Positions 1 to 64,000 of a stretch of 64,000 nucleotides of DNA are shown here, piece after piece. Every line of letters starts with the position of its first letter. Within the stretch, counting starts at the first letter, position 1. The stretch spans positions 10,331-74,330 of IMG/VR virus record IMGVR_UViG_2671180604_000001. One strand, given 5' to 3'. Source of the stretch: a virus (taxonomy: Duplodnaviria > Caudoviricetes). The position numbers and the translations under genes are program-made. Under the pieces are notes generated by a model that was not told the DNA's origin, made no database searches, and was given only the letters and a program-made list of their open reading frames with translations.

Positions 1-1
1 A

Positions 2-676
2 GTCCTGATAGGGCGAAAACTTGCACTTGCAAGAGAACGCCGTGGAATGCTTCAACATGAAGTCGCAATAGAACTTTTCGGCGTTGAACAAAAGAATCGT
101 ATCTCTGAGATGGAAAATGGCAAAACATTGCCTGATGCAGAACTATTACAAGTCATGTGCAGTATGTACCGTGTGTCAGTTGACTGGGTATTAGGTTTTA
201 CGATTAATCCTGAACTCAATGAAACTGAATCTGTAGCAGGGGTATTGTTCAATAGTGTTGGTGATATTTTGGCTGATAATTTGAATGCAATTACTTCACA
301 GATTTCTTTGTTATGCGCCAAACATATCAACTCATTTCCGAAAGCACTTCAGATACAACTATTAGAGCAATCTAAAGCAGCTGCAAAACAATTTCTCCAA
401 CTTGATCGCAGTCAGCAAGAGAAATTAAAACCGGAGATGATGGATCTAATTCAAACAATTCAAGAGTGTGAAAAGGAACGTGCGGTCCAATTCAATCATA
501 TTGCTAAGGGATTGGAAGATATAACTGAACGAGATGAGGATGAAATTCAAGAGAAAATACTTCAAGACTTAAAGAGTCAGCGTAAATCGCGTTTTACTCA
601 AACGACTTTGAAAGACAAAAAGGGAGATGCGGAAGAACCGCAACTTGATTTCTTATCTGGCACTGGATTGGTTTAA
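2..676 (+). CDS. XRE-family HTH transcriptional regulator (5' end outside the window)
   Basis: Frame is open from base 2: IGRKLALARERRGMLQHEVA...ISEMENGKTLP...YRVSVDWVLG, a typical HTH_3 pattern. Confidence 0.8.
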   Translation, partial: VLIGRKLALARERRGMLQHEVAIELFGVEQKNRISEMENGKTLPDAELLQVMCSMYRVSVDWVLGFTINPELNETESVAGVLFNSVGDILADNLNAITSQISLLCAKHINSFPKALQIQLLEQSKAAAKQFLQLDRSQQEKLKPEMMDLIQTIQECEKERAVQFNHIAKGLEDITERDEDEIQEKILQDLKSQRKSRFTQTTLKDKKGDAEEPQLDFLSGTGLV

Positions 677-678
677 CC

Positions 679-1539
679 ATGGCAGTGCAATCGTATTCTC
701 AAGAAATATGGGATCGACTCAAATTAGTTTATGAGTCATCCCCTAAGATCACCTGGCAAAAACTAGTTGATCAAGTGGGTGAGGAGTTAGGCTGTGAAAT
801 GCCTTCTCCCTCTGTTGTTCGCCGTAAAGCAATCGCTGAAAAGTGGAAAAAGTGCACCAAAAATCTAGTCAAAAAGACTGCGCGTGAACTCAATAATGAA
901 ATTAAAAAATTGACTAGAAAAAAGACTAGTCAAGAAAGTTCACAATCATCTGAAAATAAAGGAGAAAATGATAGTCAAAATAATGTCAAAAATCCGTCAA
1001 ATATTGTCGATATTTGGGGTCAAAAATCCAAGGAAAAAAATGAATTTAGTAAGGCTGATTTAAACCGTCTAACTTCTGCTCAAATCATTCAGAACAATCG
1101 CTATAGGTTAGCTGATTTAGGTCAATTAGCTGGTGACACTATTACCAGCGTGATTCATATCAGAGATGAAGTTTTACAGCTCGATATATCTAATTTGAAT
1201 GCAGAGGATGAAGAAGCTTTAAAAATTATTAATGGTCTTAAATTCAAAATGGGTTTGATCAGTCAGATTGTGGACCTAAATGTTAAGCAAAGTATTACTT
1301 TAGCCAATATCGCTAAATCAGAAGCCTTGTTTTGGGGCTTTGAAATTGAAGAACTCAAAGATCAGTCAGAGGTTCAGTCGAAACGCTCTGCGGTTGTGGC
1401 TGGTGCTGAAGAACGTATGCGGATCGCTAAAGAACAAATGGCCACTGATAAAAAAGCAGCTTTTGCTCGTAAGTTAGCAATGATTGAAGCTGGTGATCCA
1501 GAACCTGATCAAGATGAACAACAAGAGGCTATCGCATGA
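679..1539 (+). CDS. Putative terminase small subunit / HTH DNA-packaging protein
   Basis: N-terminal W..L...YE...S.VRRKA..EKW HTH pattern typical of small terminases, followed by helical region. Confidence 0.5.
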   Translation: MAVQSYSQEIWDRLKLVYESSPKITWQKLVDQVGEELGCEMPSPSVVRRKAIAEKWKKCTKNLVKKTARELNNEIKKLTRKKTSQESSQSSENKGENDSQNNVKNPSNIVDIWGQKSKEKNEFSKADLNRLTSAQIIQNNRYRLADLGQLAGDTITSVIHIRDEVLQLDISNLNAEDEEALKIINGLKFKMGLISQIVDLNVKQSITLANIAKSEALFWGFEIEELKDQSEVQSKRSAVVAGAEERMRIAKEQMATDKKAAFARKLAMIEAGDPEPDQDEQQEAIA

Positions 1540-2204
1540 TTAAAACAAATTTAACTCATAGAGAATTGTGTGAAGTCGGCGCTGCATTATTACGCAAGCC
1601 AGAGTCTGCAAATGGTCATGGATGCCATTTTTCAATTGTAGAGCCTTCATGTTATGGAGAAAATCCCGATGTGTTCGGTGTTCGTCACGGTAATGGATAC
1701 GATGTTGGCACAATTTTATTGGAAGCCAAAACAAGCCGATCTGACTTTTTAGCAGATAAGAAAAAACCGCATCGAATTGAACCAACAATCGGCGTTGGAA
1801 AATGGCGCTATTTCATTTGCCCGACAGACTTAATTCAACCTGAAGAATTACCGGAGCGATGGGGATTGATATACGTTTCGAATGGGAAGCGATGCAAATA
1901 TATCAAAGGTGCTATGGCTGTGCCTAAAGTGAAATATGTCAATGAATGGAATCAAAATTCTCAATATTGGCGAAATGGTAAAGCATTAGAACAAAGCTTT
2001 ATCGATTTTGCTTTCAATGATCGAAATGTACAGAACGAGTTCAATTTATTGACGATGGCATTAGCTCGATTAAGAGATCCTGAAAAGATCCTTTACATGC
2101 AACGAAATTTCACCCGCTTAGAAATGGAATGCCAAAGACAAGCCCATGAAATTCGAAAGCTACAGCAAGATGTAAATATCAATAATTGTATAAAACTTAA
2201 ATAA
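1536..2204 (+). CDS. PD-(D/E)XK nuclease-fold protein, MmcB-like
   Basis: PDVFG...LLEAKTSRSDFLAD...RYFICP...ELPERWGL motifs. Confidence 0.7.
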   Translation: MIKTNLTHRELCEVGAALLRKPESANGHGCHFSIVEPSCYGENPDVFGVRHGNGYDVGTILLEAKTSRSDFLADKKKPHRIEPTIGVGKWRYFICPTDLIQPEELPERWGLIYVSNGKRCKYIKGAMAVPKVKYVNEWNQNSQYWRNGKALEQSFIDFAFNDRNVQNEFNLLTMALARLRDPEKILYMQRNFTRLEMECQRQAHEIRKLQQDVNINNCIKLK

Positions 2205-2386
2205 ATTTAAGGAGAAAATCCAAATAAAAAGTACAAAACAACTATTTCTTAAAGATGGTGGAAGTTTAATTTTTAATCAGTAATATTAATCTTTGTACAA
2301 AAATAAAAAATACAAAATAAATGTACATGTTTTAATTTAATTAAAATATAATATTAATAAATGATTTCTTGGTTTGGTTGTATAGT

Positions 2387-3529
2387 ATGGATATTTATGG
2401 TGAATTTTGTAATGTCTTAAGGCTTTGCTTAAATGGGCAACCTGAGGACATTCGTCTGTATTCTGCCAAATTAGTAAGAAAGTATCGTAAAGAAAATCCC
2501 GAATTTGCCGTAGAAATTGAAAAATTACTAAAGGCCACTCCTACAAGGTCTACAATCAATCCAATAGCAAGGGATTCAGGTGCCTTAGATAAAAAAATTA
2601 TAAAAAATGAATCTGAAGGCTTTTCTTTAAGTTCACCTGTAGATCAAGATACCTACTTATCACTTTTATCCAAAATTGAAACTAATGTTTCAGTATTACT
2701 TATGAATTCGAATTTAAAAAAGGAGCTTGATAATTTTATAAAGGAAAGAGAAAAAGCTAATATTTTAAAAGAATTTGATTTAAAGCCTCTTCAGTCAGCA
2801 ATTTTTATTGGCGAACCTGGTTTAGGTAAAACTCTTAGTGCCAAATATTTAGCACAAGAATTAGGTTTACCACTTTATAAGCTTGATTTAGCTACCATAA
2901 TGAGTAGTTATTTAGGCAAATCGGGAATAAATCTTAAAGCAGCATTCCAATTTGCTAAACAAAGTTCTTGTATATTATTTCTAGATGAAATTGATGCTGT
3001 TGCTAAAACACGGAATGATAGTAGTGATATTGGCGAGCTGAAAAGGGTTGTAACAGTAATTCTTCAAGAGCTTGATTCATGGAAATCTGAAAGCATTATT
3101 GTAGCTGCTACTAATCATCCAGAATTAATTGATCATGCAATTTGGCGCAGATTTGATACGGTAATTAAATTTGAACCACCGACAGGAGAAATGCTAAATA
3201 GAGCAATATCATTTTTTTCGAAGGAATCAAAATGCAAAATTGAAAAATATGAACCATTATTATGTGAATTATACAAAGGCAAATCTTTTGCTTATATTGA
3301 ATCTGAACTCGTAAAAATTAGAAAAACTTTGATTCTTAATGAGGATATTGAACAATACCTAGTTGATTATATTGCAAAATTAATTCAAAGTAATACTATT
3401 GATAAAAATGATCTCAAATTGATTGCCAAAAACTGTATAAAAAGTACAAAGTTGACAATTAATAAGGTATCAATCTTGACGGGATTGCATAGAAACACCT
3501 TAAAAAACTTAACTGAAGGTAGTGAATAA
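2387..3529 (+). CDS. AAA+ ATPase, IetA-like, with C-terminal HTH
   Basis: Walker A GEPGLGKT, Walker B ILFLDEID, RRFD arginine finger; directly upstream of an S8 protease. Confidence 0.85.
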   Translation: MDIYGEFCNVLRLCLNGQPEDIRLYSAKLVRKYRKENPEFAVEIEKLLKATPTRSTINPIARDSGALDKKIIKNESEGFSLSSPVDQDTYLSLLSKIETNVSVLLMNSNLKKELDNFIKEREKANILKEFDLKPLQSAIFIGEPGLGKTLSAKYLAQELGLPLYKLDLATIMSSYLGKSGINLKAAFQFAKQSSCILFLDEIDAVAKTRNDSSDIGELKRVVTVILQELDSWKSESIIVAATNHPELIDHAIWRRFDTVIKFEPPTGEMLNRAISFFSKESKCKIEKYEPLLCELYKGKSFAYIESELVKIRKTLILNEDIEQYLVDYIAKLIQSNTIDKNDLKLIAKNCIKSTKLTINKVSILTGLHRNTLKNLTEGSE

Positions 3530-3531
3530 TT

Positions 3532-5745
3532 ATGGCTAATTTTTTAATTGGTAGGGGTGAATTAATAACTGAAAAAATGGATCCGCCCAACAAATTTAGA
3601 CGCCCTGGTGATGAGGTTTATACCTTTTCAGCAGTTAAGAATAGAATTCTACCGAAGTTAGTAAAGATATCTGAAGGGATGGTTGACAGAAACTCTAGGG
3701 AGTTGCCGGGTAATCTGGATGTAATTAGAGTTGTTATGAATCCTAGTTACACTGCACGTTCGAACTTTCCTACAAGGTTTTTAAAAGAGGCCGGACTAAA
3801 CCCTATTGGAAGTAAAAATACAAGAATAAAGCCTGAAAAGTGGTCTAAAAAAAAACCTGTTGAAGAAACACTAACTACAGAAATTTTTGTATCTGGAACT
3901 AAAGATGTTCTTATTGAGTTGCCGAATTTTATTAAAAGCTTGGATGAAAATTCAAAAGTAGCTAAAGAATTTATTCATATAGAAGAAATTTCTGAAATTC
4001 TTCCAGAGGATAAAATCAAAAAAGGCGTTTTAGATAATCCTAAAGTAATGTTTTTTGAAATTGGACTTCATATCGATGATGACAAAGATCTCATTTATAA
4101 AAAGTTTAAAGAATTAGTAAATGAGTTGCAGGGTACTGTATATGATGATTGTGCTATCTATACAGGGTCATTATGTTTTGTGCCAATAAAAATTGATAAT
4201 AAAAAAATTCTAGATATTGCAAAATTTTCAATGGTAAGACTAATTAGGAATGTTTCATATTTAAGAGAGTTACAGCCCATTAGAAATATCACTTCAATTG
4301 GGGTGAAATGCGAATTACCCGAATTACCACCTTTATCAACTAAGCCAAAAGTTGCTATCCTTGATGGAGGAATACCACATAATCATATTTTAGAAAATTG
4401 GTTAACTAAAGTGCATTTAGGAGATGAGGAAGCGAATGATATTGCTGAGCTTAATCAACATGGTTTGGGGGTAACTTCAGCATTTTTATTTGGATCGCTA
4501 TTACCTAGAACAACCGCTTTACAACCATATTCGTATGTTCATCATATAAGAGTGTTAGATGATAAAACCGCTACAGATGATCCATTTGAGTTATATAGAA
4601 CATTAAAATTAATTCAGGATGTTTTGGTATCTAAAGCTTATGAGTTTATTAATTTAAGTCTAGGACCAAATCTGTGTGTAAGCGATGATGATGTTCATCC
4701 ATGGTCATCTGTAATTGATCAAGAATTAAGTGATGGTAAAACATTATTAACTGTTGCTGCTGGAAATAATGGGGAGTTAGATCCTAACTCAGGTAACAAT
4801 AGAATCCAAATACCTTCTGATTCTGTTAATTCGCTTGTTGTAGGTGCTTCAAATAGCAATAAGCCAAATTGGGAAAAAGCATGTTACAGTGCTGTAGGTC
4901 CTGGTCGCGTACCTGGAAGAGTAAAACCAGATGTAGTAGCTTTCGGAGGGGATGTTGATGAGTATTTTCACGTATTATCACCCGACAGCTCCTCAACGAT
5001 TGCTCCTACATGTGGAACTAGTTTCGCTGCACCTTTAGTACTTCGTCAAGCAGTTGGAATTAGATCAATTCTTGGGGAAGAAATTACACCAATAGCATTA
5101 AAGGCTCTACTAATTCATACCGCTAACACAAATGGACATAATCAAGATTTAGTTGGTTGGGGTAAGATTGAAAATAACATTTCAAAAATTATTCAATGTG
5201 AAGATGGTGAAGCACGGATTTTATATCAAGGTTATTTAGAACCAGGAAAGTATCTTAAAGCAAATATTCCATTACCAGAAACTGTAAAGGACGGAATTGT
5301 AGAAATTACAGCTTCTCTTTGTTTTGCTTGTGATGTAGATTCAGAACATTCATCAGCTTATACTCAATCAGGCTTAGAAATCACTTTTAGACCACACACA
5401 GACAAATTCAATAAAGCCGGCACGGCAATTGAAACAGCTCCATTTTTTAGTAATGGAGGTGCAAGCAATGAGCTTGAACGAAGACTCAAAGAGCACAAAT
5501 GGGAAACCGTTTTGCATAAAAAGAAAAACAAACAAGCAAGTTCGCTTAAGAATCCATTTTTTGAGATTCATCATATAGCTAGAGAGAATGCAACTTTACC
5601 TAAAAAACCTAAAGCAATTCCTTATGCTATGGTAATAACTGTTAAGTCTAGGAAAAACATGAATTTATACAATGATATTCTACAAACATATGTTAATAGA
5701 TTGTCACCATTAAAACCGAAAGTTGATATATCGATCAATTTATAA
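3532..5745 (+). CDS. S8 subtilisin-like serine protease, IetS-like
   Basis: Catalytic motifs AILDGG, HGLGV, AAGN, GTSFAAP; no signal peptide. Confidence 0.88.
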   Translation: MANFLIGRGELITEKMDPPNKFRRPGDEVYTFSAVKNRILPKLVKISEGMVDRNSRELPGNLDVIRVVMNPSYTARSNFPTRFLKEAGLNPIGSKNTRIKPEKWSKKKPVEETLTTEIFVSGTKDVLIELPNFIKSLDENSKVAKEFIHIEEISEILPEDKIKKGVLDNPKVMFFEIGLHIDDDKDLIYKKFKELVNELQGTVYDDCAIYTGSLCFVPIKIDNKKILDIAKFSMVRLIRNVSYLRELQPIRNITSIGVKCELPELPPLSTKPKVAILDGGIPHNHILENWLTKVHLGDEEANDIAELNQHGLGVTSAFLFGSLLPRTTALQPYSYVHHIRVLDDKTATDDPFELYRTLKLIQDVLVSKAYEFINLSLGPNLCVSDDDVHPWSSVIDQELSDGKTLLTVAAGNNGELDPNSGNNRIQIPSDSVNSLVVGASNSNKPNWEKACYSAVGPGRVPGRVKPDVVAFGGDVDEYFHVLSPDSSSTIAPTCGTSFAAPLVLRQAVGIRSILGEEITPIALKALLIHTANTNGHNQDLVGWGKIENNISKIIQCEDGEARILYQGYLEPGKYLKANIPLPETVKDGIVEITASLCFACDVDSEHSSAYTQSGLEITFRPHTDKFNKAGTAIETAPFFSNGGASNELERRLKEHKWETVLHKKKNKQASSLKNPFFEIHHIARENATLPKKPKAIPYAMVITVKSRKNMNLYNDILQTYVNRLSPLKPKVDISINL

Positions 5746-5878
5746 TGAAGAATTTAATTAATTTTAGAGAAGTGTTTGTCAATAAAATATTCTAACTTTA
5801 TTAAATTTTCAAAAAGGTAATTTTTAATTTTATTATAAGATATAGACTTATACCAAATTTCGTATATCTTTTCGTTTA

Positions 5879-5907
5879 AAATCACCCAATTTCTATATGG
5901 GTGATTT
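5879..5907. terminator. Hairpin between convergent genes, probable bidirectional terminator
   Basis: AAATCACCCA-N9-TGGGTGATTT. Confidence 0.6.
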
Positions 5908-5922
5908 AAATGAAAAATCTGT

Positions 5923-6834
5923 CTATTTTTCTGATTTTTTTGAAGTAGTAGACTTGTTTTTTTCTGAGCTTTCTAAGTGAGGGTTTTGTATAGTAATTTC
6001 CTTAATATCATAGGTTTTGATATTTCCTGAGCTATCAGTGACTGCACATATGCCTTTAACGCACAATGGTGTTAAAAAATAACTTGCCCCTGATTTATCC
6101 CCTTTAATTTGAACTTGCGGATATTTAATTGCTTTTGGTTTGTCACCATCTTTTTGCTTCAATTTCCCAGTAGAAACTTGGAAGTCAATTCGCGCTTGTT
6201 CTTCACCAGTATTTGCTAAATTTTCAGCTGTCTTGAACACATATAAAAAGAATACAAGGAATAAAATCATACCTAAATAGTGTAAAAGTGCTGAGACTTC
6301 AAATCTATTCGGGCTTTCATCATATTTCAAAGAAGCATCCATATCTATATGAGTCAGTGTCATTTGGTTCTTGTGAAGAAAATCATATGAACCTGCGTAT
6401 ATCCACTTAAAGGAACCTATAATAAAATTTATTCCTTTTTTGGGTGGATTTACAATTTTCTCAACTTTTTGAAAATCAATTTCTTCTTTGAAAAATTCAT
6501 AAATATTAATGATTAAGAACTTTAGTAGTACAAATACGGGGCGTACTGAAACAATTATTAAAGCTGTAAATATGTTAAGAAAGTAAAACCATTGACGGAG
6601 TGTTATTTTGGATATTAATGAAAAAATAATCATTAAAATAATGACATAAACGAAAACCTCAAATCCTCTTAACAAACCCTCCATAAGCATTAGAGATATT
6701 GGGAAATCAAAGGCATTTAATTTATAGTTAAAATAATAAGCATAGCCGTAGTTGTACCAGTAACCACACCAGAACAGAAGAATAGTAAAAACAGATGTTA
6801 TAAATGCCCAGTCAAAACGGATGTTTATTTTCAT
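5923..6834 (-). CDS. Hypothetical membrane protein (moron)
   Basis: 303-aa ORF with about 4 hydrophobic segments; AT-rich; opposite strand to neighbours. Confidence 0.7.
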   Translation of the reverse strand: MKINIRFDWAFITSVFTILLFWCGYWYNYGYAYYFNYKLNAFDFPISLMLMEGLLRGFEVFVYVIILMIIFSLISKITLRQWFYFLNIFTALIIVSVRPVFVLLKFLIINIYEFFKEEIDFQKVEKIVNPPKKGINFIIGSFKWIYAGSYDFLHKNQMTLTHIDMDASLKYDESPNRFEVSALLHYLGMILFLVFFLYVFKTAENLANTGEEQARIDFQVSTGKLKQKDGDKPKAIKYPQVQIKGDKSGASYFLTPLCVKGICAVTDSSGNIKTYDIKEITIQNPHLESSEKNKSTTSKKSEK

Positions 6835-6902
6835 TTTGGACCCTTCTAATAATTAAAGTTCAATTTAGAAGGTGGGTATTTTAAATACTTAAATTATAAT
6901 TT

Positions 6903-6943
6903 TGGAACTATTCTAAAATTATGTCCTAATTTTATTTGAAAAT
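6903..6943 (+). promoter_or_regulatory. Putative late promoter (TGGAAC box + -10)
   Basis: TGGAAC-N30-AAAAT. Confidence 0.55.
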
Positions 6944-7078
6944 TGTTCTTAAATTTTTATCTTAAAGCTCAAATATGTCTAATTATGCTCAAGATCAGAA
7001 ATTCCTTTATGAGCATATGTGCAACGAAATTTCACTCGTTTAGAAAAGTAAACCCAAATTCAGTGGAGTAGGAATAAA

Positions 7079-7423
7079 ATGCTAGAAAAATTTATTCAAT
7101 ATTGCCATTCAAAACGAGACGGCTTAAGTGATTACTACATCACTCAGACATATAAAAACATGCAAGAGTTGTTATATGTTCAGTTTTTAGAAGCAGAATT
7201 GCAGACTCAATTACAACTAAATGAAAGCTTGGAACAAAAGTTGAGTCAAGATAGTCAAATACTTCACAACATTATTGATATGGAAACCAGAAAAACTCAG
7301 AAATTGCAGAATCGAATCAATCATGTAATGAGTTTATTTGGTTGCCAGCAGGTAGTTAATCCAAACGATATTATTGAAGCTTTATCAGGTGATATAGATC
7401 AATCACTTTATGAGGTAGATTGA
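7079..7423 (+). CDS. Hypothetical phage protein (coiled coil)
   Basis: 114-aa ORF with RBS (TAGGA). Confidence 0.65.
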   Translation: MLEKFIQYCHSKRDGLSDYYITQTYKNMQELLYVQFLEAELQTQLQLNESLEQKLSQDSQILHNIIDMETRKTQKLQNRINHVMSLFGCQQVVNPNDIIEALSGDIDQSLYEVD

Positions 7424-7830
7424 AGATGATTAATGATATGAATCAATTTAGTGTGGGTGAGAAGGTGCTTTATATTGGTTTATGGGGTTCGGATTTTAAC
7501 TTAGTTGATGAAGTGGTAGGTATCGTTTGGGATGGTTTACTTCAGCGAAATAAGTATCTTATTAGAGACTCAGAATCAGGCACTGTAATTCAACAGTATG
7601 GCGATAACTATCGAATTGCTGATGCAGATGAAATTGCCATTGAGCATAGACTACGCTCTAACAATGGTAAGAATATATGTTCAAAAGGCGCACAAGAAAT
7701 TATGAAATCTGAATCCTTTATTGATTATCTACTTCAATGTGAGAAAGTCGTTAAACAGTGGCCTGAATGGAAAGTTAGTAGCTTAAGAGATGCTTTTGAC
7801 ATGAACCCCTTATCTAAAATGAATGGGTAG
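7420..7830 (+). CDS. Hypothetical phage protein
   Basis: 136-aa ORF overlapping the upstream stop; F.VGEKV SH3-like start. Confidence 0.6.
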   Translation: MKMINDMNQFSVGEKVLYIGLWGSDFNLVDEVVGIVWDGLLQRNKYLIRDSESGTVIQQYGDNYRIADADEIAIEHRLRSNNGKNICSKGAQEIMKSESFIDYLLQCEKVVKQWPEWKVSSLRDAFDMNPLSKMNG

Positions 7831-7894
7831 AATGACTTGTCTAATATTATTGATTTGATGTATATTTGATCAATTCAATAATTAGAGATATTTT

Positions 7895-8185
7895 ATGAAA
7901 ACACAAAACATGACATGGGATGCACTGTTGGTTTTAGTGCTTGTACTTGCATTTTCTTTCTCAGTGGTTTGGTCACTTTTTCCCATTTTTATGAAATTTG
8001 TAATGCCAATTTCTGAGATGATGATTTCGATAGCAGCACAGCATCATAGTGATCTTTTATTTGTAATTTTCACATTAATTCATATAGTAGTTGTAATGTC
8101 TTATCTTGTACTTTTACCATTTAAAGTTGCTCAAGCAATTATCGACAAGATTCTTATTTCAAGAACTAAAAATATTACAGCCTAA
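7895..8185 (+). CDS. Small 2-TM membrane protein
   Basis: Two hydrophobic segments. Confidence 0.55.
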   Translation: MKTQNMTWDALLVLVLVLAFSFSVVWSLFPIFMKFVMPISEMMISIAAQHHSDLLFVIFTLIHIVVVMSYLVLLPFKVAQAIIDKILISRTKNITA

Positions 8186-8197
8186 AATAATTTAGGT

Positions 8198-8237
8198 TGG
8201 AACAATCGCTTTTTTCAAATAGCTGTAATGTCAAAAT
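8198..8237 (+). promoter_or_regulatory. Putative late promoter
   Basis: TGGAAC-N29-AAAAT; hairpin 8233-8264 covers the RBS. Confidence 0.7.
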
Positions 8238-8267
8238 CATCCTATGTAAAAATAGGGTGATTTTTTT

Positions 8268-10328
8268 ATGTCTGAATTTAAGAGTGGTCTACAGTACGAC
8301 GAACTTGGTTTTTTAATAGGGCTAAAGCAATCAAGTCGTGACGTATCAAAAATAGATAAGAACGTGGAGCAAATCCGCGATATTTTACTTAGTTTAGGGA
8401 AAGAGATAGAGAGTCAGTACTCAAGAGCTGAGAACGAACCAAGACCAAAATTAAGCGCATTAGAACAAGCACTCATTGATGCCCAGATTAAACCAGCTGA
8501 TTTTTCTGATCTAATCCGTGAACAAGCAAATCCATTGGTTCAATCCTCATTAGCTTTAGATCGAGCTGCTAAATCAATTGAAGACTTGATAGCTGAATCA
8601 AGAAAATCTGACGATAACAATGCTCAACCTAAAGCAAAGCCTAAACGCCGTGCGATTGAAATTAATAGCACTGAAGACGTTATAAGAGAATTTGGTAATA
8701 ACGATCGCCAACGTGATGCAAACGGGCGATATGTTGGTTCTAGTTCCGAACAAACAACTTTGAGTAAAGTTACACAGACTATTGGGACCGCAATTAAGGG
8801 TGTATTACCTTCAAATCCACAGGGTGTTGACCCAACGCTTGACGCTATTAATGAAGTTGCGACTGTACTATCACCAGTGAAGCGAGCAGCTGGATTTATG
8901 CTGCGTCCGCTTACTGGTTGGATGAAGTCGCGAAAACGCAATGAACCATTGCCAAAAGAACAGAGTGACCATAATCGTAAGCTGATCAAAGTACTAGAAA
9001 AGATTGCTGCAAACAATGGAGGTGGATTATTTGGTCTATTGAAAATACTACCATTAGCATTAGCTGGCTTAGGTTCAACTGTGGCTGCTGCTGTTGCTGG
9101 TTTAGGACCAATTTTAGCAACCGCCCTTGCTGGTGCAGTTGGTGCTTATTTGGGTAGTAAAATTCATGATAAGTTAGATGAAACTGAAACTGGGCAAGCC
9201 GTTAATGAATTTATAGGTAATGCAGCAGCTCGAACTCTTGCTTCACTAGGTAATGATGCAGCGAAAGAAGTCGTAGAGGCACATGATAAAGCTGACGATG
9301 CCGAACGTTATAAGTCTAGAAAAGAAAATCCAGCATGGTACTCAAATGATGGCGTATATCGCTTTGCACGTAAACTTGGTGTCCAACGTTACATGAAAGA
9401 AAATACACCTGGTTCGATGCTCTACCAAAAACAATACGGTGGACAGGGTGTTAATGGTAATGAGGTAGCACAGTTTGGAGCTGCTGCAAGTTCAGGAAAA
9501 TTAGTTGGAAACAATACGGCTGAAAAAACTTTGGCTTTAATTCGTAAACATGAAGGTTACAAAGAAAAAGCATATTGGGATGTCAATGCCTATAGAGTTG
9601 GGTATGGAAGTGATACTTTGACTGATAAAAATGGAAAAATTACTTCTGTAAATAAAACTTCGACTACTGATAGGAAAGGTGCTGAAAGAGATTTAGTCCG
9701 CCGATCTAAAATATTTGCTAATGAAGCACGAGAAAAAGTCGGAGCGGAAAATTGGGATAAATTACCCGATGATACAAAGGCAGCCTTAACATCGGTTGCT
9801 TATAACTATGGTTCATTGCCGAAAAAAGTAGTGAAGGCAGTTCAAACAAATGATATCAGTCAAATTTCAGAATCTGTTCGAAGTTTAGAGTCTCACAATG
9901 ATGGGATCAATAAAAATCGTAGAAACGATGAAGCTAATATCATCAAGAACTCAATTATAAGAGAACCCAATAAATATGCAGATTCAAAAGGTAAAAGAAC
10001 AGAATCTCACCCAGAACAAAAAGTAACGCAAATTAGTAATGCTGCTGAACTTTTAAAGCAAAAATCTAAAATGAATCAGCCATTATTAAATTTAAAAACT
10101 CCAGTAACACCAACTGCTACTCGTACAAGTAATTTTGGATCGAGTTATATTCAACCAAAAACTGAAACTACAATCCAGCCTGCAAAAGAGTTTTTAACCT
10201 CACCGAAACCACAGGAAGTAGTTGTTAAGAATCAAAATAATGGTACTATCAATCAAAATGTGAGCAATCGATTGCTTGCTCATGCAATAACTGGCGGCTT
10301 AGGAATGGGGGATAAATGGAACGTTTAA
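8268..10328 (+). CDS. Tape measure / injection protein with lysozyme (GH24-like) domain
   Basis: Helical N-terminus, Gly/Ala-rich hydrophobic middle, IRKHEGY..KAYWD...VGYG and AALTSVAYNYG lysozyme motifs. Confidence 0.75.
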   Translation: MSEFKSGLQYDELGFLIGLKQSSRDVSKIDKNVEQIRDILLSLGKEIESQYSRAENEPRPKLSALEQALIDAQIKPADFSDLIREQANPLVQSSLALDRAAKSIEDLIAESRKSDDNNAQPKAKPKRRAIEINSTEDVIREFGNNDRQRDANGRYVGSSSEQTTLSKVTQTIGTAIKGVLPSNPQGVDPTLDAINEVATVLSPVKRAAGFMLRPLTGWMKSRKRNEPLPKEQSDHNRKLIKVLEKIAANNGGGLFGLLKILPLALAGLGSTVAAAVAGLGPILATALAGAVGAYLGSKIHDKLDETETGQAVNEFIGNAAARTLASLGNDAAKEVVEAHDKADDAERYKSRKENPAWYSNDGVYRFARKLGVQRYMKENTPGSMLYQKQYGGQGVNGNEVAQFGAAASSGKLVGNNTAEKTLALIRKHEGYKEKAYWDVNAYRVGYGSDTLTDKNGKITSVNKTSTTDRKGAERDLVRRSKIFANEAREKVGAENWDKLPDDTKAALTSVAYNYGSLPKKVVKAVQTNDISQISESVRSLESHNDGINKNRRNDEANIIKNSIIREPNKYADSKGKRTESHPEQKVTQISNAAELLKQKSKMNQPLLNLKTPVTPTATRTSNFGSSYIQPKTETTIQPAKEFLTSPKPQEVVVKNQNNGTINQNVSNRLLAHAITGGLGMGDKWNV

Positions 10329-10705
10329 TATTGTGTTTTTTATTCATATTTTTCAGCATTAATGTTCATGCAGATATGGTGGGATGTAAAGGATTATCAA
10401 AACAATCAGATTTGAATAATTGTGCTAATAATTTTTTAGCTAAAACCAATGAAAAGCTTAATAAAGTTTATTCAAATTATTTGTCTGACTTGACACCTGA
10501 TGAGCAATCCAAACTTAAAGAATCTCAAAAAATATGGGGGCAATTTAAAGATAAAGATTGTGCATTTGAATCTTCTCCAGTTAAGAAAGGTTCAATGTAT
10601 CCTTATGTTTTATCTTCGTGTTTAGTAAATCGTAATGAAATAAGAATAGTTGAGCTTGAGAATATGATGTCATGTAAAAACGGGACTGAGCCAAGCTGTA
10701 TATAA
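10316..10705 (+). CDS. lprI: Lysozyme inhibitor LprI family (DUF1311) secreted protein
   Basis: Signal peptide, C....Q.DLN.CA...L...Y...L..SQ..W..F...DC pattern. Confidence 0.8.
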   Translation: MERLILCFLFIFFSINVHADMVGCKGLSKQSDLNNCANNFLAKTNEKLNKVYSNYLSDLTPDEQSKLKESQKIWGQFKDKDCAFESSPVKKGSMYPYVLSSCLVNRNEIRIVELENMMSCKNGTEPSCI

Positions 10706-10707
10706 GT

Positions 10708-10776
10708 ATAGGCAATAAATTATTGGCTCATGCAATATCAGGTGGATTGGGTATGGGGGGGAAATGGAATGGTTAA
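10708..10776 (+). pseudogene. Orphan remnant of the tape-measure gene 3' end
   Basis: Translates IGNKLLAHAISGGLGMGGKWNG* versus VSNRLLAHAITGGLGMGDKWNV* at 10260-10328 (16/22 identical). Confidence 0.85.
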
Positions 10777-11062
10777 AAAAATAATATTTGCAGCAGTAAT
10801 TGTTTCACCAATAATTGCAGTACATGCAGGATTTTTTCCATCTAAGGATATCCAAAAGCTCATTGAAAAAGCAGAGATTCTAAATGATAAGTGTCGTGGC
10901 GGATCTGGTGATGATCCTAAAACTATGAAAGCGTGTGAGGAACGTGATAATTTGATTCTAAAAATTGAATCAAAGGGTTATTGTTGGGGTTCTATGAACA
11001 AAAATGTTTCCACTAATTTATATACCTGGATTCCTTGCAAGAAAGATGTCACAAGGAAATAA
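10769..11062 (+). CDS. Small secreted Cys-containing protein, putative orphan inhibitor/immunity protein
   Basis: Signal peptide MVKKIIFAAVIVSPIIAVHA, 4 Cys; start overlaps the remnant stop as lprI overlaps the tape-measure stop. Confidence 0.65.
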   Translation: MVKKIIFAAVIVSPIIAVHAGFFPSKDIQKLIEKAEILNDKCRGGSGDDPKTMKACEERDNLILKIESKGYCWGSMNKNVSTNLYTWIPCKKDVTRK

Positions 11063-11289
11063 AATATAACTTTAAGAGAGTTAATATCAATTTAAACTTT
11101 AAAAAAATTCATTTTGAAAAGTCTGTTAGATGCTTTTTTTAGAAAGTTTAGGAAAATTATTAAATATTATATAAGTACACTTTTTGAGATGAAATTAATA
11201 GAAATTCTATGAGGAATTTATAATTTATATAGACATATTTTAATGTTTTTAATAAAGTAGCGCATTACTTTCTGTAGCCCTTTGAGTTT

Positions 11290-12063
11290 ATGAAAAATTT
11301 TTATGCTTTCTTGGGGATGTCAATTGCATTAATTATTGAGCTTATCTTGATGACTATACTTGTTAAAAAAATACATCCTAAGTTTTCTATTCCTTTGATT
11401 GGATTAATCACTATTTTAATCTTAATAGCGCTTTCATTTTACTTTCCAAAACATGACTTTGTTGATAACTATCTCACGGTCAATGGTGCCGTTTTTACAA
11501 TGATTGGAGCTGTGTTTACAGTAATAAATACAATTATCGTGATTTATCTAATGATTTGGCTACATAAAAAAGATTCATCATTAGCTTTGATGTCACACTT
11601 TCATGAGTTACAAAAAGAATTGATTATCATTAATAAATTTTTTAAAAGTGAGTTGGAATACTTTGAAACCAAACAATCTGATCTATCAGAAAACCTATAT
11701 TTTATGAGCCATGAAGAAAGTGATCCAGAACATAAAGAATTATATCAACTTGAAATTAGTAATTTAAATACAGTAATTAAAAGTTACAAAGAAGTTTTTA
11801 CTCTGTTTATAGATTTTAGAGATAAATTAAAGTTAATCAAAGATGTTAACTTAACCAAAGTTCAGAAGCTTTCTACTGTTGTTAATTTACTTAATGAAAT
11901 TTTTGCCTTAAAAAGTCCTGAGGCTAGTTATAAAAAGAGTTATTCAGAAGGTGCTGATCTTGATGCAGATCCAAAAGAACAAATTAATGCAGCAAAAGAA
12001 TCAAGTTTGACTATTATAGGTGAATTGAACAATGTTTTTGAAGTAACAGTTGAGACTACATAA
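11290..12063 (+). CDS. Hypothetical membrane protein (3 TM + coiled coil)
   Basis: 257-aa AT-rich ORF. Confidence 0.7.
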   Translation: MKNFYAFLGMSIALIIELILMTILVKKIHPKFSIPLIGLITILILIALSFYFPKHDFVDNYLTVNGAVFTMIGAVFTVINTIIVIYLMIWLHKKDSSLALMSHFHELQKELIIINKFFKSELEYFETKQSDLSENLYFMSHEESDPEHKELYQLEISNLNTVIKSYKEVFTLFIDFRDKLKLIKDVNLTKVQKLSTVVNLLNEIFALKSPEASYKKSYSEGADLDADPKEQINAAKESSLTIIGELNNVFEVTVETT

Positions 12064-12103
12064 CTGAAGAATATTTACTTAATATTTTAATTTGGGGGGA
12101 TAT

Positions 12104-12721
12104 ATGGAAGAAGAACAAAAAGTTGATTCAGACAAATTTGAGTTTCTTTACGACTACAAGTGCTTACATTTGAGTATATTGAGAGATGATTACAAGGAGT
12201 TAGAAAATAAAGCAACTAAATACTTAACTTTTATTACTTTTGTATTGACAATTGTAACCTTTTTATTTCGTTCATATATCATAGAGCCGGATACCACCAA
12301 AGGGATATTATATTACTTATCGTTAGCCCTATTATTTATATACGTTATTTCTGTTTTTCCACCTTTGCGACAGTTGTTCTTATGCATAAAAATAAGTAAG
12401 TTAGGTGATTTACCTGTTGATGGAGTAAGGCAATACTTTCTCGATCATTCAAAGGAAACCGTCTATTTAGGAATGTCAGATAGATTGGACCAAATTATAG
12501 ATATATATAAGAAAATTAATTTGGAAAAAGCAGGTTATTTGAAAAATGCATTCAAAGAGATCAAAACCTGTTCAATCATATTTTTATTATTTATAATTAC
12601 TTTTTTTTTAAACATACTCATAAATCATCCTGATGAAACCAAAAACTCAGACCGAGACTCAGAAACCACCCAAAGAACCACAACCACAACCGCCTTATCA
12701 CCCAGCTCCAGAGATAGGTAA
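12104..12721 (+). CDS. 3-TM membrane protein resembling Pycsar-effector-type domains
   Basis: LENKATKYL-TM-TM...N..K...L..A-TM topology. Confidence 0.5.
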   Translation: MEEEQKVDSDKFEFLYDYKCLHLSILRDDYKELENKATKYLTFITFVLTIVTFLFRSYIIEPDTTKGILYYLSLALLFIYVISVFPPLRQLFLCIKISKLGDLPVDGVRQYFLDHSKETVYLGMSDRLDQIIDIYKKINLEKAGYLKNAFKEIKTCSIIFLLFIITFFLNILINHPDETKNSDRDSETTQRTTTTTALSPSSRDR

Positions 12722-12779
12722 AAGGGTAGGTAGTTTAGATAAACCAAGAGATAAAGGTATTAGAAATGAATACAAATAA
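12633..12779 (+). CDS. Putative 48-aa proline-rich peptide (not in ORF track)
   Basis: MKPKTQTETQKPPKEPQPQPPYHPAPEIGKRVGSLDKPRDKGIRNEYK*. Confidence 0.35.
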   Translation: MKPKTQTETQKPPKEPQPQPPYHPAPEIGKRVGSLDKPRDKGIRNEYK

Positions 12780-12852
12780 CCCCAAACCACCAGCTCCGCC
12801 AGAAGTACCTGCACCAAATATTTCTTACGAAGAAAAAAGTGTAAAGCGCTAA
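12766..12852 (+). CDS. Putative 28-aa proline-rich peptide (not in ORF track)
   Basis: MNTNNPKPPAPPEVPAPNISYEEKSVKR*, AAAGG upstream. Confidence 0.4.
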   Translation: MNTNNPKPPAPPEVPAPNISYEEKSVKR

Positions 12853-12863
12853 TTTCCTTTCAT

Positions 12864-12889
12864 ACAAAGTCTTGTATACAAGACTTTGT
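12864..12889. terminator. Perfect 26-bp palindrome (terminator or operator)
   Basis: ACAAAGTCTTGTATACAAGACTTTGT. Confidence 0.55.
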
Positions 12890-12941
12890 TTATTCTCAAT
12901 TTTAATAGTATCAATTTTACAAAAATATTTCGAATATCTTT

Positions 12942-13280
12942 ATGAAAACAAAAATCTTACTTCTAACCATTCTTACTACTGGTCTTGTTGGTTGTGATAA
13001 ACAACCTGAACCGAAGCCAACTAAGAGTGAAATACAATCACAATATGATGTTGCTGATCAAAAAATCGAAAAGTTCCTTGATGTGTTAGATGATCCTAAT
13101 GCTGATAAAGAACAGCAGACAAAGATACTTTGTGAGGACTATCCTAAAGTATATGAATTGGATTACATGCCAGCTTTATTGAAAATTTCTCCTCAAGATT
13201 ATACAAAGGAAAAACTACTATCTGATTTCAAAGTGGCATCCGATTATTACAAAGAAAAGTTAGGGATTAAATGTAGCTAA
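12942..13280 (+). CDS. Lipoprotein
   Basis: Signal peptide with lipobox LVGC. Confidence 0.8.
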   Translation: MKTKILLLTILTTGLVGCDKQPEPKPTKSEIQSQYDVADQKIEKFLDVLDDPNADKEQQTKILCEDYPKVYELDYMPALLKISPQDYTKEKLLSDFKVASDYYKEKLGIKCS

Positions 13281-13302
13281 AGTATGAAAGGATGATAACT
13301 TC

Positions 13303-13560
13303 ATGAAGTTAAGTAAAAATTGTCAATTAGATATTAGTAATCATAAAACTCAAAATTTAAGCGAGTTATTGGATGGATATAAAAGATATTTAGAAGAGTT
13401 CAAATTTAAGAACACTTATCTAAAGCAACTTATGTATGTCAGAAAAAATATACCGCAGGTTTATTATTCCTTGTATGACGTGAAAAATGAAAGTGAGTTG
13501 ATTAATAAATTTGTTCAATTGTATGAAGCACACGAGAACTTAGGGGATGAACTGATTTAA
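13303..13560 (+). CDS. Hypothetical protein
   Basis: 85-aa ORF with AAGGA RBS. Confidence 0.55.
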   Translation: MKLSKNCQLDISNHKTQNLSELLDGYKRYLEEFKFKNTYLKQLMYVRKNIPQVYYSLYDVKNESELINKFVQLYEAHENLGDELI

Positions 13561-13566
13561 GTTGGA
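13544..13566 (+). repeat. 23-bp direct repeat, copy 1
   Basis: GGGATGAACTGATTTAAGTTGGA, identical at 16944-16966. Confidence 0.9.
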
Positions 13567-13680
13567 TAATATTCAATATTAATTAAATATAATTCAGCAT
13601 AATGATACATCTACTTAAGTAGAAAAAATTAAAAATACTATTGAGTTTTTTACTCCAAATGTTCTTCTCGTATTTATAAA

Positions 13681-14637
13681 CTAATCTATGTTTAAAAAAA
13701 CTTTAACAGGTGCAACAGACTTTAAAGGATCCTCCTCTTGCGGAACATGCCCCAAATTTTCAAATTTCACAAGTTGACTTTCATTAATGTCTTTGTGGAA
13801 TTGATCTGCATACGCAACTGGGATCAAATTATCCTTTTCTCCCCAAAGAATTAAAGTAGGTTGGTTAATCAATTTAATCAGTTTGGAGTCTTTACTGCTA
13901 TTAGGTATTTGTTTAAAGCGTTGTATCAATGCATGACGATTCCCAGCACGCAATGTAAGGTCATAATAACGATCTACTAATTCAACAGTAACTTTATTCG
14001 GATCAGCGTAAACATTTCGTACGCTAGATTCAACCATCTTACGTGGCAAGGTGTACTCCATTATTTTGTTCAATAATGGGATTTTGGCAATTCTAAAACC
14101 AATTGGCATCGACTTAGAATTATCAGGATATCCTACCGCATCTACTAAAATGAGCTTATTTATTCGTAATGGTTGTTTAAGAGCCGTATGCCACGCTAAT
14201 GCTCCTCCGAATGAATTTCCTACTAATACGTATTGTTGAATTTCCATAATATCCAAAAATTCTTCTAAAAATTCGACATAGTGATCCATTGTATAATTGT
14301 CATCGGGAAATGGACCTGTGAGTCCAAAACCAGGTAAATCCAAGCGAATGATCCGCCGTTGATGTTTGAGATTTTGAGTCCAACCTTCCCAAGTGTGTAG
14401 GCTAGAAGATGTTCCATGCAATAACACAATGGGATTCGGATCGTCACGAGGACCTTCATCACGGAAGTGTACATTCATTTTATCTACCATGACGAAATTT
14501 GATGGAGGGGTTCCCCATTTTGATTTTAGGTCGGTTAATGGTATGTCACTCGTACAACCCGTCATTGTAATAATTAGAACCATTGAGAGCATCATAGTAA
14601 TACCCGATCCGAAATAGTATCGTTTGAGTGCTTGCAT
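13681..14637 (-). CDS. Alpha/beta hydrolase, probable lipoprotein
   Basis: LLHG, DLPGFG, GNSFGG nucleophile elbow, GHVPQEE; TMTGC lipobox-like sequence. Confidence 0.9.
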   Translation of the reverse strand: MQALKRYYFGSGITMMLSMVLIITMTGCTSDIPLTDLKSKWGTPPSNFVMVDKMNVHFRDEGPRDDPNPIVLLHGTSSSLHTWEGWTQNLKHQRRIIRLDLPGFGLTGPFPDDNYTMDHYVEFLEEFLDIMEIQQYVLVGNSFGGALAWHTALKQPLRINKLILVDAVGYPDNSKSMPIGFRIAKIPLLNKIMEYTLPRKMVESSVRNVYADPNKVTVELVDRYYDLTLRAGNRHALIQRFKQIPNSSKDSKLIKLINQPTLILWGEKDNLIPVAYADQFHKDINESQLVKFENLGHVPQEEDPLKSVAPVKVFLNID

Positions 14638-14679
14638 GACTATACTCCGTGTGATTTAGGTGAAATTAACTAGGTTGGT

Positions 14680-15492
14680 TTAATTCATTTGATTAGCTCG
14701 ATGACTAATGGAAAACTTACGCGCGATTTTAGTTGCACCTGTCAATTTTTGAGCTAAAAAGTTCATAGTTGGCGAGAAGTACGCTAGATGTATCCCCAAA
14801 TCGAGAATAAAGCTCATTACATTAACAGATGCTAGATTTTTTTTGATAGCTCGAACAACCGCTAGAGCTACTTCATTTGAGGTGCTGCTAGGTGTACCAA
14901 ATGGTAAAATGACACCACTATCGGCAATCATGCCTGCATCACGAATAGGTCCTGGATAGATGGTGGATACGCCCACACCAGTTCCATGTAAATCCATTCG
15001 AATACAATCAGCAAATCCGCGTAAACCATATTTGCTAGAACTATATAAAGATGACAATGAAGAAGGCATTTTCCCTGAGATTGAACTAACAAAAAGTAAA
15101 TGTCCATGTCCACGTTCAACCATTTGTGGCATCAATCCTCTTGCTAATAAAATAGGTGCTCTTAAATTAACAGTCAGGCAATTATCAATTTCTTGCTTTG
15201 AACAAGCTGTAATATCGTCGATACCAGGTAAGCCTGCATTGGCAATTAGAATGTCTACTTTACCCACTTCAGATAAAAGTCTTTCTAAATCTTCATCGCA
15301 ACTTAAATCAGCAGCAATGAAAGATACGTCGTCAGCTGTACCACCTAGTTCCTTAGCAAATTGGGATAAGTTGGTTGTATTTCGACCACTTAAGATCAGT
15401 TGTGCTCCTTGAATCTTTAATTCGCGTGCGATCGCCATTCCAATCCCACCTGTAGCTCCAGTAAGTAATACTCGTTTACCATTAATATCCAT
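14680..15492 (-). CDS. Short-chain dehydrogenase/reductase
   Basis: TGATGGIG, ANAG, YSSSK motifs. Confidence 0.92.
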   Translation of the reverse strand: MDINGKRVLLTGATGGIGMAIARELKIQGAQLILSGRNTTNLSQFAKELGGTADDVSFIAADLSCDEDLERLLSEVGKVDILIANAGLPGIDDITACSKQEIDNCLTVNLRAPILLARGLMPQMVERGHGHLLFVSSISGKMPSSLSSLYSSSKYGLRGFADCIRMDLHGTGVGVSTIYPGPIRDAGMIADSGVILPFGTPSSTSNEVALAVVRAIKKNLASVNVMSFILDLGIHLAYFSPTMNFLAQKLTGATKIARKFSISHRANQMN

Positions 15493-15812
15493 ATATGACT
15501 CCTACGTGTTCATATTTCGGGTTGTGCTAAAAATTATTATTTACCTTCGTCTTTTTAATCGTTGAATTCTCAAGAATGTTTGTCAGATCAAGAAAATTCA
15601 AGAAAGGAATTATCTTTAATCTTATGAATCTTAGAATTGATTCAATAGTGATGGCGATAAGTCTCATTTCTTTAGATAGATACTCTAGGAATAAATTAAA
15701 CGAGTCGTTAGAATGTCAAACAGCGTAAAAGTTGTATTGTTCTAAAATGCATTTTGATTGTGATTTCACGCAAAGGTGTTAGGAAATTAAAACTCAAATT
15801 AGTAAAGGAAGT

Positions 15813-16799
15813 GTGAGCTCAGTCTATGTAAGAGCTTTGCTGGACTATCTGATAAATATTGGAATTGATCCAAAAAATCTTTTTGATAATGATCTCATCT
15901 CAGCCATCCATGCTCAAGATCGACGTATTTCTATTCCTGATTGGCAAAGGATGTTTGAAAAATCGATTGCGTTTACTAATGATTCGAATCTCCCGCTTAA
16001 AGTTGCTGAAATTCAAGAACCACGTTATTTAGGTATGCTTGGATTTGCCGCTATGAGTAGCCGAACACTCGGAGATGCAATTTCGATACTTGTCCGATTT
16101 GAACAATTGGTAGATGATGTTAATAGCGTACATTTAGTTGAAAAAAATCACCTTATAGAACTGCATTGGATACCACTATCTGCATCCTCACCGATTTTTA
16201 TGCAACTTTCTTTAGCTTGCTGGATAATTTTAGCCAGAATATTAACCAAACAGCCTACACTAGAGTGTGAAGCACATTTTAGCTTTAAAAAACCATTGAA
16301 TCTTGAAGCCTATTATAGAATATTTGGAGATGCAGTGAGTTTTGAAGCAGAATCAACAAAATTAGTTTTCGATAAATCTTGGTTGAATTTACCTATTACT
16401 CTTTTTGATTCAGTGACCAATCATTTGTTAATAGGTCAAGCTGAAGAAATGCTACGAACAAAGAATCAACCAGATTTTTTAAAAGACTTAAATCGCTATC
16501 TTTCTGCAAACCTAGCAACTAATCAGGTAACAATTTCCGAAGCTGCGAATGCTTTAAACCTTACCCCGCGAACACTGCAATTTAAACTACATGAACTAGG
16601 TTTAGGTTATAGAACACTCCTTGAAAAAATTCGACATGAACATGCAGAACGTTATCTCAAACATACGGATTTAACGTTAAATGAAATTTCTTTTTTATTA
16701 GGTTACTTAGAGCAAAGTTCTTTTCAAAATGCCTTTAAACGTTGGACTGGTAAATCTCCAGGAAGCTTTCGTAAAAGTTTTGAGATATTTAAGCAATAA
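15813..16799 (+). CDS. AraC-family transcriptional regulator
   Basis: C-terminal double HTH (ISFLLGY.EQSSF..AFKRWTG.SP); divergent from the SDR/hydrolase genes. Confidence 0.92.
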   Translation: MSSVYVRALLDYLINIGIDPKNLFDNDLISAIHAQDRRISIPDWQRMFEKSIAFTNDSNLPLKVAEIQEPRYLGMLGFAAMSSRTLGDAISILVRFEQLVDDVNSVHLVEKNHLIELHWIPLSASSPIFMQLSLACWIILARILTKQPTLECEAHFSFKKPLNLEAYYRIFGDAVSFEAESTKLVFDKSWLNLPITLFDSVTNHLLIGQAEEMLRTKNQPDFLKDLNRYLSANLATNQVTISEAANALNLTPRTLQFKLHELGLGYRTLLEKIRHEHAERYLKHTDLTLNEISFLLGYLEQSSFQNAFKRWTGKSPGSFRKSFEIFKQ

Positions 16800-16943
16800 T
16801 GAGAAAGGTACTTCTAATAAAATATCTAATGATATGAGTAAAATAAGTGAATAATATTGGCTATTCATAAATTCAATAAAAAGCTTTTAAAATTAAATAA
16901 GTTAGCATGTTAAATAGCCATTCTGAGCCAAATATGAAGTTAA

Positions 16944-16966
16944 GGGATGAACTGATTTAAGTTGGA
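16944..16966 (+). repeat. 23-bp direct repeat, copy 2
   Basis: Identical to 13544-13566; runs into the TGGAAC box. Confidence 0.9.
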
Positions 16967-17003
16967 ACAGCCATACTTAAAAGAGATTATATTACTTCAA
17001 AAT
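16963..17003 (+). promoter_or_regulatory. Putative late promoter
   Basis: TGGAAC-N30-AAAAT. Confidence 0.65.
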
Positions 17004-17031
17004 ATCCTTATAGAAACACAAGGCTTTTATT

Positions 17032-17547
17032 ATGGGTATTTTAAATTTAATAGCAATTACACCAGATTCGCCGTATATCAAAAAAATCAAATCAGCTTTG
17101 GAGAAGGCAACAGGTCAAAGCATTCCTTTGGTTGAAATTAAAAAGGTCCAACGTAAAGGCGGTGTAAGTATTGTACCTGTATTTTTAGTTTTTGCTGGTG
17201 GGCAAGAGCTAACACTTTTCGCTCGAGCAAGCGCGGATGTGTTTAAAGCTGAATTGAATGGAAAAGAGATCGTTTTACCAGGTGATTTTAGTGACGATTA
17301 TAAGCAGACTTTTGATAACGCCGTTTCAGGAATTGCAAAGTTGATTCGCGATTCACAAGCCAAAGTAGAGCAACAAAACCAAAAAGGAAAGGTTAAATTG
17401 CCACCACGAAAAAATCGTAGTATCCAACAGCAAATCAGTGATAAGCGCGAAGAAGAAACACTACTCGATCTAGAGCTTTCGAATCTGACAGCACAACGAG
17501 ACCAGCTTCTTGAACAACTAAAACAAGCACAGACGAATGCAGCGTAA
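17032..17547 (+). CDS. Hdf-like / DarA N-terminal-domain head protein
   Basis: Resembles the central domain of 45130-47031 (K..R..GV...V...F..GQ..T); C-terminal coiled coil. Confidence 0.65.
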   Translation: MGILNLIAITPDSPYIKKIKSALEKATGQSIPLVEIKKVQRKGGVSIVPVFLVFAGGQELTLFARASADVFKAELNGKEIVLPGDFSDDYKQTFDNAVSGIAKLIRDSQAKVEQQNQKGKVKLPPRKNRSIQQQISDKREEETLLDLELSNLTAQRDQLLEQLKQAQTNAA

Positions 17548-17558
17548 TACTTAAAGAT

Positions 17559-17585
17559 AAAAAGACTACTTCGGTAGTCTTTTTT
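17559..17585 (+). terminator. Rho-independent terminator
   Basis: AAAAAGACTAC-TTCG-GTAGTCTTTTTT. Confidence 0.85.
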
Positions 17586-17587
17586 AA

Positions 17588-17628
17588 TGGAACAAGAATA
17601 AAAAGTAACAGGTTCAAAGCAATAACCT
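17588..17628 (+). promoter_or_regulatory. Putative late promoter
   Basis: TGGAAC-N29-TAACCT. Confidence 0.5.
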
Positions 17629-17652
17629 TAGCTAATAGCTTTGGAGTTTGCC

Positions 17653-18018
17653 ATGTATCTTAACTATCAATCTGTTATCGTCGATATTTTCATTATTACT
17701 TCATTCATTTTGCACGTATATCTTGCATTTGGCAGTATTAAAACAATGTCTGGCCCTTTATCGGCTTTATTAAATAAGGGTGTAACGGATGTTATTTATA
17801 AGAAAGTAAAACGATTGATTTTTGGTTTGTCCTTTCTTTGTCTTTCCCTTACTTGTCTTGTTACTTGGCGAAGCTATGAATTGCTTTTATTCCTGAATGT
17901 GAATGGTTATGGACTTTATATTCTTTTAGCTACTTTTCTTCTGTATAGCTTTGCAATTTTAGCAGCTTTTACTTTCTGTAAATTGTTGCTGATGACAGCA
18001 CAAAGGTCAGGCTTATGA
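17653..18018 (+). CDS. 3-TM membrane protein
   Basis: Three hydrophobic segments; GGAG RBS. Confidence 0.7.
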   Translation: MYLNYQSVIVDIFIITSFILHVYLAFGSIKTMSGPLSALLNKGVTDVIYKKVKRLIFGLSFLCLSLTCLVTWRSYELLLFLNVNGYGLYILLATFLLYSFAILAAFTFCKLLLMTAQRSGL

Positions 18019-18353
18019 TTGATTCAAACAAGATCATGGCAATGCTTGCGCATTGGTTAGAGTCTGAGATCAATGGATATATAGGTTCAGATTATGGCCC
18101 AGACTTTAATAGCTTATTTTTGGCACCACTCAGCGCACCAGTGGCAAATACTTTCATTGAGAAGATGAAAAGCGATATTCCTATTCTAAAACAGTTAAGT
18201 GCAGATCAATTTCAGATATGGGCTCAAGATGAGGGTTTTGAGACCAAGATTATCTATTTAAGAATTGGTCAACAGATCGTAATTAATTTAAATGAAGTGC
18301 GCGATTTGCAATTAGCGCGAAATGGAGAAACCTTCGATGTTGACGCAAGCTGA
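18015..18353 (+). CDS. Baseplate protein, gp25/GpW-like
   Basis: Size, NGYIGSDYG motif, position before wedge genes. Confidence 0.55.
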   Translation: MIDSNKIMAMLAHWLESEINGYIGSDYGPDFNSLFLAPLSAPVANTFIEKMKSDIPILKQLSADQFQIWAQDEGFETKIIYLRIGQQIVINLNEVRDLQLARNGETFDVDAS

Positions 18354-19779
18354 TTTTGAAGCACGGCTAGTTGCTAATTTAGATGATTTTGAAATACTCG
18401 AACGTTATAACGCCCAAGATCCTATCGTCTTAAAATACTTACGTTCACTTGGAGCTTATTTAACATTATTTGGTCAAGAATTTGAAATATCTGAGTTAGA
18501 ACCATTCACAAAAACAAGAGATCGTTCCATTATCGCTGATGCTTCTAACAAGGGCATTTTACCTATTGGAATGCCTACACAGCATATTTTGGAAGTCATT
18601 AATCGATCTACAAATATTATTAGCTTAAGCCAAGGTCGCTTAATTGAGGACAATAGTGGAGGTCGCTATTGGAGATTATTGCAGTCTGTCACTGTTGCAG
18701 CTGGTTCAATGGCCGAAGTTTTAGTAGAGCAAAGTGAATACCGTGAGATTCAATATACTGTAACTAATACAGAGAATTTTCATCGCGTCGAACTTCAACT
18801 ACAAGATGATTTGGCATTAGCTGGATTAACAGTTCGGGATAACACGAACCAAGTTTATCAATTAAAAAAACGCTGGATGAATGTCGCACCTTTAGATTAC
18901 GCATTTAATCTCACTACAGATAGTTTGCGCCGTATATTTGTTGAGTTCGGGGATGATAATAGAGCTGGGCGAACAGCTGAAGCAAATCAGACTTTTACTT
19001 TTGGCATTCTTGAGACCTTTGGAGAGGTAGACATTTCACGTCTAAAAGATGCTTCATTAGTCGAAGTATTAACTACAGATGAAACCAAAGTATCAGTACG
19101 TTTTAAGCAGGGCGGTGTAGTTCGAAACGGTGCAGACCCTTTAAATATTTCTCAGTTAAAAGTCCTTTCGACTTATCCAGCACTCTACGATGAAGATGCC
19201 GTTTTTTTAGGGAATTTTGATCAAGCTGTAAGAAAAAAGTTTATGGCTCGTTGTCACTATATCGCGGTGTGGAATGAGAACGAACAAGATCGATATTACG
19301 GGGCAACATACCAGGATATAAACCATTTACATATCGCCGTAGTTGCAAAGGATATTGCTGAGCAAGCAAGCTTAGAACAAGAAATCATTCAGTACATTGG
19401 GCAAATTGATAATTTGTACAAAGATCGAGTCCGTGTACATGCGGTTGTTGAAAAACCTTTTGTCGTTACATTTAAAGGGAGCTTAGCAGCGGTACATGCC
19501 GTTGATGTGGTAAATGCTCAAATTAAAGAACTATTTTTAGAAAGATACGGAAAGACTCAGCTGAGTTCTAGTCGTTGGTTAGTCACTGGATTTAATTCGC
19601 AAGAAATATCAACGCAAGTAAGAAATAGAATTACAGCCTTTCAGGACAATATTAGTGACTTTTCGTTAATGGTTCCTAATGTGCTGAATAAACCGCATGA
19701 ATGGGTTTATATGTCACCAGATAGCATCACTATTAATTTAGAACGGTCCGCAGAAATGGGGGCAGCATGGATTCTATAA
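18337..19779 (+). CDS. Baseplate wedge protein (J/gp6-like)
   Basis: R.SIIA.A...G, IFVEFGD..RAG, GG..RNGADP motifs. Confidence 0.7.
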   Translation: MLTQADFEARLVANLDDFEILERYNAQDPIVLKYLRSLGAYLTLFGQEFEISELEPFTKTRDRSIIADASNKGILPIGMPTQHILEVINRSTNIISLSQGRLIEDNSGGRYWRLLQSVTVAAGSMAEVLVEQSEYREIQYTVTNTENFHRVELQLQDDLALAGLTVRDNTNQVYQLKKRWMNVAPLDYAFNLTTDSLRRIFVEFGDDNRAGRTAEANQTFTFGILETFGEVDISRLKDASLVEVLTTDETKVSVRFKQGGVVRNGADPLNISQLKVLSTYPALYDEDAVFLGNFDQAVRKKFMARCHYIAVWNENEQDRYYGATYQDINHLHIAVVAKDIAEQASLEQEIIQYIGQIDNLYKDRVRVHAVVEKPFVVTFKGSLAAVHAVDVVNAQIKELFLERYGKTQLSSSRWLVTGFNSQEISTQVRNRITAFQDNISDFSLMVPNVLNKPHEWVYMSPDSITINLERSAEMGAAWIL

Positions 19780-20906
19780 GTTTCACACGTCCGATAGATG
19801 AGCAGCCAAACAACCACACAGGTTTAGAAACAGCCATGGCAAAAGCTTTTAAACAAGTCTTTGCCGAAGAATTTCAACAACGTATTCAAGATATTTTAGA
19901 TTATGGAGCACCACATTTAGGCAGTCGTACAGTCGTTGAAAGGTTTACGAAACAAGATGGATTAGTTGTTTTACGTCGTCCTCAAACCTCAGATACCTTA
20001 ATGCGCGTAATCTATGCAAATTGGTCGAGTATGGCGAACAAAAGAGGCTTAGGGTTTCTTGAATTTGTATTGCGTATGCTTTGGACTGATCAATGGCAAA
20101 TTAAGCGTATGTGGCATCCAATCAGTACATATACAAATTATCCACAATTTCTAGTTGATGAAGAAAAGCCTAATCACTTTTTAACGAGTCGTATCCGCAT
20201 ATCTATAGATGAATCAGTAGATTTAGCAGAATTAATTGAGCTGTCACCAATTTTAAGGAAATTAGTACCAGCCAATATCGTGGTCAAAGTTCATGCAAAG
20301 GCTTTAGATACTGAATTAGGAGATACAGAAATAGGCGCAGCAGTCATTGCTAAAAGCTATATGGTTTATGATGAAAGTAATGGAATAACTCATAATAAGC
20401 CGACCAATCAAACGACTATTCAAGATTTTGATTTTGCGGTTATACGCTACATATGGGACAGTAACGGGGGCACTGATTTAGACACACGTACCAGAATCAT
20501 TAATCCAGCACGTAACGTTGACGTAGGATGGAGTAGAGGTTCAACGGATGGAGCGTACTTGAACTGGAATGGCGACAATACGGGAAGTGGTGTTGAGTGC
20601 GTTTTGTTAAATCTAAATCAATTGAAGCTTGATTTTCCAAACATTAATAATTTTGAAATATCATTAAGAGCATATTGGTATTCGCAAAAGAACACAGGCA
20701 ATTTTAGTCTGCAATTTGAATCATTCAAGGGTGGAACGATGCAGCCCAATGGGTTTGATTTTATTAATGTAGGTGGTACTTCAATTCAAAGTATTACTTT
20801 AAGCACAAATTCTCAACTTCAACAAAGCGCTAATGTTGATGGCGTAGAGGTTGGGCGACTCACTTATCACAGCTCAATTCTCGAAGGTAGTTTGACACTC
20901 GTTTAA
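19767..20906 (+). CDS. Baseplate wedge protein (I/gp7-like) with C-terminal beta-rich extension
   Basis: KRGL.FL..VL and L..LVPANIV motifs; extra ~170-aa domain. Confidence 0.6.
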   Translation: MDSISFTRPIDEQPNNHTGLETAMAKAFKQVFAEEFQQRIQDILDYGAPHLGSRTVVERFTKQDGLVVLRRPQTSDTLMRVIYANWSSMANKRGLGFLEFVLRMLWTDQWQIKRMWHPISTYTNYPQFLVDEEKPNHFLTSRIRISIDESVDLAELIELSPILRKLVPANIVVKVHAKALDTELGDTEIGAAVIAKSYMVYDESNGITHNKPTNQTTIQDFDFAVIRYIWDSNGGTDLDTRTRIINPARNVDVGWSRGSTDGAYLNWNGDNTGSGVECVLLNLNQLKLDFPNINNFEISLRAYWYSQKNTGNFSLQFESFKGGTMQPNGFDFINVGGTSIQSITLSTNSQLQQSANVDGVEVGRLTYHSSILEGSLTLV

Positions 20907-20910
20907 AGAT

Positions 20911-20951
20911 TGGAACTCAAGAAAACTAAGTGAACTTAGCAATGGTTTTAT
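20911..20951 (+). promoter_or_regulatory. Putative late promoter (weak -10)
   Basis: TGGAAC box followed by long hairpin 20940-20983. Confidence 0.45.
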
Positions 20952-20996
20952 GTAGTTGTTTGATGAAACAACATAAACCATTGTTAGGATTTATAC

Positions 20997-21407
20997 ATGA
21001 CTCAAGATAATACTGAGGAATTTGCATTAACAACAAATGTTGGTAGTGATGGTGATCTTCTAGTAGAGCAGTTCTTAGGCTTTGCAAAACACGATATTAG
21101 CGATGAAGATTTCGAAAAACTACTCGCTGGTCAATCTGTAGAAGACGTAACAGCCTATAAACCTGCAACCTATTACAAGATTTCAGCCGATCCAAATTCA
21201 CCAGACTACAACGAACCATTCGACATTCACATCCACTTCCAAGATGGACCAACATTGATCGACGGTGTAAACGGTGCAACTAATGAATCGTTATTAAAGA
21301 TCCTGATTCATCGCACTCAATACCTAGACAGTAAATTCCCATCAGACCAGTACAAACAAGCCATTGCATCTATGGAATCGGCTTTAAGTAACTTAAAAAG
21401 TATTTAA
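20997..21407 (+). CDS. Tad1/Acb2-hairpin-like protein, divergent
   Basis: IHFQDGP...GVNG..NE.LL.ILI.R...L...FP......AI...E.AL pattern. Confidence 0.55.
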   Translation: MTQDNTEEFALTTNVGSDGDLLVEQFLGFAKHDISDEDFEKLLAGQSVEDVTAYKPATYYKISADPNSPDYNEPFDIHIHFQDGPTLIDGVNGATNESLLKILIHRTQYLDSKFPSDQYKQAIASMESALSNLKSI

Positions 21408-21610
21408 TTACTGCAATTGAGGTAAAGTAATAAGCTTAAAATACTTATTGCTTTACTTAAATATACATGCAAAAATTTTTTGCAGTAATTTTTAAAATAA
21501 TTTAAAAAAAATAAATCTAATCGAAGTTTTAAATTTGTAAATGATTTTTAAATCGTTAATATTAATATTTCGTATGACAAATAATTAGAATTCAATCAGA
21601 AGGTGGAAAT

Positions 21611-22918
21611 ATGAAAAAAATTTCAATATGTATTTTATTAACTTTGATAACTATTAATCCAGTAAAAACTAACAGTGAGCCTGTGACAATTATCACATCT
21701 ATTGTTGGTTCTGCATCTGTTGGGGCTACTTTGCAAGGTATATCTGGTTTAGTGGAAGATTCAATTGATAAAGCACAGAATACAGGTGATTATTTATTAT
21801 TTAAAAGTGCTACAGAGCTGAAAAGCGTGATATCAACATGGGAAAGTGCTAACCAGAATTTGTTAGATAAAACTTTTAATGAGTTAAATGAATCACAAAG
21901 AATATTTTTTAATAACATCAATGCCACTGCTAATCAATTAAACTCAAATGTTGAGAATCACTTGGAAACAGCAACAAGAATTGCTGAACTCGCAAATCAA
22001 AGTGTGCAAGATATTAGAATTTTTGATGGAGGATTAGGACTTTTTAGATATTCGCCCAGAATTGTATATTCAGGTATACCAGAGGATGTTACTTTTATAA
22101 TTAGAGGAGTTAACTTTGATAAAGCTGATCCAAAACTGATACTACCCTCTGGTGGTAATGCAAACAGAGTTTCATTAACTAGGCAAGAAGCAGTATTTGT
22201 ATTTAGCAAAGATGAATTTAAGTTTAATGATATTAAAGCTGAATTCACAAATTTGAAACTTGAATATTTAGCACCATCAGATTCGGTATTCGGAAAAATT
22301 AAGGATACTTTTAGGGGAAGAAAAACCATTAAGTCCGCTAATATCTCTATTTTACAGTTACCAAATAATCTTGGTAATTATTCACTAACTTATAAAACTA
22401 AAGAAAGTCATAAAGAAATTTGGAGTGGCGAGAGACAATTTCATCATTCTGGAAGAAACTCAAGCGCTACTTTCAACCAAGGACCTCATGATAATAATTG
22501 GAAAATGATAATTTCATCTTTAGGGAAAGCTAGAGAATGGGGACGTGCTGGTAAAGGTTGTAGTGTAGTTACAAATAATGAATATGGATTTTCAATAAAA
22601 ATTCAAGTTGGAGTAATTAGAGAGTTGTTCAATCCTAATGCACCTGGCTATCAACATTGTATTTATAGATGGCAAGAATTTAGGGAGTATCAACAGGAAA
22701 AGGAATTTCCTGAATTAAATGGTAGATTGAAATGGGAAATTGATTCAGCTATAGCGTTACCTGAAAATTTAAAGTCTTTTAAACTCAATATTAGCACTTG
22801 GGATGGAAAGACTAGGGTATTTAACGGTTCTGCGAGCGAAACATTTTATAAAATTGATGAATCAAAGGATTTATTAATTATCAAACCCCAAATTCCTAAA
22901 GATTTAAATTCCTTTTAG
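21611..22918 (+). CDS. Hypothetical exported protein (moron)
   Basis: Signal-peptide-like N-terminus, helical then beta-rich; AT-rich with its own upstream region. Confidence 0.7.
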   Translation: MKKISICILLTLITINPVKTNSEPVTIITSIVGSASVGATLQGISGLVEDSIDKAQNTGDYLLFKSATELKSVISTWESANQNLLDKTFNELNESQRIFFNNINATANQLNSNVENHLETATRIAELANQSVQDIRIFDGGLGLFRYSPRIVYSGIPEDVTFIIRGVNFDKADPKLILPSGGNANRVSLTRQEAVFVFSKDEFKFNDIKAEFTNLKLEYLAPSDSVFGKIKDTFRGRKTIKSANISILQLPNNLGNYSLTYKTKESHKEIWSGERQFHHSGRNSSATFNQGPHDNNWKMIISSLGKAREWGRAGKGCSVVTNNEYGFSIKIQVGVIRELFNPNAPGYQHCIYRWQEFREYQQEKEFPELNGRLKWEIDSAIALPENLKSFKLNISTWDGKTRVFNGSASETFYKIDESKDLLIIKPQIPKDLNSF

Positions 22919-22924
22919 TTTGAA

Positions 22925-22964
22925 TGGAACATATAGAAATAAGAATATTTTAATTTGCAAAAAT
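22925..22964 (+). promoter_or_regulatory. Putative late promoter
   Basis: TGGAAC-N29-AAAAT; hairpin 22965-22991. Confidence 0.7.
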
Positions 22965-22996
22965 AGCCCTAATACACAATCTATTGGGGCTTTTTC

Positions 22997-23920
22997 ATGT
23001 CTGAAACAGGTCGAAAAACGAAAAGAATTACATACAATCTGCATGAACGTGGTCGCTCTCACTTAGGTAAGGACCGCAGCAATGTTGATATGAATGAAAT
23101 GATCAAACAGATCAATAGTCCTCAAGTACAAGAAATGGTAAAGACAGGGACTTTGTACGGTTATAACGGACATGAAATTCGTAAGCGTTATGGGATGAAT
23201 CCGCCTGATTCCGTCATCATTGATGGAAAGGTAGTTTATCTTGAGCGCTCATTTAGAACAATCGAAGCTTATGCAGATAAAGAGGGGAATGTAACGCATG
23301 TCACTGAGTTTTTAGATAATGAATCTGGTGAATATGCACGAACTCAATATCAAGCACGAGTAGGCGGTTTTAGTTCAGCACAAAACTATAAGAAAGCAGG
23401 ATTAGGACTTATTCCAGTAGGTTTCTACGGCTTTGATTATGTGACTCAACCTAACTACACAACCAATGTTGGAGATGGGCAATTATTTGATGGCTTAGCC
23501 ATTCCAGTTGATCAAGATGGATTGATTGCATCCTTTGATAGCAGTACGGACGTAACTTTGCTTTCGCCGTCAGAAGCAATGATTGCTCATTTACTTGAAC
23601 AGCAAATTATTCGTGACTTTGACAATATTCATGCTCAGTTACAGCTTTTACAAATGAATGGTCAATCATTAGACCAGATTGATGAATTAGCGAATCAAAT
23701 TGCACGAAAAGATAAGCGAGAAGCGATTCAATCACAGCGTATGCAAGACCTTTGTTCTGGATTAGTTGGTGAAGTTCGTTCATTTGATTCTGTATGTGCT
23801 GAAGCAGAGGAACGATTAACTGAAAGTGATCTAGCGCGAATGCGTATAAGTGGTGAAACCACTAAAAATAACAAAGCTAGACCACGCATTTTTAAGAGTA
23901 TGTTCGGATTTGGAGGGTAA
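22997..23920 (+). CDS. Prohead maturation protease (T4 gp21 / herpes-fold type)
   Basis: YGYNGH, GGFSS, GFDYV.QP catalytic-type motifs; C-terminal scaffold-like tail. Confidence 0.7.
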   Translation: MSETGRKTKRITYNLHERGRSHLGKDRSNVDMNEMIKQINSPQVQEMVKTGTLYGYNGHEIRKRYGMNPPDSVIIDGKVVYLERSFRTIEAYADKEGNVTHVTEFLDNESGEYARTQYQARVGGFSSAQNYKKAGLGLIPVGFYGFDYVTQPNYTTNVGDGQLFDGLAIPVDQDGLIASFDSSTDVTLLSPSEAMIAHLLEQQIIRDFDNIHAQLQLLQMNGQSLDQIDELANQIARKDKREAIQSQRMQDLCSGLVGEVRSFDSVCAEAEERLTESDLARMRISGETTKNNKARPRIFKSMFGFGG

Positions 23921-23926
23921 ATACTT

Positions 23927-24733
23927 ATGTCTTTACCTAAAGATTCACTTAAATGCATACAAGATGCCTGGTACAAACTACTAGTCGATTTTAGATCGTG
24001 GTATATGCCAGAAACCATTCAGACAGATGAATGGAAAAAGCGTGATATTCGAACCGCAATTAAAAGTTGTCCTTCACGTATGATGGATGATTCTGAAGCA
24101 ATGCTTGCAGAATATCGTAAAAGTCAAAATGCAGAAGTTGATGGTGGTGCAACGGCATTCATACCAATTATGTTGACTGCTACAGCAATGTTAGATCAAC
24201 CGCCTGATACGATGCAGCTATTACCGATGCCTTACTTTGTGCCTGTAGTAATAGGCGATAAGCAAGTTCAAATTCGATTGATAGCTAAAACGGTCAGAGC
24301 ACAATTAGCGTTCTATGCAACCAATTCGCATGATGCACGTTCCGTATGCGACCAGTTCTGTACTTTTGTACAAAATGAAGATAAACGCCGTTTCCAAGTA
24401 CCATTTGACATGGGCATGAACCATATTCAAAAAAGTACTTTTACCATAGTAGAGAATCAGTTATTTCCATCACCTGTACCAAGTGAAGCCATTAACCTTT
24501 CTATTTTCACTATTGATGTGCAATTGGTCGGTTATGCTCCTCAAATCATAGGACTTGGTGGACCAAACGACAATACAACCGGAAATGGATATAACCCTGA
24601 TGGTTCAGTGGTTGATAAACCAATTCAGGATCTTGTAGTCATTCAAGCTGATCAGTTCACTGTAGATGGTCATACTCGTGTTTTAGCAGATCGTGAAACT
24701 GGAGAAATCACAGTGGAGCGTTTCGATGACTGA
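23927..24733 (+). CDS. Virion structural protein (tail completion-like)
   Basis: Position in late unit; alpha/beta composition. Confidence 0.4.
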   Translation: MSLPKDSLKCIQDAWYKLLVDFRSWYMPETIQTDEWKKRDIRTAIKSCPSRMMDDSEAMLAEYRKSQNAEVDGGATAFIPIMLTATAMLDQPPDTMQLLPMPYFVPVVIGDKQVQIRLIAKTVRAQLAFYATNSHDARSVCDQFCTFVQNEDKRRFQVPFDMGMNHIQKSTFTIVENQLFPSPVPSEAINLSIFTIDVQLVGYAPQIIGLGGPNDNTTGNGYNPDGSVVDKPIQDLVVIQADQFTVDGHTRVLADRETGEITVERFDD

Positions 24734-25235
24734 AATTATTAAGATTGATGCGCGAGTAACTGGATTTTCTAATGATGAAATAAGATTGATCAGTCTTTGT
24801 TTTGCGGATTCTGGTCAAATCCTTGTCCAAAAAACAGATATTTTCACGGCTTTACCTGTACGTCCTGATCAGCAAGCCGATACGATTGTTGTGACGGATT
24901 CACCGAATGTAATCCAAAATTGGCAATTAAAATTTGATGCACAGCAGCATTTAGAAGAAGTCATTAGAGTTTATCAAGCAAGCTTTAGAGCTGGATTAGT
25001 TGAGTTCGAAAAATCGCTTGAACGCTACAATCCTATGAACATTCTTCAGGTTCGGAAAATTGATAAAAATGGATTACAGCAAGAGTTCGATAGTAGTTCA
25101 TTAGATAACGGTCATATCGCAGCATTAATTTCTATTTGGGCAAGTCATAAAATAGCAATTTCACATGCAGTCACTTCAAAAGAGGAAGTTAAAGAAGAAT
25201 ACATCGATAGAACTATGTTGCCGTTTAGTATTTAA
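24726..25235 (+). CDS. Hypothetical phage protein upstream of terminase
   Basis: ORF coupled to both neighbours. Confidence 0.6.
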   Translation: MTEIIKIDARVTGFSNDEIRLISLCFADSGQILVQKTDIFTALPVRPDQQADTIVVTDSPNVIQNWQLKFDAQQHLEEVIRVYQASFRAGLVEFEKSLERYNPMNILQVRKIDKNGLQQEFDSSSLDNGHIAALISIWASHKIAISHAVTSKEEVKEEYIDRTMLPFSI

Positions 25236-25246
25236 AGCGGTGATGT

Positions 25247-27235
25247 ATGGCTCTAAAACCACTTAAAGATATCCCCGAATGGTGGGAACTTTGCGCACGT
25301 TATCGTTATGATATCTATGCCTTTGCAGTAGAGGCTTTAGGTGTTACACCGACTTGGCAGCAAGAACTACTATTTGAGTCAATCCAGTTTGATGGTAGCC
25401 GTACATCGGTTGCATCTGGGCATGGTTGCTTTGGTAAAGGTACGAAAATCCGTTTAGCCAACGGGAAGTGGAAACGTGTTGAAAAAATAACAATAAATGA
25501 TGCAGTAATGGGAACAGATGGCTTTTCACCGCGAGAAGTGATCAAAGTTGTACAGGGATACCAAGAGCTATATCAATTTGAATATGCCAATGGTTCAAAG
25601 CATGTCTATAACAAATCTCACATTCTTTGTTTAGTCTCACTCGAAACAAAAAACGGTTGGAAAGCTGGCGATACCATTGAAGTCCTGGTATCGAAATACC
25701 TTGAATGGCCTGAAGAAACCAAGTGCCAATTTGCAGCATATGAACTGAAACATAGAAAATTCCAGCCTGTAAAAATTAATAGCGTCACAGCCTTGGGAGA
25801 GGGTGATTATTACGGCTTTGTCCTCGATGGTGATGCAACTTTTCTAACAGCTGATGGCATGGTTCACCATAACACTGGTAAAACTGCATCGGCTGGTATC
25901 GTTGCTTTATGGCATCTATTGTTCTTTGTTGAATCCATTACGATGTTCACTGCTCCGCAAATCGGGCAGTTAAAGAAACAAGTCTGGAAAGAAATCAGTA
26001 TTAACCTGTCACGTCTAAAAGCTGGACCATTGGGATGGCTTGCTGATTATATCGGTTATCAGTCTGAATTAGTCTATATCAAAGGCTATAAAGAAAAGTG
26101 GTATGTCTTTGCAAAAACAGCACCTAAGCACCAGCCAACGAACTTGGCAGGGAACCATGCAGATAATTACTTGCTATGGGGTGATGAGGCAAGTGGTATT
26201 CCTGATGAGGTTATGGATGTTGTCCTAGGTGCTTTGACGCATGAAGATAACAGAGCTGTTTTAACTTCACAGCCGACACGTAACGCAGGATTATTCTATG
26301 AGACACATCATAAATTAAGTCACAGAGCCGGTGGTATTTGGATTGCTTTAACGTTCAATGGAGAAGAATCTCCATTAGTAAGTAAGCAATCATTAGAAGA
26401 ACAACGTCAGAAATACGGTAGCCGTGACGATCCTCAATACCAAATCCGTGTTTTAGGTCGCTTTCCAGACCGTGCTGATGAGTTCTTAATCACGAAACGA
26501 CAATCCGAAGAAATGTATGTCGGTGCATCGATTTTCGAAGAACACGTTTTTGGTTATGTGATTACAGTCGATGTAGGCGGTGGCGTTGGGCGAGATGATT
26601 CTGTAATTGCTGTATCGAAAGTTTGGGGTGAAGCTCAATGGGGAGATCGAGCACGCCGTGTTGAAGTTGTTGATATTCCACTTTGTAAGAATAGAGATGA
26701 CATCACAGAGCTTTTTGCCAAGATTAATGAATGCATTTTGAAATATCCTAATGCAACTTTGGTTGTTGATGATAATGGCGCTGGTAAAGGTTTAGGACAA
26801 CTGCTTAAGAAACATGGTATTTGGTTTATGCCTGTTTATTGGGGAGGTGCATGCTTCAATAATGACAATCGTAAAGAGTATGTAAATAAACGTGCCTTGG
26901 CTTATGTTTGTCTTAAACGTGCAATTGAATCGGGTCGTTTCAAAGTTAAAACGAAAAAATTCTTAGTCAAGATTCAAGATCAAATAATCAAGATCCCTTA
27001 TACATTTGATGAGCACAGCCGTTACAAGATTCTAAGTAAAGATGAAATGAAGCGGAAAGGGATTAAATCTCCCGATCTTGGTGACGTTTTCGCATTCTTA
27101 TTCTTAGAAAATGTGTTCTATACAGAAGCATATGAGAATGTTGTTATTGCAGATGATAGTCCAGAAGCACAGGAACGGGCAGAGCGTAAATCTAGGTTTG
27201 ATCAACTTAAAGAAGCAGCAAAGAACATTGATTGA
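25247..27235 (+). CDS. Terminase large subunit containing an intein
   Basis: Walker A SGHG/TGKT split by intein, Walker B WGDEASG, nuclease VDVGGG..RDDS and KSPDLGD. Confidence 0.92.
   Translation: MALKPLKDIPEWWELCARYRYDIYAFAVEALGVTPTWQQELLFESIQFDGSRTSVASGHGCFGKGTKIRLANGKWKRVEKITINDAVMGTDGFSPREVIKVVQGYQELYQFEYANGSKHVYNKSHILCLVSLETKNGWKAGDTIEVLVSKYLEWPEETKCQFAAYELKHRKFQPVKINSVTALGEGDYYGFVLDGDATFLTADGMVHHNTGKTASAGIVALWHLLFFVESITMFTAPQIGQLKKQVWKEISINLSRLKAGPLGWLADYIGYQSELVYIKGYKEKWYVFAKTAPKHQPTNLAGNHADNYLLWGDEASGIPDEVMDVVLGALTHEDNRAVLTSQPTRNAGLFYETHHKLSHRAGGIWIALTFNGEESPLVSKQSLEEQRQKYGSRDDPQYQIRVLGRFPDRADEFLITKRQSEEMYVGASIFEEHVFGYVITVDVGGGVGRDDSVIAVSKVWGEAQWGDRARRVEVVDIPLCKNRDDITELFAKINECILKYPNATLVVDDNGAGKGLGQLLKKHGIWFMPVYWGGACFNNDNRKEYVNKRALAYVCLKRAIESGRFKVKTKKFLVKIQDQIIKIPYTFDEHSRYKILSKDEMKRKGIKSPDLGDVFAFLFLENVFYTEAYENVVIADDSPEAQERAERKSRFDQLKEAAKNID
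25427..25873 (+). mobile_element. Mini-intein (149 aa, no homing endonuclease)
   Basis: Starts CFGKGT.I.LANG, ends YYGF.LDG...FL.ADG.V.HN, followed by Thr. Confidence 0.92.
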
Positions 27236-27236
27236 T

Positions 27237-27277
27237 TGGAACTGAACGCTTAAGAAGCGGTTCTAAAATACCAAAAT
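27237..27277 (+). promoter_or_regulatory. Putative late promoter
   Basis: TGGAAC-N30-AAAAT; 11-bp perfect stem 27275-27311 pairs with the start codon. Confidence 0.72.
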
Positions 27278-27302
27278 AGCCATAGTGATAAATAGGTGAT
27301 CT

Positions 27303-28850
27303 ATGGCTATTCAGTTTTACTTAACCAGTGCAGGGAAAAATGCAGCACTCAATGCTGCTAGTCTCGGTTTAAATGTTTCATTGACGCATATCGCCGTTGG
27401 TACAGGTAAATATGATCCATCAAATGCAATGACTCTAACTAATACTTCACTAGTTTCAGAACTTGAGCGATATCCGCTAAATGGTGGGAGTGTTGAACCT
27501 ATTTCACATACATTAAGATTTGTTGCGAATTTAGAACCGAGTCTAACAGCAGATGCTTTTGAAATAGGACTTATCACTGATCAAGGTGTTTTATTTGCTG
27601 TCGCTGCGACAACTTCAAATACACCATTGATTCGATTGGTTGCGAATATTGTTGCAATCGTCACTTTTGGGATGATCTTATCAAATCTCAATCTTAGTAA
27701 TTTAATTATTAATGTTGATCCAAATACGCCTATATCAGTTGCCTTGATGAATCAGCATCTTGACTCTGTTGATCCACATCCACAATACGCAACGAAATCA
27801 CTGGTTCATAGTCTTATAGATTTGAATGTGGATAACGCAGTTGACTATTTAGTCTCTTTATTAAACCTACATCAGACTGGAATAAATCCACATCCTCAAT
27901 ACTTGTTAGCTTCAACTTTTGGCGTTGATTTGCAAATGAAAGCAAGTGTAAACACGCCAATTACAGAAGAAAACTGTGTTTTCGGGTGGAATGGAGAAAG
28001 TGGTGCGACGGCTGCATTTCATAAAACACCGAAATGGTGGGTAACTCATGATGAAACGGTAACATTTAAGCCATTCCGTGCGTATGGTCAGTTTTTATTA
28101 AACATCCAATTTCAACCAGAGGGTGACGGCACTTTAGCAATTGCGATCTTCAATAAAGATGACGTTAAGATTGCAGAGGACACAATATTAAGTGTTAGCT
28201 CCACTAGTTTTAATCAATTGGTGAAGCATGTTTTCTATCTCAATAAGGGTGAATATGCAAAAGTTAGAATTTATGGACGAGTATGGAATGAGAATTGGGC
28301 ACACTTTAGTGGGTCAATATATGTTGATGATCGAGTAAAAGTCTTTAGTCCAGTCGGTTTTCAATCTACCGTTGATTTTGCAAATACGATAGAAGATGGC
28401 TCAGTATCTGTTGAAACACCACTTGATTACTCAACCTTTTCAAGTTCTGAATGGTCATATTTCGATAGTGGTTCAGAGCTGAATGTGGCACTTAGTGCTA
28501 GTACAACATTTGCAACACCTGAATCTCATACTCCACATTATCACCGTGCACTATTTACTACTAATCCAAATACAGAATTATGGATTGTTATCGAAGTCGG
28601 AAAACAATTAGTCGAAACACCAAGTGATTATGCAGCTGTAGAAGCGAAAGTGATTCGTGGTTCTACTGATGTAAGTGGCAATATCGTCATTCAAATACCA
28701 TTTTCGATGCGTACTGTTGCTACTCCGAATAATGAAACGTTGATTTATCGCGTTGCTTACTATTTAGCAGCAGTTACTAAAACACTCGCTGATCCTTTTC
28801 CTTCCGGCAATATTGATGGAATTCATGAGTTCTTTGCGGAGTTGTCGTGA
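27303..28850 (+). CDS. Tail fibre protein (tail-collar N-terminal domain)
   Basis: LT.AG..A...THIAVG.G, EIGL...G.LFA, two (D/N)PHPQY motifs. Confidence 0.8.
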   Translation: MAIQFYLTSAGKNAALNAASLGLNVSLTHIAVGTGKYDPSNAMTLTNTSLVSELERYPLNGGSVEPISHTLRFVANLEPSLTADAFEIGLITDQGVLFAVAATTSNTPLIRLVANIVAIVTFGMILSNLNLSNLIINVDPNTPISVALMNQHLDSVDPHPQYATKSLVHSLIDLNVDNAVDYLVSLLNLHQTGINPHPQYLLASTFGVDLQMKASVNTPITEENCVFGWNGESGATAAFHKTPKWWVTHDETVTFKPFRAYGQFLLNIQFQPEGDGTLAIAIFNKDDVKIAEDTILSVSSTSFNQLVKHVFYLNKGEYAKVRIYGRVWNENWAHFSGSIYVDDRVKVFSPVGFQSTVDFANTIEDGSVSVETPLDYSTFSSSEWSYFDSGSELNVALSASTTFATPESHTPHYHRALFTTNPNTELWIVIEVGKQLVETPSDYAAVEAKVIRGSTDVSGNIVIQIPFSMRTVATPNNETLIYRVAYYLAAVTKTLADPFPSGNIDGIHEFFAELS

Positions 28851-29122
28851 TGATTAATGAATACCGCAACGCAATTCGAGACCTCATCAATAAAAATATG
28901 CAGCTGGGAAAGTTGAATAGTTTAATTGTATGGGATGTTAAATCTGATGAGGCTCAAGATCCTACTTTACTAAGTTTGAGAATATATGGTTCTCGTACTC
29001 ATACGGATGTGATTCAGGTTGCATGTGGTGTTTCTGGGATTTGGGAAAAGTTACCTGAAAAACGAATAGCAGTGCCTTTAATCTCTGACGTAATGCGCTT
29101 ACGCCGTGAATATCTGGTTTAG
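28847..29122 (+). CDS. Small baseplate protein, LysM-like (GpX/gp53-like)
   Basis: D..LLS.RIYG......I....G pattern. Confidence 0.55.
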   Translation: MMINEYRNAIRDLINKNMQLGKLNSLIVWDVKSDEAQDPTLLSLRIYGSRTHTDVIQVACGVSGIWEKLPEKRIAVPLISDVMRLRREYLV

Positions 29123-29130
29123 GAGTCATC

Positions 29131-30303
29131 ATGTCTAATAATGATTCCTTTAAAAATGCATATCAACAAATGCAAGAATCACTTAAAAGTGGGCGATTGC
29201 GTAGAGATTTGCAGGGGCGTAGGAGTGCTGATAATCAGCAGCGTGCATTTGCTGAACGTGAAATTGAATATGATGAGTTTGGCAAGAAAATCCCAAAGCC
29301 TAGATTCTTACGCCCTGAGGATATTGCTCAGGGTGAAGAATATGATGCTGAACGTGCGCTTTATACTACGCTGGGTCTAAGAAAAGGGGAGCCAGTTAGA
29401 AAAATTACTCGTGATGATATTTTAGCGTTTCAAGACAATATCCTTTTGCTGAAGGATCAATATAAAAAAGGCATTACAGTACAAAATATTATCAATTTAA
29501 GTATGCAAGATGATATTGATCGTGCAAACCAGCAAATTCACATGGCTGTTCCTCTTAGTCGTAAAAGTGGTTTAGTTCACTTTCTCACGAATGCAGGTCC
29601 AGATAGTAAAGTTCAAAACCATCATGTAGAAGTTGAGTTTTCTAATTTCAATTCAGTCGTTTTTGATGTTCAAAAAGAAGCAATTAGTACTGTTAAAAAC
29701 AGACTTGCTAACGGGAAGATCAAATTTGAATGCGATTGTGAACGGCATACATTCTGGTATCGATATATGGCGACTATTGGCGGATATGGCTTAGGTCGCC
29801 AAGAGGGTGGATTTCCTAAGGTGCGTAATCCACATTTATCTGGTGTGGCTTGTAAGCATGTTTTACGAGTAGCGCAATGGATTATTTCACCAGCTGGTAT
29901 CCAATATCTCAAAAAACAAGTTGAAGCTGACCGAAAAAAACAAGTTGGTGCACGATATAAACTGTCAGATGCTCAAATTATTGAGCAACTTAATAAACAA
30001 AAAGCTGATTTAGAAACAGGTACCACAAAACAAATTGTTGGCAATATTCAAAAAGCTGAACAAGAAATGATGCGCCGTGCCGAAAAAGTCGCTAAAAAGC
30101 ACTTTGCTAAGCAATTGAAAGAGTTAAAAGCATTAGAAAACAAGATGCATAAATTAACAGTACAAGCCCAACTAGAGGCTGTGCTTCAAACACTGAGTAA
30201 AGATAAACAGACTCAAGCCAAACGTATGGCTGATCTATGGGTGAGAAATGAAATTACTCAAGTTGATTTTGATATTTACATGCGAGGTCTAAATGCTAAA
30301 TAG
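29131..30303 (+). CDS. SWIM zinc-finger phage protein
   Basis: FECDC...ACKHV motif. Confidence 0.65.
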   Translation: MSNNDSFKNAYQQMQESLKSGRLRRDLQGRRSADNQQRAFAEREIEYDEFGKKIPKPRFLRPEDIAQGEEYDAERALYTTLGLRKGEPVRKITRDDILAFQDNILLLKDQYKKGITVQNIINLSMQDDIDRANQQIHMAVPLSRKSGLVHFLTNAGPDSKVQNHHVEVEFSNFNSVVFDVQKEAISTVKNRLANGKIKFECDCERHTFWYRYMATIGGYGLGRQEGGFPKVRNPHLSGVACKHVLRVAQWIISPAGIQYLKKQVEADRKKQVGARYKLSDAQIIEQLNKQKADLETGTTKQIVGNIQKAEQEMMRRAEKVAKKHFAKQLKELKALENKMHKLTVQAQLEAVLQTLSKDKQTQAKRMADLWVRNEITQVDFDIYMRGLNAK

Positions 30304-31165
30304 TGCAGTCAATCGAGTAGCAAATGGCCGTCATTTAGCTGCAAGACGAGTTGTCATGAATACGCTAGGGAGTATTCCATGCCAAATATGGCGCAAAAGA
30401 ATTGTATACAGCAATCCAGCAGATGCTCATTCACCAATTGATCCACTTTCATTTGAGGCAAACGCTTTATCAATCCAAGATGAACCTAACTATGAATATG
30501 ATCATTTAGGTTTCGCGTATGTTCTAGCAGACAAATTTAACGGAGGTATGATTCATAAAAATAACAGTATGAATAACCCAAGTGACTTGACCTTGATTGT
30601 TCAAATCGCTGCTTACAATGCTGATTTAGACACTTTAACAGAGCAGATTAATGAAATACCTGATACCCAATTTCAAGAAGGTGACTTGCTTGCTTTGATG
30701 ATCTATCAAGGATTCATTGTTTGGTTTGAAATCGTTGGAATCACAGGGCAAACGTTGATGTCAGACTTTGGTAAAAAGTATGTATTAAACAGACGAGATG
30801 AGTTGGGAGTTGATCCAGTTCTAAGCGAAGTAAAGTTAAGGGTGGCCATCAAAGTGTTAAGTGATCTAATAGAGTTCAAACGTGGCGAAGTTTTTAATAC
30901 AGCAATAAGTTTTACAGACAAAGAAAATAACCAAATCCTTGAGCTCACAGATGATATGCAGATTACAGCTCAAGTTAAATCAAAAGACGGTCAAATCATA
31001 TCTGCTTTACAGGTCCAAAAAGATGAAGATCAAGTAGGACGCGTTTGGGTGGAATCTATAGCAGATAGTAGCCTATGGCAGTCAGGCTATGCCCAATTAG
31101 AAGTCATTATTAAGCAAAATGAAATCGTAATAGGTGAACACATATTGCCTTTCAAGGTGGTGTAA
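30293..31165 (+). CDS. Virion protein (neck-like N-terminus, BppU-like C-terminus)
   Basis: C-terminal KRGE.F...I.F.D.....DL...I.AQV pattern. Confidence 0.45.
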   Translation: MLNSAVNRVANGRHLAARRVVMNTLGSIPCQIWRKRIVYSNPADAHSPIDPLSFEANALSIQDEPNYEYDHLGFAYVLADKFNGGMIHKNNSMNNPSDLTLIVQIAAYNADLDTLTEQINEIPDTQFQEGDLLALMIYQGFIVWFEIVGITGQTLMSDFGKKYVLNRRDELGVDPVLSEVKLRVAIKVLSDLIEFKRGEVFNTAISFTDKENNQILELTDDMQITAQVKSKDGQIISALQVQKDEDQVGRVWVESIADSSLWQSGYAQLEVIIKQNEIVIGEHILPFKVV

Positions 31166-31167
31166 CA

Positions 31168-32394
31168 ATGAAAACTTTAGCACGTATTAATTTATCTGGT
31201 GATCGTCCAAATCGTTGGGGTAAAGTTCAAGGTAACCTATCTGATCAGACAGATTTAAATGAAGCATTACAAGGAAAAACAAATAAAGAAGAAACGGCTG
31301 TATTGGTTGAAAATATAAATCAAGTGCAGGTTTTGGCTCAAACTAATGAGTTAAAGCTAAGTAACAAGGCTGATCAAATTGATTTCGAAAATGCCCAAAT
31401 TCAAGTCGAAGTAAACCGCCTTTCAATTCTCACGAAAGCTGATATTCAAGCTTTAGCGTTATTGACTCAATTAGTTGATACAAAAGCAGACCAAGCATAT
31501 GTTAATCAGCAGATTGCTGATCTAGTTGGTTCAGCTCCAGAGGCTTTAAATACAATTTATGAGCTTGCAGCTGCTATCCAAAATGATCAGAGTATCATTG
31601 GTACACTCAATCAATCGGTTGCTAATCGTGTTCGTTTTGATGTTGCTACACAAGCGCTTACAGAGCTTCAAAAGCAAAATGCCCGTACAAATATCGGTGC
31701 TGAAAAGTTAGGGACAGCGCAAGAACTTGTGAGTCAAATCACTGCTCAAAGCTTAGGAGCAGCAACGGCTGCGCAAGGTTTAAAAGCTGATACAGCATTA
31801 CAAAGTGTGGATGTTGCGCCAGTTGCCTTAACGGGACTTTTTTCGAGTTTGGCAAATCAAAACAAAATCTTTGATGTAATCTTTAATAATTATTCCATTG
31901 GTTCTAATACAGTTATATCTGCTACTGATTCATTGGGACAAATGCTTGCAAAACTTCAAGCTCAAATAAGTAATTTCAACGCTGGCAGCAACAGCTTTGA
32001 TTGGGTAAAAGCTGAAGACATTGCAGGCTTTACTATCCAAAGTCCAATCGTCCACAAGTCTCTTAAATTTGCAAAAAAAGATGGTTTGTTGTGGATTAGT
32101 GGTTGTTTACAAGCAACAGGATTTTTCGGAGCTGGACTCAAACTTTTTAATATTTCAAATCCAGCTTACATGATTGAACAACATGTAACGAATACCTATG
32201 GTGCCGAGTCTCAAGTCTCAATCATGCGAGCTAATTACTACACAGTTCAATACTTTGCTGCACCAACAAATGGTAATGGACTTGCAACTTTTTACGTGCT
32301 TGGTAATAACTTGTACGTCAAGATGCAATATCAAATACCTAGCGAAGGTGGGTGGATTGCTTTTGATCCAACACCTATTGGCAAGCTTTTATGA
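31168..32394 (+). CDS. Fibre protein
   Basis: WG...G.LSDQTDL, KAD repeats, LVGSAPEALNT..ELA.A, Q.QNAR.NIGA. Confidence 0.75.
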   Translation: MKTLARINLSGDRPNRWGKVQGNLSDQTDLNEALQGKTNKEETAVLVENINQVQVLAQTNELKLSNKADQIDFENAQIQVEVNRLSILTKADIQALALLTQLVDTKADQAYVNQQIADLVGSAPEALNTIYELAAAIQNDQSIIGTLNQSVANRVRFDVATQALTELQKQNARTNIGAEKLGTAQELVSQITAQSLGAATAAQGLKADTALQSVDVAPVALTGLFSSLANQNKIFDVIFNNYSIGSNTVISATDSLGQMLAKLQAQISNFNAGSNSFDWVKAEDIAGFTIQSPIVHKSLKFAKKDGLLWISGCLQATGFFGAGLKLFNISNPAYMIEQHVTNTYGAESQVSIMRANYYTVQYFAAPTNGNGLATFYVLGNNLYVKMQYQIPSEGGWIAFDPTPIGKLL

Positions 32395-32412
32395 AAATGT
32401 CCAAAGTGGTTT

Positions 32413-32452
32413 TGGAACCTTAGAGAATAAAAATAGTATTTTCTTTAAGAAT
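32413..32452 (+). promoter_or_regulatory. Putative late promoter
   Basis: TGGAAC-N29-AGAAT. Confidence 0.6.
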
Positions 32453-32485
32453 GTCTATATCAAATTAAGTGAAGTAATAAAGTTA

Positions 32486-32788
32486 ATGACTTATTTAGTT
32501 TTCAAAGAAAAAGGCAAGAATATAGGTGATAAAGGCATGGTTGCTCAATGCACTTCTGCTATTTTTAATTACCAGGTGATCGGTGCAGGGGCAGTGGTTG
32601 AATTCTTTGGTAGTAATCATCCTTCTCCCGATATTAGCGATGAAGATCATTGGATCACTATTGCGACAATCACCGCTGGTATTCCTGACACAGAACCATT
32701 TCGACAACATGCGTGGGATAAATTGCGCTATGTTGTAACCGCAGGTAATGATGTTGAAATCTATGTTTCAAGTGGTGTATCTGGCTAA
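32486..32788 (+). CDS. Small beta-sandwich virion/decoration protein
   Basis: 100-aa ORF from ATG 32486 behind its own TGGAAC box; terminator follows. Confidence 0.55.
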   Translation: MTYLVFKEKGKNIGDKGMVAQCTSAIFNYQVIGAGAVVEFFGSNHPSPDISDEDHWITIATITAGIPDTEPFRQHAWDKLRYVVTAGNDVEIYVSSGVSG

Positions 32789-32864
32789 ACTTTAATTTTT
32801 TTTAAGAAAGCTCATCGATGTATGGGCTTTTTTTACATCTGAATAAGTCAAATTAAATAGCAAT

Positions 32865-32904
32865 TGGAACTGAACAAAATCAGGAATTTTCTACATGCGA
32901 AATT
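32865..32904 (+). promoter_or_regulatory. Putative late promoter (capsid)
   Basis: TGGAAC-N28-GAAATT. Confidence 0.6.
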
Positions 32905-32943
32905 AGGTTATCAATTTTCATAAACCTATTTGCAGGTGAAAAA

Positions 32944-34698
32944 ATGTCAGTTTTATCTGATCCACAAAATGCACAATACCAGACGCAATTGTCCTCAACT
33001 GCTGAGTGTCAAAAATATTTCTACCAGAATGAAGATGCAGCTGGTTTTGATAGTGCAAATAATATGGTTGAAACTAGACCTAGTGCATTAAATAAAATTT
33101 TAGAAATCGTCGGCTTTGATAGTGCATCTGATATTGATAAAGCAATCAATGTTGGTTTATCTCAATATCAATACTGTCACGGTGGTGAATTACCTCATGC
33201 GTCAGTGTTAGCAACTGCTTTAGATGCAGGTTTAACTATTGCAAGCAAAATTAAACCTTTGGCTGATTCATTTCAAAAATTTGAAGATGGTTTTGATGAT
33301 GTAAGTAATACTCATCAAGAATCTGTCAGTATCGTACCAGCAATAACAGTAGCAACTATTGCAACTTTAATTGCTTTCGCAACACCGATCATTGCGTATA
33401 TTCCTAACAGTAATGGTTCAAATGAAGTGCCAATTGTTGCAGTTCGATTTACTACTGACCGTTCATTTGGTGCAATGAACAAAGGTGAATATTTAGATGG
33501 TGTGAATGCGTCTAAACCATACACAGAAGGGCGCTTCCGCTTTGTTCTTAACAATGGTGGTGCTGGTACCACATATACTGCAACTGCTCATACAAAGTAT
33601 GCAGACTTTGCAGCTAAGACTGCTGACACAACTGCACCATTGTTGCCATTCATCGGTGGGAATATTTCGATTCGTATCAATGGCAAAGAAGTAGCGCATA
33701 CCCGTAATCGTAGTAAATCGAAACTATCTGGTCAAATTTCAGCGATTGCTGAAAAATCTGCAAAAATTGCAGGTGTTGAATACAAAGTAACTGCAAGCAC
33801 AATTAATTTAGACACAAGTGCAATTTCAGTAACTTTAGATCAAGCCTTACCAAATGGGGCGAAATTAGAAGTGTTCTTGGTTGCTGACTATGATGCACGA
33901 GATAACTCAAATAAATTTAAGCTTGATCCTGTTGGCGTAAGCATCGCTACAGATTATGAAACCTTGGTGAGCTCTCCAATTGTTACGCAAATTCGAGCTT
34001 CAAAACTATTGGTCAATCAGATTACCAATGAATTGAATGTTGGTTTTGTGGGAACAGCACTGTCATTGATGCAGGGCAAAATTTACCTTGAACAAACAGT
34101 ACGTTTGTTAGGTGAAGGAAAAGAACGTGCTATCTACAATGAACGGGAATTTACTTTTGATGCTAGCCGTGGTGTCACAGGTAATTTAGCTGCTGCTTAC
34201 AATACATCTGGTGACTTGTTCGGTGAGTTCATGAAGTATCTTGAAGCTGCCAAAATCGGCATTGTACAGGATACTGGCGGTGCATCAGTCGGCTTTGATT
34301 TGTACGTGGGTGATAATGCGAAAGTGTTTTTTGCTCAACTATCATCTGACAAAATGCCGACTAAAACAGGTGCAACTGCTGGACATGGTCAAATTGTTCG
34401 TATCGGCACATTAGCAGATGGAACCAACGTTTATCATATTCCAAGTTCTGCTGATGTTCTGGTTGAAGCAGATCAAGCATTTGAAATGTTATTGGTTGGA
34501 CGTGGTAGTGAACCAGTACGAAATCCACTCGTTGGCTTTATTGAGATGCCATTAACGGTTAGTGAAGCCACACCTGATCCGCGAGAAAGCTTGCTTGGAT
34601 TAATGGGTTCACAAGCTGCTGAACTCAATCCTATTGATCGTTATTCAGATCAGTTTGCTTTACTCAACGCGATCAACATGCCAAGACTCAAAAGTTAA
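32944..34698 (+). CDS. Major capsid protein precursor
   Basis: 584 aa, strong RBS and terminator, IGTL.DG..VY motif near the C-terminus, N-terminal propeptide-like region. Confidence 0.7.
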   Translation: MSVLSDPQNAQYQTQLSSTAECQKYFYQNEDAAGFDSANNMVETRPSALNKILEIVGFDSASDIDKAINVGLSQYQYCHGGELPHASVLATALDAGLTIASKIKPLADSFQKFEDGFDDVSNTHQESVSIVPAITVATIATLIAFATPIIAYIPNSNGSNEVPIVAVRFTTDRSFGAMNKGEYLDGVNASKPYTEGRFRFVLNNGGAGTTYTATAHTKYADFAAKTADTTAPLLPFIGGNISIRINGKEVAHTRNRSKSKLSGQISAIAEKSAKIAGVEYKVTASTINLDTSAISVTLDQALPNGAKLEVFLVADYDARDNSNKFKLDPVGVSIATDYETLVSSPIVTQIRASKLLVNQITNELNVGFVGTALSLMQGKIYLEQTVRLLGEGKERAIYNEREFTFDASRGVTGNLAAAYNTSGDLFGEFMKYLEAAKIGIVQDTGGASVGFDLYVGDNAKVFFAQLSSDKMPTKTGATAGHGQIVRIGTLADGTNVYHIPSSADVLVEADQAFEMLLVGRGSEPVRNPLVGFIEMPLTVSEATPDPRESLLGLMGSQAAELNPIDRYSDQFALLNAINMPRLKS

Positions 34699-34709
34699 TT
34701 GAAGAAAAT

Positions 34710-34734
34710 AAAAGGCGCTTAAATGCGCCTTTTT
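34710..34734 (+). terminator. Rho-independent terminator
   Basis: AAAAGGCGC-TTAAAT-GCGCCTTTTT. Confidence 0.8.
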
Positions 34735-34752
34735 GTTACCTAATAATATTAA

Positions 34753-35370
34753 TTGGTGAAGAAGATGACAGAAACAAATGATGTAGTGAAACCAAAACGT
34801 GGACCAAAACCTAAAAATGCTCAAATTGAATCAAAACAACAGGAACAAGGACAAGCGCCGTCAATTGATCCTGAAACTAAAAAAGACGACGAAACTATCG
34901 TTGTTGAAAAAATAGTTGAAAAAGACAATTCTGACGTTTCAGTTAAAAGCAGTGATGCAGATCAAAAAGGCGATGAAACTAGCAATTCTGATCTTGCCTT
35001 GAAAACAGCTGAAAATGGTACTGTGAAATCTGATCTTTCTTCATCTCAAGTTGAAATTGCTCAAGATGAATCAAAAGAACAACAACAAGCACAAACGCCG
35101 TCAATTGATCCTGAAACTAAAAATGACGACGAAACTATCGTTGTTGAAAAAGTAGCTGAATCTAATTCAAGCCAGATAAATGCATTGGTTATAGAAGTTA
35201 GAAATTTGGGGTTAAGAGCGATCTTTGAACCGATTTCAAAAACAACTATTGCACCAGGTCAAACCTTAAAAATTGAATGTTCAACACTTTCAGTTAAGCA
35301 ATCTGTTCTCAATAACCTGAAACAGTTTATTGATTTAGGCAAAAATTTAGAGGTTGTACAGAATGACTGA
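34753..35370 (+). CDS. Hypothetical protein with disordered repeat N-terminus
   Basis: Acidic low-complexity region with internal duplication, small folded C-terminal domain. Confidence 0.7.
   Translation: MVKKMTETNDVVKPKRGPKPKNAQIESKQQEQGQAPSIDPETKKDDETIVVEKIVEKDNSDVSVKSSDADQKGDETSNSDLALKTAENGTVKSDLSSSQVEIAQDESKEQQQAQTPSIDPETKNDDETIVVEKVAESNSSQINALVIEVRNLGLRAIFEPISKTTIAPGQTLKIECSTLSVKQSVLNNLKQFIDLGKNLEVVQND
34818..35160 (+). repeat. Intragenic ~100-bp imperfect direct repeat, 240-bp period
   Basis: PSIDPETK.DDETIVVEK encoded at ~34818-34920 and ~35058-35160. Confidence 0.9.
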
Positions 35371-35638
35371 GTATAACGGCACAAATCCTTTACTTGATGC
35401 TTTAGGTGATGAACATATTATTCGTGATGTCACATTTTTAAATAACGATCCATCAAAGATCATTGAACCTTTAACAGGCATTCATTTAGTCTACCTTCAG
35501 GAAATCACAATTCGTGTGATAGGTGATGCAGCTTTTGAGCAAATTAAAAATAACATTGATCAATTGAATAGCTTGAAAGGTGATGTTATTGAACTCGATT
35601 TTGAGTTAGTAGATGACGTTGTAGATCCTGAAGAATAA
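35363..35638 (+). CDS. Hypothetical protein, paralogous to the C-terminal domain of the upstream gene
   Basis: Shared N...I.EP...I...Q..NN..Q pattern. Confidence 0.6.
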   Translation: MTEYNGTNPLLDALGDEHIIRDVTFLNNDPSKIIEPLTGIHLVYLQEITIRVIGDAAFEQIKNNIDQLNSLKGDVIELDFELVDDVVDPEE

Positions 35639-35656
35639 CTTTTGAAAACTAAATTC

Positions 35657-35683
35657 AAAACTCTGCTAAATGCAGAGTTTTTT
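35657..35683 (+). terminator. Rho-independent terminator
   Basis: AAAACTCTGC-TAAAT-GCAGAGTTTTTT. Confidence 0.75.
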
Positions 35684-35688
35684 CATAT

Positions 35689-35728
35689 TGGAACATAAGA
35701 GATTTTAAATAAACCACAAGTGCAAAAT
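35689..35728 (+). promoter_or_regulatory. Putative late promoter
   Basis: TGGAAC-N29-AAAAT. Confidence 0.7.
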
Positions 35729-35758
35729 AACTAAAACGTTTAGCCAAAGGCAAACAAA

Positions 35759-36061
35759 GTGAACACAACAAAGATATTAGGTGAGGCGGTCGGGATTCAA
35801 AGCCAAGGCACCATCGACAAAACTGAAACACAAACGAATGAAGGGCTAACTTCAGCATTAATTATAGGTCGGTTTCTGCGCGGTCGAGTCGATAAGCCGA
35901 TGACCATTCATCAAGGCAATATACGCGGTCAATTGGGTTATCAGCCAGACAACATCGATTATATCGCCGTCCAAGACTGCTTAGATACAGGCGTGCCCAG
36001 CGTCCAAGTGTTACGGGTTGGTCAAACCTTAGATTCTGAAGAAGCTGAACAGCCTCAATAA
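35759..36061 (+). CDS. Stand-alone sheath-N-terminus-like protein
   Basis: IIGRF.RG.VDKP..I...V.VLRV resembles tail sheath N-termini; 84/88 aa identical to the start of 54208-55215. Confidence 0.65.
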   Translation: MNTTKILGEAVGIQSQGTIDKTETQTNEGLTSALIIGRFLRGRVDKPMTIHQGNIRGQLGYQPDNIDYIAVQDCLDTGVPSVQVLRVGQTLDSEEAEQPQ

Positions 36062-36071
36062 TGGAGTAGCT

Positions 36072-37355
36072 ATGACAAACTTAAAATTAGCCAGTAACGG
36101 GACATTGTCTACTGGTGGAAATGGAGCTGCTGTATTAAGCCTATTCTTGAGCACTTACAGTTTTTTAGAAAATACTGAACTTGAAGTTGCATTTTTCAGT
36201 AAGAAAAATATTCCGACAGTGTTGTCAGACATCAACCTTCGGTTACGAATTATTGATTCAACAACGGGTGATGAAGTAATTAAAATACAGGGCACAATCG
36301 ATAATGATCCTGATAATTTAGCTTCAATTGTCGCTGTAGCTGATGCAACTGAGGAATTTGAGCAATTCGACTTACAATTTGATGATGCTTTAAGCTCAAT
36401 TTTATTAAGTAGTGCTTACAATCCACCAAATAGTCTTGGTCGAAATAAAGAAGTTTTAGCATTATTTGATGAAATGCCTCCTCCTTTTGATGCAGATGCA
36501 ACTTATACATTGATTGCCAATTTAGTTGATACGCCAAGTTATTTGGTTTTACCTTCAACTGATCAATTAAGTATTTATGTCGCGATATTGCGTGCAGCTG
36601 AAAAATTAAATATCCCTTTGGATATTGAAGTTGATTCTACTCTGACACCTGAACAAGTTGCCCAATTTGCTGAAAGCTTGGATGCTCAATCGCATCAAGT
36701 TCAACTGATATGGTCGCCTAACGTATGTCGTCCACGTGACGCAGTTTCACTACGGGGTCGTAAAGTACCTGCTACTTATATAGGTCAATACATTGGTGAC
36801 AAACTGCTTCGCAATGCGCGTACAAATGCGCAAGGTTTTGCGCCCATTCACTATGCAGTAGCTTGGAAAGACTATCCGTTTAAGAAAAAAGCATTAGAAC
36901 TTCGTCCAGATGTTGTACTCGATGAACCAACATTGGAAATACTTGCTCAAGCAAAAGTAAATGTAGTTCGTCCAATTAAATTTGAGCGAGTCCTATACGT
37001 GCTTAGTGATGTTCTTACACAACGTCAAAGTAAAAACAGTGCATTACGTTTAGTCAATGCAGCTGAAATTGCGATGCGCACTAAAAATGATGCTGTGAAT
37101 ATTCTTAAAAATCATATGTTGAAACCAACTGAAGATTATTTAGAAAAAGCCAGCAAAGAAATTGAGAAATACTTATCGACTGCTGCTACTTCAGGATGGT
37201 TAAAACCTGCTGAAGATTTGAATGGCAAGCCTTACGCATTCCGTTTGACTCCTGACAATGATTTCCCTTTTGAGAGAGTGCGATTGTATTTAGCACGCCG
37301 ACCAGAAGGTGCAACTCGTTCCGTAGTCTTTGATGAAGATGTTTTAGTTAAATAA
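36072..37355 (+). CDS. Tail sheath protein
   Basis: C-terminal L....VN.V, SAL..VN, I..YL......GWL, V.L...P pattern. Confidence 0.7.
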   Translation: MTNLKLASNGTLSTGGNGAAVLSLFLSTYSFLENTELEVAFFSKKNIPTVLSDINLRLRIIDSTTGDEVIKIQGTIDNDPDNLASIVAVADATEEFEQFDLQFDDALSSILLSSAYNPPNSLGRNKEVLALFDEMPPPFDADATYTLIANLVDTPSYLVLPSTDQLSIYVAILRAAEKLNIPLDIEVDSTLTPEQVAQFAESLDAQSHQVQLIWSPNVCRPRDAVSLRGRKVPATYIGQYIGDKLLRNARTNAQGFAPIHYAVAWKDYPFKKKALELRPDVVLDEPTLEILAQAKVNVVRPIKFERVLYVLSDVLTQRQSKNSALRLVNAAEIAMRTKNDAVNILKNHMLKPTEDYLEKASKEIEKYLSTAATSGWLKPAEDLNGKPYAFRLTPDNDFPFERVRLYLARRPEGATRSVVFDEDVLVK

Positions 37356-37367
37356 ATAGGTGATGAA

Positions 37368-38144
37368 ATGTTAGGTGCAAATAATCCGTTTAATCAAAAA
37401 CCGCAAAAAAATGTATTGAGAGCATTTGATTCTGCTGCTGCAGAAATTAGTAGCAGTGTTAAAACACTGACAAGTTCAATAAGAGAAGAACTTTCATTTA
37501 TCGAACATGTTCGAGAATTAGCTTTGAATATTGTTTCTGATCTTGTTGACGCGGTCACAGACAATACTTTAGATGAAGAAGAGTTGCCGACTGATCGACT
37601 TGATTTTCTAATTCTTGATGCGCTAGATGGTGCAGATGATGAAAATAGCACATTAGAAAATGCATTAGTTTCTTCTATTGATGATGCATTATCTAGCTTT
37701 GGAGTAGATGACTCAGTGATTGCTGAAATCTTTAGTGATAATGTTGAAGCTGCTGATGCTGCTATTGAAGCTGCTGCAAGCACAGTGATTGCCAATATGC
37801 CAGATGATGGTGATCCGTTAGATGAACTTGTACGAGAGTTTATCTATGGAGAACCCGATGAGGAAGAAGGTTTTGACTCGGTTGGGGGTAAGAAAAAGCT
37901 TTCACGCGGTCAGATGTCTACGAAATCAGTTGGTGGTCGTAAAGTACGTTATAAGGCGATTGCAGCAATCCGTAACGGTGTAAAAAAGATTGTGAATAAG
38001 CGTTTACCCGGTCAACGTATTCGTCTTTCAAGTGAACAAAAAGCTGGGCTTAAAAAGGCAAGTTTAAAATCGCGTTCAGCGAATTCATTGAGAAAACGTA
38101 TGAAGTCTTTGCTCAAAGGTAAAAAGATTGGTTTGTATAAATAA
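37368..38144 (+). CDS. Prohead core-like protein (acidic middle, very basic C-terminus)
   Basis: D/E-rich residues ~20-170, K/R-rich last ~85 aa. Confidence 0.55.
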   Translation: MLGANNPFNQKPQKNVLRAFDSAAAEISSSVKTLTSSIREELSFIEHVRELALNIVSDLVDAVTDNTLDEEELPTDRLDFLILDALDGADDENSTLENALVSSIDDALSSFGVDDSVIAEIFSDNVEAADAAIEAAASTVIANMPDDGDPLDELVREFIYGEPDEEEGFDSVGGKKKLSRGQMSTKSVGGRKVRYKAIAAIRNGVKKIVNKRLPGQRIRLSSEQKAGLKKASLKSRSANSLRKRMKSLLKGKKIGLYK

Positions 38145-38154
38145 AAGCATCCAG

Positions 38155-38214
38155 TTGACATTCTAATTAATCATACTAATATAAGTGTATTACAAAATAG
38201 TTTGTAATACACTT
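38155..38214 (+). promoter_or_regulatory. Sigma70 promoter with 14-bp inverted-repeat operator
   Basis: TTGACA-N16-TAATAT, then AAGTGTATTACAAA-ATAG-TTTGTAATACACTT. Confidence 0.7.
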
Positions 38215-38903
38215 TGGTGCGTACTATGGTTATGAAAAAGCAAAATCGTCCATTAAGTTTACGAATTGACGATTCACAGCAACCTTATATCGATCTTTTA
38301 AACCGAGCAAGCTTGTCTACAAGTGAGGGTATTCGAATGTTAATTGAGCGTTCTTTAAATCAAATTAATCAAATTGATTTATCAAATTTTAATGTAAATA
38401 TCGAATTTAATTGGAATAAAACTTCCAATAATTCATTTCCAGAAAATGTTGGGTGTTTGCGCGTTAATGTTACACCACCGCAAAATCTGAGTAATGAAGA
38501 CTTACACAGAATCGTTTTTTTGATTCCTGAGTTTTTAAAAAGTAATGCCACCAATAGCAGTGAATATGAGCCGTTTCGTATAGATTCATATTATTTTCAT
38601 AGAGCAACTAATGGAAGAGTTGGATTCGAAAGTACGAAAGTACGTAGAAATACACTGGGATTTAGATTAATTGATAACAAATGGAGAGCTGGAATTTTTT
38701 ATTATGATTTCAATGAAATTGATTTAAAAGCTTTAGAAACTGAAATAACGCAACGCTTAAAAGAGCATATTGAATCATCGATTATTCTTTTTATGATTGG
38801 GCAATTATCTGTAGAAAGGGTTCTAAAGGATGATGAACTAAAAACTTTTAATTCGATTACATATAAACACAATATTGAAGCAAGTGATCTGTCTTTTGAA
38901 TAA
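38214..38903 (+). CDS. Ribbon-helix-helix protein with uncharacterised C-terminal domain (moron; true start probably a few codons downstream)
   Basis: LSLRIDD...STSEGIRMLI RHH pattern. Confidence 0.6.
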   Translation: MVRTMVMKKQNRPLSLRIDDSQQPYIDLLNRASLSTSEGIRMLIERSLNQINQIDLSNFNVNIEFNWNKTSNNSFPENVGCLRVNVTPPQNLSNEDLHRIVFLIPEFLKSNATNSSEYEPFRIDSYYFHRATNGRVGFESTKVRRNTLGFRLIDNKWRAGIFYYDFNEIDLKALETEITQRLKEHIESSIILFMIGQLSVERVLKDDELKTFNSITYKHNIEASDLSFE

Positions 38904-38957
38904 AATTTTAATGATGGTTTAGAATAAAATTTGCTAAACCATCGCCTTTTAATAATT

Positions 38958-38997
38958 CGGAACACTTTAATTTTTGAAATTATTTAGCATTCATAAT
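38958..38997 (+). promoter_or_regulatory. Putative late promoter
   Basis: CGGAAC-N28-CATAAT; CATAATT pairs with AATTATG at the start codon. Confidence 0.62.
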
Positions 38998-39024
38998 TGA
39001 TGTATCTATTAAGATTTGAGAATT

Positions 39025-39675
39025 ATGATGCGTCAAGTCAATCCAATGCTTTTAAATCAAATGAAAGCTGACTCAATAGCTATTCAGCAACTTGGTTCAC
39101 CGATATTGTCCTGTCAAGGTATGTTGGTTCCTCGTGGTTTGGAAGATTACCGTTTTTTAATTAAAAGCTGCCCACGCCCGATTATAAGCAATGAAGATCC
39201 AGCTGAAGTTCAATTCCCTGGTGGATTTACTGGGATTGTGGCTGGACCTCCAAAAACACATTACACAGGGAATTTACAACTCTTGGTCACTGAAGCTGGC
39301 CATGATCAACTTTTCGCTGAATATGTAGTAGCTAGTAAGGGAATAATTGATTGCGATTATTATGATGGGCATTTAAAAAGTTTTACACGAGCTTATGCGC
39401 TTGAAAACTGTGCTATTCGTTTTGAAATGGCTGAGTATGATACAGATAGTCGTTCGCAAGTCATGACTGTTTCTTGTCCTATCGATTTTAACTTTTTTGG
39501 TGGCTTCGCAAATATTGGTAGTAATGGCACTGTATTACCAGGTCTAAAACAAATTGAAGGGGTAGAAGATTTAATTAGCAGAGTTCAAAGTGTAGTGAAT
39601 ACTGCTCAAGCTGTTACTGGTTTAGCTGGGGCAGCTACAGGTCTTACTCGTCAAATTGGTTCGTTATTTGGGTAA
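39025..39675 (+). CDS. Tail tube-like protein
   Basis: Beta-rich, size and context. Confidence 0.5.
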   Translation: MMRQVNPMLLNQMKADSIAIQQLGSPILSCQGMLVPRGLEDYRFLIKSCPRPIISNEDPAEVQFPGGFTGIVAGPPKTHYTGNLQLLVTEAGHDQLFAEYVVASKGIIDCDYYDGHLKSFTRAYALENCAIRFEMAEYDTDSRSQVMTVSCPIDFNFFGGFANIGSNGTVLPGLKQIEGVEDLISRVQSVVNTAQAVTGLAGAATGLTRQIGSLFG

Positions 39676-39680
39676 CTGCT

Positions 39681-40127
39681 ATGCAATTGCTACCTGATGA
39701 TGGCTCTCTTTATCCAAAGGTAATTGCTGGTTCAATAGAAGAACTAGCAATGATCTTTTATCAAAAACTACAAATGAAAGGCTATTCACTTCTAGCTGAA
39801 GACGTGACAAATGCTTTAATTGAAGAAACAAAGCGTTATGCTGGTTGTGCTACCTTGAGATGTCATCGTGGCTCTACAGCTGTAATCACGATTGATAAAA
39901 ACATAGTTCTTGAAGGATTTGAATGGTTCATCATCGAATCTTGCTTTAGTGCAAACTGCGATTTAATCCAAGCTCAGCTTGTTGAAGCATCACGAAGTAT
40001 GGGTGGTGATGGTTTTGGCATGTCAGTGAGTGAAGCTGAACAAGCATTTAATCAAGCCAAAGAGTTAATGCCTAAAAATGCATTTGTGGAACCTCCGTTT
40101 AGTTTTAAAACGTTAGGGGGGAATTGA
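39681..40127 (+). CDS. Putative head-tail adaptor
   Basis: Small helical late protein. Confidence 0.35.
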   Translation: MQLLPDDGSLYPKVIAGSIEELAMIFYQKLQMKGYSLLAEDVTNALIEETKRYAGCATLRCHRGSTAVITIDKNIVLEGFEWFIIESCFSANCDLIQAQLVEASRSMGGDGFGMSVSEAEQAFNQAKELMPKNAFVEPPFSFKTLGGN

Positions 40128-41023
40128 TGCGAATCGCGATATTGGCAACTAACAAACTTATCTCTGCATCTGAATTGATGATTGCAACATTGAGAACTGA
40201 TCTAGTTCCTGTGCCTGTTAGTATCGAATTCGCGGTCAAATATACAAAAGAACTCAATGATCAATTGGTAGATGGCGCGGAAATTATCGTGAATGATATT
40301 CCATATCCATTCGAGATCGTTTATTCACATCCTGTTAAGTCTCAAACGATTAAAGATAATTCTCGAATTGGTGCGATTTCATGTATCGCAGTGTTTAAGG
40401 GTTGTAAAAATATTCTGGAGCAAGCTAAAAAGGCTGTAATTTTGGAGCAGACCTCTTTTAATGCTGTATATCGTGCATGTGGTGCCTCAAATATCCGCTT
40501 AGGTGATGATATTCCTTTACCTGAATTTATTTGTCTCAACGGTAGCTTGATTTCAGAACGTATAGCACTTTATTTACAACAAGAAGCTGCGGTGATTTGT
40601 TTTAAAGATAATAAGATTTGTGTTCTAAAACTGGATTCACTTTTTAAACAAGAAGCCGTACTTAAATTAGATCCTAGTGAAATCCAGTGGTTTAACAGTG
40701 ATCAAATAGAGAAGTTTCAAAAATCCTCATACGTCTCAGTTGATCAAGATGGATCGACAGTAATTGGAGATGATACGACTACAAAAGGGCAATCTGTTAT
40801 TCAGAAAGCTGGTCTTGACTCTCGACAATTGAAGAATCTAGAAAAAGTATTAATACCGCGTGGTGTCGTAAATCGATCAATGAGTTTACAAGTGAATGGC
40901 GGTGATCTAGTCGAAGTCGATAAAAAGAAATATGTCATTTTGACAGCAGCACATGAAGTAGAAACAGGTGCTATAGGTGGCAATGTCGGTTCAACAACAA
41001 AACTTTGGTTAGCAAGTTTATAG
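40127..41023 (+). CDS. Baseplate hub protein (GpD/gp27-like)
   Basis: Directly upstream of the spike gene; C-terminal GD.V....Y.I....H pattern. Confidence 0.55.
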   Translation: MRIAILATNKLISASELMIATLRTDLVPVPVSIEFAVKYTKELNDQLVDGAEIIVNDIPYPFEIVYSHPVKSQTIKDNSRIGAISCIAVFKGCKNILEQAKKAVILEQTSFNAVYRACGASNIRLGDDIPLPEFICLNGSLISERIALYLQQEAAVICFKDNKICVLKLDSLFKQEAVLKLDPSEIQWFNSDQIEKFQKSSYVSVDQDGSTVIGDDTTTKGQSVIQKAGLDSRQLKNLEKVLIPRGVVNRSMSLQVNGGDLVEVDKKKYVILTAAHEVETGAIGGNVGSTTKLWLASL

Positions 41024-41545
41024 GTGGCGATGATGAATGGTTTCAAAAAAGCCAAAATCTTGAGTTACGATGCGCAAGGCAGAACTGCAAAGATTCATAT
41101 ACCAGGTCTTACAGATGGAGCTAGTAATGGATTAACAGCTACTTTTGCCTATCCCGTAGGTGATAGCGACAAAGATACTGAACGCGAAATCTTAGAGGGT
41201 GAGGATGTATATATCTTCTTTGAAAATAATGAACAATCGCGTCCTGTCATCGCCTTTTACAGTAGTCATAGCAAAGAAGCTGTAGTTGACATTCGCCGTA
41301 TTAGACAAGAAAACATTGAAATATTGGCAAGAACAGAAATTACTATGGATGCACCAACTATCCATTTAAAAGGAAAAGTGATAATTGACGGGGATATTGT
41401 CCACACAGGTGATCAAACTACGACAGGGACTATTTCAGCGACTGATGATGTTATTGCAGCAGGTATTTCAGGTAAATCGCATCCTCATACTGGTGTTAGA
41501 GGCGGAACAGATAATAGTGGTCCGCCGTTACCATCTGGAACTTGA
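41024..41545 (+). CDS. Baseplate spike (GpV/gp45-like)
   Basis: OB-fold N-terminus, beta-helix, apex motif GIS...HPHTGV. Confidence 0.8.
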   Translation: MAMMNGFKKAKILSYDAQGRTAKIHIPGLTDGASNGLTATFAYPVGDSDKDTEREILEGEDVYIFFENNEQSRPVIAFYSSHSKEAVVDIRRIRQENIEILARTEITMDAPTIHLKGKVIIDGDIVHTGDQTTTGTISATDDVIAAGISGKSHPHTGVRGGTDNSGPPLPSGT

Positions 41546-41576
41546 TTGATATATCAAACTTATAACAAGCCAAAAT
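41536..41576 (+). promoter_or_regulatory. Putative late promoter (portal)
   Basis: TGGAAC-N30-AAAAT. Confidence 0.65.
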
Positions 41577-41605
41577 AGTTGTAATTGTTAATCTTTGGCG
41601 AATAT

Positions 41606-43147
41606 ATGGCTGCTTCAGACATTTTATCCCTTTTGTTAGGACCAAGTGCGAATAGCATCCCTCAGCAATTGGTTGATGCTAACCAAGAAGTCATGGCGCA
41701 AATGTATGATTCAGTAGCTCCATTTTCACTTGGCACGCATACTACACCTGAAAATAAAAAAAGAACCCGTAAAGAGATTTTGACCAAGTGGGAGCAAATG
41801 CTAAAGTTTGCCCCCGTACCAGAAGGCATCGGTATACATGTCATGGCTGCGCTTGGGGGTGATACGCACAGTGGTCAACAAATTTTTATCACACCAACAG
41901 AGCGATTACGTGGAGAAATTGGAGCAACGGAAAAAGCCCAATTAGAAAAACTAAAAAAGCGAATTAAACCTGTAGAAACCATTATTAATAAATACATTAC
42001 TAAATTATGTTCGGAAGGTATTTCCTTTGGGGATGCCTATGCCCGTGTATATGGCAAAAAGGGAGTAGGTGTTACTGACTTACTTAGTAATGAATATACC
42101 TATGCACCTCAAATACAGGCATTCGAGCAGGGCAGTAAGACAGTCGCTTACTTTGCTCTGAATCCAAAGAACTGGTCCAAAGTCATTACGAAATTAAATG
42201 CCACACAGATGGTACGGATGAAATTGCCACGGATTCAAAATGTACCGCAATTTGATCCAGTAGAAGCTAGTTTAATTTCTCAAATGCTGGAAGGTGACGA
42301 TCCTGAAGAACTACCGATTTTACCAGCGCAAGTTGGTGGCTCTTTTTTGATTGCCATAGAGAAAACCTATGATGATGTCATTCTTGCCTTAACCACGATG
42401 AACAGTCAGCAAGTCGCTGATGCTGTTAATCAAATGTTTCTGACGCTGAACATGGCAGGTATGCCTCCAGCACAACGAGATGCTTATATCCGTGGTCTAG
42501 AGGGAATGCTCAAAGATCATGAGAAGTTCGTAAAAAATGCAATGGAAGGTGGTGAAGGTATTTGGAATACTAAATATCACGTATTACCGACTTGGGATGA
42601 AAAACAGATTCTTAATCCCGTTGGAGATATCAAAGGGCAACGTAATTCACCGGTTAATATTGAAACTTTTATGATTAATGTTCGCTTGCTAATGGGGGGA
42701 ATTGGTCTTGACCCTTCAATGGTTGGGTGGGCTGATATGCTTTCTGGTGGAATTGGAGATGGGGCAGCCTTTCATACGTCAAGTCAGATTATGCGCCGTT
42801 CCATGTATATCAGACAATCAGCCGTTCAATTCGCCAATGATATTATGCACATCGATTGGGGCTATTGTTACAACGAACAATTTGAAGCAGGTGAGCTTGA
42901 TTTTCCATGGCAAATTGAATTTTCTAGTACCCAGTCAGCAGCTGTGACTGAAGAAAATACCAATAAGCAAACTCAAATGAATACATCGCTGCTTAAAATC
43001 CAAGTCATTACCTCCCTTAAAGAATCGGAATTAAGCGAAGAAACCATGCAATATATATTAGAAAAAGATGCTGGTTTTAATTATGACGATTCATGTCGCA
43101 TCGCTGCGGATATTGCGAAATCTCGTAAAAATGCTGGGAGTGAATAA
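41606..43147 (+). CDS. Portal protein
   Basis: ~513 aa; FGDAYARV, GGSFL, G.DPSM.G and W.IEF motifs in portal-like order. Confidence 0.7.
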   Translation: MAASDILSLLLGPSANSIPQQLVDANQEVMAQMYDSVAPFSLGTHTTPENKKRTRKEILTKWEQMLKFAPVPEGIGIHVMAALGGDTHSGQQIFITPTERLRGEIGATEKAQLEKLKKRIKPVETIINKYITKLCSEGISFGDAYARVYGKKGVGVTDLLSNEYTYAPQIQAFEQGSKTVAYFALNPKNWSKVITKLNATQMVRMKLPRIQNVPQFDPVEASLISQMLEGDDPEELPILPAQVGGSFLIAIEKTYDDVILALTTMNSQQVADAVNQMFLTLNMAGMPPAQRDAYIRGLEGMLKDHEKFVKNAMEGGEGIWNTKYHVLPTWDEKQILNPVGDIKGQRNSPVNIETFMINVRLLMGGIGLDPSMVGWADMLSGGIGDGAAFHTSSQIMRRSMYIRQSAVQFANDIMHIDWGYCYNEQFEAGELDFPWQIEFSSTQSAAVTEENTNKQTQMNTSLLKIQVITSLKESELSEETMQYILEKDAGFNYDDSCRIAADIAKSRKNAGSE

Positions 43148-43150
43148 TAG

Positions 43151-43864
43151 ATGGCTATGCACTTAAATATTTCCAAAGGTCGTAATACAAGTGGTGTATG
43201 GACTGGAATGCCAATTGATGAAGCTTTAACGCAATACCAGAAAATTTACAGTTGGGGGACGTTATCCTCATTACATTATGGTGTATGGCTTGAACCATTC
43301 GACGAGGAAGGGAAAATAGCAAAAGAGTCAATCGAGCTGATTGACTCTTACGATTTAACACATCATGAGGCAGGAAATTTCAATGCTTTTGAAAAAGGAG
43401 AAAAAGGATTTTTACCTGGAACTAAAATCGAAAGTATTCCATTGATGGACAACACAAAATTGCCTTGGCTTTGTCAGAGTTTAGATTTATCCGTTTTAGA
43501 TGCTCAAACAGATAGCGTACAAATTGGTACATTCCAACTCAATCACATCACTGGAAATAGTTCGGGTGAAATATCAATTCCCTTCATTGAAACACGTAAT
43601 GCATCAATTCTGAATAGTGCTTTGGCAATAAAAGCGATCATGTTTCCTGAAGGTGAGGATGGAGGGACACAAGCCTTACCAAATGATTATTTGATGCGGT
43701 TGACAATTTACATTTACGACAGACATAGTATTTCTACGCGAGTTTTTGAGATCAAGCATTTAGTAGCTTTGCAAACTGGAAGTATTCCACTAGACGCAAC
43801 TAACAAAAATGGTGTTGGGATCGTTACTTTGAATTTTATTAAGATGTTCCCGATGTTGAAGTAA
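43151..43864 (+). CDS. Tail tube initiator / baseplate tube-like protein
   Basis: Beta-rich tube-fold-like sequence. Confidence 0.4.
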   Translation: MAMHLNISKGRNTSGVWTGMPIDEALTQYQKIYSWGTLSSLHYGVWLEPFDEEGKIAKESIELIDSYDLTHHEAGNFNAFEKGEKGFLPGTKIESIPLMDNTKLPWLCQSLDLSVLDAQTDSVQIGTFQLNHITGNSSGEISIPFIETRNASILNSALAIKAIMFPEGEDGGTQALPNDYLMRLTIYIYDRHSISTRVFEIKHLVALQTGSIPLDATNKNGVGIVTLNFIKMFPMLK

Positions 43865-43979
43865 TAACATAGTAAATAAACACAAATGTTTACAACTAAA
43901 GCTATTAATAATCATAATTGTAATTTATATTTTTAGGTAAGAGTTTTTATTATATAATTTTTTTTAAAAGGATAATTAA

Positions 43980-45038
43980 ATGAAAGTAATAAATATAAAT
44001 GAATTGTCTAATATTTTAGAGCATTCTGATGATTTTACTAAGGAGTTAAGTAAGTATGTAGATGTTGTATATACAGATGATGGTTTTGATTTTGTACCTA
44101 AGGGAAATTTGAAAGTAATTGATGATGATGGTACAGAAATATATAATTTTGAAAATTCACTAATGTTGAAGGACAGAAGAGGATTCGTTTTAAATACTAA
44201 TTCTCAATGGACCTTGGCATCAAAAAGTATATTTAAAAATTCAGCATTTAAAGGAGTATTTAATCCTTTTAAAGATTTTATTATAGATATAGAAAGAAAA
44301 AATAGAATTAAAAAATTCTACTCAAAGAAAAAAAGCGGTAATTACAATAGGATAGTAATTTCATGTGGTGATTCTTGGCTACAGCATCCTTTAAATAAAG
44401 ATATTATCGATGCATTGGAAGAATCCGATAATGATTATGCAATATACTGCATAGCACGTGCTGGAAAAGAGTTACGAGAAATAATTAACGAAAAAGAGTT
44501 TATTTCTCCTCTAAAAACTGAAAAAGCTAGTGCATTTATATTTAGTGCAGGAGGTAATGATATATTAGATGATGTATCCCTATTTGTTCATAATTTTGAT
44601 GTAAATAAATCACCTAGAGAACATTTAAATCAAGACTATTTTAATAAACTTGATCAGTTGAAATATTGGTATAAAGAGGTTTTCTTGAGTGTCATTCAAT
44701 ACAGTAAATCAATCGATAAAATAATTGTACATAGTTATGATTATCCAATACCTGTAAGCCACAATGATGGGCGATCTGGAAATTGGATTGGAAAAAAGTT
44801 AGACGAAAAGCGTAATATTAAAGATAGATCTTTACAAAAGAAAATTATTACAGAGGTGATTAATGATATTTATGCAATATTGCATGAATTATCTACATCG
44901 AAAGAGTTTTTGGATAAAATAATTCTATTAGATTTTAGAGGGAAATTCACTAAAGCATCAGAATGGTTTGATGAAATTCACCCGAATAAGTCTAGTAATA
45001 AAATTCTGGCTAATATTATTGCAAATCAAATTTCTTAA
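43980..45038 (+). CDS. SGNH/GDSL hydrolase (moron)
   Basis: GDSW, SAGGND, DEIHP blocks; no signal peptide. Confidence 0.85.
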   Translation: MKVININELSNILEHSDDFTKELSKYVDVVYTDDGFDFVPKGNLKVIDDDGTEIYNFENSLMLKDRRGFVLNTNSQWTLASKSIFKNSAFKGVFNPFKDFIIDIERKNRIKKFYSKKKSGNYNRIVISCGDSWLQHPLNKDIIDALEESDNDYAIYCIARAGKELREIINEKEFISPLKTEKASAFIFSAGGNDILDDVSLFVHNFDVNKSPREHLNQDYFNKLDQLKYWYKEVFLSVIQYSKSIDKIIVHSYDYPIPVSHNDGRSGNWIGKKLDEKRNIKDRSLQKKIITEVINDIYAILHELSTSKEFLDKIILLDFRGKFTKASEWFDEIHPNKSSNKILANIIANQIS

Positions 45039-45053
45039 AAATTAGTTTAGTGA

Positions 45054-45094
45054 TGGAACTAGTCAGGTTTCTTAAACTTTCATAATGAAATAAT
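45054..45094 (+). promoter_or_regulatory. Putative late promoter
   Basis: TGGAAC-N30-ATAAT; hairpin 45095-45121 covers the GAGG RBS. Confidence 0.7.
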
Positions 45095-45129
45095 TGCCTC
45101 AATCAGAAAAATATTGAGGCATTTTTTAA

Positions 45130-47031
45130 ATGCGAAATATCGACATATTTACTTTATTACATGAACCACATACCAGTCGTTTAGTACAGGGATTTGATTC
45201 TGTAAATAGTGGTGCTTGTTCAATTGGATTGATCAAAGGGCAATATCGTCAGCTCAATGCGATTGTTGCAGAGTCTGCAACGGAAGAAGATCAGTGGCGT
45301 ATTGTCAATTTAAAGGGTTCAATCAATAGCATTGCAGCGTTTGATTCAGTTGCCGTTTTAGGTGCAGTTGATAATGACCATGCAAGTGCATTAGCACAAA
45401 TGCAGTTTGGACGTATGTTCGATGCCATTGAAAATGATGTAATTGAAACCAATACAAATGGTCTCTTACGCCATTTAGCCACATCACAATTTCATAAGAA
45501 TATGCAACTTATTCATCGAGATCATTTAGTCGCATTGCAAGACATTCCATGTGCTGTATTACCAGGTTGGGACAGTATTGAACTTACAACACATGAAGGA
45601 AAAACAGCAAATCTGCTATTAGACATGCAACTTCATGATGACAATACAGAACTATTATCTAGTTTTGATGGTTTAGCCAATTTGCTTGAATCAATTGGAG
45701 CAGAACACCCTGATTTTGATTCAATCATTGTTGAGTATCAATATCTCGATAAATTAATGAATATGCTGCATACAGCCATGCAAACAGCGTCTAAAGGCGG
45801 TGTAAAGGTTCTAAATGTAGATCGTAGTGAAAAGCCATTTCGACACAAAAAAGTGCTGAATGTCGCCGTTTCATATGATTTTGAAGATGGGCAATCCATT
45901 ACGATTCTATTCCATAATCCTGATCGTGACGCAAAACGGATTTCGCCACAAGACACTTTATTGTCGTGGAAGATTCTCATGAATAAGCGTGATGTAACAG
46001 GCGTGATTCAGCCAAACCAAGGTGAGGGTATTGCATTACCTGTACTTGCTGGGCGTGTTGTTAAATTGATTAATCAGAACAGCGCACGGTTTAAACGTAC
46101 TCAGGCTAAGAAAGCCGAAAGTGCGCAAACTTTAGCTGATACCGAACAACGTATTGCAGATAAGCAAAATCAAAAGACGGCATTATCTTCAGAAATTCAG
46201 GGGCTACTTGATCAAATTGATGGATTAAATAAGCAAAATAATGGTCAAGCTCCAAATGTTGATACTGGTGCGGTGGATAATGCTGCACAATCTGTAAATA
46301 CAAAAGCTGTGACCAAAGCTGAAGCTCGTCAAATTTATGATGTTTTAAGTACAAGTCACCGTTGGTTGACTGGTGGTACCACTGAAGAATTCTATAACCA
46401 GAATTATCCTACTGGAATAGATGAAGCGCTTATAGATGCAAAAAACCTTCTTGAACGTCCATTTGGAAAAGTTGCTTTGGCAAATGGATTAAAAGATTCA
46501 ATTGAACGAATGATTGCAACTGTAGAAAATACAATTGAACGCTGGAATAAAGGTTTAAGTGAAGATTCATCAAAAGCCAAAACCTATCCGCCTATTGAGG
46601 ACTTAGGTGATGGTTATTACAAAGCCTTCAAAAATGATAAAAAACTTGATGATTGGACAGCCCATATCAATACATATGGCGAATGGCAAGTATCAGCAAA
46701 TAATGCTTCATCTCGTGCTTGGAACAATGGCTATGGGGCACCTCGATTCTTTAAAACACTTGATGAAATGATTGCTAAGTATCCAGCATTTGCTGCATTA
46801 CCTGCAATGTTACCAACAGAGGATAATGCAAACGATAATAGCAATAATGATGATGCAGAATATTTGAATAAAGTCATTAAAGGTGAGGTTGATTTCTCAA
46901 ATGCAAGTGAAGTTGAAACTCAACTAGAAACTATTGGTGGGCGTTTAACGTCTGAAACAAATGATTTATTTGAACAAGCTGTTTCAGCTTATTCGATGTA
47001 TCAAGTAAACCAAGCTGCATCGGTCAATTAA
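45130..47031 (+). CDS. DarA-like internal head protein
   Basis: F.DGQSITI.FHNPD...W...NKRDVT..I.P..G...NS.RF.R DarA_N-type domain followed by coiled coil. Confidence 0.75.
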   Translation: MRNIDIFTLLHEPHTSRLVQGFDSVNSGACSIGLIKGQYRQLNAIVAESATEEDQWRIVNLKGSINSIAAFDSVAVLGAVDNDHASALAQMQFGRMFDAIENDVIETNTNGLLRHLATSQFHKNMQLIHRDHLVALQDIPCAVLPGWDSIELTTHEGKTANLLLDMQLHDDNTELLSSFDGLANLLESIGAEHPDFDSIIVEYQYLDKLMNMLHTAMQTASKGGVKVLNVDRSEKPFRHKKVLNVAVSYDFEDGQSITILFHNPDRDAKRISPQDTLLSWKILMNKRDVTGVIQPNQGEGIALPVLAGRVVKLINQNSARFKRTQAKKAESAQTLADTEQRIADKQNQKTALSSEIQGLLDQIDGLNKQNNGQAPNVDTGAVDNAAQSVNTKAVTKAEARQIYDVLSTSHRWLTGGTTEEFYNQNYPTGIDEALIDAKNLLERPFGKVALANGLKDSIERMIATVENTIERWNKGLSEDSSKAKTYPPIEDLGDGYYKAFKNDKKLDDWTAHINTYGEWQVSANNASSRAWNNGYGAPRFFKTLDEMIAKYPAFAALPAMLPTEDNANDNSNNDDAEYLNKVIKGEVDFSNASEVETQLETIGGRLTSETNDLFEQAVSAYSMYQVNQAASVN

Positions 47032-47044
47032 GGAAAAGCTTTAA

Positions 47045-47362
47045 ATGAATGGCTTAGAGAAGTTAAAACTTACGAAAGAATTACGTACTTTACTTGAGCA
47101 GATCCCGAATCTAAAAGGAATGGAGAAACTTCAAAGCGCTAAGCGATTACGTGAACTGCTTGAGTTGCTTGGTGGAAAGTCTAATGAGGCCGTGAATAAG
47201 CTGTTTCAGTCTATCATTGACGGTGATGTCAAAGTTTCTGTTGAGCTACTACAAAATGTTCGTAGTGAAGCCGAGAAAAACTTAGATGACCCACTATTAC
47301 TTGAGGCGGTAAATGTCTTGATAGCTCAAGTTAATGAGATAGTTGGAACTGAGCAAGCTTAG
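47045..47362 (+). CDS. Small helical protein of the Dar-like cluster
   Basis: Internal repeat GLEKL..TK.LR.LL / GMEKL..AK.LR.LL. Confidence 0.65.
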   Translation: MNGLEKLKLTKELRTLLEQIPNLKGMEKLQSAKRLRELLELLGGKSNEAVNKLFQSIIDGDVKVSVELLQNVRSEAEKNLDDPLLLEAVNVLIAQVNEIVGTEQA

Positions 47363-47384
47363 ACAAGCAATAAGCTTTCAAAAT
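47344..47384 (+). promoter_or_regulatory. Putative late promoter
   Basis: TGGAAC-N30-AAAAT; hairpin 47380-47405. Confidence 0.68.
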
Positions 47385-47419
47385 AGTCCTTAAATGGGCT
47401 ATTTTTTTGAGTTTTATCT

Positions 47420-50248
47420 ATGAAGAAGATCGATAATATTTCCAAATATACGGATGTTTTGGCTGCTATTGATTCAATGGTTACAGCATTAGGCAATCAA
47501 GTCATTGTTGAGTGGGATGGTGAACAGGAGAGTAAAATATATCAGGAATATTTAGATAATCTTGATCAATATGATGGTAAATCAATTACAGCATCAAAGG
47601 CTTATTTTAATGAGCATTTAAATGGAAAGTTGATTAAAACCAAAATTGGTTTAGTTCGTATTAACTCTAAATCTCGTGGAAAAATTCATGACCGTATGCG
47701 AGATGCAAAGTATCTTGCATTACCTTATATTCCAGAAGTTTTGATGACGGGTGATGTAAGTGATTTAGTACCGCTAAATAAAGATCGTGATGATAGTGCG
47801 GTAGGTTACTATGTATTTAATAAATTAAAGGAATTGGAAAATTACAGTCTGAATATTACATTAAAAGTGGCTTTGGATTCTGATGGGAATTTATTGTATT
47901 ACTTAGGAGCAGCAAAAGAAAAAGCCAACTTACGGACTGTCTCACAGGTCATTAACCCCACAGGCTCTAAAGCTGGCTTTGATTCTATTGAATCATATGA
48001 TGATGATGAAATCAATCTATATGTACAAGTTTTAGACAAAAACGGTAATGTACTGGCAGAGGATGATGCTGAAAAATTAATATGGGGAGATAGTCCAAAA
48101 GCTGCATCTTTAATTCTTAAAGGCAGATTAAACAACGTCAAAACAGCTAAAGGCACTAAGGTATCAACAGTATTTGCAGTATTGGAAGTTGATAAGGTTA
48201 TTGCCTCACATACTGCAACTGGCAGCGAAAATCCTAATTATCCTCAAGAACTACAACCACGAGATCGTAGTCGAGAGTCTTCTCAAGCGTGGGTGCAAAA
48301 AACTTCAAATACTTTAGATCCAGAAAGCTTGGGACGTTCAGGTCGTGCAGATACGGGTGCGCCTATTGTCGGTGATGATTTGGTAGTTGAGTCTGGTAAT
48401 GGCCGTACTATGGCAATCCAGCTTGCATATGAGCGCGGAAATGCTGATGAGTACAAAGAATGGTTGATTGATGAAGCAGAATATTTTGGCTTTAGTGCGG
48501 ATCAAATCAACCAATTTAAACAGCCTATCCTTGTGCGTATTCGTACCTCTGAAATTGATCGTATTCAATTCACAGTAGAAGCCAATCAAGATGATAAGTT
48601 GTCCTTTAGTGCTACTGAACGAGCAAAAACAGATGCAAGACGATTAGATGAGAACCTATTGTCACTGTTTACACCTGGTGAAGATGGCGACCTAATCACT
48701 GCAAGTAATCAGAAGTTTATCCAAGGATTTTTAAAGTCTTTAGGTGAAACGGAAGCAGCTCAATATATCGGGACAGATGGAAAGCCAACACAAGCATTAG
48801 TCACACGTATGAAAGCTGCAATATTCAGCAAAGCTTATAATGATGACCGACTTCTTGAAATGATGGCAGACCAAACAAAACCAGACTTGCAAAATATGCT
48901 AAATGCACTGGGAGCAGCTGCTCCAAAATTTATTGAAGCGCAATCTGTCAGCCGTGGTGACGTGCAGGATGTATCAAGTTCTATCGTTGATGGTATTGAG
49001 CAAGCACTTGATAAGCGAGTGACAAATGCAATTATTGATGCAGCGAATACGATCTTGGCAGCAAAGCAAAATGATCAAGATATTGTTGAATTTGTAAAAC
49101 AACAGGGGTTATTTGGTGATCTAGGCGAAGGCGTGCCAGAGCTTGCAGTATTCTTATCTAAGAATAGTCGCAGCGCCAAAAAGATGAGTTTGCTATTCAA
49201 AGCAATGGCAGAGTTTGCAGAAAAAGAAGCGATTGATGGGAAAAACATGGGGCTTTTTGGTGAACCTGAACCTGTCAACATCAAAGATGCAATCAATTAC
49301 GCCGTGAAAGTGATTGAGGATAATTATGGTGATAATGCCAATCTGAGCATGTTTGATTCTATTGATTCACTTACGACAATAGATGAAAAAGCACATGATG
49401 CAGCTACATCACCTCATAATGATTTAGACTTTCCAACAGCAGAACAAAAGCAAACTGGTGAATACCCAAAAGGGCAATTATCAATTGGTGATTTACAGAT
49501 TGCAATTGAGAATCCAGCAGGTTCAACGCGCTCTGGTGTTGACCCCAATGGAAATGATTGGGAAATCAAACTTTGTCATCATTATGGATACATAGAGAAT
49601 ACTACTGGTGCCGATGGTGACGAAATTGATGTATTTGTTAAGAATCATCTAGAGCATGTACCAGAGTTCGCTTATATCATCAATCAGCTAAATTTAGATG
49701 GTACTTTTGACGAACAGAAAGTGATTTTAGGAGCTGAGACAGAAGAAGAAGCCAAAGCGATCTATATGTCTAATTATTCTGAGAGGTGGCAGGGTTTTGG
49801 CGGAATCAAAAAGATTTCAATGAAGGAACTACTTACTAAGATTCAGCATACGTGGTCTGAGTTTGATTCTTGGGTAATGGATGGAAATTATGAGCATATT
49901 CCAGTTGATAAAATCAATATGGAAAATGCCCCTAAGATTCATGAAAGTAATATTAGTAAAGAAGATCCAATTGTAGTAATAGAAAAGAATGGGACATACT
50001 TTCTTGTTGCTGGCTTAGAACGCATTGCGTTTGCAAAACAAAGAAGTGAAAAACTCATTCCAGCGATCATTTTTGATGATAAAGAAGTGAAAACATCAAT
50101 TATTCAAAAAGCTATTAAAAAAGCAGGTTCAAGCGTGGACCCTGTTGCATTGGCTGCGCTTATTGTTGATGAATTAGATAAAAGTGTATTGAAAGAATTC
50201 GATGATATTTCAAATACAGTATTAGACTTCCTACATAGATTTGAGTGA
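47420..50248 (+). CDS. Polyvalent protein: LPD3-like + DdrB-ParB + inorganic-pyrophosphatase-like + ParB-like domains
   Basis: QPRDR, GAPIV...VESGNGR (DdrB-ParB); IEN..GS.RSG...YGYI..T.GADGD.IDVF (InPase); PIVV...LVAG.ER. Confidence 0.8.
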   Translation: MKKIDNISKYTDVLAAIDSMVTALGNQVIVEWDGEQESKIYQEYLDNLDQYDGKSITASKAYFNEHLNGKLIKTKIGLVRINSKSRGKIHDRMRDAKYLALPYIPEVLMTGDVSDLVPLNKDRDDSAVGYYVFNKLKELENYSLNITLKVALDSDGNLLYYLGAAKEKANLRTVSQVINPTGSKAGFDSIESYDDDEINLYVQVLDKNGNVLAEDDAEKLIWGDSPKAASLILKGRLNNVKTAKGTKVSTVFAVLEVDKVIASHTATGSENPNYPQELQPRDRSRESSQAWVQKTSNTLDPESLGRSGRADTGAPIVGDDLVVESGNGRTMAIQLAYERGNADEYKEWLIDEAEYFGFSADQINQFKQPILVRIRTSEIDRIQFTVEANQDDKLSFSATERAKTDARRLDENLLSLFTPGEDGDLITASNQKFIQGFLKSLGETEAAQYIGTDGKPTQALVTRMKAAIFSKAYNDDRLLEMMADQTKPDLQNMLNALGAAAPKFIEAQSVSRGDVQDVSSSIVDGIEQALDKRVTNAIIDAANTILAAKQNDQDIVEFVKQQGLFGDLGEGVPELAVFLSKNSRSAKKMSLLFKAMAEFAEKEAIDGKNMGLFGEPEPVNIKDAINYAVKVIEDNYGDNANLSMFDSIDSLTTIDEKAHDAATSPHNDLDFPTAEQKQTGEYPKGQLSIGDLQIAIENPAGSTRSGVDPNGNDWEIKLCHHYGYIENTTGADGDEIDVFVKNHLEHVPEFAYIINQLNLDGTFDEQKVILGAETEEEAKAIYMSNYSERWQGFGGIKKISMKELLTKIQHTWSEFDSWVMDGNYEHIPVDKINMENAPKIHESNISKEDPIVVIEKNGTYFLVAGLERIAFAKQRSEKLIPAIIFDDKEVKTSIIQKAIKKAGSSVDPVALAALIVDELDKSVLKEFDDISNTVLDFLHRFE

Positions 50249-50274
50249 TCAAAAAATATTGTAGCAATCTTCAT

Positions 50275-50326
50275 TATGTTTTAGATCAACATTGGGGGGA
50301 TTTCTCCCATGTTGATCTAAAACATA
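50275..50326. other. Long hairpin, 18-bp perfect arms
   Basis: TATGTTTTAGATCAACAT-N16-ATGTTGATCTAAAACATA with inner GGGA-TTTC-TCCC. Confidence 0.8.
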
Positions 50327-50415
50327 CTTATTATAGCTAAATATTATTTAAAATATTGAATTGAAACAATATGTTCTGATATATTCTTGATGTATGTAAA
50401 TAGGTTAAATTTTTT

Positions 50416-51579
50416 ATGAAATTAATGTCGAGAAAACAAAGGAAATATTTTAAAAATATTCGCCATTATCGTTTCTTAGCTATTCAAAAGCCAAATAAAC
50501 AAAAAAGAAGAGAAAGAGATGTATCAAAAGCTAGAAAAAAAAGAAATAAGCTGAAACTAGCTTCTGAACGTATTAATATTTATTTAAAAATGCCTACAAA
50601 TGTAACGATTATCACGAGAAAAATACGTGGTGAGTTGATTAAAATTACAAGAAGGTTTAGAGAGTTTTATCATCGTACTAATATTTGCCTGAATTTAGAT
50701 TTTTCAGATACCAAGAAGATGTTTGCTGATGGCACTCTATACTTCTTAGCAGAACTTGACTCATTAATTATTCTGAATAAAGACATTACTTTTAAAATCA
50801 CATTTTCTAATGAAAAAATTGTAAATCAAGTTCTTGAACAAACAGGAATTCTTAAACTATTAAATAAAAAAATGAAATTTGATGATGAAGAGTTTGACGA
50901 TACTGTGAAGTATTGGAATTATGCTTCTGGACACAATTCTGAAATTGATTCAGCAGATTCTATGTTAGATGATTTCGATCAAATTCTTGCTTCTACAACG
51001 AGTCGAGATGTATTTACTGTATTAACTGAAGCTTTAACTAATTGTCATCAACATGCTTATATTGAAAAACGTTTTCCAACTGCTCCAAAATCAATAAAAA
51101 AATGGTGGCTCTTTTCTGAGATTAGAGAAGATAAGTTAACAGTATGTGTATGTGATTTAGGGGTGGGGATTCCTAACTCTTTAAAAGTTGACTCACCAGA
51201 CGTACAGCAAAATTGGTTTCAGGTACTCAAAGATTTCTTAGCTAAACATAAAGTTAAGAATGATTTTGATGGAGCAGCAATCAAGGCAGCTATTGAAATT
51301 TCTAATACAAGGACCAATTTACCAAATAGAGGTAAAGGGCTTAATCAGATCATCAACAAAGTTAATACAATTAGTGACGAAAAGGTGTCTGTGGCAATTT
51401 ACAGCAATAAAGGTTCCTATATAATTAATAGAGGACTTGTGACAGACTTGGAAAAAACAGGTATTGTTGACGGAATTTCTATTCCGTACAAGGAATCTAT
51501 TGAAGGTACGTTAATTGTTTGGAGTATACCTTTAGATAAGCAACCAAATAACCAAGATTTGGTGGTGTCAGATGAGTAA
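50416..51579 (+). CDS. STAS-like + histidine-kinase-like ATPase protein
   Basis: EALTNC..HAY (N box), DLGVGIP (G1), RGKGL (G2); basic N-terminus. Confidence 0.8.
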   Translation: MKLMSRKQRKYFKNIRHYRFLAIQKPNKQKRRERDVSKARKKRNKLKLASERINIYLKMPTNVTIITRKIRGELIKITRRFREFYHRTNICLNLDFSDTKKMFADGTLYFLAELDSLIILNKDITFKITFSNEKIVNQVLEQTGILKLLNKKMKFDDEEFDDTVKYWNYASGHNSEIDSADSMLDDFDQILASTTSRDVFTVLTEALTNCHQHAYIEKRFPTAPKSIKKWWLFSEIREDKLTVCVCDLGVGIPNSLKVDSPDVQQNWFQVLKDFLAKHKVKNDFDGAAIKAAIEISNTRTNLPNRGKGLNQIINKVNTISDEKVSVAIYSNKGSYIINRGLVTDLEKTGIVDGISIPYKESIEGTLIVWSIPLDKQPNNQDLVVSDE

Positions 51580-51910
51580 AAATGTAATGAAAATCAATGT
51601 AGCATCAGATTTCTCGAAGAATCCGTCTGGGCGTTATATTTTAGATGGTAAAACATCTGGCGAAGCATTTTTAAAAAATGTTTTGTTACCTGCCGTGAAA
51701 ACGCATGATTTTGTCGAAATAAATTTTGATGGTGTACGTGGATATGGTTCATCCTTTCTAGAAGAGGCGTTCGGTGGTTTTATTCGTGAAACCAAGATGT
51801 CTGTTGCAGATTTTTTTAAGAAAATTAAAATTATTTCTCAAGACCCTTTTTTATTAATCGAAATTAAGGAATATCTTGAGGATGAGTCTAAAAGGATATT
51901 GTCTGCTTAA
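51572..51910 (+). CDS. STAS-like domain protein (DUF4325-type)
   Basis: P.GR...DG..SGE.F, I.FDG..GYGSSFLEEAFGG. Confidence 0.85.
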   Translation: MSKNVMKINVASDFSKNPSGRYILDGKTSGEAFLKNVLLPAVKTHDFVEINFDGVRGYGSSFLEEAFGGFIRETKMSVADFFKKIKIISQDPFLLIEIKEYLEDESKRILSA

Positions 51911-52374
51911 TGGCTCCTTGGATTAAAGACTCTATATTACCTTTTCTACCTTCACTACTCACTATCTTAGGGTGGTGGATAGTTGGTAGAAGGGATGGTA
52001 TTGGTAAGAAAAAAGAAGCCCATAATCGAAGAGTAAACTTAGCTATTGAGCAGTCTCAAAAAATTTATGAATCTGCAAAAAAATTCTATCTTTTATCTGG
52101 TTCAGCTCCAGAAGCTTCTGCGTTAGAAGATATGTTAAATTGCGACTTTAGAAGACTGAGCACGATCCTTGGTCTTGTAAACAAAAGCTTAATTTCTGAA
52201 AATCAAAAGCAATCGATAGGTAATTCATTCATCGAATATAAAAAAGTAGTTACTGGTGGGCAATTTGGTACAAGATCTAGAAATGCATACCCCTTGAACC
52301 ATCTGCTTTTTGTAGAAATAGATAATACTTATAATGATTTTTTTCTAGAACTTGAAAAAATTATGCAGATTTAG
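51910..52374 (+). CDS. Hypothetical protein with N-terminal TM segment
   Basis: Translationally coupled to the STAS gene. Confidence 0.7.
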   Translation: MAPWIKDSILPFLPSLLTILGWWIVGRRDGIGKKKEAHNRRVNLAIEQSQKIYESAKKFYLLSGSAPEASALEDMLNCDFRRLSTILGLVNKSLISENQKQSIGNSFIEYKKVVTGGQFGTRSRNAYPLNHLLFVEIDNTYNDFFLELEKIMQI

Positions 52375-52384
52375 TGATTATCAT

Positions 52385-52423
52385 TGGAACTCAGAAATAG
52401 TTCACTTTTAAAATATTTAAAAT
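52385..52423 (+). promoter_or_regulatory. Putative late promoter
   Basis: TGGAAC-N28-AAAAT; hairpin 52419-52448. Confidence 0.68.
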
Positions 52424-52454
52424 AGCTCTATTAACCTAGGGCTATTTTCATTTC

Positions 52455-53294
52455 ATGGCAGACTTATCAAGAGCTCAGGCAGCAAATGCAGATCAAACAA
52501 CTCAACCGATGGATTATAGCTCTGATCCATTTTGGGGTTATGTTTCCAAACATAAATTCGCTGAATTTAATCTGTGTACTATGGGCCGTAATCCTGATAA
52601 CAACGAGCCATTTTTTTCATATGATACTTCTCAACCAACCATTCGAGCATTTCTAACAGACGGTGATATTAGTTTTGAAAGTCAGTGGCAAACGCCGTTT
52701 GAGAACTCTAATCCTGAATTGAAAATGCCAATGATGATGGCTGCTCTACAAACTGGGCAAGCTTTGGCTTCAGGTGGTGCTGCTGGTACAGCGATTCGTA
52801 ACAATTTTGGTGATGCAACAGCTGATCTGATTAGCAAAGGATTTCAACCATTAGCTGAATTTGCAAAAGGTGTTGAAGGAAAAACTAATCTTAATAAAGT
52901 CAACACAACTCAAGTCTTTCTTTCTACAGCTTCAGTTCATCTTAACTTAAGTGTTTTCTTTATCGCATTAAAAGATGCACGAGCAGAGGTGGAGAATAAG
53001 TTGATGTATCTACAGTCTTGGTCATTACCAACAAAATTATCTCAAGGGACTGTTCTGACAGATTTAATTTCAGAGGGTGGAGACGGTTTATTTTCAGGGC
53101 TAATTCCTCCCTACATCACTGTCACCACACACGGCAAAACTTATATCCCTTTTATTCTTCAAAGTGTTTCAGCACCTATTGTCACACCTATTGATAAAGA
53201 TGGTAATCGACTCAGCCTAACTGTGAATTTAAGTCTCATTAGTCGAACAGCTTGGGATGCTCAAGATGTTCGTAATTTATATACAGTCAAATAA
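52455..53294 (+). CDS. Baseplate tube-like protein (gp48/gp54-like)
   Basis: PP.I...G..Y....LQSVS.P...D..GN...V.L pattern. Confidence 0.5.
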   Translation: MADLSRAQAANADQTTQPMDYSSDPFWGYVSKHKFAEFNLCTMGRNPDNNEPFFSYDTSQPTIRAFLTDGDISFESQWQTPFENSNPELKMPMMMAALQTGQALASGGAAGTAIRNNFGDATADLISKGFQPLAEFAKGVEGKTNLNKVNTTQVFLSTASVHLNLSVFFIALKDARAEVENKLMYLQSWSLPTKLSQGTVLTDLISEGGDGLFSGLIPPYITVTTHGKTYIPFILQSVSAPIVTPIDKDGNRLSLTVNLSLISRTAWDAQDVRNLYTVK

Positions 53295-53304
53295 AGGACA
53301 GAAA

Positions 53305-54003
53305 ATGCTAAATTTTGATCCTATTCCTATTGGTGAAAATACTTATCAATTAAATGAAGTCACATTCAATGAAGCGTTAAAAGTCGCAGCAATTGATCAT
53401 AAATTAAATGAAAAGCGGATAACCTCATTTTTAGGTCATGCTTTGGGTAATTTTCAATTGCCATTAACAATGTCTGCTCAAGAACGTTATTTCCTAATGA
53501 TCAAGTATGTTCAAAACCAAACAAATACGTTGTTTTCGACCGATACAGATTTATCAAATTGCTTTAAAGAGCAAGTGGGTTGGAAATCTGAAGTTTCCGA
53601 TGTCGGTGTAACTGTGCGTCAAGTGAATGGTAAGGAGACTGAATATTTAGAAGAACACTGTATGAATGCAGCAGAATGGATTGCCTGTTTACTCGCATTT
53701 CAGATTAAGTATGAAAATCATGAGCAATTGGGACAACTCCCAGACCGTAATGCAATTGATCAAGTTTATAAACAACAATTTACGCAACGGTTAAGCTACT
53801 TAAAAGCTCTGCCACAAAGTGAGTTTAATCTGATCTATCTTGATTACTTAAAGCTAAATAGCCAGCTTTTCACTCATATTGATTTAAGTGTGAACAACGA
53901 AGGTTTCGTAGTGCAAAGAGGTGCAGATGACGCGCCAATTCGATTTCGAGCCTCTACCTGTTTTATTGGAATCATCAAAGAGCTGGACAAGTCATTTACT
54001 TAG
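53305..54003 (+). CDS. Putative tail/baseplate assembly chaperone
   Basis: Context and overlap with a short downstream ORF. Confidence 0.4.
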   Translation: MLNFDPIPIGENTYQLNEVTFNEALKVAAIDHKLNEKRITSFLGHALGNFQLPLTMSAQERYFLMIKYVQNQTNTLFSTDTDLSNCFKEQVGWKSEVSDVGVTVRQVNGKETEYLEEHCMNAAEWIACLLAFQIKYENHEQLGQLPDRNAIDQVYKQQFTQRLSYLKALPQSEFNLIYLDYLKLNSQLFTHIDLSVNNEGFVVQRGADDAPIRFRASTCFIGIIKELDKSFT

Positions 54004-54211
54004 TACAGCTCAAAATCTATCGACTCATTGCAAGATGTCTTTATTCGATGCATTACGTTTACCTGTGAGCTTTGAAGCGGATTATTACGCTTCAGATGCT
54101 TGGGATGAGCGAAAGAAAGAAATTGAAAATGAAGTTCAAAGACAAAATGCTTTGTTCAAACTTGGTAATGAAGTCATTAAAAGTATCAATAACTTAGGTG
54201 CGAGAAGATGA
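53921..54211 (+). CDS. Short ORF overlapping the chaperone, possible frameshift extension
   Basis: 83-bp overlap in the +1 frame. Confidence 0.45.
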   Translation: MQMTRQFDFEPLPVLLESSKSWTSHLLSTAQNLSTHCKMSLFDALRLPVSFEADYYASDAWDERKKEIENEVQRQNALFKLGNEVIKSINNLGARR

Positions 54212-55215
54212 ATACAACAAAGATATTAGGTGAGGCAGTCGGGATTCAAAGCCAAGGCACCGTGGACAAAACCGAAACACCAACAAATGAAGGGCTAACT
54301 TCAGCATTAATTATAGGTCGATTTATGCGCGGTCGAGTGGATAAGCCGATGACAATTCATCAAGGTAACATTCGAGGTCAATTGGGCTATCAGCCAGACA
54401 ACTTCGATTATATCGCCGTGCAAGATTGTTTAGATACTGGTGTGCCTAGTGTTCAGGTGTTAAGAGTTGGTCCTGAAAGTAATAGTCCGTTAATTAGCTG
54501 TGCTGGCGCAACAAGTATGATTAATTTCCCCTCAATACGAGGTAATTGGAGATTTTATATTGATGATTTTGAAAGTTTTGTATTGAGTGGCTTAGCTAAT
54601 GATTTTACATATTATTTGAATACTGAGATGTCTGGCAAATTGACGGGTGACTTTGACGGATTTTTTTGGATCGAAAATTTAGAAATGCAACCTCACAGAT
54701 TCAAAATGGTTCCCTTAGATGGTGAAGTTGTACCAGATTTTACAGCCCCAACTGATAATCCAACTTTTATTGCTCACGAAGATGGTAGTTTAACCTTCTG
54801 TTTATCAGCAAGTTTAAATATTCAAGAGTGTAATCCAACTGTATTAACTATCCCAGATTTTGTAATACCTGATGTTATGGCAGTTTACACCTATTCATAC
54901 CGTATCAATGGTGGTGAAATCATAACGACTACAGAAAATGCTGGTGGTGCGCCTTCTCAAACTGTATTCACAAATATTATGGCTTACTACGGCTTATTTA
55001 GTGAATTAGTAACGAATGACATAGGTCAAAAGGCATTTAGAGCTAAATATGGCGAACCGATTAGAGGCGGTTCTATAACTGATCCTAATTTTATTCAAAC
55101 TCAATCTAATACAATTGAATTTCTATTAACTGAAAATGCTGAACATGATCTTATTGAAACTATTTTTGGTCATTCAATTACCCTTCATTCATGCGCAATA
55201 GTCAATTGGGTTTAA
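54208..55215 (+). CDS. Sheath-N-terminus-like domain fused to a beta-rich cargo region
   Basis: First 88 aa near-identical to 35759-36022. Confidence 0.7.
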   Translation: MNTTKILGEAVGIQSQGTVDKTETPTNEGLTSALIIGRFMRGRVDKPMTIHQGNIRGQLGYQPDNFDYIAVQDCLDTGVPSVQVLRVGPESNSPLISCAGATSMINFPSIRGNWRFYIDDFESFVLSGLANDFTYYLNTEMSGKLTGDFDGFFWIENLEMQPHRFKMVPLDGEVVPDFTAPTDNPTFIAHEDGSLTFCLSASLNIQECNPTVLTIPDFVIPDVMAVYTYSYRINGGEIITTTENAGGAPSQTVFTNIMAYYGLFSELVTNDIGQKAFRAKYGEPIRGGSITDPNFIQTQSNTIEFLLTENAEHDLIETIFGHSITLHSCAIVNWV

Positions 55216-55264
55216 TGTTCTATTTCTATCAGATTGAGAACTAAGTTAATCAAATATTCAATCT

Positions 55265-55289
55265 AACCGTCTATTAAGGCGGTTTTTTT
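55265..55289 (+). terminator. Rho-independent terminator
   Basis: AACCGTC-TATTAA-GGCGGTTTTTTT. Confidence 0.7.
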
Positions 55290-55294
55290 GTTAT

Positions 55295-55334
55295 TGGAAC
55301 ACAGCCTAATTGTCTCAATCATTTCCGACAAAAT
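55295..55334 (+). promoter_or_regulatory. Putative late promoter (lysis)
   Basis: TGGAAC-N29-AAAAT. Confidence 0.7.
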
Positions 55335-55363
55335 AAGACTAAATATTTATAGGTAAACACAAA

Positions 55364-55759
55364 ATGGCTGAACCAGTAAGCAGTGGGGTCGGTGCAGCAG
55401 CGTTAGTAAAGTTATACGGTTTGATCACCATTTTGGCTGTAGCTGCTTTTCTTTCGTATTTGATTGTTGTAATGACTCGTGAGCCTCGATCCCGAAAAGA
55501 ATGGGTCATTTCATTAGTCACGACTTTAGTTGGAAGCATTGCAGGTGGTTCACTTGTTGTTCAGCGATTTGGGCTACATGACTGGTCATCAAACTGGTTC
55601 GGCATGTGTGCACTGGGTGGAATCATCTTTTCATGTGGATTGCCATTTTGGGCAATTGTGCGCTGGACTTTTAACTACATTAATTCGCATGAAGGTTCAA
55701 CGATTATTGATGTTTTCAAAGAAGTTAAAAAAGAAGTAAAAGGGGGTAATGAAGAATGA
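55364..55759 (+). CDS. Holin
   Basis: 3 TM segments, charged C-terminus, overlaps the endolysin start. Confidence 0.75.
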   Translation: MAEPVSSGVGAAALVKLYGLITILAVAAFLSYLIVVMTREPRSRKEWVISLVTTLVGSIAGGSLVVQRFGLHDWSSNWFGMCALGGIIFSCGLPFWAIVRWTFNYINSHEGSTIIDVFKEVKKEVKGGNEE

Positions 55760-56379
55760 GTATCGATCAATCTCAACAAATAGCACAAGCATTTTCATGG
55801 CTTCGCGCAATGTCAGGCGGAAAACTTACTCAAGATCAAGTTGAGGCAGGTGATGCGGTTATTGCAGTAAATGGCCTTACAACATTTGCAAAACTAATTG
55901 GTTTTACACTAGATGCTCGAATTAATAATGGGAAATTTGATATTTCAGAGAATGGATATCAATTAATACGCGAATTTGAAGGGTTTCGAGCTCAAGCTTA
56001 TCTAGATACCGGTGGGGTTTGGACCATTGGATACGGAACAATTAAATATCCAAATGGTGTACGAGTTAAAAAGGGTGATACATGTACACAAGGTCAAGCA
56101 GAGGTTTGGCTCAAAAATGATTGTGCCTGGGTTGATGCTTGTCTTGATAAATATGTTAAAGCAACTATTAATCAAAACCAATTCGATGCTTTAGCCTCTT
56201 TTGTATATAACGTTGGAGAATCTGCATTTATAAAAAGTACGATGCTTACCTTTATCAATAAAGGTGAACTTCAGAATTCAGCAACACAATTTGATCGTTG
56301 GATTTTTGATAATGGGAAAAAAATAGATGGTTTAGCTAACCGTCGTGCTAAAGAGAAGGCTTTATTTCTAAAAAAGTAA
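55756..56379 (+). CDS. Endolysin, GH24 lysozyme
   Basis: EFEG...AY.D..GVWTIGYG, NQFDAL.SF.YNVG, GL.NRR..E. Confidence 0.93.
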   Translation: MSIDQSQQIAQAFSWLRAMSGGKLTQDQVEAGDAVIAVNGLTTFAKLIGFTLDARINNGKFDISENGYQLIREFEGFRAQAYLDTGGVWTIGYGTIKYPNGVRVKKGDTCTQGQAEVWLKNDCAWVDACLDKYVKATINQNQFDALASFVYNVGESAFIKSTMLTFINKGELQNSATQFDRWIFDNGKKIDGLANRRAKEKALFLKK

Positions 56380-56507
56380 TTCATCATTGCAAACGCTCTT
56401 TATCATCACTGATTCTGAGCGTTTTTGTTCTTTGTGTTATACCTGGTTGCACAGCTCACACGATCAATAGCAATGTTCATGTTGGGGTTTGTGTTAGAGC
56501 TCTTTAA
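56364..56507 (+). CDS. Small lipoprotein after endolysin (spanin-like); no canonical start codon
   Basis: KKVIHHCKRSLSSLILSVFVLCVIPG-CTAHTINSNVHVGVCVRAL*. Confidence 0.45.
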   Translation: MSKKVIHHCKRSLSSLILSVFVLCVIPGCTAHTINSNVHVGVCVRAL

Positions 56508-56604
56508 TGAGTGCTCTCAACTTTTGAGAAAATATATGCACATAAGTTGAGTAATATTTTTTAATTGTGCAAATATATTCTCAAAATATGCTTGTGTACA
56601 TATA

Positions 56605-56626
56605 AAAGCCCTCTAAAGAGGGCTTT
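56605..56626. terminator. Bidirectional terminator
   Basis: AAAGCCCTC-TAAA-GAGGGCTTT. Confidence 0.7.
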
Positions 56627-56858
56627 ATTCTAATTCAATTTGGTTGTCGTCTTTGGTGACTTTAATTTTTAACTTCTTGTATTTCCGCTTATTTGGATCT
56701 AAAGCAGAATTGGTAACTTCTTTATGAAATTTAGAATCATTCATTAAAGTGGTATAGGCTTTATACCCCAATATAATCCTACTAGGCTGGTAACCATTCC
56801 TTTTTACATAATAATCAATCATTGAATTTAATTCGCTTAGGAGGTTATCTTCGCTCAT
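56625..56858 (-). CDS. Hypothetical protein
   Basis: 77-aa ORF ending in the terminator. Confidence 0.6.
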   Translation of the reverse strand: MSEDNLLSELNSMIDYYVKRNGYQPSRIILGYKAYTTLMNDSKFHKEVTNSALDPNKRKYKKLKIKVTKDDNQIELE

Positions 56859-57094
56859 CTCAAGAAATTCCTACTGATAGAAAATTTTTAAGTAATATAT
56901 ATTATGTGGTTAGTTATATCTATCTGAAATAAAATATATTTTAAATACATTTATTGTAATAAAAACTTAACATTTACTCACTATATTGAAGTTACAATAA
57001 TAAAAATAGTATAAGAATTAAACAATGTCTTGAAATTCTCCAAAGACCTCTAATTGATTAATTTTGGAGGTCTTTTTAATTAGGAGTAGTTGGT

Positions 57095-57367
57095 ATGCAA
57101 AATAGATTAAGAAGACTAAATAATTTCAATGGAAAAAATCAGCGAATCAAAAGTCTGGTAATAAATTACAAATACTTCTTAGCTGAACGTAACTTAGAAA
57201 ATTGTGAACTCAGCAGAATGATATTTGTAGAAAATTACATCAATGCTTTAAAATTTAATATTTATGACGATGATTCAAAAATGAAACTATCCAAGGAAAT
57301 TGAAAAATTTTATCCTCAATCAGTAGAATTGACTAGTGATGAGGATTTAAGTATTCAAGCAATTTAA
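57095..57367 (+). CDS. Hypothetical protein
   Basis: 90-aa ORF, AGGAG RBS. Confidence 0.6.
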   Translation: MQNRLRRLNNFNGKNQRIKSLVINYKYFLAERNLENCELSRMIFVENYINALKFNIYDDDSKMKLSKEIEKFYPQSVELTSDEDLSIQAI

Positions 57368-57428
57368 TTTCAAACTACTTATTTACTTATCTGAGGATTA
57401 ACAAGGACAAGTCAAAAAATGAATTCAA

Positions 57429-58073
57429 CTAATGAGTTTTTGGTCGGAATTTATGCATATCAGATTTGGGAGCAGCTGTGAAATCATTAGCAGAAAACTC
57501 ATGCATAAATTCAGCAACATCTTGATATTCACAGCTTAGCCAACTGTTTCTTCTATCTTGTGAAATAACTACAACAGAACGTTTTTCTTCGTCTGGCGCA
57601 TGAAACTGATTCATGAGTGGATGTGATTCTGAATTAATTGTTAGCATACTCATAGAGAGGATTTGTTCACCATTAATTGTTGCGTATTCATAGATACCAG
57701 CAACGGTGAAAGGCATTCCATCACAACGATATATTCCATACCAGTGTGGTTTTCCATCAATATATTTGGGCTCAAATATGGTTTCCACTGGTATTAAACA
57801 GAATTGATTATTCTTCCATGCATGCCTAAAATTTGGTTTCGTTGCAACGGTTTCAGATATTGCGTTATGAGTATCTTTTACTTTGTCTAAAGTATCAGCC
57901 CAATTCGGGACTAAGCCGAATCGTGCAGACCGCCATTCAATGCTTTCATTTTTTGCAATAATTATTGGGCTATTGTAGGCAGGATAAATTTCATTCTTAT
58001 AATCAAATGTGGGCTCAGACAGATCTAGTAATTGAGCGCGATTCTTGAAGATTGGTTCGTAATTAGCGCACAT
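57429..58073 (-). CDS. SOS response-associated peptidase (SRAP/YedK family)
   Basis: N-terminal MCANY, FGLVP.W, NA..ET, F.E, H....KR motifs. Confidence 0.9.
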   Translation of the reverse strand: MCANYEPIFKNRAQLLDLSEPTFDYKNEIYPAYNSPIIIAKNESIEWRSARFGLVPNWADTLDKVKDTHNAISETVATKPNFRHAWKNNQFCLIPVETIFEPKYIDGKPHWYGIYRCDGMPFTVAGIYEYATINGEQILSMSMLTINSESHPLMNQFHAPDEEKRSVVVISQDRRNSWLSCEYQDVAEFMHEFSANDFTAAPKSDMHKFRPKTH

Positions 58074-58286
58074 GGTGTTCTCCTTATTTCAAAACACTAT
58101 GGACTCAATTTCATTTTATTAGGGTGTGCTTTTGTAATTTTAGATAAAGATCAACTGCACGAATATAACAATAGAACAATAAGATATTGAAATAGTGATC
58201 TTATTAATCCTATTCTCAAATATCAAAGTACATACAGTACCCAATAATAAAAATGTTAGACTGAATCTTTAGAAGAGTATAAAGAA

Positions 58287-58508
58287 ATGAATATTTTTAT
58301 TTCTGGTGCTTTAGATGGTCAAATACTACCAATAGAAAAATACGAATCTGATATTTTTAAAGTTTCAAATATTGATACCTTAGAATCGATTGAATATGTT
58401 CGTAATGTATTTGAAAAGCATCATCTTACACATATTTTTTGGATACCTGAAAGTCTCGATAGAAAATATGTATATGAGAGAATTTCAGCTTATTTAATTG
58501 ATAAATAA
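58287..58508 (+). CDS. Small protein, G(G)xxDG family paralog 1
   Basis: MNIFISGALDGQ...Y.RN..EK.....FWIPE. Confidence 0.65.
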   Translation: MNIFISGALDGQILPIEKYESDIFKVSNIDTLESIEYVRNVFEKHHLTHIFWIPESLDRKYVYERISAYLIDK

Positions 58509-58656
58509 TGAAGTTCTTTATAAAGTCATAATAAAAAACCATAGCTACGAAATAAATGTGCTAAGGTTTTTTATTTTATTCAATTAAATAATTTTATTAC
58601 AAAATAAACGCTGTGAGCAAAGTAAAAAATTATGATATGGTTAAGAATCAAATAGA

Positions 58657-58884
58657 GTGGTGATAATTTTGAAATTGTGTATAGGTGGCGATCTAGATGG
58701 AATGAAAATTGATTTAAATAAAAAAAGATTTAATGCTGGTGAGATTGAAGCAGGTAAGTCTTCACAATATTATAAACAAATTTATGTTAAAAACGATAAA
58801 ATTTATAGTTTTTGGATTTGTGAGGATTCTGATATTCTTGAAATTAGTAAGCGTATCGAACAAATCCTTTCAAATCCGCAATAG
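58657..58884 (+). CDS. Small protein, GGxxDG family paralog 2
   Basis: LCIGGDLDG...Y.K......Y.FWI.E. Confidence 0.6.
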   Translation: MVIILKLCIGGDLDGMKIDLNKKRFNAGEIEAGKSSQYYKQIYVKNDKIYSFWICEDSDILEISKRIEQILSNPQ

Positions 58885-58945
58885 GATAAAATTTTAAATA
58901 TTAATATAATAGTTTTTTAAATTTTAAGAACAGATAATTTTGTTA

Positions 58946-58981
58946 AAAAAGAGCCCTATAGTTTCCTATAGGGCTCTTTTT
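58946..58981. terminator. Bidirectional terminator
   Basis: AAAAAGAGCCCTATAG-TTTC-CTATAGGGCTCTTTTT. Confidence 0.8.
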
Positions 58982-58999
58982 AAATGAAAAAATTTAATT

Positions 59000-59188
59000 T
59001 CAGCTTGGCTTGCTGGTATTGTGATCTGGTTGCACACCTTTATCTTTTTGATCTGCATCAGGCACAGGTGTAACGTCTGGATTAGGTTTGGTTGGAGTGC
59101 TTACTTCTGTATGCTCATTAGATTGTACTTCATTAGCAGCTTCATTATCTTTAGTTGCTTTTTTTGAAAAATCTTTAAAATCAGACAT
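59000..59188 (-). CDS. Small hydrophilic disordered protein
   Basis: 62 aa, no hydrophobic core, AAGG upstream. Confidence 0.6.
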   Translation of the reverse strand: MSDFKDFSKKATKDNEAANEVQSNEHTEVSTPTKPNPDVTPVPDADQKDKGVQPDHNTSKPS

Positions 59189-59485
59189 TTTAATCTTCTT
59201 ACCTTTGTTGTTGAGAGCCCATAGTACACTTATAGACCAGATACACTAAGGTTGTTGTAAGATAGCTATGTTGAAATTTGTGCTAAAAATTATGAATATA
59301 TCGATGAAATATTTCACCAGAAAAATCAGTTATATATTACTCCTTGAGTCATATCATTTAATATCTTAAATAGGCTAAATTTAATTCAAGTCCTTCTACA
59401 GAAAGAGCACATATTTAATTATTTAGACCCAATAATTTTGTTTTATGTGTTAAGGTGCATTTTTAAAAGATCAAGTGAATAATAA

Positions 59486-59707
59486 ATGAATATTTTTATT
59501 GGCGGTCCTTTCGACGGGCAGCATTTTCAAAATGAAAATTATACAGGAAATGAATTTAAGGTTAGTGATTTGAACTCATACATTTCAACTGTATATCAAA
59601 GAAATGAAATTGAAAAAAATGGATTGAAATATACTTTTTGGATTCCAGAGATTGCAGAAAAGGAATATGCTTTTTCAAGGATTTCCGATATTTTATGGAA
59701 TAAATGA
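59486..59707 (+). CDS. Small protein, GGxxDG family paralog 3
   Basis: MNIFIGGPFDGQ...Y.RN..EK...Y.FWIPE. Confidence 0.65.
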   Translation: MNIFIGGPFDGQHFQNENYTGNEFKVSDLNSYISTVYQRNEIEKNGLKYTFWIPEIAEKEYAFSRISDILWNK

Positions 59708-59782
59708 AAAATTAATATAGCTAGAAAGCTATTAGTCTCTGTTTTAATGTGTCTTAATCTATACGATGAAATCAAGGTTTAA

Positions 59783-59965
59783 ATGATGAATATTATTCCA
59801 AATGGTACACAAGTAATTCACCATTCGAAAGATGGTGGAGAAAATTACTACAAGGAGTTAAATGGAAAACTAATGCTCTGGGCAAAGGAGAAATGGCAGA
59901 TATCATGTATACCTGAAATTGAAATGATGAAAAAACATGGTTTTAAACTTACTTTTATAAATTAA
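59783..59965 (+). CDS. Hypothetical protein
   Basis: 60-aa ORF with AAGG RBS. Confidence 0.5.
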   Translation: MMNIIPNGTQVIHHSKDGGENYYKELNGKLMLWAKEKWQISCIPEIEMMKKHGFKLTFIN

Positions 59966-59993
59966 ATCGGTTTTACATTAACTTTTTGACATT

Positions 59994-60404
59994 TTAGAAG
60001 TAATTCTCATAAAAACAATGTTTAAATTTTACTAGTAGATCCTTAGCTTCATCTGAAATTACATCAAGATGCAGTTGTTCATTATTTAGAAAATAATCAA
60101 AATTTAGCATGAAATCATTTCTATGTACTAAAAATGAAAAAATATCATTTTTGAAATCAATCATATATGATTCAGACTCTAACCAAAAATGTAGGTGTTG
60201 TTTTATGTTAACACCTTTCATTATTTTAAACTCTAAGTAATTATGTTCGTTTAAAATACTTAATAAAATTATATAGAAATTTTTATTGTAATTTCCATCA
60301 ACTTGATTTTTATAGTGGTTGGATTTGAAATTATCACTGAAGCAATTTAAAACACAAATAATTAAGATGTGCATTTTTAATGTTTGGTGCTCTTTAGGTA
60401 ACAT
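59994..60404 (-). CDS. Hypothetical protein (true start probably internal)
   Basis: Very AT-rich ORF. Confidence 0.3.
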   Translation of the reverse strand: MLPKEHQTLKMHILIICVLNCFSDNFKSNHYKNQVDGNYNKNFYIILLSILNEHNYLEFKIMKGVNIKQHLHFWLESESYMIDFKNDIFSFLVHRNDFMLNFDYFLNNEQLHLDVISDEAKDLLVKFKHCFYENYF

Positions 60405-60653
60405 TGATTTTCCTTAAATCTATAATTATTCTTAAATATAAAATTAATTTATAAAGTATTAAAAAGATACAATTATAAAATTAAAATTGTAAAATCATAA
60501 ATATAATAGTCATATGTTTCTGTCAGTTTTAATTTAAGTTGTTATTTTTGATATTTAATTTTATTCTAAATATTACAATTTATATTTTTAATGGAAACAA
60601 TAAACGCTCATGATGATGAAACTATATTTTTAATGATAAAAGGATTGTTTTTT

Positions 60654-60980
60654 ATGAAAAATGGTATTTATTCATTAACTTTTCAAAGTGATGGAAAAGG
60701 TTTTGGAAGTGGAATTCTAGTCATTGAAGATGATTTCGCTAATGGTGGTGACGATACATACACTTACAATGGGGTGATCGAGGAAGATCGGCTCATTCTC
60801 AGTTTGAAAAAACATAATATGGATGTACATTCTTTCTTTGGTAATTTTAGTCTAATAAAGTTAAATCTAAATTTTATTGAGAGTAATCATAGTTATATAT
60901 TGAAAGGTAATGTTGAGAATTTACAGTCTATTCAACTGATAGTTCAATCAAAATTTATTGGTGAACTAAATAAATTATAG
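60654..60980 (+). CDS. GrlR-family beta-barrel protein
   Basis: MKNGIY...F......G.G........NGGD..Y.Y.G. Confidence 0.7.
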   Translation: MKNGIYSLTFQSDGKGFGSGILVIEDDFANGGDDTYTYNGVIEEDRLILSLKKHNMDVHSFFGNFSLIKLNLNFIESNHSYILKGNVENLQSIQLIVQSKFIGELNKL

Positions 60981-61160
60981 AAATTAATTTATTTAACTCT
61001 TTGTTAAGTATTATTTTATCAAAGAATATCGAATATTTTTTAATAAAAACTCAATTTATTGGGTTTTTATAATTTAAAGGCATTAATAATATTAAATTCT
61101 AAAGATAGTTGTTTAATGTTATTTAGCGTATACTTGAGTAAGTTTAATAGAGTAGAACTT

Positions 61161-61544
61161 ATGGAAAATTGTCTAACCTTAGCTGAAAGACTATATTTAT
61201 CATTTTATGATAAGAAAAAATTCTCGGCGGTAGCTACTGATTGGCTAAACTCATTAGTAAAAGAAATTAAGAAAGAAATAGTTGGAACTGATTTGGAAAT
61301 TTTTTTTAGTAATATCTATTTTAAACAGGGGTTTAAGAATGATATTAATGATAATTTATCAAAATTAGATATAAGTTTAATTCCTAATTATGAATGCGAA
61401 TATGAATTTATTTTGTGGTTGGCTTGCTTTATAGAGAAAATAACAATTAGTAGTAAACATACGCCACCTCCTATTAAGGCTTATATTCCTGATGAATATA
61501 CATATTCATACAAGTTAAATAAGAATTTTAAAAGTCATAACTAA
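61161..61544 (+). CDS. Hypothetical protein
   Basis: ORF from ATG 61161. Confidence 0.5.
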   Translation: MENCLTLAERLYLSFYDKKKFSAVATDWLNSLVKEIKKEIVGTDLEIFFSNIYFKQGFKNDINDNLSKLDISLIPNYECEYEFILWLACFIEKITISSKHTPPPIKAYIPDEYTYSYKLNKNFKSHN

Positions 61545-61784
61545 AGGTTTTTTGTTTTATTTTTTTTGAGTGTGAATTTTATTAATTACAAAAATATTGA
61601 AATTAATTTAAAGTATATTAATTCATTAAATTTATATTTATTAGTATTTTAAATTTAAGTCTAATAATTAATTTAATATATTTACAACTGGATACATATT
61701 ATAGGTATCTATGTCAAGATTATAGGCCTATGGTGAGTTGGTGTTAGATAATTATCTGCACATCATTATAAAGGAGAGACACTC

Positions 61785-61946
61785 ATGTCTCAGAATCAAG
61801 ATAATTCAAAACAACAGCCGAATCAGCAAAACCCATCTCCTGGGCAGCAACAGCAGTCTGAACCACCAAAAAAATCACCTGAGCAATCTGATTCTCAACA
61901 ACCCAGTACAAAACAACCTAAAGAAAGTAATGAGCAACATAAATAA
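61785..61946 (+). CDS. 53-aa Gln/Pro/Ser-rich disordered protein (not in ORF track)
   Basis: AAGGAG RBS; MSQNQDNSKQQPNQQNPSPGQQQQSEPPKKSPEQSDSQQPSTKQPKESNEQHK*. Confidence 0.6.
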   Translation: MSQNQDNSKQQPNQQNPSPGQQQQSEPPKKSPEQSDSQQPSTKQPKESNEQHK

Positions 61947-62099
61947 TCGCTCTTATTTTTATGATTGTTTTGCTGTAGGTAATTGATACTAAGGCACAAA
62001 GAGTAATCTGAAAAATACTCTTTGTGTCTCTTATATTTTGTTTTGATTATTTTTAAAGTGAGTGAATTGATTTTATGTTTTTATGAAGAGTATCTAATT

Positions 62100-62585
62100 A
62101 TGATCTGGGTTTTTATTATTGTTGTCATATGGGTTATATATATAATTTTTGAAAAGAAATTAAAAAAAATTAAAATAAATAATAGAATCCATGAATTGCC
62201 AGAATCGAGTTTAAGAGTTGTAGGTAAAATATTCTATGAAGAGGGTGAAGAATATGAACATGAGGTCATTGTTGTTCTTTACCAGAATGAACTGAAAACA
62301 GTTATTGGTATCGAAAGTGAAAAATTTATAAAAGTTCAGAAGAATGCAATTATTGCTCAAGAGGCTACTGGTGAAGTTGGTGTTTATATAGATGTTATGA
62401 GAGTTGGTTATTTAAATGCAGATAGTGCTATCGAATTTTGCAATTTCATTAAATCAAAAGGATTTTCTAAGCGCGATGCATTTGAAGTTGAAGCAATTGT
62501 TATGGGAAATCCCAAAGGCGATAAGTGGTTTGTGAAACTTAATATGCCATGTGAAATGCAAAAATTTAGATATAAAATTTATTAA
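62100..62585 (+). CDS. Membrane-anchored HIRAN-like domain protein
   Basis: N-terminal TM; V.V.ID...VGYL pattern. Confidence 0.5.
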   Translation: MIWVFIIVVIWVIYIIFEKKLKKIKINNRIHELPESSLRVVGKIFYEEGEEYEHEVIVVLYQNELKTVIGIESEKFIKVQKNAIIAQEATGEVGVYIDVMRVGYLNADSAIEFCNFIKSKGFSKRDAFEVEAIVMGNPKGDKWFVKLNMPCEMQKFRYKIY

Positions 62586-62773
62586 ATAAAATTATTTGAG
62601 TTTCATTTTCAATTGTCCTCCTTATGATTAAGCTTTTTTTGAATCATCTATGTTGAATAAATTTATCGAATTAAGCAGATCACATACCGAAATTGTGATA
62701 TGAGGTTTTATGGGTTAGACACAGTTCAAATTATCAAACTTTGTGTAACTATGTCTTTGGATTCTGGGTTTTA

Positions 62774-64000
62774 TTAGTCTTTCCAACTATCAACTATATC
62801 AGCCCAGTCTTGAAGCATTTCTCTACGATTATCTAAGTATTTGGCATGGTTATAAGATGCCCTAGTCTTGTTGTCATCAGCATGAGCCAATTGTTTTTCA
62901 ATCCAATTTTCATCATAACCTTTTTCATTTAATAAAGTAGAAGCTGTCGCTCTGAAATCATGTGCAGAAACATTATCAAGACCAATATACTTGAAGGCCT
63001 TATTTAAAGTTGAGCCTGACAACATTCCAGAGTTACTTTTGTTCTTATAGATCGTGGGAAATACTAAATCGCCGCCTCCTGAAATTTCAAACTGCTCTTT
63101 TAAAAGTTTGAAAAGTTGATCTGACATTGGGACTAAGTGAATTCTGTTTTTCTTAGTGGTTCTAGTTTGTCCTGTACGTTTGGATGCAATAGGAAAAGTT
63201 ATCAACTTTGCATCAAAATCTACAAAAGACCACTGCATTCGTCTTACTTCGACTCCACGTAACATAGAGTACATCAAAACTAGAATGGCATTTTTTACCG
63301 TAGTGGTACCAACATAGTTATCTAGCTTTACTCTTAAAAGCTTGGTTTCATGGAGTTCAAGTGGTCTAGCATGTTCGATTTCAGGACAATCAATAGCACC
63401 TCTGACTGCGAAAGTAGGATCGTAATCAGCACGAAGGGTAACTATTGCATATCTAATAACAGCACCAATGAATTTTCGATTATTAGTCGCAGTAAATTCA
63501 CCTGTACCATGATTATCTTGGCTTTGAACTCTCTTGATGGTGTTTTGCATTATTTGCAAAATATCAGCAGATGTAATTTTGGTAATCTCTTTATCACCAA
63601 TTACTTTGTAAGCGTCACGTTCTAGTGATTCTTTAAATTGATTTTGATACTTTTCAGAACGATCTTTGAGTCTTTTTTCAATATATTCTTCAGCAATAGT
63701 TCTGAAGGTATTTTTAGAAGCTATCTCTTTAGCTTTTATTTCCTTTCTTTTCTGCTCAACTGGATTAATTCCCTTAGCTAGTTTTTCTTTAGCATCATCT
63801 TTTAATCTTCGTGCATCAGATAACGAAACAGCAGGGTATTCTCCAAAACTAATTGATCCCTCTTTACCTTCATAAATAAATTTGAGTCGCCAAATTTTCT
63901 TCCCACTGGGACGAACCTCTATATATAAACGCTCACCATCGAGTACACGATATAGTTTTTCTTTTGGCTTTAATGATTTTACTCTGGTATCAGAAAGCAT
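62774..64000 (-). CDS. int: Tyrosine integrase, P4-like with Arm-DNA-binding domain
   Basis: MLSD..V...KP..K.Y...DG.RL; R (LRGVE), HDFR, QLAH, YNHA.Y catalytic residues. Confidence 0.95.
   Translation of the reverse strand: MLSDTRVKSLKPKEKLYRVLDGERLYIEVRPSGKKIWRLKFIYEGKEGSISFGEYPAVSLSDARRLKDDAKEKLAKGINPVEQKRKEIKAKEIASKNTFRTIAEEYIEKRLKDRSEKYQNQFKESLERDAYKVIGDKEITKITSADILQIMQNTIKRVQSQDNHGTGEFTATNNRKFIGAVIRYAIVTLRADYDPTFAVRGAIDCPEIEHARPLELHETKLLRVKLDNYVGTTTVKNAILVLMYSMLRGVEVRRMQWSFVDFDAKLITFPIASKRTGQTRTTKKNRIHLVPMSDQLFKLLKEQFEISGGGDLVFPTIYKNKSNSGMLSGSTLNKAFKYIGLDNVSAHDFRATASTLLNEKGYDENWIEKQLAHADDNKTRASYNHAKYLDNRREMLQDWADIVDSWKD

Follow-up and report, generated by a model that had tools for sequence, protein, structure and literature searches.

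The systems closest to the late promoters described here are the promoter-early stem-loop (PeSL) cassettes of T4-type phages and the T4 genes e, soc and 49. T4 gp55-type late promoters have the sequence TATAAATA, and the late transcripts of the e, soc and 49 type start inside an RNA helix. Late expression from the lambdoid Q-type promoter involves the Q protein, a Q-binding element, sigma-dependent pausing on a -10-like sequence within the transcribed region and a leader terminator that is read through only after modification. In the long upstream transcripts of T4 e, soc, 49 and I-TevI, the Shine-Dalgarno sequence (SD) or the AUG is sequestered in a helix, which lowers lysozyme synthesis 100-fold (PMC3014915). 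The PeSL cassettes of phages RB49 and phi1 (Arbiol et al. 2010, PMC2839356) are arranged in the order stop codon, promoter, stem-loop, SD and ATG, the stem-loop often lying over the -10 and containing G-T pairs. The stem-loop was proposed, and in one case tested, to terminate upstream transcription before it reaches the genes downstream, and the cassettes border variable ORFans and lie at mosaic joints (PMC2839356). Demonstrated terminator and promoter activity and the formation of mini-circles further characterize the PeSLs. In phage Mu, the C protein occupies a site at -43.5 of late promoters that have a -10 and no -35 (PMC2582627).

The window analyzed here is a stretch of 64,000 nt from IMGVR_UViG_2671180604_000001 (positions 10,331 to 74,330), and all coordinates are relative to it. 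The phage is best explained as a temperate myovirus of Acinetobacter that combines P1-like virion genes with an early region of lambdoid-like type, and its virion and lysis genes are split into about 15 units. Together with 160 related loci, the window gave 121 non-redundant promoter contexts; p-values overstate their independence because the contexts counted are mutually related sequences. We consider it rather probable that these late promoters are self-insulated by a hairpin built on the -10, read-through RNA being stopped or silenced while promoter-started RNA escapes. Each unit would be driven by an activator-type promoter with TGGAAC near -44.5, no -35 and cAAAAT 29 nt downstream, and transcription would begin 7 nt past that hexamer, at a conserved A. 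Most units would have an RNA hairpin whose 5' arm consists of the -10 hexamer itself plus roughly 7 further nt and whose 3' arm bears the SD or the AUG and, about half of the time, runs into a U-tract. RNA coming from upstream would hold both arms and fold, and would be terminated or have its ribosome site buried. Promoter-started RNA would begin where the 5' arm ends and could not form the hairpin; it would be translated behind a short, open leader with a median length of 23 nt. In units without the hairpin, its role would fall to an ordinary terminator directly preceding TGGAAC. The putative benefit is silence of the virion genes during transcription of earlier units or of cargo lying upstream. 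Within this model, the start site, the activator and the benefit are inferred, as is the step of termination or occlusion itself.

As in the PeSLs, the cassettes are compact, with a stem-loop overlapping the promoter and the SD and ATG at its 3' end, and variable DNA and mosaic joints adjoin them. The PeSL promoter, however, is a strong sigma-70 early promoter of virulent phages, with a -35 as well as AT-rich sequence upstream, whereas here it is activator-type, late, devoid of -35 and carried by a temperate phage. The PeSL stem varies in position (five subclasses) and has polyG followed by polyC, whereas here a single phase is observed, with the 5' arm on the -10 and the 3' arm on the SD or U-tract, and the C-rich arm comes first. 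Identity with PeSL-type early promoters was rejected on the lack of a conserved -35 and on the virion and lysis genes served. The T4 precedent, which the sequence-only reading had invoked for e, soc and 49, is real and includes I-TevI (PMC3014915), and the likeness lies in an SD and/or AUG placed, here in silico, in a helix of upstream-derived RNA. The T4 case concerns few genes, gp55-type promoters and translational control only, whereas here the arrangement would be the default in most late units of a whole phage family, about half of the hairpins have a terminator-like appearance as well and the start is a predicted one.

The pattern TGGAACN{28,30}AAAAT has 10 matches in the window, all on the + strand, which is the gene strand, against 0.34 expected, and TGGAAC-N29-cAAAAT was also found across the 160 related loci. 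These promoters serve virion and lysis genes. In 157 intergenic-like TGGAAC clusters (from the window and the 160 loci), hexamers having A in the second and T in the sixth place stand at N=29 in 70% of cases and at N=28 in another 14%, and the variants CAAAAT, AATAAT and CATAAT retain both key -10 positions. No conserved -35 was found in the promoter contexts, the upstream element being the TGGAAC 29 nt before the -10. The predicted +1 (box+11) is A in 79% and C in 0% of the 121 contexts; relative to it, the center of the TGGAAC box would lie near -44.5. This bipartite late promoter is apparently undescribed so far. Its geometry has a precedent in the Mu C/Mor promoters, which likewise have a -10 without -35 and a similar activator position (-43.5 in Mu, -44.5 predicted here), but the Mu site is a 16-bp dyad whereas TGGAAC is mostly a single, non-palindromic half-site, and no Mor/C-family match was obtained among 64 proteins scanned against Pfam. 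With the Lpa-dependent late promoters of P1 it shares related virion genes and many short late units, each with its own activator-dependent promoter having a -10 without -35 (AF234172.1; PMC10695390). The P1 box is, in contrast, a 9-bp inverted repeat at -22, located 4-10 nt before the -10 (five promoters, AF234172.1), and no Lpa homologue was found by tblastn against the genome (best E-value 2.5); since box sequence and spacing differ and Lpa has no match, identity with the P1 Lpa-type promoter was rejected. Strong structure at the -10 was seen in one of five P1 late promoters examined (LP23). The late activator is possibly the HTH-like protein encoded directly after RusA (47..676, + strand), a candidate by position only.

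The sequence-only reading had listed eight stems said to hide the ribosome-binding site or start codon or to terminate read-through. All eight are present at the coordinates listed, by MFE folding, and seven surpass 200 dinucleotide shuffles per stem (z -3.76 to -6.83; 0-2 of 200 shuffles fold equally well). All features described below are on the + strand. Upstream of gene 8268-10328, a TGGAAC box (8198..8203) and a CAAAAT (8232..8237; predicted +1 at 8244, A) are followed by a terminator-like 13-bp hairpin (8233..8264; -14.6 kcal/mol, z -6.83) with the SD GGGTGA in its 3' arm, then a T-run and the ATG at 8268. The box at 20911..20916, before gene 20997-21407, precedes a long hairpin (20940..20983; -14.2 kcal/mol, z -3.79) without T-run, retained in 7/7 relatives by eye, where the canonical hexamer is absent at N28-30. 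Before gene 22997, the box (22925..22930) and AAAAAT (22959..22964; predicted +1 at 22971, A) lead to a terminator-like 10-bp hairpin (22965..22991; -12.2 kcal/mol) with the SD in the 3' arm GGGGCT, then TTTTT and the ATG at 22997. The tail-fiber gene 27303 is preceded by a box (27237..27242), a CAAAAT (27272..27277; predicted +1 at 27284, A) and a hairpin at 27275..27311 (-13.9 kcal/mol, z -4.07), which has the 11 perfect pairs reported, with the start codon ATG 27303 in the 3' arm; it has no U-tract, and occlusion is therefore its sole possible role. Before the tail-tube gene 39025, the variant box CGGAAC (38958..38963) is followed by a weak stem of 7+4 pairs (38992..39027; -5.6 kcal/mol), poorly retained in relatives, which takes in CATAAT and, as had been claimed, the ATG but folds no better than chance (z -1.44; 18/200 dinucleotide shuffles fold equally well). 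Before the DarA-like gene 45130, the box (45054..45059) and AATAAT (45089..45094; predicted +1 at 45101, A) precede a terminator-like 9-bp hairpin (45095..45121; -10.5 kcal/mol, z -3.76) that covers GAGG with its 3' arm, in agreement with the earlier claim, then TTTTTT. The DarB-like gene 47420 has its box (47344..47349) within the end of ORF 47045-47362, a CAAAAT at 47379..47384 (predicted +1 near 47391-47392) and a 10-bp hairpin followed by T7 (47380..47405; -10.7 kcal/mol, z -6.04); the SD and ATG lie beyond this stem, which is terminator-like and can therefore act as a terminator only. Finally, the PmgG-like head gene 52455 is preceded by a box (52385..52390), a TAAAAT (52418..52423; predicted +1 at 52430, A) and a 12-bp hairpin (52419..52448; -12.0 kcal/mol, z -3.90) with the SD in the 3' arm TAGGGC and compensatory changes in relatives. 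The 5' arm overlaps the -10-like hexamer (CAAAAT, AAAAAT, CATAAT, AATAAT or TAAAAT, 27-29 nt after [T/C]GGAAC) in seven of the eight stems, 20940 being the exception to the overlap first reported for all. The observation of the sequence-only reading is confirmed, and its interpretation is partly supported in silico.

The hairpin is phased to the -10 box across relatives. Over the 121 contexts, segments of 45 nt taken at the box have a mean folding energy of -8.9 kcal/mol against -4.0 in shuffles, and 56% of contexts reach -8 or lower relative to 12% of shuffles. In box positions, the 5' arm spans 0-12 (the box and 7 nt), followed by a loop at 13-18 and the 3' arm at 19-30; bracket frequencies lie between 0.5 and 0.74, compared with about 0.25 after shuffling. 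In 80/83 hairpins the arm begins between -3 and +6, and in none does it begin at or after +11. An SD-like triplet is found within the 3' arm in 50/69 strong hairpins, and at least five T in the 8 nt past the last G/C pair in 35/72.

RNA starting at box+11, 7 nt after the hexamer, is predicted to lose most of the 5' arm, the sequence-only reading having anticipated loss of part of it; in 65/72 strong hairpins at most four paired arm nucleotides are left. By folding, the mean leader MFE is -13.25 for the read-through RNA and -1.7 for the promoter-started RNA, the latter being nearly unstructured, and the unpaired fraction from SD to AUG rises from 0.27 in read-through to 0.50 in late RNA, with an increase in 63/68 contexts. 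The same structural contrast between long and short forms is predicted at the window's own seven sites; there, the gain in SD-to-AUG accessibility is clear at three (8233, 22965, 52419) and absent or reversed at four. Predicted sequestration of SD or AUG in the read-through RNA is clear at 8233, 22965, 27275, 45095 and 52419, and not at 47380. These folding predictions suggest that promoter-started late transcripts would escape the hairpin.

The hairpin would play another part if transcription started upstream of the stem, at a weak -10 lying 4-6 nt after TGGAAC in a P1 -22-box-like manner: it would then belong to every late leader, either as an attenuator needing an antiterminator, with cAAAAT as a transcribed pause element as at lambdoid PR', or as a 5' stabilizer. 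We regard this as unlikely. It would be in agreement with the lambdoid-like early region, which has an HTH gene in the place of Q, directly after RusA, and with the statement that P1 probably encodes antiterminators (PMC10695390). In the 157 clusters, A2/T6 hexamers are indeed about 2.5-fold enriched at N=4-6 (22-27% per offset), but this signal is spread over three offsets, and TATAAT is matched at no fewer than 4/6 positions in only 5-15% there against 58% of clusters at N=29. Furthermore, a hairpin in the leader would hide the SD in virion genes that are highly expressed, an antiterminated polymerase would have no need of some 15 promoters, and the -10-like box is kept in the hairpin-less promoters 35689 and 55295.

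The model of self-insulation by a hairpin on the -10 is strengthened by the distribution of conventional terminators. Where a terminator precedes TGGAAC, 6 hairpins are strong and 23 weak, whereas 66 are strong and 26 weak where it is absent (odds ratio 0.10, p = 1.9e-6, a value that overstates independence as the contexts are related). This exclusion persists across downstream-gene families, with exceptions in 6/29 terminator-bearing contexts that also have a strong hairpin, and an upstream start offers no reason for it. Since strong hairpins and pre-TGGAAC terminators largely exclude each other, the hairpin appears, from these sequence comparisons, to do the terminator's job on read-through RNA. 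In the window, and all on the + strand, a terminator at 17559-17585 adjoins TGGAAC 17588 (17559..17593), whose hairpin is weak; one at 32807-32834 precedes TGGAAC 32865 ... GAAATT (32807..32904), again with a weak hairpin; one at 35657-35683 precedes TGGAAC 35689 and CAAAAT 35723-35728 (35657..35728), where the hairpin is absent; and one at 55265-55289 precedes TGGAAC 55295 and CAAAAT 55329-55334 (55265..55334) before the lysis genes, with no hairpin (MFE 0.0). The stems are consequently not the genome-wide insulator first proposed. Two further + strand promoters, TGGAAC ... CAAAAT, have weak hairpins: one at 41536..41576, before the portal gene and partly within the end of ORF 41024-41545, and one at 16963..17003 before the Hdf-like gene 17032, where the hairpin is strong and covarying in relatives.

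The same exclusion could be expected if the stems were ordinary intrinsic terminators and 3'-end stabilizers of the upstream units, overlapping promoter and ribosome site through shortness of space and without regulatory meaning. In line with this, hairpin junctions are shorter than terminator-plus-promoter junctions (57-91 nt vs 102-155 nt) and the stems have the A-tract, GC core and U-tract form of this genome's conventional terminators. T runs, noted earlier for several stems, follow 8233, 22965, 45095 and 47380 by eye (4/8), and a simple terminator scan, with totals not above shuffles, flags 8233, 22965 and 47380 (3/8). The overlap, however, cannot be neutral, because a terminator downstream of the -10 stops the promoter's own transcripts unless these start inside it, and neither the tight phasing over about 12 gene families nor the 37/72 strong hairpins that lack a U-tract yet cover SD or AUG, e.g. 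27275, is in agreement with this explanation, which we hold to be improbable. The 3/8 yield of the scan also counts against the self-insulation model, as does the fact that a terminator so placed leaves the promoter DNA itself unshielded from incoming polymerase.

Internal oppositions in the hairpins, read on the gene strand, are G.T or T.G in 45 cases and A.C or C.A in one, which therefore points to selection on gene-strand RNA and not on duplex DNA. The covariation expected in homologous prophages was obtained in two of three families. In alignment A1, 92.3% of cells are paired against 44-54% with the partner slid, 5/13 pairs change on both sides and 0/500 shuffles reach three of the measures; in A2, 85.6% are paired against 45-54%, with 4/13 pairs changing on both sides; in A3 the stem is kept (96.6% paired) but covariation is not above shuffles (240/500). 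These data support, in silico, the hairpin as an RNA-level feature of the gene strand. That the inverted repeats act as DNA (a cruciform, or a dimeric-protein site at the -10) or only as homology patches for cargo-shuffling recombination is highly improbable: the P1 late box is itself an inverted repeat (PMC10695390), the cassettes are mosaic boundaries and PeSL cassettes recombine (PMC2839356), but arm sequences vary between sites with pairing retained, the 45:1 ratio disfavors the DNA reading, and a recombination role may add to the RNA function and cannot replace it.

The sequence-only reading had assigned the stems to the insulation of morons in the lysogen. Four of the eight (8233, 20940, 27275, 47380) follow virion or late-type genes, and the stems are thus not moron-specific, but part of this purpose is in agreement with our comparisons. 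Compared among close relatives, the 300 nt preceding TGGAAC lack homology at 16963 (7/7), 22925 (6/6), 38958 (20/20), 45054 (11/11), 52385 (8/8) and 55295 (5/5); variable cargo is therefore inserted just upstream of many cassettes. With an insulator at the 5' edge of each unit, any cargo gene could be inserted just upstream. TGGAAC-N29-cAAAAT-hairpin-SD may then be a portable self-insulating module in which the -10 doubles as the terminator A-tract, cargo dropped upstream being expressed in the lysogen without virion genes and the cassettes serving as recombination joints among Acinetobacter prophages; we put this forward tentatively, as a possibility on which we remain rather doubtful. If true, the module would be the temperate, late-promoter counterpart of PeSLs. 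At 32865 (5/5) and 47344 (3/3), the 300 nt upstream of TGGAAC are conserved in close relatives.

The sequence-only reading had placed hairpins over late -10 regions at eight positions of the window, and all eight stems were found there: 8233-8264, 20940-20983, 22965-22991, 27275-27311, 38992-39027, 45095-45121, 47380-47405 and 52419-52448 (named below by first coordinate). Seven of them had z scores between -3.76 and -6.83 against 200 dinucleotide shuffles each; stem 38992-39027, at z -1.44 and with 18 of 200 shuffles folding equally well, was no better than chance. Concealment of the ribosome-binding site or start codon was seen at five stems, with the Shine-Dalgarno sequence in the 3' arm at 8233, 22965, 45095 and 52419 and the ATG paired at 27275, but not at 47380, where the ribosome site lies beyond the stem. 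T runs, described as following several stems, were present at 8233, 22965, 45095 and 47380, although a simple terminator scan flagged only three of the eight. The totals of that scan (9, 14 and 13) were not above its own shuffles; neither terminator nor promoter scans gave an excess over shuffles, and stems with 9-nt loops were missed. No Rfam family matched at gathering score. With two exceptions, the weak stem and a stem that lacks a recognisable -10, the observation is confirmed, and it extends to the whole phage family.

All the listed stems start 23-35 nt downstream of a TGGAAC box (CGGAAC at 38958). The pattern TGGAACN{28,30}AAAAT occurs 10 times in the window, always on the gene strand, for 0.34 expected. 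Comparison loci were taken from IMG/VR, 80 around homologues of the terminase and 79 around those of the DarB-like protein, and completed with Acinetobacter phage vB_AbaM_ABMM1 (ABMM1). In the window and these 160 loci, 1470 gene-strand TGGAAC sites were reduced to 554 unique contexts, 277 of them intergenic-like, and then to 157 clusters chosen without any selection on a second box. A hexamer with A at its second and T at its sixth position stands 29 nt after TGGAAC in 70% of these clusters, compared with 14% at 28 nt and just 22-27% at each of the offsets 4-6; at 29 nt, TATAAT is matched at four or more of six positions in 58%. The promoter position matrix is cAAAATAGCCnTA. At position +11 of this -10-like hexamer (the box), 79% of contexts have A and none has C, and in relatives CAAAAT is swapped for AATAAT or CATAAT with the two critical -10 positions kept. 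The position matrix of the contexts showed no conservation at the -35 location. We read this arrangement as a putative activator-dependent promoter, with the TGGAAC box centred at about -44.5, cAAAAT as the -10 and a predicted +1 at the conserved A. It is carried by at least 159 distinct IMG/VR loci and by ABMM1; a pattern scan of genome contigs for taxonomic breadth gave scattered, apparently chance matches, with only one Acinetobacter record among the matches listed.

The position of the hairpin relative to this promoter (each promoter being named by its TGGAAC position) was examined in 121 non-redundant contexts with a box, using the MFE structure predicted for read-through RNA of 170 nt. 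The structure opens at box positions 0-12 (frequency 0.46-0.69), is mostly unpaired at positions 14-18 and closes at positions 20-28 (0.58-0.74), whereas shuffles stay at about 0.25 throughout. A 45-nt window at the box has a mean of -8.9 kcal/mol, compared with -4.0 in shuffles, and reaches -8 kcal/mol or lower in 56% of contexts, compared with 12% of shuffles. Of the 83 contexts with at least seven Watson-Crick pairs, 80 have a 5' arm that starts no earlier than -3 and no later than +6 relative to the box, and none has one that starts at or after +11. The internal non-Watson-Crick oppositions of these stems comprise 45 G.T or T.G and a single A.C or C.A. A DNA cruciform or a palindromic protein site was rejected on this 45:1 ratio, since neither predicts such an asymmetry, and the hairpin is best described as an RNA feature of the gene strand.

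Covariation in homologous prophages, proposed as a check of the stems, was found in two families and not in a third. In the 16963 family (22 sequences), 92.3% of alignment cells are paired, compared with 44-54% when the partner is slid, and five of 13 pairs change on both sides; none of 500 shuffles reached the alignment's own values for paired fraction, double-change cells or covariation score, these shuffle counts not being probabilities because the aligned sequences are related. The 52385 family (24 sequences) is similar, with 85.6% paired, 45-54% when slid, and four of 13 pairs changed on both sides. In the 22925 family (12 sequences; alignment A3), the 96.6% pairing is achieved by conservation and wobble only, and covariation was not above shuffles (240/500). 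The alignment of the 45054 family (A4) was left out of the count, as its register differs between clades. In the 27237 family, the ABMM1-like clade (L016:12024-12070 and similar comparison loci) has a two-tier hairpin: the -10 region (AGCCATAAC) is joined to the start-codon region (GTTATGGCT) by the outer stem of 9 bp, and the Shine-Dalgarno region to ACCATA by the inner one. In the window's clade, one stem onto the ATG takes the place of both.

In 29 of the 121 contexts, TGGAAC is immediately preceded by a conventional terminator that ends in a T-run. A strong promoter hairpin accompanied it in six of these 29, versus 66 of the 92 contexts without such a terminator (odds ratio 0.10, Fisher p = 1.9e-6). 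When contexts were grouped by downstream gene into 24 families, eight families with at least two members were hairpin-type in at least 75% of members, with an upstream terminator in 3/15 in one of them and in none in the other seven. Five others (35689 and 55295 of the window and three more) had strong hairpins in 0/5, 0/5, 1/5, 0/2 and 0/2 members and an upstream terminator in 5/5, 5/5, 3/5, 2/2 and 2/2, respectively. The 32865-type family had neither in the 40 nt examined, and three further families were mixed. The split recurs within the window, where junctions measure 57-91 nt when hairpin-type and 102-155 nt when a terminator precedes the promoter. A strict rule, by which a hairpin would occur only without a preceding terminator, was rejected, six of the 29 contexts having both. 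There is reason to think that the hairpin acts on RNA arriving from upstream, mainly because hairpins and upstream terminators tend to exclude each other. The 8 nt that follow the last G/C pair contain at least five T in 35 of 72 strong hairpins, and a Shine-Dalgarno-like triplet lies within the 3' arm in 50 of 69; two effects, termination and burial of the ribosome site, are therefore plausible and would often coincide.

RNA started at the late promoter would escape this structure. A start 7 nt after the hexamer would leave at most four paired 5'-arm nucleotides in 65 of the 72 strong hairpins, with a predicted late leader of median 23 nt. Long and short 5' variants, whose comparison the sequence-only reading had suggested, were folded for the 68 contexts in which a start codon could be identified: mean leader MFE is predicted to go from -13.25 in read-through RNA to -1.7 in late RNA, and the unpaired fraction from Shine-Dalgarno to AUG from 0.27 to 0.50. 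Predicted accessibility increases in 63 of the 68, and by at least 0.15 in 51. At the seven window sites with a hexamer, 6-11 of the 9-14 arm nucleotides would be lost with the predicted start, and leader MFE would lie between 0 and -1.3 instead of between -5 and -15; the predicted gain in Shine-Dalgarno-to-AUG accessibility is clear only at 8233, 22965 and 52419. The escape rests on the identification of the -10. The mechanism first proposed, with the predicted start placed inside the hairpin, is the best-supported reading and, on these sequence data, probably holds.

The purpose attached to it, the expression of morons in the lysogen, is only partly supported. Four stems do follow cargo-like genes (21611-22918, 38214-38903, 43980-45038 and 50416-52374), but the other four follow late-type genes, so that insulation is not cargo-specific. 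The genes before the first four stems gave no PHROG functional annotation, no Pfam match above gathering cut-off except DUF4325, and no PADLOC match; some are preceded by sigma-70-like matches, in a scan whose totals are not above shuffles. The 300 nt before TGGAAC were compared with the window in close relatives whose downstream protein is at least 70% identical. This flank is non-homologous at 16963 (7/7), 22925 (6/6), 38958 (20/20), 45054 (11/11), 52385 (8/8) and 55295 (5/5), and conserved at 32865 (5/5) and 47344 (3/3). The non-homologous flanks indicate that variable cargo sits immediately upstream of many cassettes, and that these six cassettes mark mosaic joints of cargo exchange.

Comparable arrangements are known in other phages. 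The available portion of PMC2839356 describes the PeSLs of RB49 and phi1 as strong early sigma-70 promoters with stem-loops, mostly between -35 and -10 or overlapping the -10, that contain G-T pairs, have the Shine-Dalgarno and ATG at the end, terminate upstream transcription and mediate ORFan shuffling. The T4 precedent invoked for e, soc and 49 is borne out, with I-TevI in addition, by the accessible text of a review (PMC3014915). As far as these sources go, the logic is common to all three systems, whereas the present one differs by its late activator-type promoter class and temperate lifestyle, by one fixed phasing in which the -10 forms the 5' arm and the Shine-Dalgarno/U-tract the 3' arm, and by being the default for most late units. 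The Mu C-dependent late promoters, with a site centred at -43.5 and a -10 but no -35 in the portion of PMC2582627 available, have a geometry similar to that of the TGGAAC promoter. P1 late promoters differ, with a 9-bp box 4-10 nt before the -10 (five promoters, AF234172.1 annotation); a homologue of P1 Lpa was sought in this phage and not found, and strong structure at the -10 occurs only at LP23 of the five annotated late promoters examined. At LP23 (capsid gene; P1 locus L002:8800-8850, minus strand), a hairpin begins in the last -10 bases (MFE -12.0, z -3.3). The literature search found no description of the TGGAAC promoter, of these hairpins or of the family's regulation, and the main text of the ABMM1 paper has no mention of promoter, terminator or hairpin. 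These data provide a late-promoter consensus and a transcription-unit map for a large Acinetobacter prophage family, and predict that the late genes of a temperate phage can be organised by default on two known principles, T4's start within an inhibitory helix and the PeSLs' terminator-in-promoter. If confirmed, this would account for the tolerance of cargo genes inserted between virion operons and offer a compact promoter-plus-insulator part of about 70 nt for genetic design.

The window corresponds to bases 10331-74330 of one contig of 74,330 bp. PHROG matches identify P1-type virion genes (baseplate, sheath, tube, portal, large terminase, PmgG-like, DarA-, DarB- and Hdf-like), an endolysin and an integrase, and the 10 kb upstream encode a CI-like repressor, replication genes, a methylase and RusA. 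The closest named phage is ABMM1, which matches 48% of a 7.7-kb query at about 71% nucleotide identity. From this gene content and match, the element is a temperate Acinetobacter myovirus whose early arm is lambdoid-like and whose late arm resembles that of P1. The two genes directly downstream of RusA, window 47-676 for an HTH-like protein and 679-1539 for one of 286 aa, are both present in the same order in ABMM1 (48% and 62% identity) and are late-activator candidates by position only. Family and PDB searches with the two gave nothing above threshold; the first has sub-threshold HTH_3 matches and weak 434-repressor-like matches in PDB. In the ABMM1-like clade of the 41536 family (loci L136, L135, L148 and similar), TGGAAC is preceded by an inverted copy, GGTTCCA-N8-TGGAACC, which suggests that the putative TGGAAC factor can bind a dyad at some promoters. 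A palindrome, TGGAAC-AG-TTCCA, lies beside repeated CCAACATTGGAAC units 3.8-3.9 kb before the window (L162:6420-6500, genome about 6420-6500), inside an HTH_36/DnaD-like replication gene; this could be an origin/iteron region or a second site for the putative factor.

Several other gene blocks were noted. At 2369-5745, where the regulatory genes give way to the late region, an AAA ATPase (386 aa) is paired with a subtilase-family protease (737 aa); the two may be a cargo or defence-like module. On the opposite strand, the cargo block at 13681-16799, between late units, has an esterase/lipase and a FabG-like reductase, adjoined by an AraC-family regulator on the + strand. A three-gene insert with a long hairpin ahead, also between late units (50416-52374), encodes a HATPase_c_2-like protein (weak, sub-threshold), a DUF4325 (STAS-like) protein and a 154-aa ORF. 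Finally, at 8268-10705, a homologue of the lysozyme inhibitor LprI comes directly after a protein of 686 aa that has a phage-lysozyme domain.

Follow-up and report, generated by a model that had tools for sequence, protein, structure and literature searches.

The locus lies in a stretch of DNA of 64,000 nucleotides, hereafter the window. Its source is an Acinetobacter prophage. The gene set is phage P1-like. The gene at 8268-10328 (forward strand) encodes a protein of 686 amino-acids, annotated as a Sit-like tail-ruler (tape-measure-like) injection protein on the basis of its ORF and a match to phrog_6922 at 1.2e-108. In this ruler, a conserved N-terminal part and a conserved C-terminal tail flank, in this order, a Gly/Ala-rich membrane-like stretch and a GH24 cassette. 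Alignments of its homologues display conserved ends and a variable middle, and Gly-zipper-like stretches of the homologues yield weak Pfam and NCBIfam matches. A first reading of the sequence, referred to below as the earlier note, had proposed a tape-measure gene with a lysozyme domain at this position. That proposal holds: PF00959 is found within the ORF, and among the genes of the record this one is the strongest tape-measure (P1 Sit-like) candidate, an assignment drawn from gene order and weak similarity. No rival ORF of at least 600 residues with a better claim was found in the 74-kb record. In P1, whose virion protein Sit was assigned as the tape measure (PMC9024508), the gene order is sit-pmgA-bplA; the ruler holds the matching position, upstream of pmgA/bplA-like genes, and is followed by an inserted accessory island and by the genes at 18015 (phrog_4683) and 18322 (baseplate protein, phrog_1369). 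BLASTP returned two weak collinear matches between the ruler and P1 Sit (E 0.007 and 0.036), with an hhalign probability of only 21.7%, and the Pfam search of the ruler yielded no tape-measure family. The variable parts of its homologues match PHROGs labelled tape measure, and the A. baumannii homologues are named "tail tape measure protein" by NCBI. The ABMM1 homologue is 762 amino-acids long, which at ~1.5 Å per residue would give ~114 nm, a value that applies to this homologue only and includes a globular enzyme domain; the ABMM1 tail is ~118 nm long (PMC10345192). Window positions 7000-11300 had no DNA match among phage and plasmid records, and a protein-level search of plasmids returned six records, none of them with a query coverage of 80% or more. 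A promoter/terminator scan of 7000-13000 was uninformative (19 promoter-like sites against 26.2 expected).

The GH24 lysozyme domain (residues 427-543; 9546-9896, forward strand) constitutes the exchangeable peptidoglycan-hydrolase cassette. PF00959 (Phage_lysozyme) scores 28.5 bits on the ruler against a cut-off of 22.3, and 34-36 bits on homologues, and a tblastn search with the domain found similarity to the lysozyme regions of many proteins annotated as tape measures. In T4 lysozyme, the catalytic Glu and Asp are nine residues apart and are followed by a Thr six residues on. An alignment of 28 GH24 sequences shows E429 and D438 to be invariant, and the position that we take to be the counterpart of T4 lysozyme Thr26 is occupied by an invariant Arg (R443), so the chemistry of this GH24 subfamily may differ. 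The phage's own endolysin (55756-56379) keeps the E..D..T pattern, and its likeness to the ruler GH24 is remote (35% over 34 amino-acids). The conserved C-terminal tail that follows the cassette (10041-10325, forward strand) was delineated from alignments and sequence; it is ~95-100 residues long, ends in LLAHAITGGLGMGDKWNV, and its profile matched 147 full-length rows. The last Gly codons of this tail double as a predicted G-rich ribosome-binding stretch, and the gene that follows has its start codon among them.

This next gene (10316-10705, forward strand) encodes a 129-residue secreted protein of the LprI/DUF1311 family, identified by PF07007 (61.9 bits, cut-off 22) and phrog_4895. Its start overlaps the ruler stop by 13 nt, as already noticed in the first reading, which had correctly recognised both the family and the secretion signal. 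The predicted leader is N-terminal and hydrophobic, and ends in VHA/D; signal peptides were called only by visual inspection and a simple script rule. Residues C24, C36 and C102 are invariant across nine LprI sequences, and relatives are located behind GH24 ruler genes in loci L004/L009, L018 and L055. The closest solved chain is 3gi7 (E 2.5e-5), a DUF1311 protein of unknown function. The structure model is poor (pLDDT 59.3), and a PDB fold search with it returned nothing at E≤0.001. Word-based homologue searches were shallow, with six proteins for LprI and four for Cys97 (see below). The earlier note took it as established that LprI proteins inhibit lysozymes. This cannot be maintained for the PF07007 domain: according to the available parts of one report, M. 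tuberculosis LprI carries an MliC domain as well, and no role in lysozyme resistance was seen for ScwA, a PF07007 protein (PMC7933661). Elsewhere, LprI-domain proteins with a signal peptide sit 3' of lysozyme-like type VI secretion system (T6SS) effectors and are predicted to be immunity proteins (PMC9796082, PMC12135965).

Downstream of lprI is found a relic (10712-10776, forward strand) made up of the last ~21 codons and the stop of another ruler allele, as judged from profiles, codons and collinearity with locus L002. Positions 10714-10776 encode NKLLAHAISGGLGMGGKWNG and a stop, while the ruler's own end is NRLLAHAITGGLGMGDKWNV and a stop; 16 of 20 residues are identical, or 16 of 22 when counted from 10708. 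Over 21 codons, stop included, 10 are identical, seven differ synonymously and four non-synonymously. The C-tail profiles match the 28-residue relic frame piece at E 1.6e-10 and 1.7e-8, values that place the similarity far beyond chance and uphold the diverged copy of the ruler's last residues described at first. The window segment 10712-10989 aligns collinearly, at 80.6% over 278 nt (E 7e-70), to the end of the ruler gene and the downstream gene of L002 (6159-6436), the relic itself aligning to 6159-6223, and one metagenome contig departs from the window at 10740, within the relic. The relic carries C-tail codons without any enzyme fragment; its predicted role at present is to supply a leader and a ribosome-binding region to the gene that follows.

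This gene, cys97 (10769-11062, forward strand), encodes a 97-residue secreted protein with four Cys (MVKKIIF...) that matches the C-terminal part of phrog_25984 at 2.6e-22. Its ATG at 10769 overlaps the relic stop by 8 nt (ATGGTTAA) and its predicted signal peptide ends in VHA/G. The second small secreted Cys protein of the earlier note is a gene with the expected overlap, but its start lies at 10769 and not at the ATG proposed by the ORF finder (10730). A 110-residue version starting at 10730 was rejected, its first 13 residues being the relic read in another frame. Cys97 belongs to a widespread family with a ~70-residue domain and no Pfam model (740 representative clusters at E≤1e-3), members of which lie directly 3' of ruler genes in L002, L011, L017 and L059. 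The model (pLDDT 71.6) comprises two helices and a β-hairpin; searched against the PDB, it yielded nothing at E≤0.001. When the profiles of Cys97 and LprI are compared, the alignment is confined to the signal peptides; PF07007 is also present in three of 21 hand-picked long proteins with a Cys97 domain. We propose that Cys97 is here a displaced partner gene.

Comparison of 88 distinct related loci reveals a modular layout: a conserved N-terminal part, an exchangeable hydrolase cassette of ~200 residues, a conserved C-terminal tail of ~100 residues and a downstream gene. The variable cassettes fall into 10 clusters and comprise GH24, Phage_lysozyme2 (PF18013), VgrG3-like (PF21277 VgrG3-like_C, in L075/L094), SLT, CHAP combined with PF18013, and at least three unnamed types that match "endolysin", "tail lysozyme" and "transglycosylase" PHROGs. 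The hydrolase domain is thus polymorphic between conserved ends, in keeping with the original proposal. In 60 of the 88 loci, a gene with a signal-peptide-like start begins within 20 nt of the ruler stop, often inside the last codons. The downstream gene is absent in seven loci, and in 16 others it is present without a signal-peptide-like start, which indicates that the partner is dispensable. Closely related loci make the exchanges visible. The sole difference between L002 and L059 is the enzyme cassette, a clean swap of ~600 nt, whereas the pairs L002/L014 and L003/L059 differ from the stop codon onward only. These pairs agree with the view that downstream secreted genes are exchangeable, and contradict the idea that hydrolase and downstream gene are swapped together as a rule: as read from these alignments, the two swap independently. 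Close relatives exchange downstream genes at 95-96% DNA identity. Older downstream genes kept behind 3' fragments, as first suggested for the window, recur in L019, where a type C ruler is followed by a relic of ~118 nt (7281-7400) and an intact LprI, an array reciprocal to that of the window. The likeness to polymorphic toxin loci drawn in the earlier note is apt as far as both arrays hold C-tail fragment orphans, but neither includes an enzyme fragment, unlike classical orphans.

Tabulating enzyme domain against downstream gene, as had been suggested, gives a mixed picture. Of the nine distinct GH24 loci, eight have LprI behind the ruler and represent three backbone clusters with 48-69% identity in the N-terminal part, whereas the ninth has a 305-residue TonB_C protein instead; three of four FamC loci have FamC behind type C, the fourth being frameshifted. 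A 351-residue protein occurs only behind the PF18013 cluster V1 (11 of 11, all of one backbone). Conversely, the 22 distinct loci with a Cys97 domain spread over five cassette clusters (V0 16, V1 3, V3 1, V4 1, V5 1), and LprI is also found behind PF18013 in L159/L160. Concordant cross-backbone pairs number 8, whereas 20,000 shuffles gave 3.28 ± 1.70 and reached 8 in a fraction of 0.018, in a test that takes no account of how the loci are related. Divergence of the GH24-LprI pairs parallels that of the gene as a whole, and vertical linkage can therefore account for part of the association. On these counts, the link between cassette and partner is partial, not strict.

A mechanism that would join these features, and that we regard as evenly poised between right and wrong, is an ejected Sit-like ruler with a swappable hydrolase, whose secreted partners block the hydrolases of incoming virions and whose orphans stem from recombination. 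The 686-residue ruler would be ejected at infection; its N-terminal part and C-terminal tail would fit it into tail and baseplate, and the hydrolase cassette, here GH24, would breach the cell wall of the next host. A Sec-exported periplasmic protein would be made from the gene begun in the ruler's last codons. Such partners, LprI here, may bind and block hydrolases carried by the virions of incoming phages, or by progeny from neighbouring cells, with exclusion of the T4 Spackle kind as the outcome. It speaks against this mechanism that translational coupling to a late structural gene makes expression in lysogens less likely. Recombination would exchange the alleles, its junctions falling at the borders of the cassette and at the stop codon. 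In one exchange of this kind, GH24, the C-terminal tail and LprI may have come to lie ahead of the old locus, while the terminal 65 nt of the former ruler gene, needed as a ribosome-binding leader, and an intact Cys97 were spared as an "orphan".

The position of the ruler allows a different reading, since it adjoins a variable island (10.3-17.6 kb) of membrane proteins, a lipoprotein, a hydrolase, a dehydrogenase and an AraC regulator that is empty in L007/L013 and holds a toxin-antitoxin-like pair in L010. The ruler 3' end could be a homology anchor at a cargo hotspot, the secreted genes unrelated cargo and the relic recombination debris that has nothing to do with the hydrolase; junctions exactly at the stop codon, the five cassette clusters in front of Cys97 and the partly vertical association all fit. 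Cargo, however, usually has its own start signals, whereas the secreted genes start next to the ruler stop in those 60 loci, GH24-LprI is kept over three backbones while close relatives swap their downstream genes, and PF07007 is independently tied to lysozyme-like effectors (PMC9796082). We judge the hotspot reading unlikely. The tie to effectors also lends something to lysogenic conversion, in which the secreted proteins would be orphan immunity against the T6SS hydrolase effectors of neighbours, taken up from effector-immunity pairs along with the enzyme domains: some T6SS effector domains are also present in the cassette pool (the VgrG3-like_C of L075/L094, CHAP, lysozyme-like), and LprI-domain proteins are predicted T6SS immunity proteins that also occur in orphan arrays (PMC9796082, PMC12135965). 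This seems improbable to us: coupling to a late virion gene is odd for a gene protecting lysogens, and most partner families are without known immunity relatives.

The partner may instead protect the producing cell itself, if a Gly-zipper segment lets some enzyme into the periplasm before assembly and the co-translated inhibitor prevents premature lysis. The overlap between start and stop codons implies that both genes are expressed together and to a similar extent, the homologues have the weak Gly-zipper-like matches mentioned above, and a selective inhibitor would spare lysis by an endolysin that resembles the ruler GH24 only remotely. Loci with no partner or a mismatched one nevertheless look intact, and the window and L019 both retain intact orphan partners whose enzymes are absent, which makes true self-immunity very improbable. 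Returning to blockade of incoming hydrolases, we can extend it, in a reading that is less likely than not, to temperate myophages of Acinetobacter and other Proteobacteria at large. These may be engaged in an arms race of the effector-immunity style, in which hydrolase alleles come from a domain pool shared with type VI effectors, each phage exports at least one periplasmic inhibitor (several unnamed families, Cys97 and FamC included) that neutralises particular alleles of rival or sibling virions, and orphans widen the exclusion spectrum. If the partners are inhibitors, they would provide a second, modular exclusion mechanism directed at tail lysozymes besides T4 Spackle, as well as several new families of peptidoglycan-hydrolase inhibitors, and phage entry enzymes would be linked to the pool of domains on which bacterial type VI weapons draw. 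Strain-specific plating failures among carriers of Acinetobacter prophages would then be explained, a point relevant to the choice of therapy phages. Even without an inhibitor role, the locus is a clean natural case of a virion protein that recombines at the level of its domains, at exact junctions.

Among known systems, P1 Sit resembles the ruler in its position relative to pmgA/bplA-like genes within a P1-like gene set, and in the succession of a long N-terminal part, a peptidoglycan hydrolase and a C-terminal region, with weak collinear matches (PMC9024508). Sit is 1140 residues long and bears an SLT domain, compared to 686 residues and GH24 in the window, and at the hhalign probability given above homology is not established. 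The gene after sit is pmgA, whereas the ruler is followed by a secreted-protein gene. The tape measures of TM4 and T5 (Pb2) also harbor a wall-degrading module (PMC9024508, PMC1796659), but coupled secreted partners or relic arrays are not described in the available parts of these reports, and a limited literature search found no description of coupled inhibitors of tape-measure hydrolases. Effector-immunity loci with orphan arrays (T6SS hcp/vgrG/PAAR, CDI, Rhs) share with the window a conserved delivery part joined to a variable enzyme, a signal-peptide gene directly 3', displaced genes kept behind a fragment of conserved region, and a common pool including VgrG3-like_C and LprI (PMC9796082). 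Here, in contrast, a virion protein acts as carrier in place of a secreted toxin, the variable part lies inside it, ahead of a conserved C-terminal tail, the relics hold C-tail codons only, recombination moves enzyme and partner separately, and a locus can do without the partner.

The closest functional parallel proposed is T4 Spackle, a periplasmic protein that inhibits the gp5 tail lysozyme and spares the T4 endolysin (PMC7677548). Both cases oppose a small periplasmic phage protein, predicted as such here, to a tail-borne GH24-type lysozyme, and here too a selective inhibitor would need to leave the phage's own endolysin active. No Pfam link connects LprI or Cys97 to Spackle. Spackle is the product of an early gene, unlinked to gene 5, and represents a single conserved family, whereas the putative inhibitors of the window type are coupled to the late ruler gene, in a layout that suggests late co-expression, and belong to many unrelated, exchangeable families.

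The window covers the last 64 kb of a 74,330 bp virus record, and its genes match P1-like myophage families (PmgG-like, DarB-like, DdrA-like, Hdf-like, sheath, tube, portal, baseplate). The gene at 8268-10328 (+) encodes a 686-residue protein, here termed the ruler, whose N part matches phrog_6922 and which harbors a GH24 phage lysozyme domain (PF00959, residues 427-543). Judged from sequence and gene context, it is probably the tape measure in the P1 sense. The P1 gene order is sit-pmgA-bplA; in the window, a variable island (10.3-17.6 kb) separates the ruler from a small protein and a baseplate protein, both of which belong to the matching PHROGs. At two related loci (L007 and L013) the island is absent. 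No better tape-measure candidate was found among the large ORFs of the whole record, and A. baumannii homologues are named “tail tape measure protein” by the NCBI pipeline. The ABMM1 homologue is 762 residues long, which for a tail of ~118 nm (available part of PMC10345192) comes close to 1.5 Å per residue. P1 Sit is described in the extract of PMC9024508 as present in virions, assigned as the tape measure and bearing an SLT domain near its C end. The ruler gives two weak collinear BLASTP matches to it (E 0.007 and 0.036) and an unconvincing profile comparison (probability 21.7%).

Some other genes deserve mention. A small multi-pass membrane protein is encoded just 5' of the ruler in two backbones (window 7895-8185, +, 96 residues; L055 483-749, 88 residues), and 13681-16799, within the prophage island, holds cellular-type cargo, namely an AraC-family regulator together with minus-strand genes for an alpha/beta hydrolase and a short-chain dehydrogenase. 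An AAA ATPase (386 residues) is encoded directly 5' of an S8 subtilase (737 residues; together 2369-5745, +). Both fall in phage PHROG families with no assigned function, and the pair is a candidate defence or counter-defence module. The 662-residue product of 25247-27235 (+) shows both PHROG matches to terminase large subunits and a Hom_end-associated Hint domain (PF05203, residues 61-128), probably an intein within the terminase gene. The 942-residue DarB-like protein (47420-50248, +) may carry a second virion-borne wall-active domain, residues ~650-810 also matching “endolysin” and virion-protein PHROGs.

Ruler relatives were gathered from viral contigs, species genomes and metagenomes; a C-tail profile retrieved 147 full-length rows among 165 sequences scanned, corresponding to 88 distinct loci. 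They share a conserved N part of ~470 residues, a variable stretch of ~200 and a conserved C part of ~100 ending LAHA[IL]TGG[LI]G. Across the 88 loci the variable stretch, or cassette, forms 10 clusters: GH24, two of PF18013 (Phage_lysozyme2), PF21277 (VgrG3-like_C), SLT, CHAP + PF18013 double enzymes, and four unnamed types (B, C, D and E) whose PHROG matches bear the labels endolysin, tail lysozyme, baseplate hub or transglycosylase. In distant Sit-like proteins that share this C tail (L075 1104-3587; L094 1239-3602; L123 1035-3626; L085 744-3602; L153 506-2614), the cassette is a T6SS VgrG3-like C-terminal domain (PF21277), a CHAP + Phage_lysozyme2 double enzyme or SLT, and the cassette pool thus overlaps that of type VI effectors.

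Close pairs reveal exact junctions. L002 and L014 share 96.2% identity across the 2,833 nt leading up to the stop codon and are unrelated beyond it; L003 and L059 behave likewise (95.2% over 3,115 nt); and L002 and L059 show 93% and 90% identity flanking a ~600-nt gap that is the enzyme cassette alone. The cassette and the downstream gene are therefore separate exchange units, contrary to the proposal of the earlier note that hydrolase and inhibitor are swapped together. The window ruler is itself a mosaic: identity to L002/L014 is 83-84% in 8232-8980 and 74-81% in the C tail, while the Gly/Ala-rich membrane stretch and cassette between them (8980-10080) are unrelated and ~45 residues shorter than in most relatives.

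The LprI gene (10316-10705, +; 129 residues; PF07007, 61.9 bits) starts 13 nt ahead of the ruler stop. Past its own stop (10703-10705), 10714-10776 encodes NKLLAHAISGGLGMGGKWNG and a stop, a divergent version of the ruler C terminus, NRLLAHAITGGLGMGDKWNV and stop. Of 21 codons compared, 10 match exactly, 7 carry synonymous and 4 non-synonymous changes, which indicates that this relic comes from a separately evolved functional allele rather than from a local duplication. The ATG of Cys97 (10769-11062, +; 97 residues, a hydrophobic leader ending VHA|G, four cysteines) lies inside the relic (ATGGTTAA). At both junctions the Gly codons of ..GLGMG.. place a G-rich stretch a few bases 5' of the ATG, so that the ruler's last codons also provide the ribosome-binding region for the gene that follows, which explains why a displaced gene needs its relic in order to function. 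Collinearity of 10712-10989 with the ruler end and Cys97 of L002 (6159-6436; 80.6% over 278 nt) identifies relic and Cys97 as the former end of the window locus.

Locus L019 is the mirror case: downstream of its type C ruler lie FamC, a second secreted protein, a ~118-nt relic (7281-7400, ending ..GGLGQDKWGA before the stop and resembling the GH24-type tail found in L009) and, last, LprI in intact form (7391-7780). Contigs from other samples (public runs) bridge the window array at 10539-10838 (X5 record 22) and 10700-10901 (X14 record 13). A lake-water contig matches 8826 to 10740 with 56 differences and diverges thereafter, inside the relic; a second, small contig departs from the window at 10332, just 3' of the ruler stop. 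Both breakpoints fit the junctions in the loci. Two more relics (L042 and L049), both in bacterial genomes, have no obvious partner gene. The array of ruler lysozyme, LprI, relic and second secreted gene is real and belongs to a wider recurrent modular system (88 distinct loci).

A gene with a signal-peptide-like start, judged by a simple rule rather than a trained predictor, begins within 20 nt of the ruler stop in 60 of the 88 loci; such a gene lies further off in 5, the gene lacks such a start in 16, and 7 have no gene. Most of the 26 downstream-gene clusters have no Pfam or PHROG name. Tabulating hydrolase against downstream gene, as the earlier note had proposed, gives a divided answer. 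Of the 9 distinct GH24 loci, 8 have LprI behind the ruler; these cover three backbone clusters, among them the A. baumannii/ABMM1 type (L055). The ninth has a 305-residue TonB_C protein instead. LprI also follows PF18013 in L159/L160. The Cys97 domain, which stands by itself or forms the C end of a 273-residue lipoprotein, occurs with cassette clusters V0 (16 loci), V1 (3), V3, V4 and V5 (1 each). It is widely distributed, with 740 representative clusters at E<=1e-3. A 351-residue protein is found only behind PF18013 cluster V1 (11/11, all on one backbone), and FamC (116 residues) behind type C in three of its four loci. In the fourth (L034 2768-3200, behind a PF18013-type ruler) the FamC reading frame shifts after ..DTKKE, which reflects either a sequencing error or the decay of a displaced partner gene.

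In a shuffle test covering 42 unique combinations of backbone, cassette and partner, taken from rows long enough for backbone assignment, 11 partner clusters without export signals counting as “none”, concordant cross-backbone pairs numbered 8 versus 3.28 +/- 1.70; a fraction of 0.018 of 20,000 shuffles reached 8, relatedness being uncorrected. Among GH24 carriers, N part, cassette, C tail and LprI diverge in parallel, so long vertical linkage accounts for part of the GH24-LprI signal. Even so, the pairing has survived divergence to 48-69% identity in the N part, whereas phages that are almost identical carry different downstream genes.

The best single explanation, for which the balance stands about even, is that the partners would be allele-matched periplasmic inhibitors giving exclusion. 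Tight coupling to the ruler stop, export signals and the partial association with cassette type argue for it, as do PF07007 proteins adjoining lysozyme-like T6SS effectors, predicted immunity proteins in the available parts of PMC9796082 and PMC12135965, and the precedent of T4 Spackle. PF07007 is also present in 3 of 21 hand-picked longer Cys97-domain members, a hint in the same direction. Independent exchange of cassette and partner, the promiscuity of Cys97 and the missing partner at some loci weigh against inhibition, and the array could instead be a neutral scar at a cargo hotspot. The coupling to a late gene is a further difficulty; the other main rivals are that the partners give the producing cell self-protection or protect against bacterial T6SS enzymes. 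Nor is LprI the established lysozyme inhibitor it had been taken for: going by the extract of PMC7933661, inhibitor activity of the PF07007 domain itself is undemonstrated, M. tuberculosis LprI carries MliC as well, and no role of ScwA in lysozyme resistance was seen.

The precedent for such inhibitors is periplasmic Spackle, which inhibits the gp5 tail lysozyme of T4 and spares its endolysin (extract of PMC7677548); equal selectivity would be required of the candidates here. The phage's own endolysin (55756-56379, +) is GH24-like, keeps the E..D..T pattern and aligns with the ruler GH24 domain only over 34 residues (35%). In the ruler GH24 subfamily, by contrast, the position equivalent to this Thr is invariably Arg. 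The system is a variation on known kinds rather than a new category.

Follow-up and report, generated by a model that had tools for sequence, protein, structure and literature searches.

Predicted Asp-type processing sites in the distantly P1-like head of an Acinetobacter-type phage

What does a short Phe-Asp-Ser-type motif do that recurs in the putative protease, the capsid and the cargo proteins of one phage head? The question is raised by a stretch of 64,000 nucleotides (the window; the proteins and sites given here with start and end coordinates lie on its + strand). It forms the late part of the 74-kb genome of a temperate myophage in the Acinetobacter ABMM1 group, and the head module of this phage is distantly P1-like. 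An earlier sequence-only reading had listed [FWY]D[SGADN] positions in these proteins, all of which were found in the sequence, and its count of 12 FDS in five head proteins (2724 aa together) was borne out. Across the whole phage genome, on which the chance tests were run (74,330 bp, 93 ORFs, 22,537 aa), FDS occurs 16 times versus 4.27 expected; outside the five head proteins it is found at position 198 of ORF 15813, position 132 of ORF 24693 and position 387 of the fibre, and once in the genome's 10 kb beyond the window. Among all tripeptides, FDS is the most strongly over-represented (Poisson P = 1.1e-5, or ∼0.09 once Bonferroni-corrected for ∼8000 tripeptides), and it also ranks first by the number of proteins with at least two copies (five). 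Within-protein shuffles did not reach 16 FDS (0/2000; mean 4.24, maximum 12), and the extended form [GAS]FDS[AVI] was seen 8 times versus 0.18 expected (0/2000 shuffles; maximum 3).

Conservation of the motif positions had been a touchstone of the sequence-only reading. In relatives, 20 F/W-D-x sites persist as islands amid variable flanks, with an identity of 0.97–1.00 in the motif columns versus 0.66–0.87 across the rest of the same regions. They are placed after the protease core, at the capsid N-terminus, before the DarA_N domain, at domain junctions, and flanking the core of a gp21-like protein. Written as cleavage subsites, P2 is Phe in 19/20 and P1 is Asp in 20/20, whereas P1′ is Ser in 13/20 and P2′ is Ile, Val, Ala or Leu in 17/20; outside P3–P2′, the flanks have nothing in common. 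The portal YDS41 does not belong to this set, as it varies in relatives (YNS, YES, YET, YDA). The FD motifs of the sheath, the fibre and ORF 23927 are likewise not kept, and a 3451-aa ORF of ABMM1 contains no FDS. Across the family, the code loosens from F-D-S to [L/F/M/Y]-D-[S/G/A/D].

The candidate enzyme is a putative Pro-type head-processing protease of 307 aa (22997-23920), recognized by BLASTP and PHROG. It is 27% identical to P1 Pro over residues 39-237 (E = 8e-21), matches phrog_4727 at 2e-132 and phrog_1801 at 6.6e-28, and in tblastn recovers Pro of P1, P7, D6, and SJ46. Its candidate catalytic residues are H59 and S126, present in 131/131 representatives, and D147, present in 129/131; in the P1 clade, the His and Ser columns are 100% H and S, and the Asp is also invariant or nearly so. 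No Pfam match at E ≤ 0.01 and no NCBIfam model was found for the protein (neither PF03420 nor PF20034), and none of 42 Pro-family members matches a peptidase family at E ≤ 1 (Pfam/NCBIfam). A catalytic core (∼residues 1-158) is followed by a disordered linker, and the C-terminal part is helical and resembles a coiled coil. In an AF2 model (mean pLDDT 81.4; core 90-98), helices span residues 191-255 and 263-284, and the only long low-confidence linker (residues 159-183, <50) would leave accessible the two of the four predicted self-sites that lie in it, F164-D↓G (23486-23494; ↓ marks the predicted or mapped cut) and F180-D↓S (23534-23542). The other two are F208-D↓N (23618-23626), which sits inside the long, 65-residue predicted helix, and F263-D↓S (23783-23791). 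All four are F/Y-D-x in 9/9 close relatives, and Asp occupies column 165 in 128/131 and column 181 in 110/131 representatives.

The major capsid protein (584 aa; 32944-34698) was assigned by phrog_1014 (2.6e-171), which also matches P1 gp23 (8.5e-255). Its sites are F35-D↓S (33046-33054) and F117-D↓D (33292-33300), each kept in 16/16 close relatives, and F58-D↓S (33115-33123), kept in 15/16 (IEY in ABMM1); around sites 35 and 117, the flanks vary and indels are present. The motif thus delimits a predicted propeptide of residues 1-118 (32944-33297) and a predicted mature capsid of residues 119-584 with a calculated mass of 49.7 kDa; that of mature P1 gp23 is given as 49.3 kDa in PMC9024508. Capsids at only 20–27.5% identity have a hydrophobic residue followed by Asp both at site 1 and at the junction of propeptide and mature part (site 3) in 22/22 cases, with a motif density per 100 aa of 2.96 in the propeptide versus 0.92 in the mature part; the Rb1 capsid has FDS34, FDG73, and MDS112. 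A second head protein, the P1 gp21-like protein (258 aa; 37368-38144), belongs to phrog_1053, which also matches P1 gene 21 (1.5e-100). Acidic in the middle and strongly basic in its C-terminal tail, it may be the scaffold or a core protein; P1 gp21 is not among the 23 proteins of the published virion table (PMC9024508). Its two predicted sites, F20-D↓S (37425-37433) and F169-D↓S (37872-37880), are invariant in 16/16 relatives, the residue after Asp being Ser or Ala, and among 18 matches to distant homologues in 17 prophage loci, the 12 listed have hydrophobic-Asp at residues ∼18-22 and ∼144-166.

The DarA-like head protein (633 aa; 45130-47031) is similar to P1 DarA (BLASTP, E = 7e-18) and carries DarA_N (PF18788) over residues 195-318 (E = 2e-26; 92.7 bits versus a gathering cut-off of 27). 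The motif predicts a propeptide of residues 1-197 (45130-45720) with six sites (45193-45723), namely FDS at 22, 71, and 196, FDA97, WDS147, and FDG179, and a mature part of residues 198-633 (48.4 kDa). These sites are kept in 11 relatives, except for FNG at 179 in L021 and Tyr for Phe at 196 in ABMM1. The DdrB-like polyvalent cargo protein (942 aa; 47420-50248), with LPD3, ddrB-ParB, and InPase modules, is 41% identical to P1 DdrB residues 27-443 (E = 4e-96) and matches PF18763 (ddrB-ParB) with 119.6 bits. Its Pfam domains cover residues 60-160, 244-375, and 675-807, so that the predicted sites F187-D↓S (47978-47986), F645-D↓S (49352-49360), and F815-D↓S (49862-49870) fall at module junctions, in the gaps between domains or directly behind one; two further predicted sites are F885-D↓D and F927-D↓D. 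Indels adjoin sites 187 and 645, and in relatives with unrelated N-terminal modules, the ParB core is still joined via G/S-FDS-I[ED]. Of the motifs listed earlier for this protein, F187, F645, F815, and F927 are kept, whereas WDG32 is confined to relatives sharing the N-terminal module; the same applies to YDG51. Since the junctions bear the motif of the capsid propeptide, they suggest that the prohead protease acts on this protein in trans.

Comparison with P1 gives this motif a counterpart. The only mapped cut in P1 is that of gp23, at ...AMLE120↓S121VAAEM (PMC9024508), and residue-for-residue alignments place F180-D-S of the protease on P1 Pro F169-E-S and F645-D-S of the DdrB-like protein on P1 DdrB F440-E-S. 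In P1 DarA, LLE68↓A69 agrees with a cryo-EM model that lacks residues 1-69; the D6 capsid has KAMFE↓SVAQ at the place equivalent to the gp23 cut, and the D6 protease contains MLES four to five times. The pattern [LMFI][LFMI]E[SA] is found 5 times in P1 Pro (0/2000 shuffles) and 3 times in the propeptide of gp23 (7/2000); Res, DarB, S, and Sit have none. Two top-hit lists of the Pro family were drawn on for the split between Asp and Glu. Just past the core, the window clade (131 representatives) shows [LFYM] in 127/131, then Asp in 128/131, and [SGAD] in 125/131, whereas the P1 clade has Glu at position 170 in 115/115 and Ser at position 171 in 114/115. In the C-terminal parts of the window clade, where Asp is about as frequent as Glu, hydrophobic-Asp-small motifs outnumber hydrophobic-Glu-small motifs 582 to 117; in the P1 clade, there are 632 E-type versus 63 D-type motifs, all of these counts reflecting one evolutionary event and thus not being independent replicates. 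A D-type site follows PNxxxN by 4-10 residues in 47/47 prophage proteases, and the Rb1 protease has YDS/LDS four times and no E-type site. Because Asp stands at the aligned self-site where the P1 clade has Glu, the protein is filed as a variant of the Pro family. The texts of PMC9024508 and PMC12810830 mention no motif or consensus, and the main texts of the ABMM1 and Rb1 papers contain no N-terminal sequences or mass spectra.

Taken together, the motif sites are probably the places cut by a prohead protease that is an Asp-type variant of a Glu-type enzyme, a reading to which we assign a probability of roughly three in four. The sequences show the motif with its enrichment and conservation, the relation to P1 Pro and the split between Asp and Glu; we infer that cutting takes place, that it falls after Asp, that the window protein is the enzyme, and that the Pro family as a whole has protease activity. 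This agrees with the sequence-only reading, which had predicted a cut after Phe-Asp and a motif marking propeptides and head cargo; the conserved islands, the alignment with F-E-S, the Asp and Glu clades and the distant capsids all favour it. A serine protease inside the prohead would cut after Asp in (small)-Phe-Asp↓Ser/Gly/Asp/Ala/Asn-(aliphatic), which mirrors, with Asp for Glu, the hydrophobic-Glu↓Ser/Ala sites of P1. It would free its own helical C-terminal part, cut the capsid propeptide of 118 residues in three to leave the 49.7-kD mature capsid, take the 197-residue propeptide off the DarA-like protein, split the DdrB-like protein into its modules, and process the acidic/basic gp21-like protein, which may be a scaffold. 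Protease clade and substrates would have switched in concert, in one direction or the other between Glu and Asp. The copies are not all necessarily cut: PMC5512222 reports P1 DdrB as a 76-kD product, which residues 1-708 would account for (77.2 kD, ...DIE↓A) but a cut at F440-E-S would not. Other points against the reading are the helical setting of F208 and the fact that relatives keep FDS132 of ORF 24693 and FDG48 of the terminase too, where the flanks are conserved as well. If the reading is true, mature head proteins and packaged cargo would be predictable from sequence.

Such a system would have parallels. P1 Pro is homologous to the window protein and shares its His, Ser, and Asp invariants, and the P1 substrates correspond to the predicted ones: a capsid propeptide of ∼120 residues, DarA and DdrB, with hydrophobic-acidic↓Ser/Ala sites. 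T4 gp21 (S77) and phiKZ gp175 and SPN3US gp245 (S80) are, similarly, prohead serine proteases that cut themselves and many head or internal proteins at a short motif whose last residue is acidic. In T4, this motif is L/I-x-E. In SPN3US, it is AXE↓, with Ser favoured at P1′ and several copies inside propeptides (PMC10052503). Where the window protease would have Asp at the P1 subsite, the S77 and S80 enzymes have Glu, and the comparisons gave no significant match between them in sequence or profile; in hhalign with T4 gp21 (probability 0.93%, E = 0.059), only a patch around the His was aligned, window residues 42-65 with T4 68-91 (...LGELNHPPR). As HK97 gp4 (S78) does with the scaffold-like delta domain, a co-assembled protease would strip the capsid protein of an N-terminal part. 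In HK97, however, cleavage of the capsid follows Lys and involves no acidic motif. An HHpred alignment of P1 Pro to HK97 gp4 has been published (PMC9024508); hhalign of the window family with gp4 gave a probability of 0.4% over 5 columns, and there was no PF04586 match. The DdrB-like protein resembles the polyvalent proteins (Iyer et al, 2017) in being multi-module head cargo, and proteolytic release of their modules is a published idea (PMC5512222).

The motif could instead be a binding or targeting signal, a short linear motif that attaches propeptides, cargo and the tail of the protease to shell, scaffold or portal. It is, after all, present in every protein that needs to enter the prohead, F208 lies within a helix, and conservation by itself cannot tell docking from cutting. 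In P1 DarB, the first 30 residues indeed direct the protein to the capsid, and no cleavage of it is known (PMC9024508); yet DarB, with its targeting signal, has no strict E-type motif, whereas the sole experimentally mapped site of the family, MLE↓S of gp23, is cut right after the acidic residue. Together with a last capsid site at the boundary between propeptide and mature part in 22/22 capsids, and with several sites per propeptide and junction sites with adjacent indels, as is typical of processing, this makes docking an improbable explanation.

Cleavage at the motif by another enzyme, either a host protease that Pro activates or, for the polyvalent protein, a peptidase embedded in it, has an equally small share of our confidence. 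The P1 GenBank record describes Pro as a 'putative kinase/phosphatase probably involved in activation of host protease', and for P1 DdrB, autoproteolysis by an embedded MPTase was proposed by Iyer et al (2017; PMC5512222). The window protein having no peptidase family model and no significant profile match is compatible with either. However, both clades keep His59, Ser126, and Asp147 with few or no exceptions, Peptidase_S80/S77 clusters are among the ESM Atlas feature neighbours of the protein (0.92–0.93; a lead only), and the residue at the P1 subsite tracks the Pro clade despite the diverse hosts within the Asp clade, which range from Acinetobacter to Burkholderiales and Nitrosomonas. As to an embedded peptidase, no such domain was found in the DdrB-like protein of the window (Pfam), unlike polyvalent proteins that do contain one.

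That the motif has no function, arising by chance, from composition (the FD dipeptide is somewhat common, with 93 versus 61 expected) or from propeptides being old duplicates of each other, is very improbable despite the corrected P of ∼0.09 for the bare tripeptide, given that no shuffle matched the observed counts, that sites but not flanks are kept at 20–27% identity, that FD in tail proteins is not kept, and that the surroundings of the 20 sites are unalike beyond P3–P2′.

The window spans positions 10331-74330 of a virus record of 74,330 bp; G+C content is about 35%, and nearly all of the long ORFs lie on the + strand. Among named phages, the closest is vB_AbaM_ABMM1 (ABMM1; capsid identity 61.9%), a temperate myophage of Acinetobacter, and the capsid protein was found in one further phage record only, that of Xanthomonas phage Rb1 (26.5% identity). 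Five + strand genes are central here: those for a homologue of phage P1 Pro (22997-23920; the protease), the major capsid protein (32944-34698; phrog_1014), a homologue of P1 gp21 (37368-38144; phrog_1053), a DarA-like protein (45130-47031; DarA_N domain at residues 195-318) and a DdrB-like polyvalent protein (47420-50248; LPD3 at 60-160, ddrB-ParB at 244-375, InPase at 675-807). The large terminase (25247-27235), sheath (36072-37355) and portal (41585-43147) genes and the tail-fibre and baseplate genes occupy the same region. Neither a tRNA gene (ARAGORN) nor an Rfam family match (gathering thresholds) was detected in window 1-64000.

The sequence-only reading had proposed that the protease cuts head proteins after Phe-Asp in a recurring F-D-S-type motif. 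All of the positions it listed were found, and the enrichment it claimed withstood a shuffling control. FDS occurs 12 times in the five proteins (2724 aa), three more times elsewhere in the window and once outside it, that is, 16 times against 4.27 expected (P=1.1e-5; ~0.09 after Bonferroni correction), which makes it the top over-represented tripeptide of the 93 ORFs (22,537 aa) of the whole record. Sixteen copies were reached in 0 of 2000 within-protein shuffles (maximum 12), and the longer pattern [GAS]FDS[AVI] was observed eight times versus 0.18 expected (shuffle maximum 3). FDS also leads all tripeptides when proteins with at least two copies are counted.

Positional conservation, which was also at stake, was assessed in ABMM1 and in two sets of viral contigs, 14 surrounding the capsid gene (69-87% identity) and nine surrounding the DarA-like gene. 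Twenty sites (numbered by their hydrophobic residue) were kept, within variable flanks that carry indels. All nine relatives have F/Y-D-x at protease sites 164, 180, 208 and 263; in the capsid, sites 35 and 117 do not vary (16/16), and site 58 is kept in 15/16 (IEY in ABMM1); the gp21-like protein has F-D at both of its sites, 20 and 169, in 16/16. The six DarA-like sites are kept across 11 sequences, the exceptions being one FNG and one Y for F, and DdrB-like sites 187, 645, 815, 885 and 927 wherever the region is present. The motif F and D columns had a mean identity of 0.97-1.00, compared with 0.66-0.87 for the remaining columns in these regions. In the logo of the 20 sites, P3 is G/S/A in 12, P2 is F in 19 and W once, P1 is always D, P1′ is S in 13 (D 3, G 2, N 1, A 1), and P2′ is I/V/A/L in 17. 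Insertions in the DdrB-like protein directly follow sites 187 and 645, and in relatives with an unrelated N-terminal module, the end of that module before the ParB core still reads G/S-FDS-I[ED]. Control FD motifs are not conserved in relatives (sheath 103 and 139, fibre 387, ORF 23927 at 266, ORF 24693 at 81), and a 3451-aa ABMM1 ORF contains no FDS. Two others, FDS132 of ORF 24693 and terminase FDG48, are retained, but their flanks are conserved as well, which makes them uninformative either way. The portal motif YDS41, which had been counted among the sites, varies in relatives (YNS, YES, YET, YDA) and was rejected because it is not conserved.

The residue at the predicted self-site separates two clades of Pro-like proteases. 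A HMMER scan with the window protease (E<=1e-3) gave 284 cluster representatives at 50% identity; from the best 150 of these, 131 proteins of 250-380 aa were aligned, fragments and fusions being left out. In this Asp clade, named for the residue at the aligned self-site, the candidate catalytic residues H59 and S126 are invariant (131/131) and D147 is present in 129/131. Right after the end of the core, PNYxxN(RGY), a hydrophobic residue (L76 F32 Y10 M9) is followed by D in 128/131 and then by a small or acidic residue (S86 G22 A10 D7); at a second hydrophobic position 10-25 residues downstream, D follows in 110/131 and E in 4. In these 131 of the best 150, the C-terminal parts hold 582 hydrophobic-D-small versus 117 hydrophobic-E-small motifs, the totals of Asp (1538) and Glu (1417) being nearly equal. 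The Glu set, 115 relatives of P1 Pro of at least 300 aa among 120 matches listed, is its counterpart: among these matches, all 115 have E at the aligned self-site, 114/115 have S next to it, 113/115 have E at the second site, and E-type motifs number 632 versus 63 of D-type, D exceeding E in no protein. When a tree was built from the cores, one split held the Glu set (support 0.998); because both sets are top-hit lists, the tree split is kept as description only. That D and E were exchanged in one event only was counted against the cleavage reading. The clades are told apart by columns F125/W128, which adjoin the serine, F105/I108, A114/V117, I11/D10 and N157/L160; R62, H101 and E104 are common to both. 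In NCBI records (Acinetobacter, Alkanindiges, Comamonas), the proteases of the Asp clade go by the name "hypothetical protein". Several P1-group Pro genes are labelled "tail fiber protein" in RefSeq; this appears to be a misannotation propagated through phrog_1801.

When the protease profile was run on viral contigs, nearly all of the 80 loci obtained were ABMM1-like (~51% identity), and this set was excluded from the counts. The distant set consists of 47 prophage loci from Burkholderiales, Pseudomonas, Moraxellaceae, Neisseriaceae, Nitrosomonas and other taxa, obtained from genome contigs with a profile of distant members. In all 47 distant proteases, the hydrophobic-[DE]-small motif that comes first past PNxxxN is D-type and lies 4-10 residues downstream, and overall these contain 224 D-type versus 38 E-type motifs. 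A capsid gene lies ~4 kb downstream in 20 loci. Together with those of Rb1 and the window, 22 capsids were compared (20-27.5% identity to the window capsid): site 1 is FDS in 19, LDS in two and LDA in one, and the junction between propeptide and mature part is hydrophobic-D-[S/D] in all 22, the mature part starting just past it with a conserved S-x-x-x-H-x-[DE]. Motif density in the capsids was 2.96 per 100 aa in the propeptide versus 0.92 in the mature part. The Rb1 capsid carries FDS34, FDG73 and MDS112, and its protease YDS164, LDS185, LDS224 and LDS251 but no E-type site. Homologues of the gp21-like protein gave 18 matches in 17 loci; in the 12 of the 18 that were listed, hydrophobic-Asp occurs at ~18-22 and ~144-166, upstream of a basic tail. 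The Rb1 portal homologue (26942-29224; 760 aa), annotated "capsid assembly protein", has a C-terminal extension (565-733) with seven hydrophobic-Asp-small motifs, suggesting that this tail may be processed.

Phage P1 offers an experimental parallel. The window protease is 27% identical to P1 Pro (E=8e-21); P1 matches were likewise obtained for the portal (Prt), the DarA-like protein (DarA) and the DdrB-like protein (DdrB). The P1 capsid cut has been mapped by Edman degradation to E120/S121 (Gonzales et al, 2022; PMC9024508), which in the gp23 sequence reads NKAMLE↓SVAAEM (here and below, the arrow marks a mapped or predicted scissile bond). Similar Glu-type motifs occur in P1 Pro (GMFES169-171, LLES, LFES), gp23 (ILEA, LIES, MLES), DarA (DLLE68↓A69), DdrB (GLFES), Prt (ILES) and gp21 (LMES, ILEG, ILEA). 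In pairwise alignments, F180-D-S of the window protease falls on F169-E-S of P1 Pro, and F645-D-S of the DdrB-like protein on F440-E-S of P1 DdrB. The pattern [LMFI][LFMI]E[SA] occurs five times in Pro (0/2000 shuffles) and three times in the gp23 propeptide (7/2000), the mapped cut included, and is absent from P1 Res, DarB, S and Sit. In phage D6, the protease contains MLES four to five times, and the capsid junction is KAMFE↓SVAQ. By cryo-EM, P1 DarA 1-69 is without density, and a removed fragment of ~9 kDa is cited (2026; PMC12810830); residues 1-68 have a computed mass of 7.8 kDa, and the predicted site LLE68↓A69 fits the start of the cryo-EM model. For P1 DdrB (24542-27529, minus strand in its record), a product of 76 kDa is reported (PMC5512222), which residues 1-708, ending DIE↓A (77.2 kDa), would match, unlike a cut at F440-E-S. 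The fit points to Pro as the processing enzyme, in place of the embedded metallopeptidase which that paper proposes; the misfit at F440-E-S also means that a conserved motif is no proof of complete cutting at a given site. Term searches of PMC9024508 and PMC12810830 returned no cleavage motif or consensus, and the putative Glu code of P1, [LMFI][LFMI]E↓[SA], looks unreported. The window DarA-like protein contains L-L-E-S (residues 185-188; 45682-45693), nine residues upstream of FDS196, which aligns with L-L-E68-A of P1 DarA and may be left over from a former Glu-type site.

An AF2 model of the window protease (42 sequences, mean pLDDT 81.4) shows a confident mixed alpha/beta core up to ~residue 158, one long low-confidence linker (159-183) holding sites 164 and 180, a 65-residue helix (191-255) containing site 208, and, past a break, a further helix from 263, at whose start site 263 lies. 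In the model, the layout is that of a scaffold-like tail that would be cut off after assembly; the helical position of site 208 was counted against the cleavage reading. Neither Pfam nor NCBIfam assigned a peptidase family, a PDB sequence search returned weak coiled-coil matches to the helical tail only, and hhalign of the protease family gave no significant match to HK97 gp4 or to T4 gp21 (used alone or as an 18-sequence profile). In the ESM Atlas, the feature neighbours were "head processing protein" (0.95) along with clusters of Peptidase_S80/S77 (0.92-0.93); they serve as a lead only. Two further points weigh against the reading: the enzymatic nature of Pro is an inference, and the GenBank note on P1 Pro proposes a kinase/phosphatase that activates a host protease.

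Taken as a prediction from conserved motifs, cleavage at the Asp code is well supported. The protease would join the prohead by co-assembly through its helical tail and cut after Asp in (small)-F-D↓S-(aliphatic). Its own core, 1-165, would be freed (18.7 kDa), and the capsid propeptide would be removed in three pieces to leave residues 119-584 (49.7 kDa); mature P1 gp23 is given as 49.3 kDa in PMC9024508. The DarA-like protein would lose 197 residues, giving a 48.4-kDa product that starts at the DarA_N domain, and the DdrB-like protein would be split into LPD3 (1-188), the ParB core (189-646), InPase (647-816) and small C-terminal pieces. The gp21-like protein, acidic in its middle and very basic in its C-terminal tail, would yield an acidic core of 16 kDa and a basic tail of 9.7 kDa. 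P1 gp21 is not among the 23 virion proteins in Table 1 of PMC9024508, and according to that paper a scaffold has yet to be identified in P1, which makes the gp21-like protein a scaffold candidate. P1 gp21 (gene 21, 93-908, minus strand in its record) carries the annotation "baseplate or tail tube". No head-protein cut is described in the texts of the papers on ABMM1 and Rb1.

T4 gp21 is a short-motif, acid-specific prohead protease that cuts after Glu. The predicted code resembles that of other such enzymes, including those of phiKZ and SPN3US (AXE↓, with Ser at P1′; PMC10052503). These and P1 (one mapped site) cut after Glu, whereas the window clade would use Asp; its protease is homologous to P1 Pro, but the defining residue at the P1 position differs. 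No Asp-specific prohead protease was found in the open-access literature searched. With a probability somewhat better than even (about 0.55), the clade of 284 clusters, which is present in prophages ranging from Acinetobacter to Burkholderiales and Nitrosomonas, reads Asp at P1 and is the first with an Asp-specific prohead protease, the sites in the protease tail, capsid propeptide, DarA-like, DdrB-like and gp21-like proteins having all switched too. If so, polyvalent anti-defence cargo would be polyproteins cut in trans at module junctions by the prohead protease, and the acidic/basic gp21-like protein would be the missing scaffold of P1-type phages. The sister clades would form a natural enzyme pair of orthogonal specificity, in which the residues that set the P1 preference could be mapped, candidates being Phe125/Trp128 beside the Ser nucleophile, F105/I108 and A114/V117. 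The code would make mature capsid N-termini readable from sequence in hundreds of uncultured prophages, predict packaged head cargo, including anti-restriction proteins, and the split points of multi-domain cargo, and provide cleavable tags for loading capsids with foreign proteins. As a by-product, the Glu code of P1 becomes testable (DarA LLE68↓A69, the Pro self-sites, DdrB DIE708↓A).

Apart from the head proteins, the terminase gene (25247-27235) carries a 148-residue mini-intein inside the Walker A motif (window 25427-25870; Hint domain PF05203, E=8.7e-16). It starts at Cys61 and ends with His-Asn208, followed by Thr209 of TGKT, and the Rb1 terminase has the same Walker A motif without interruption.
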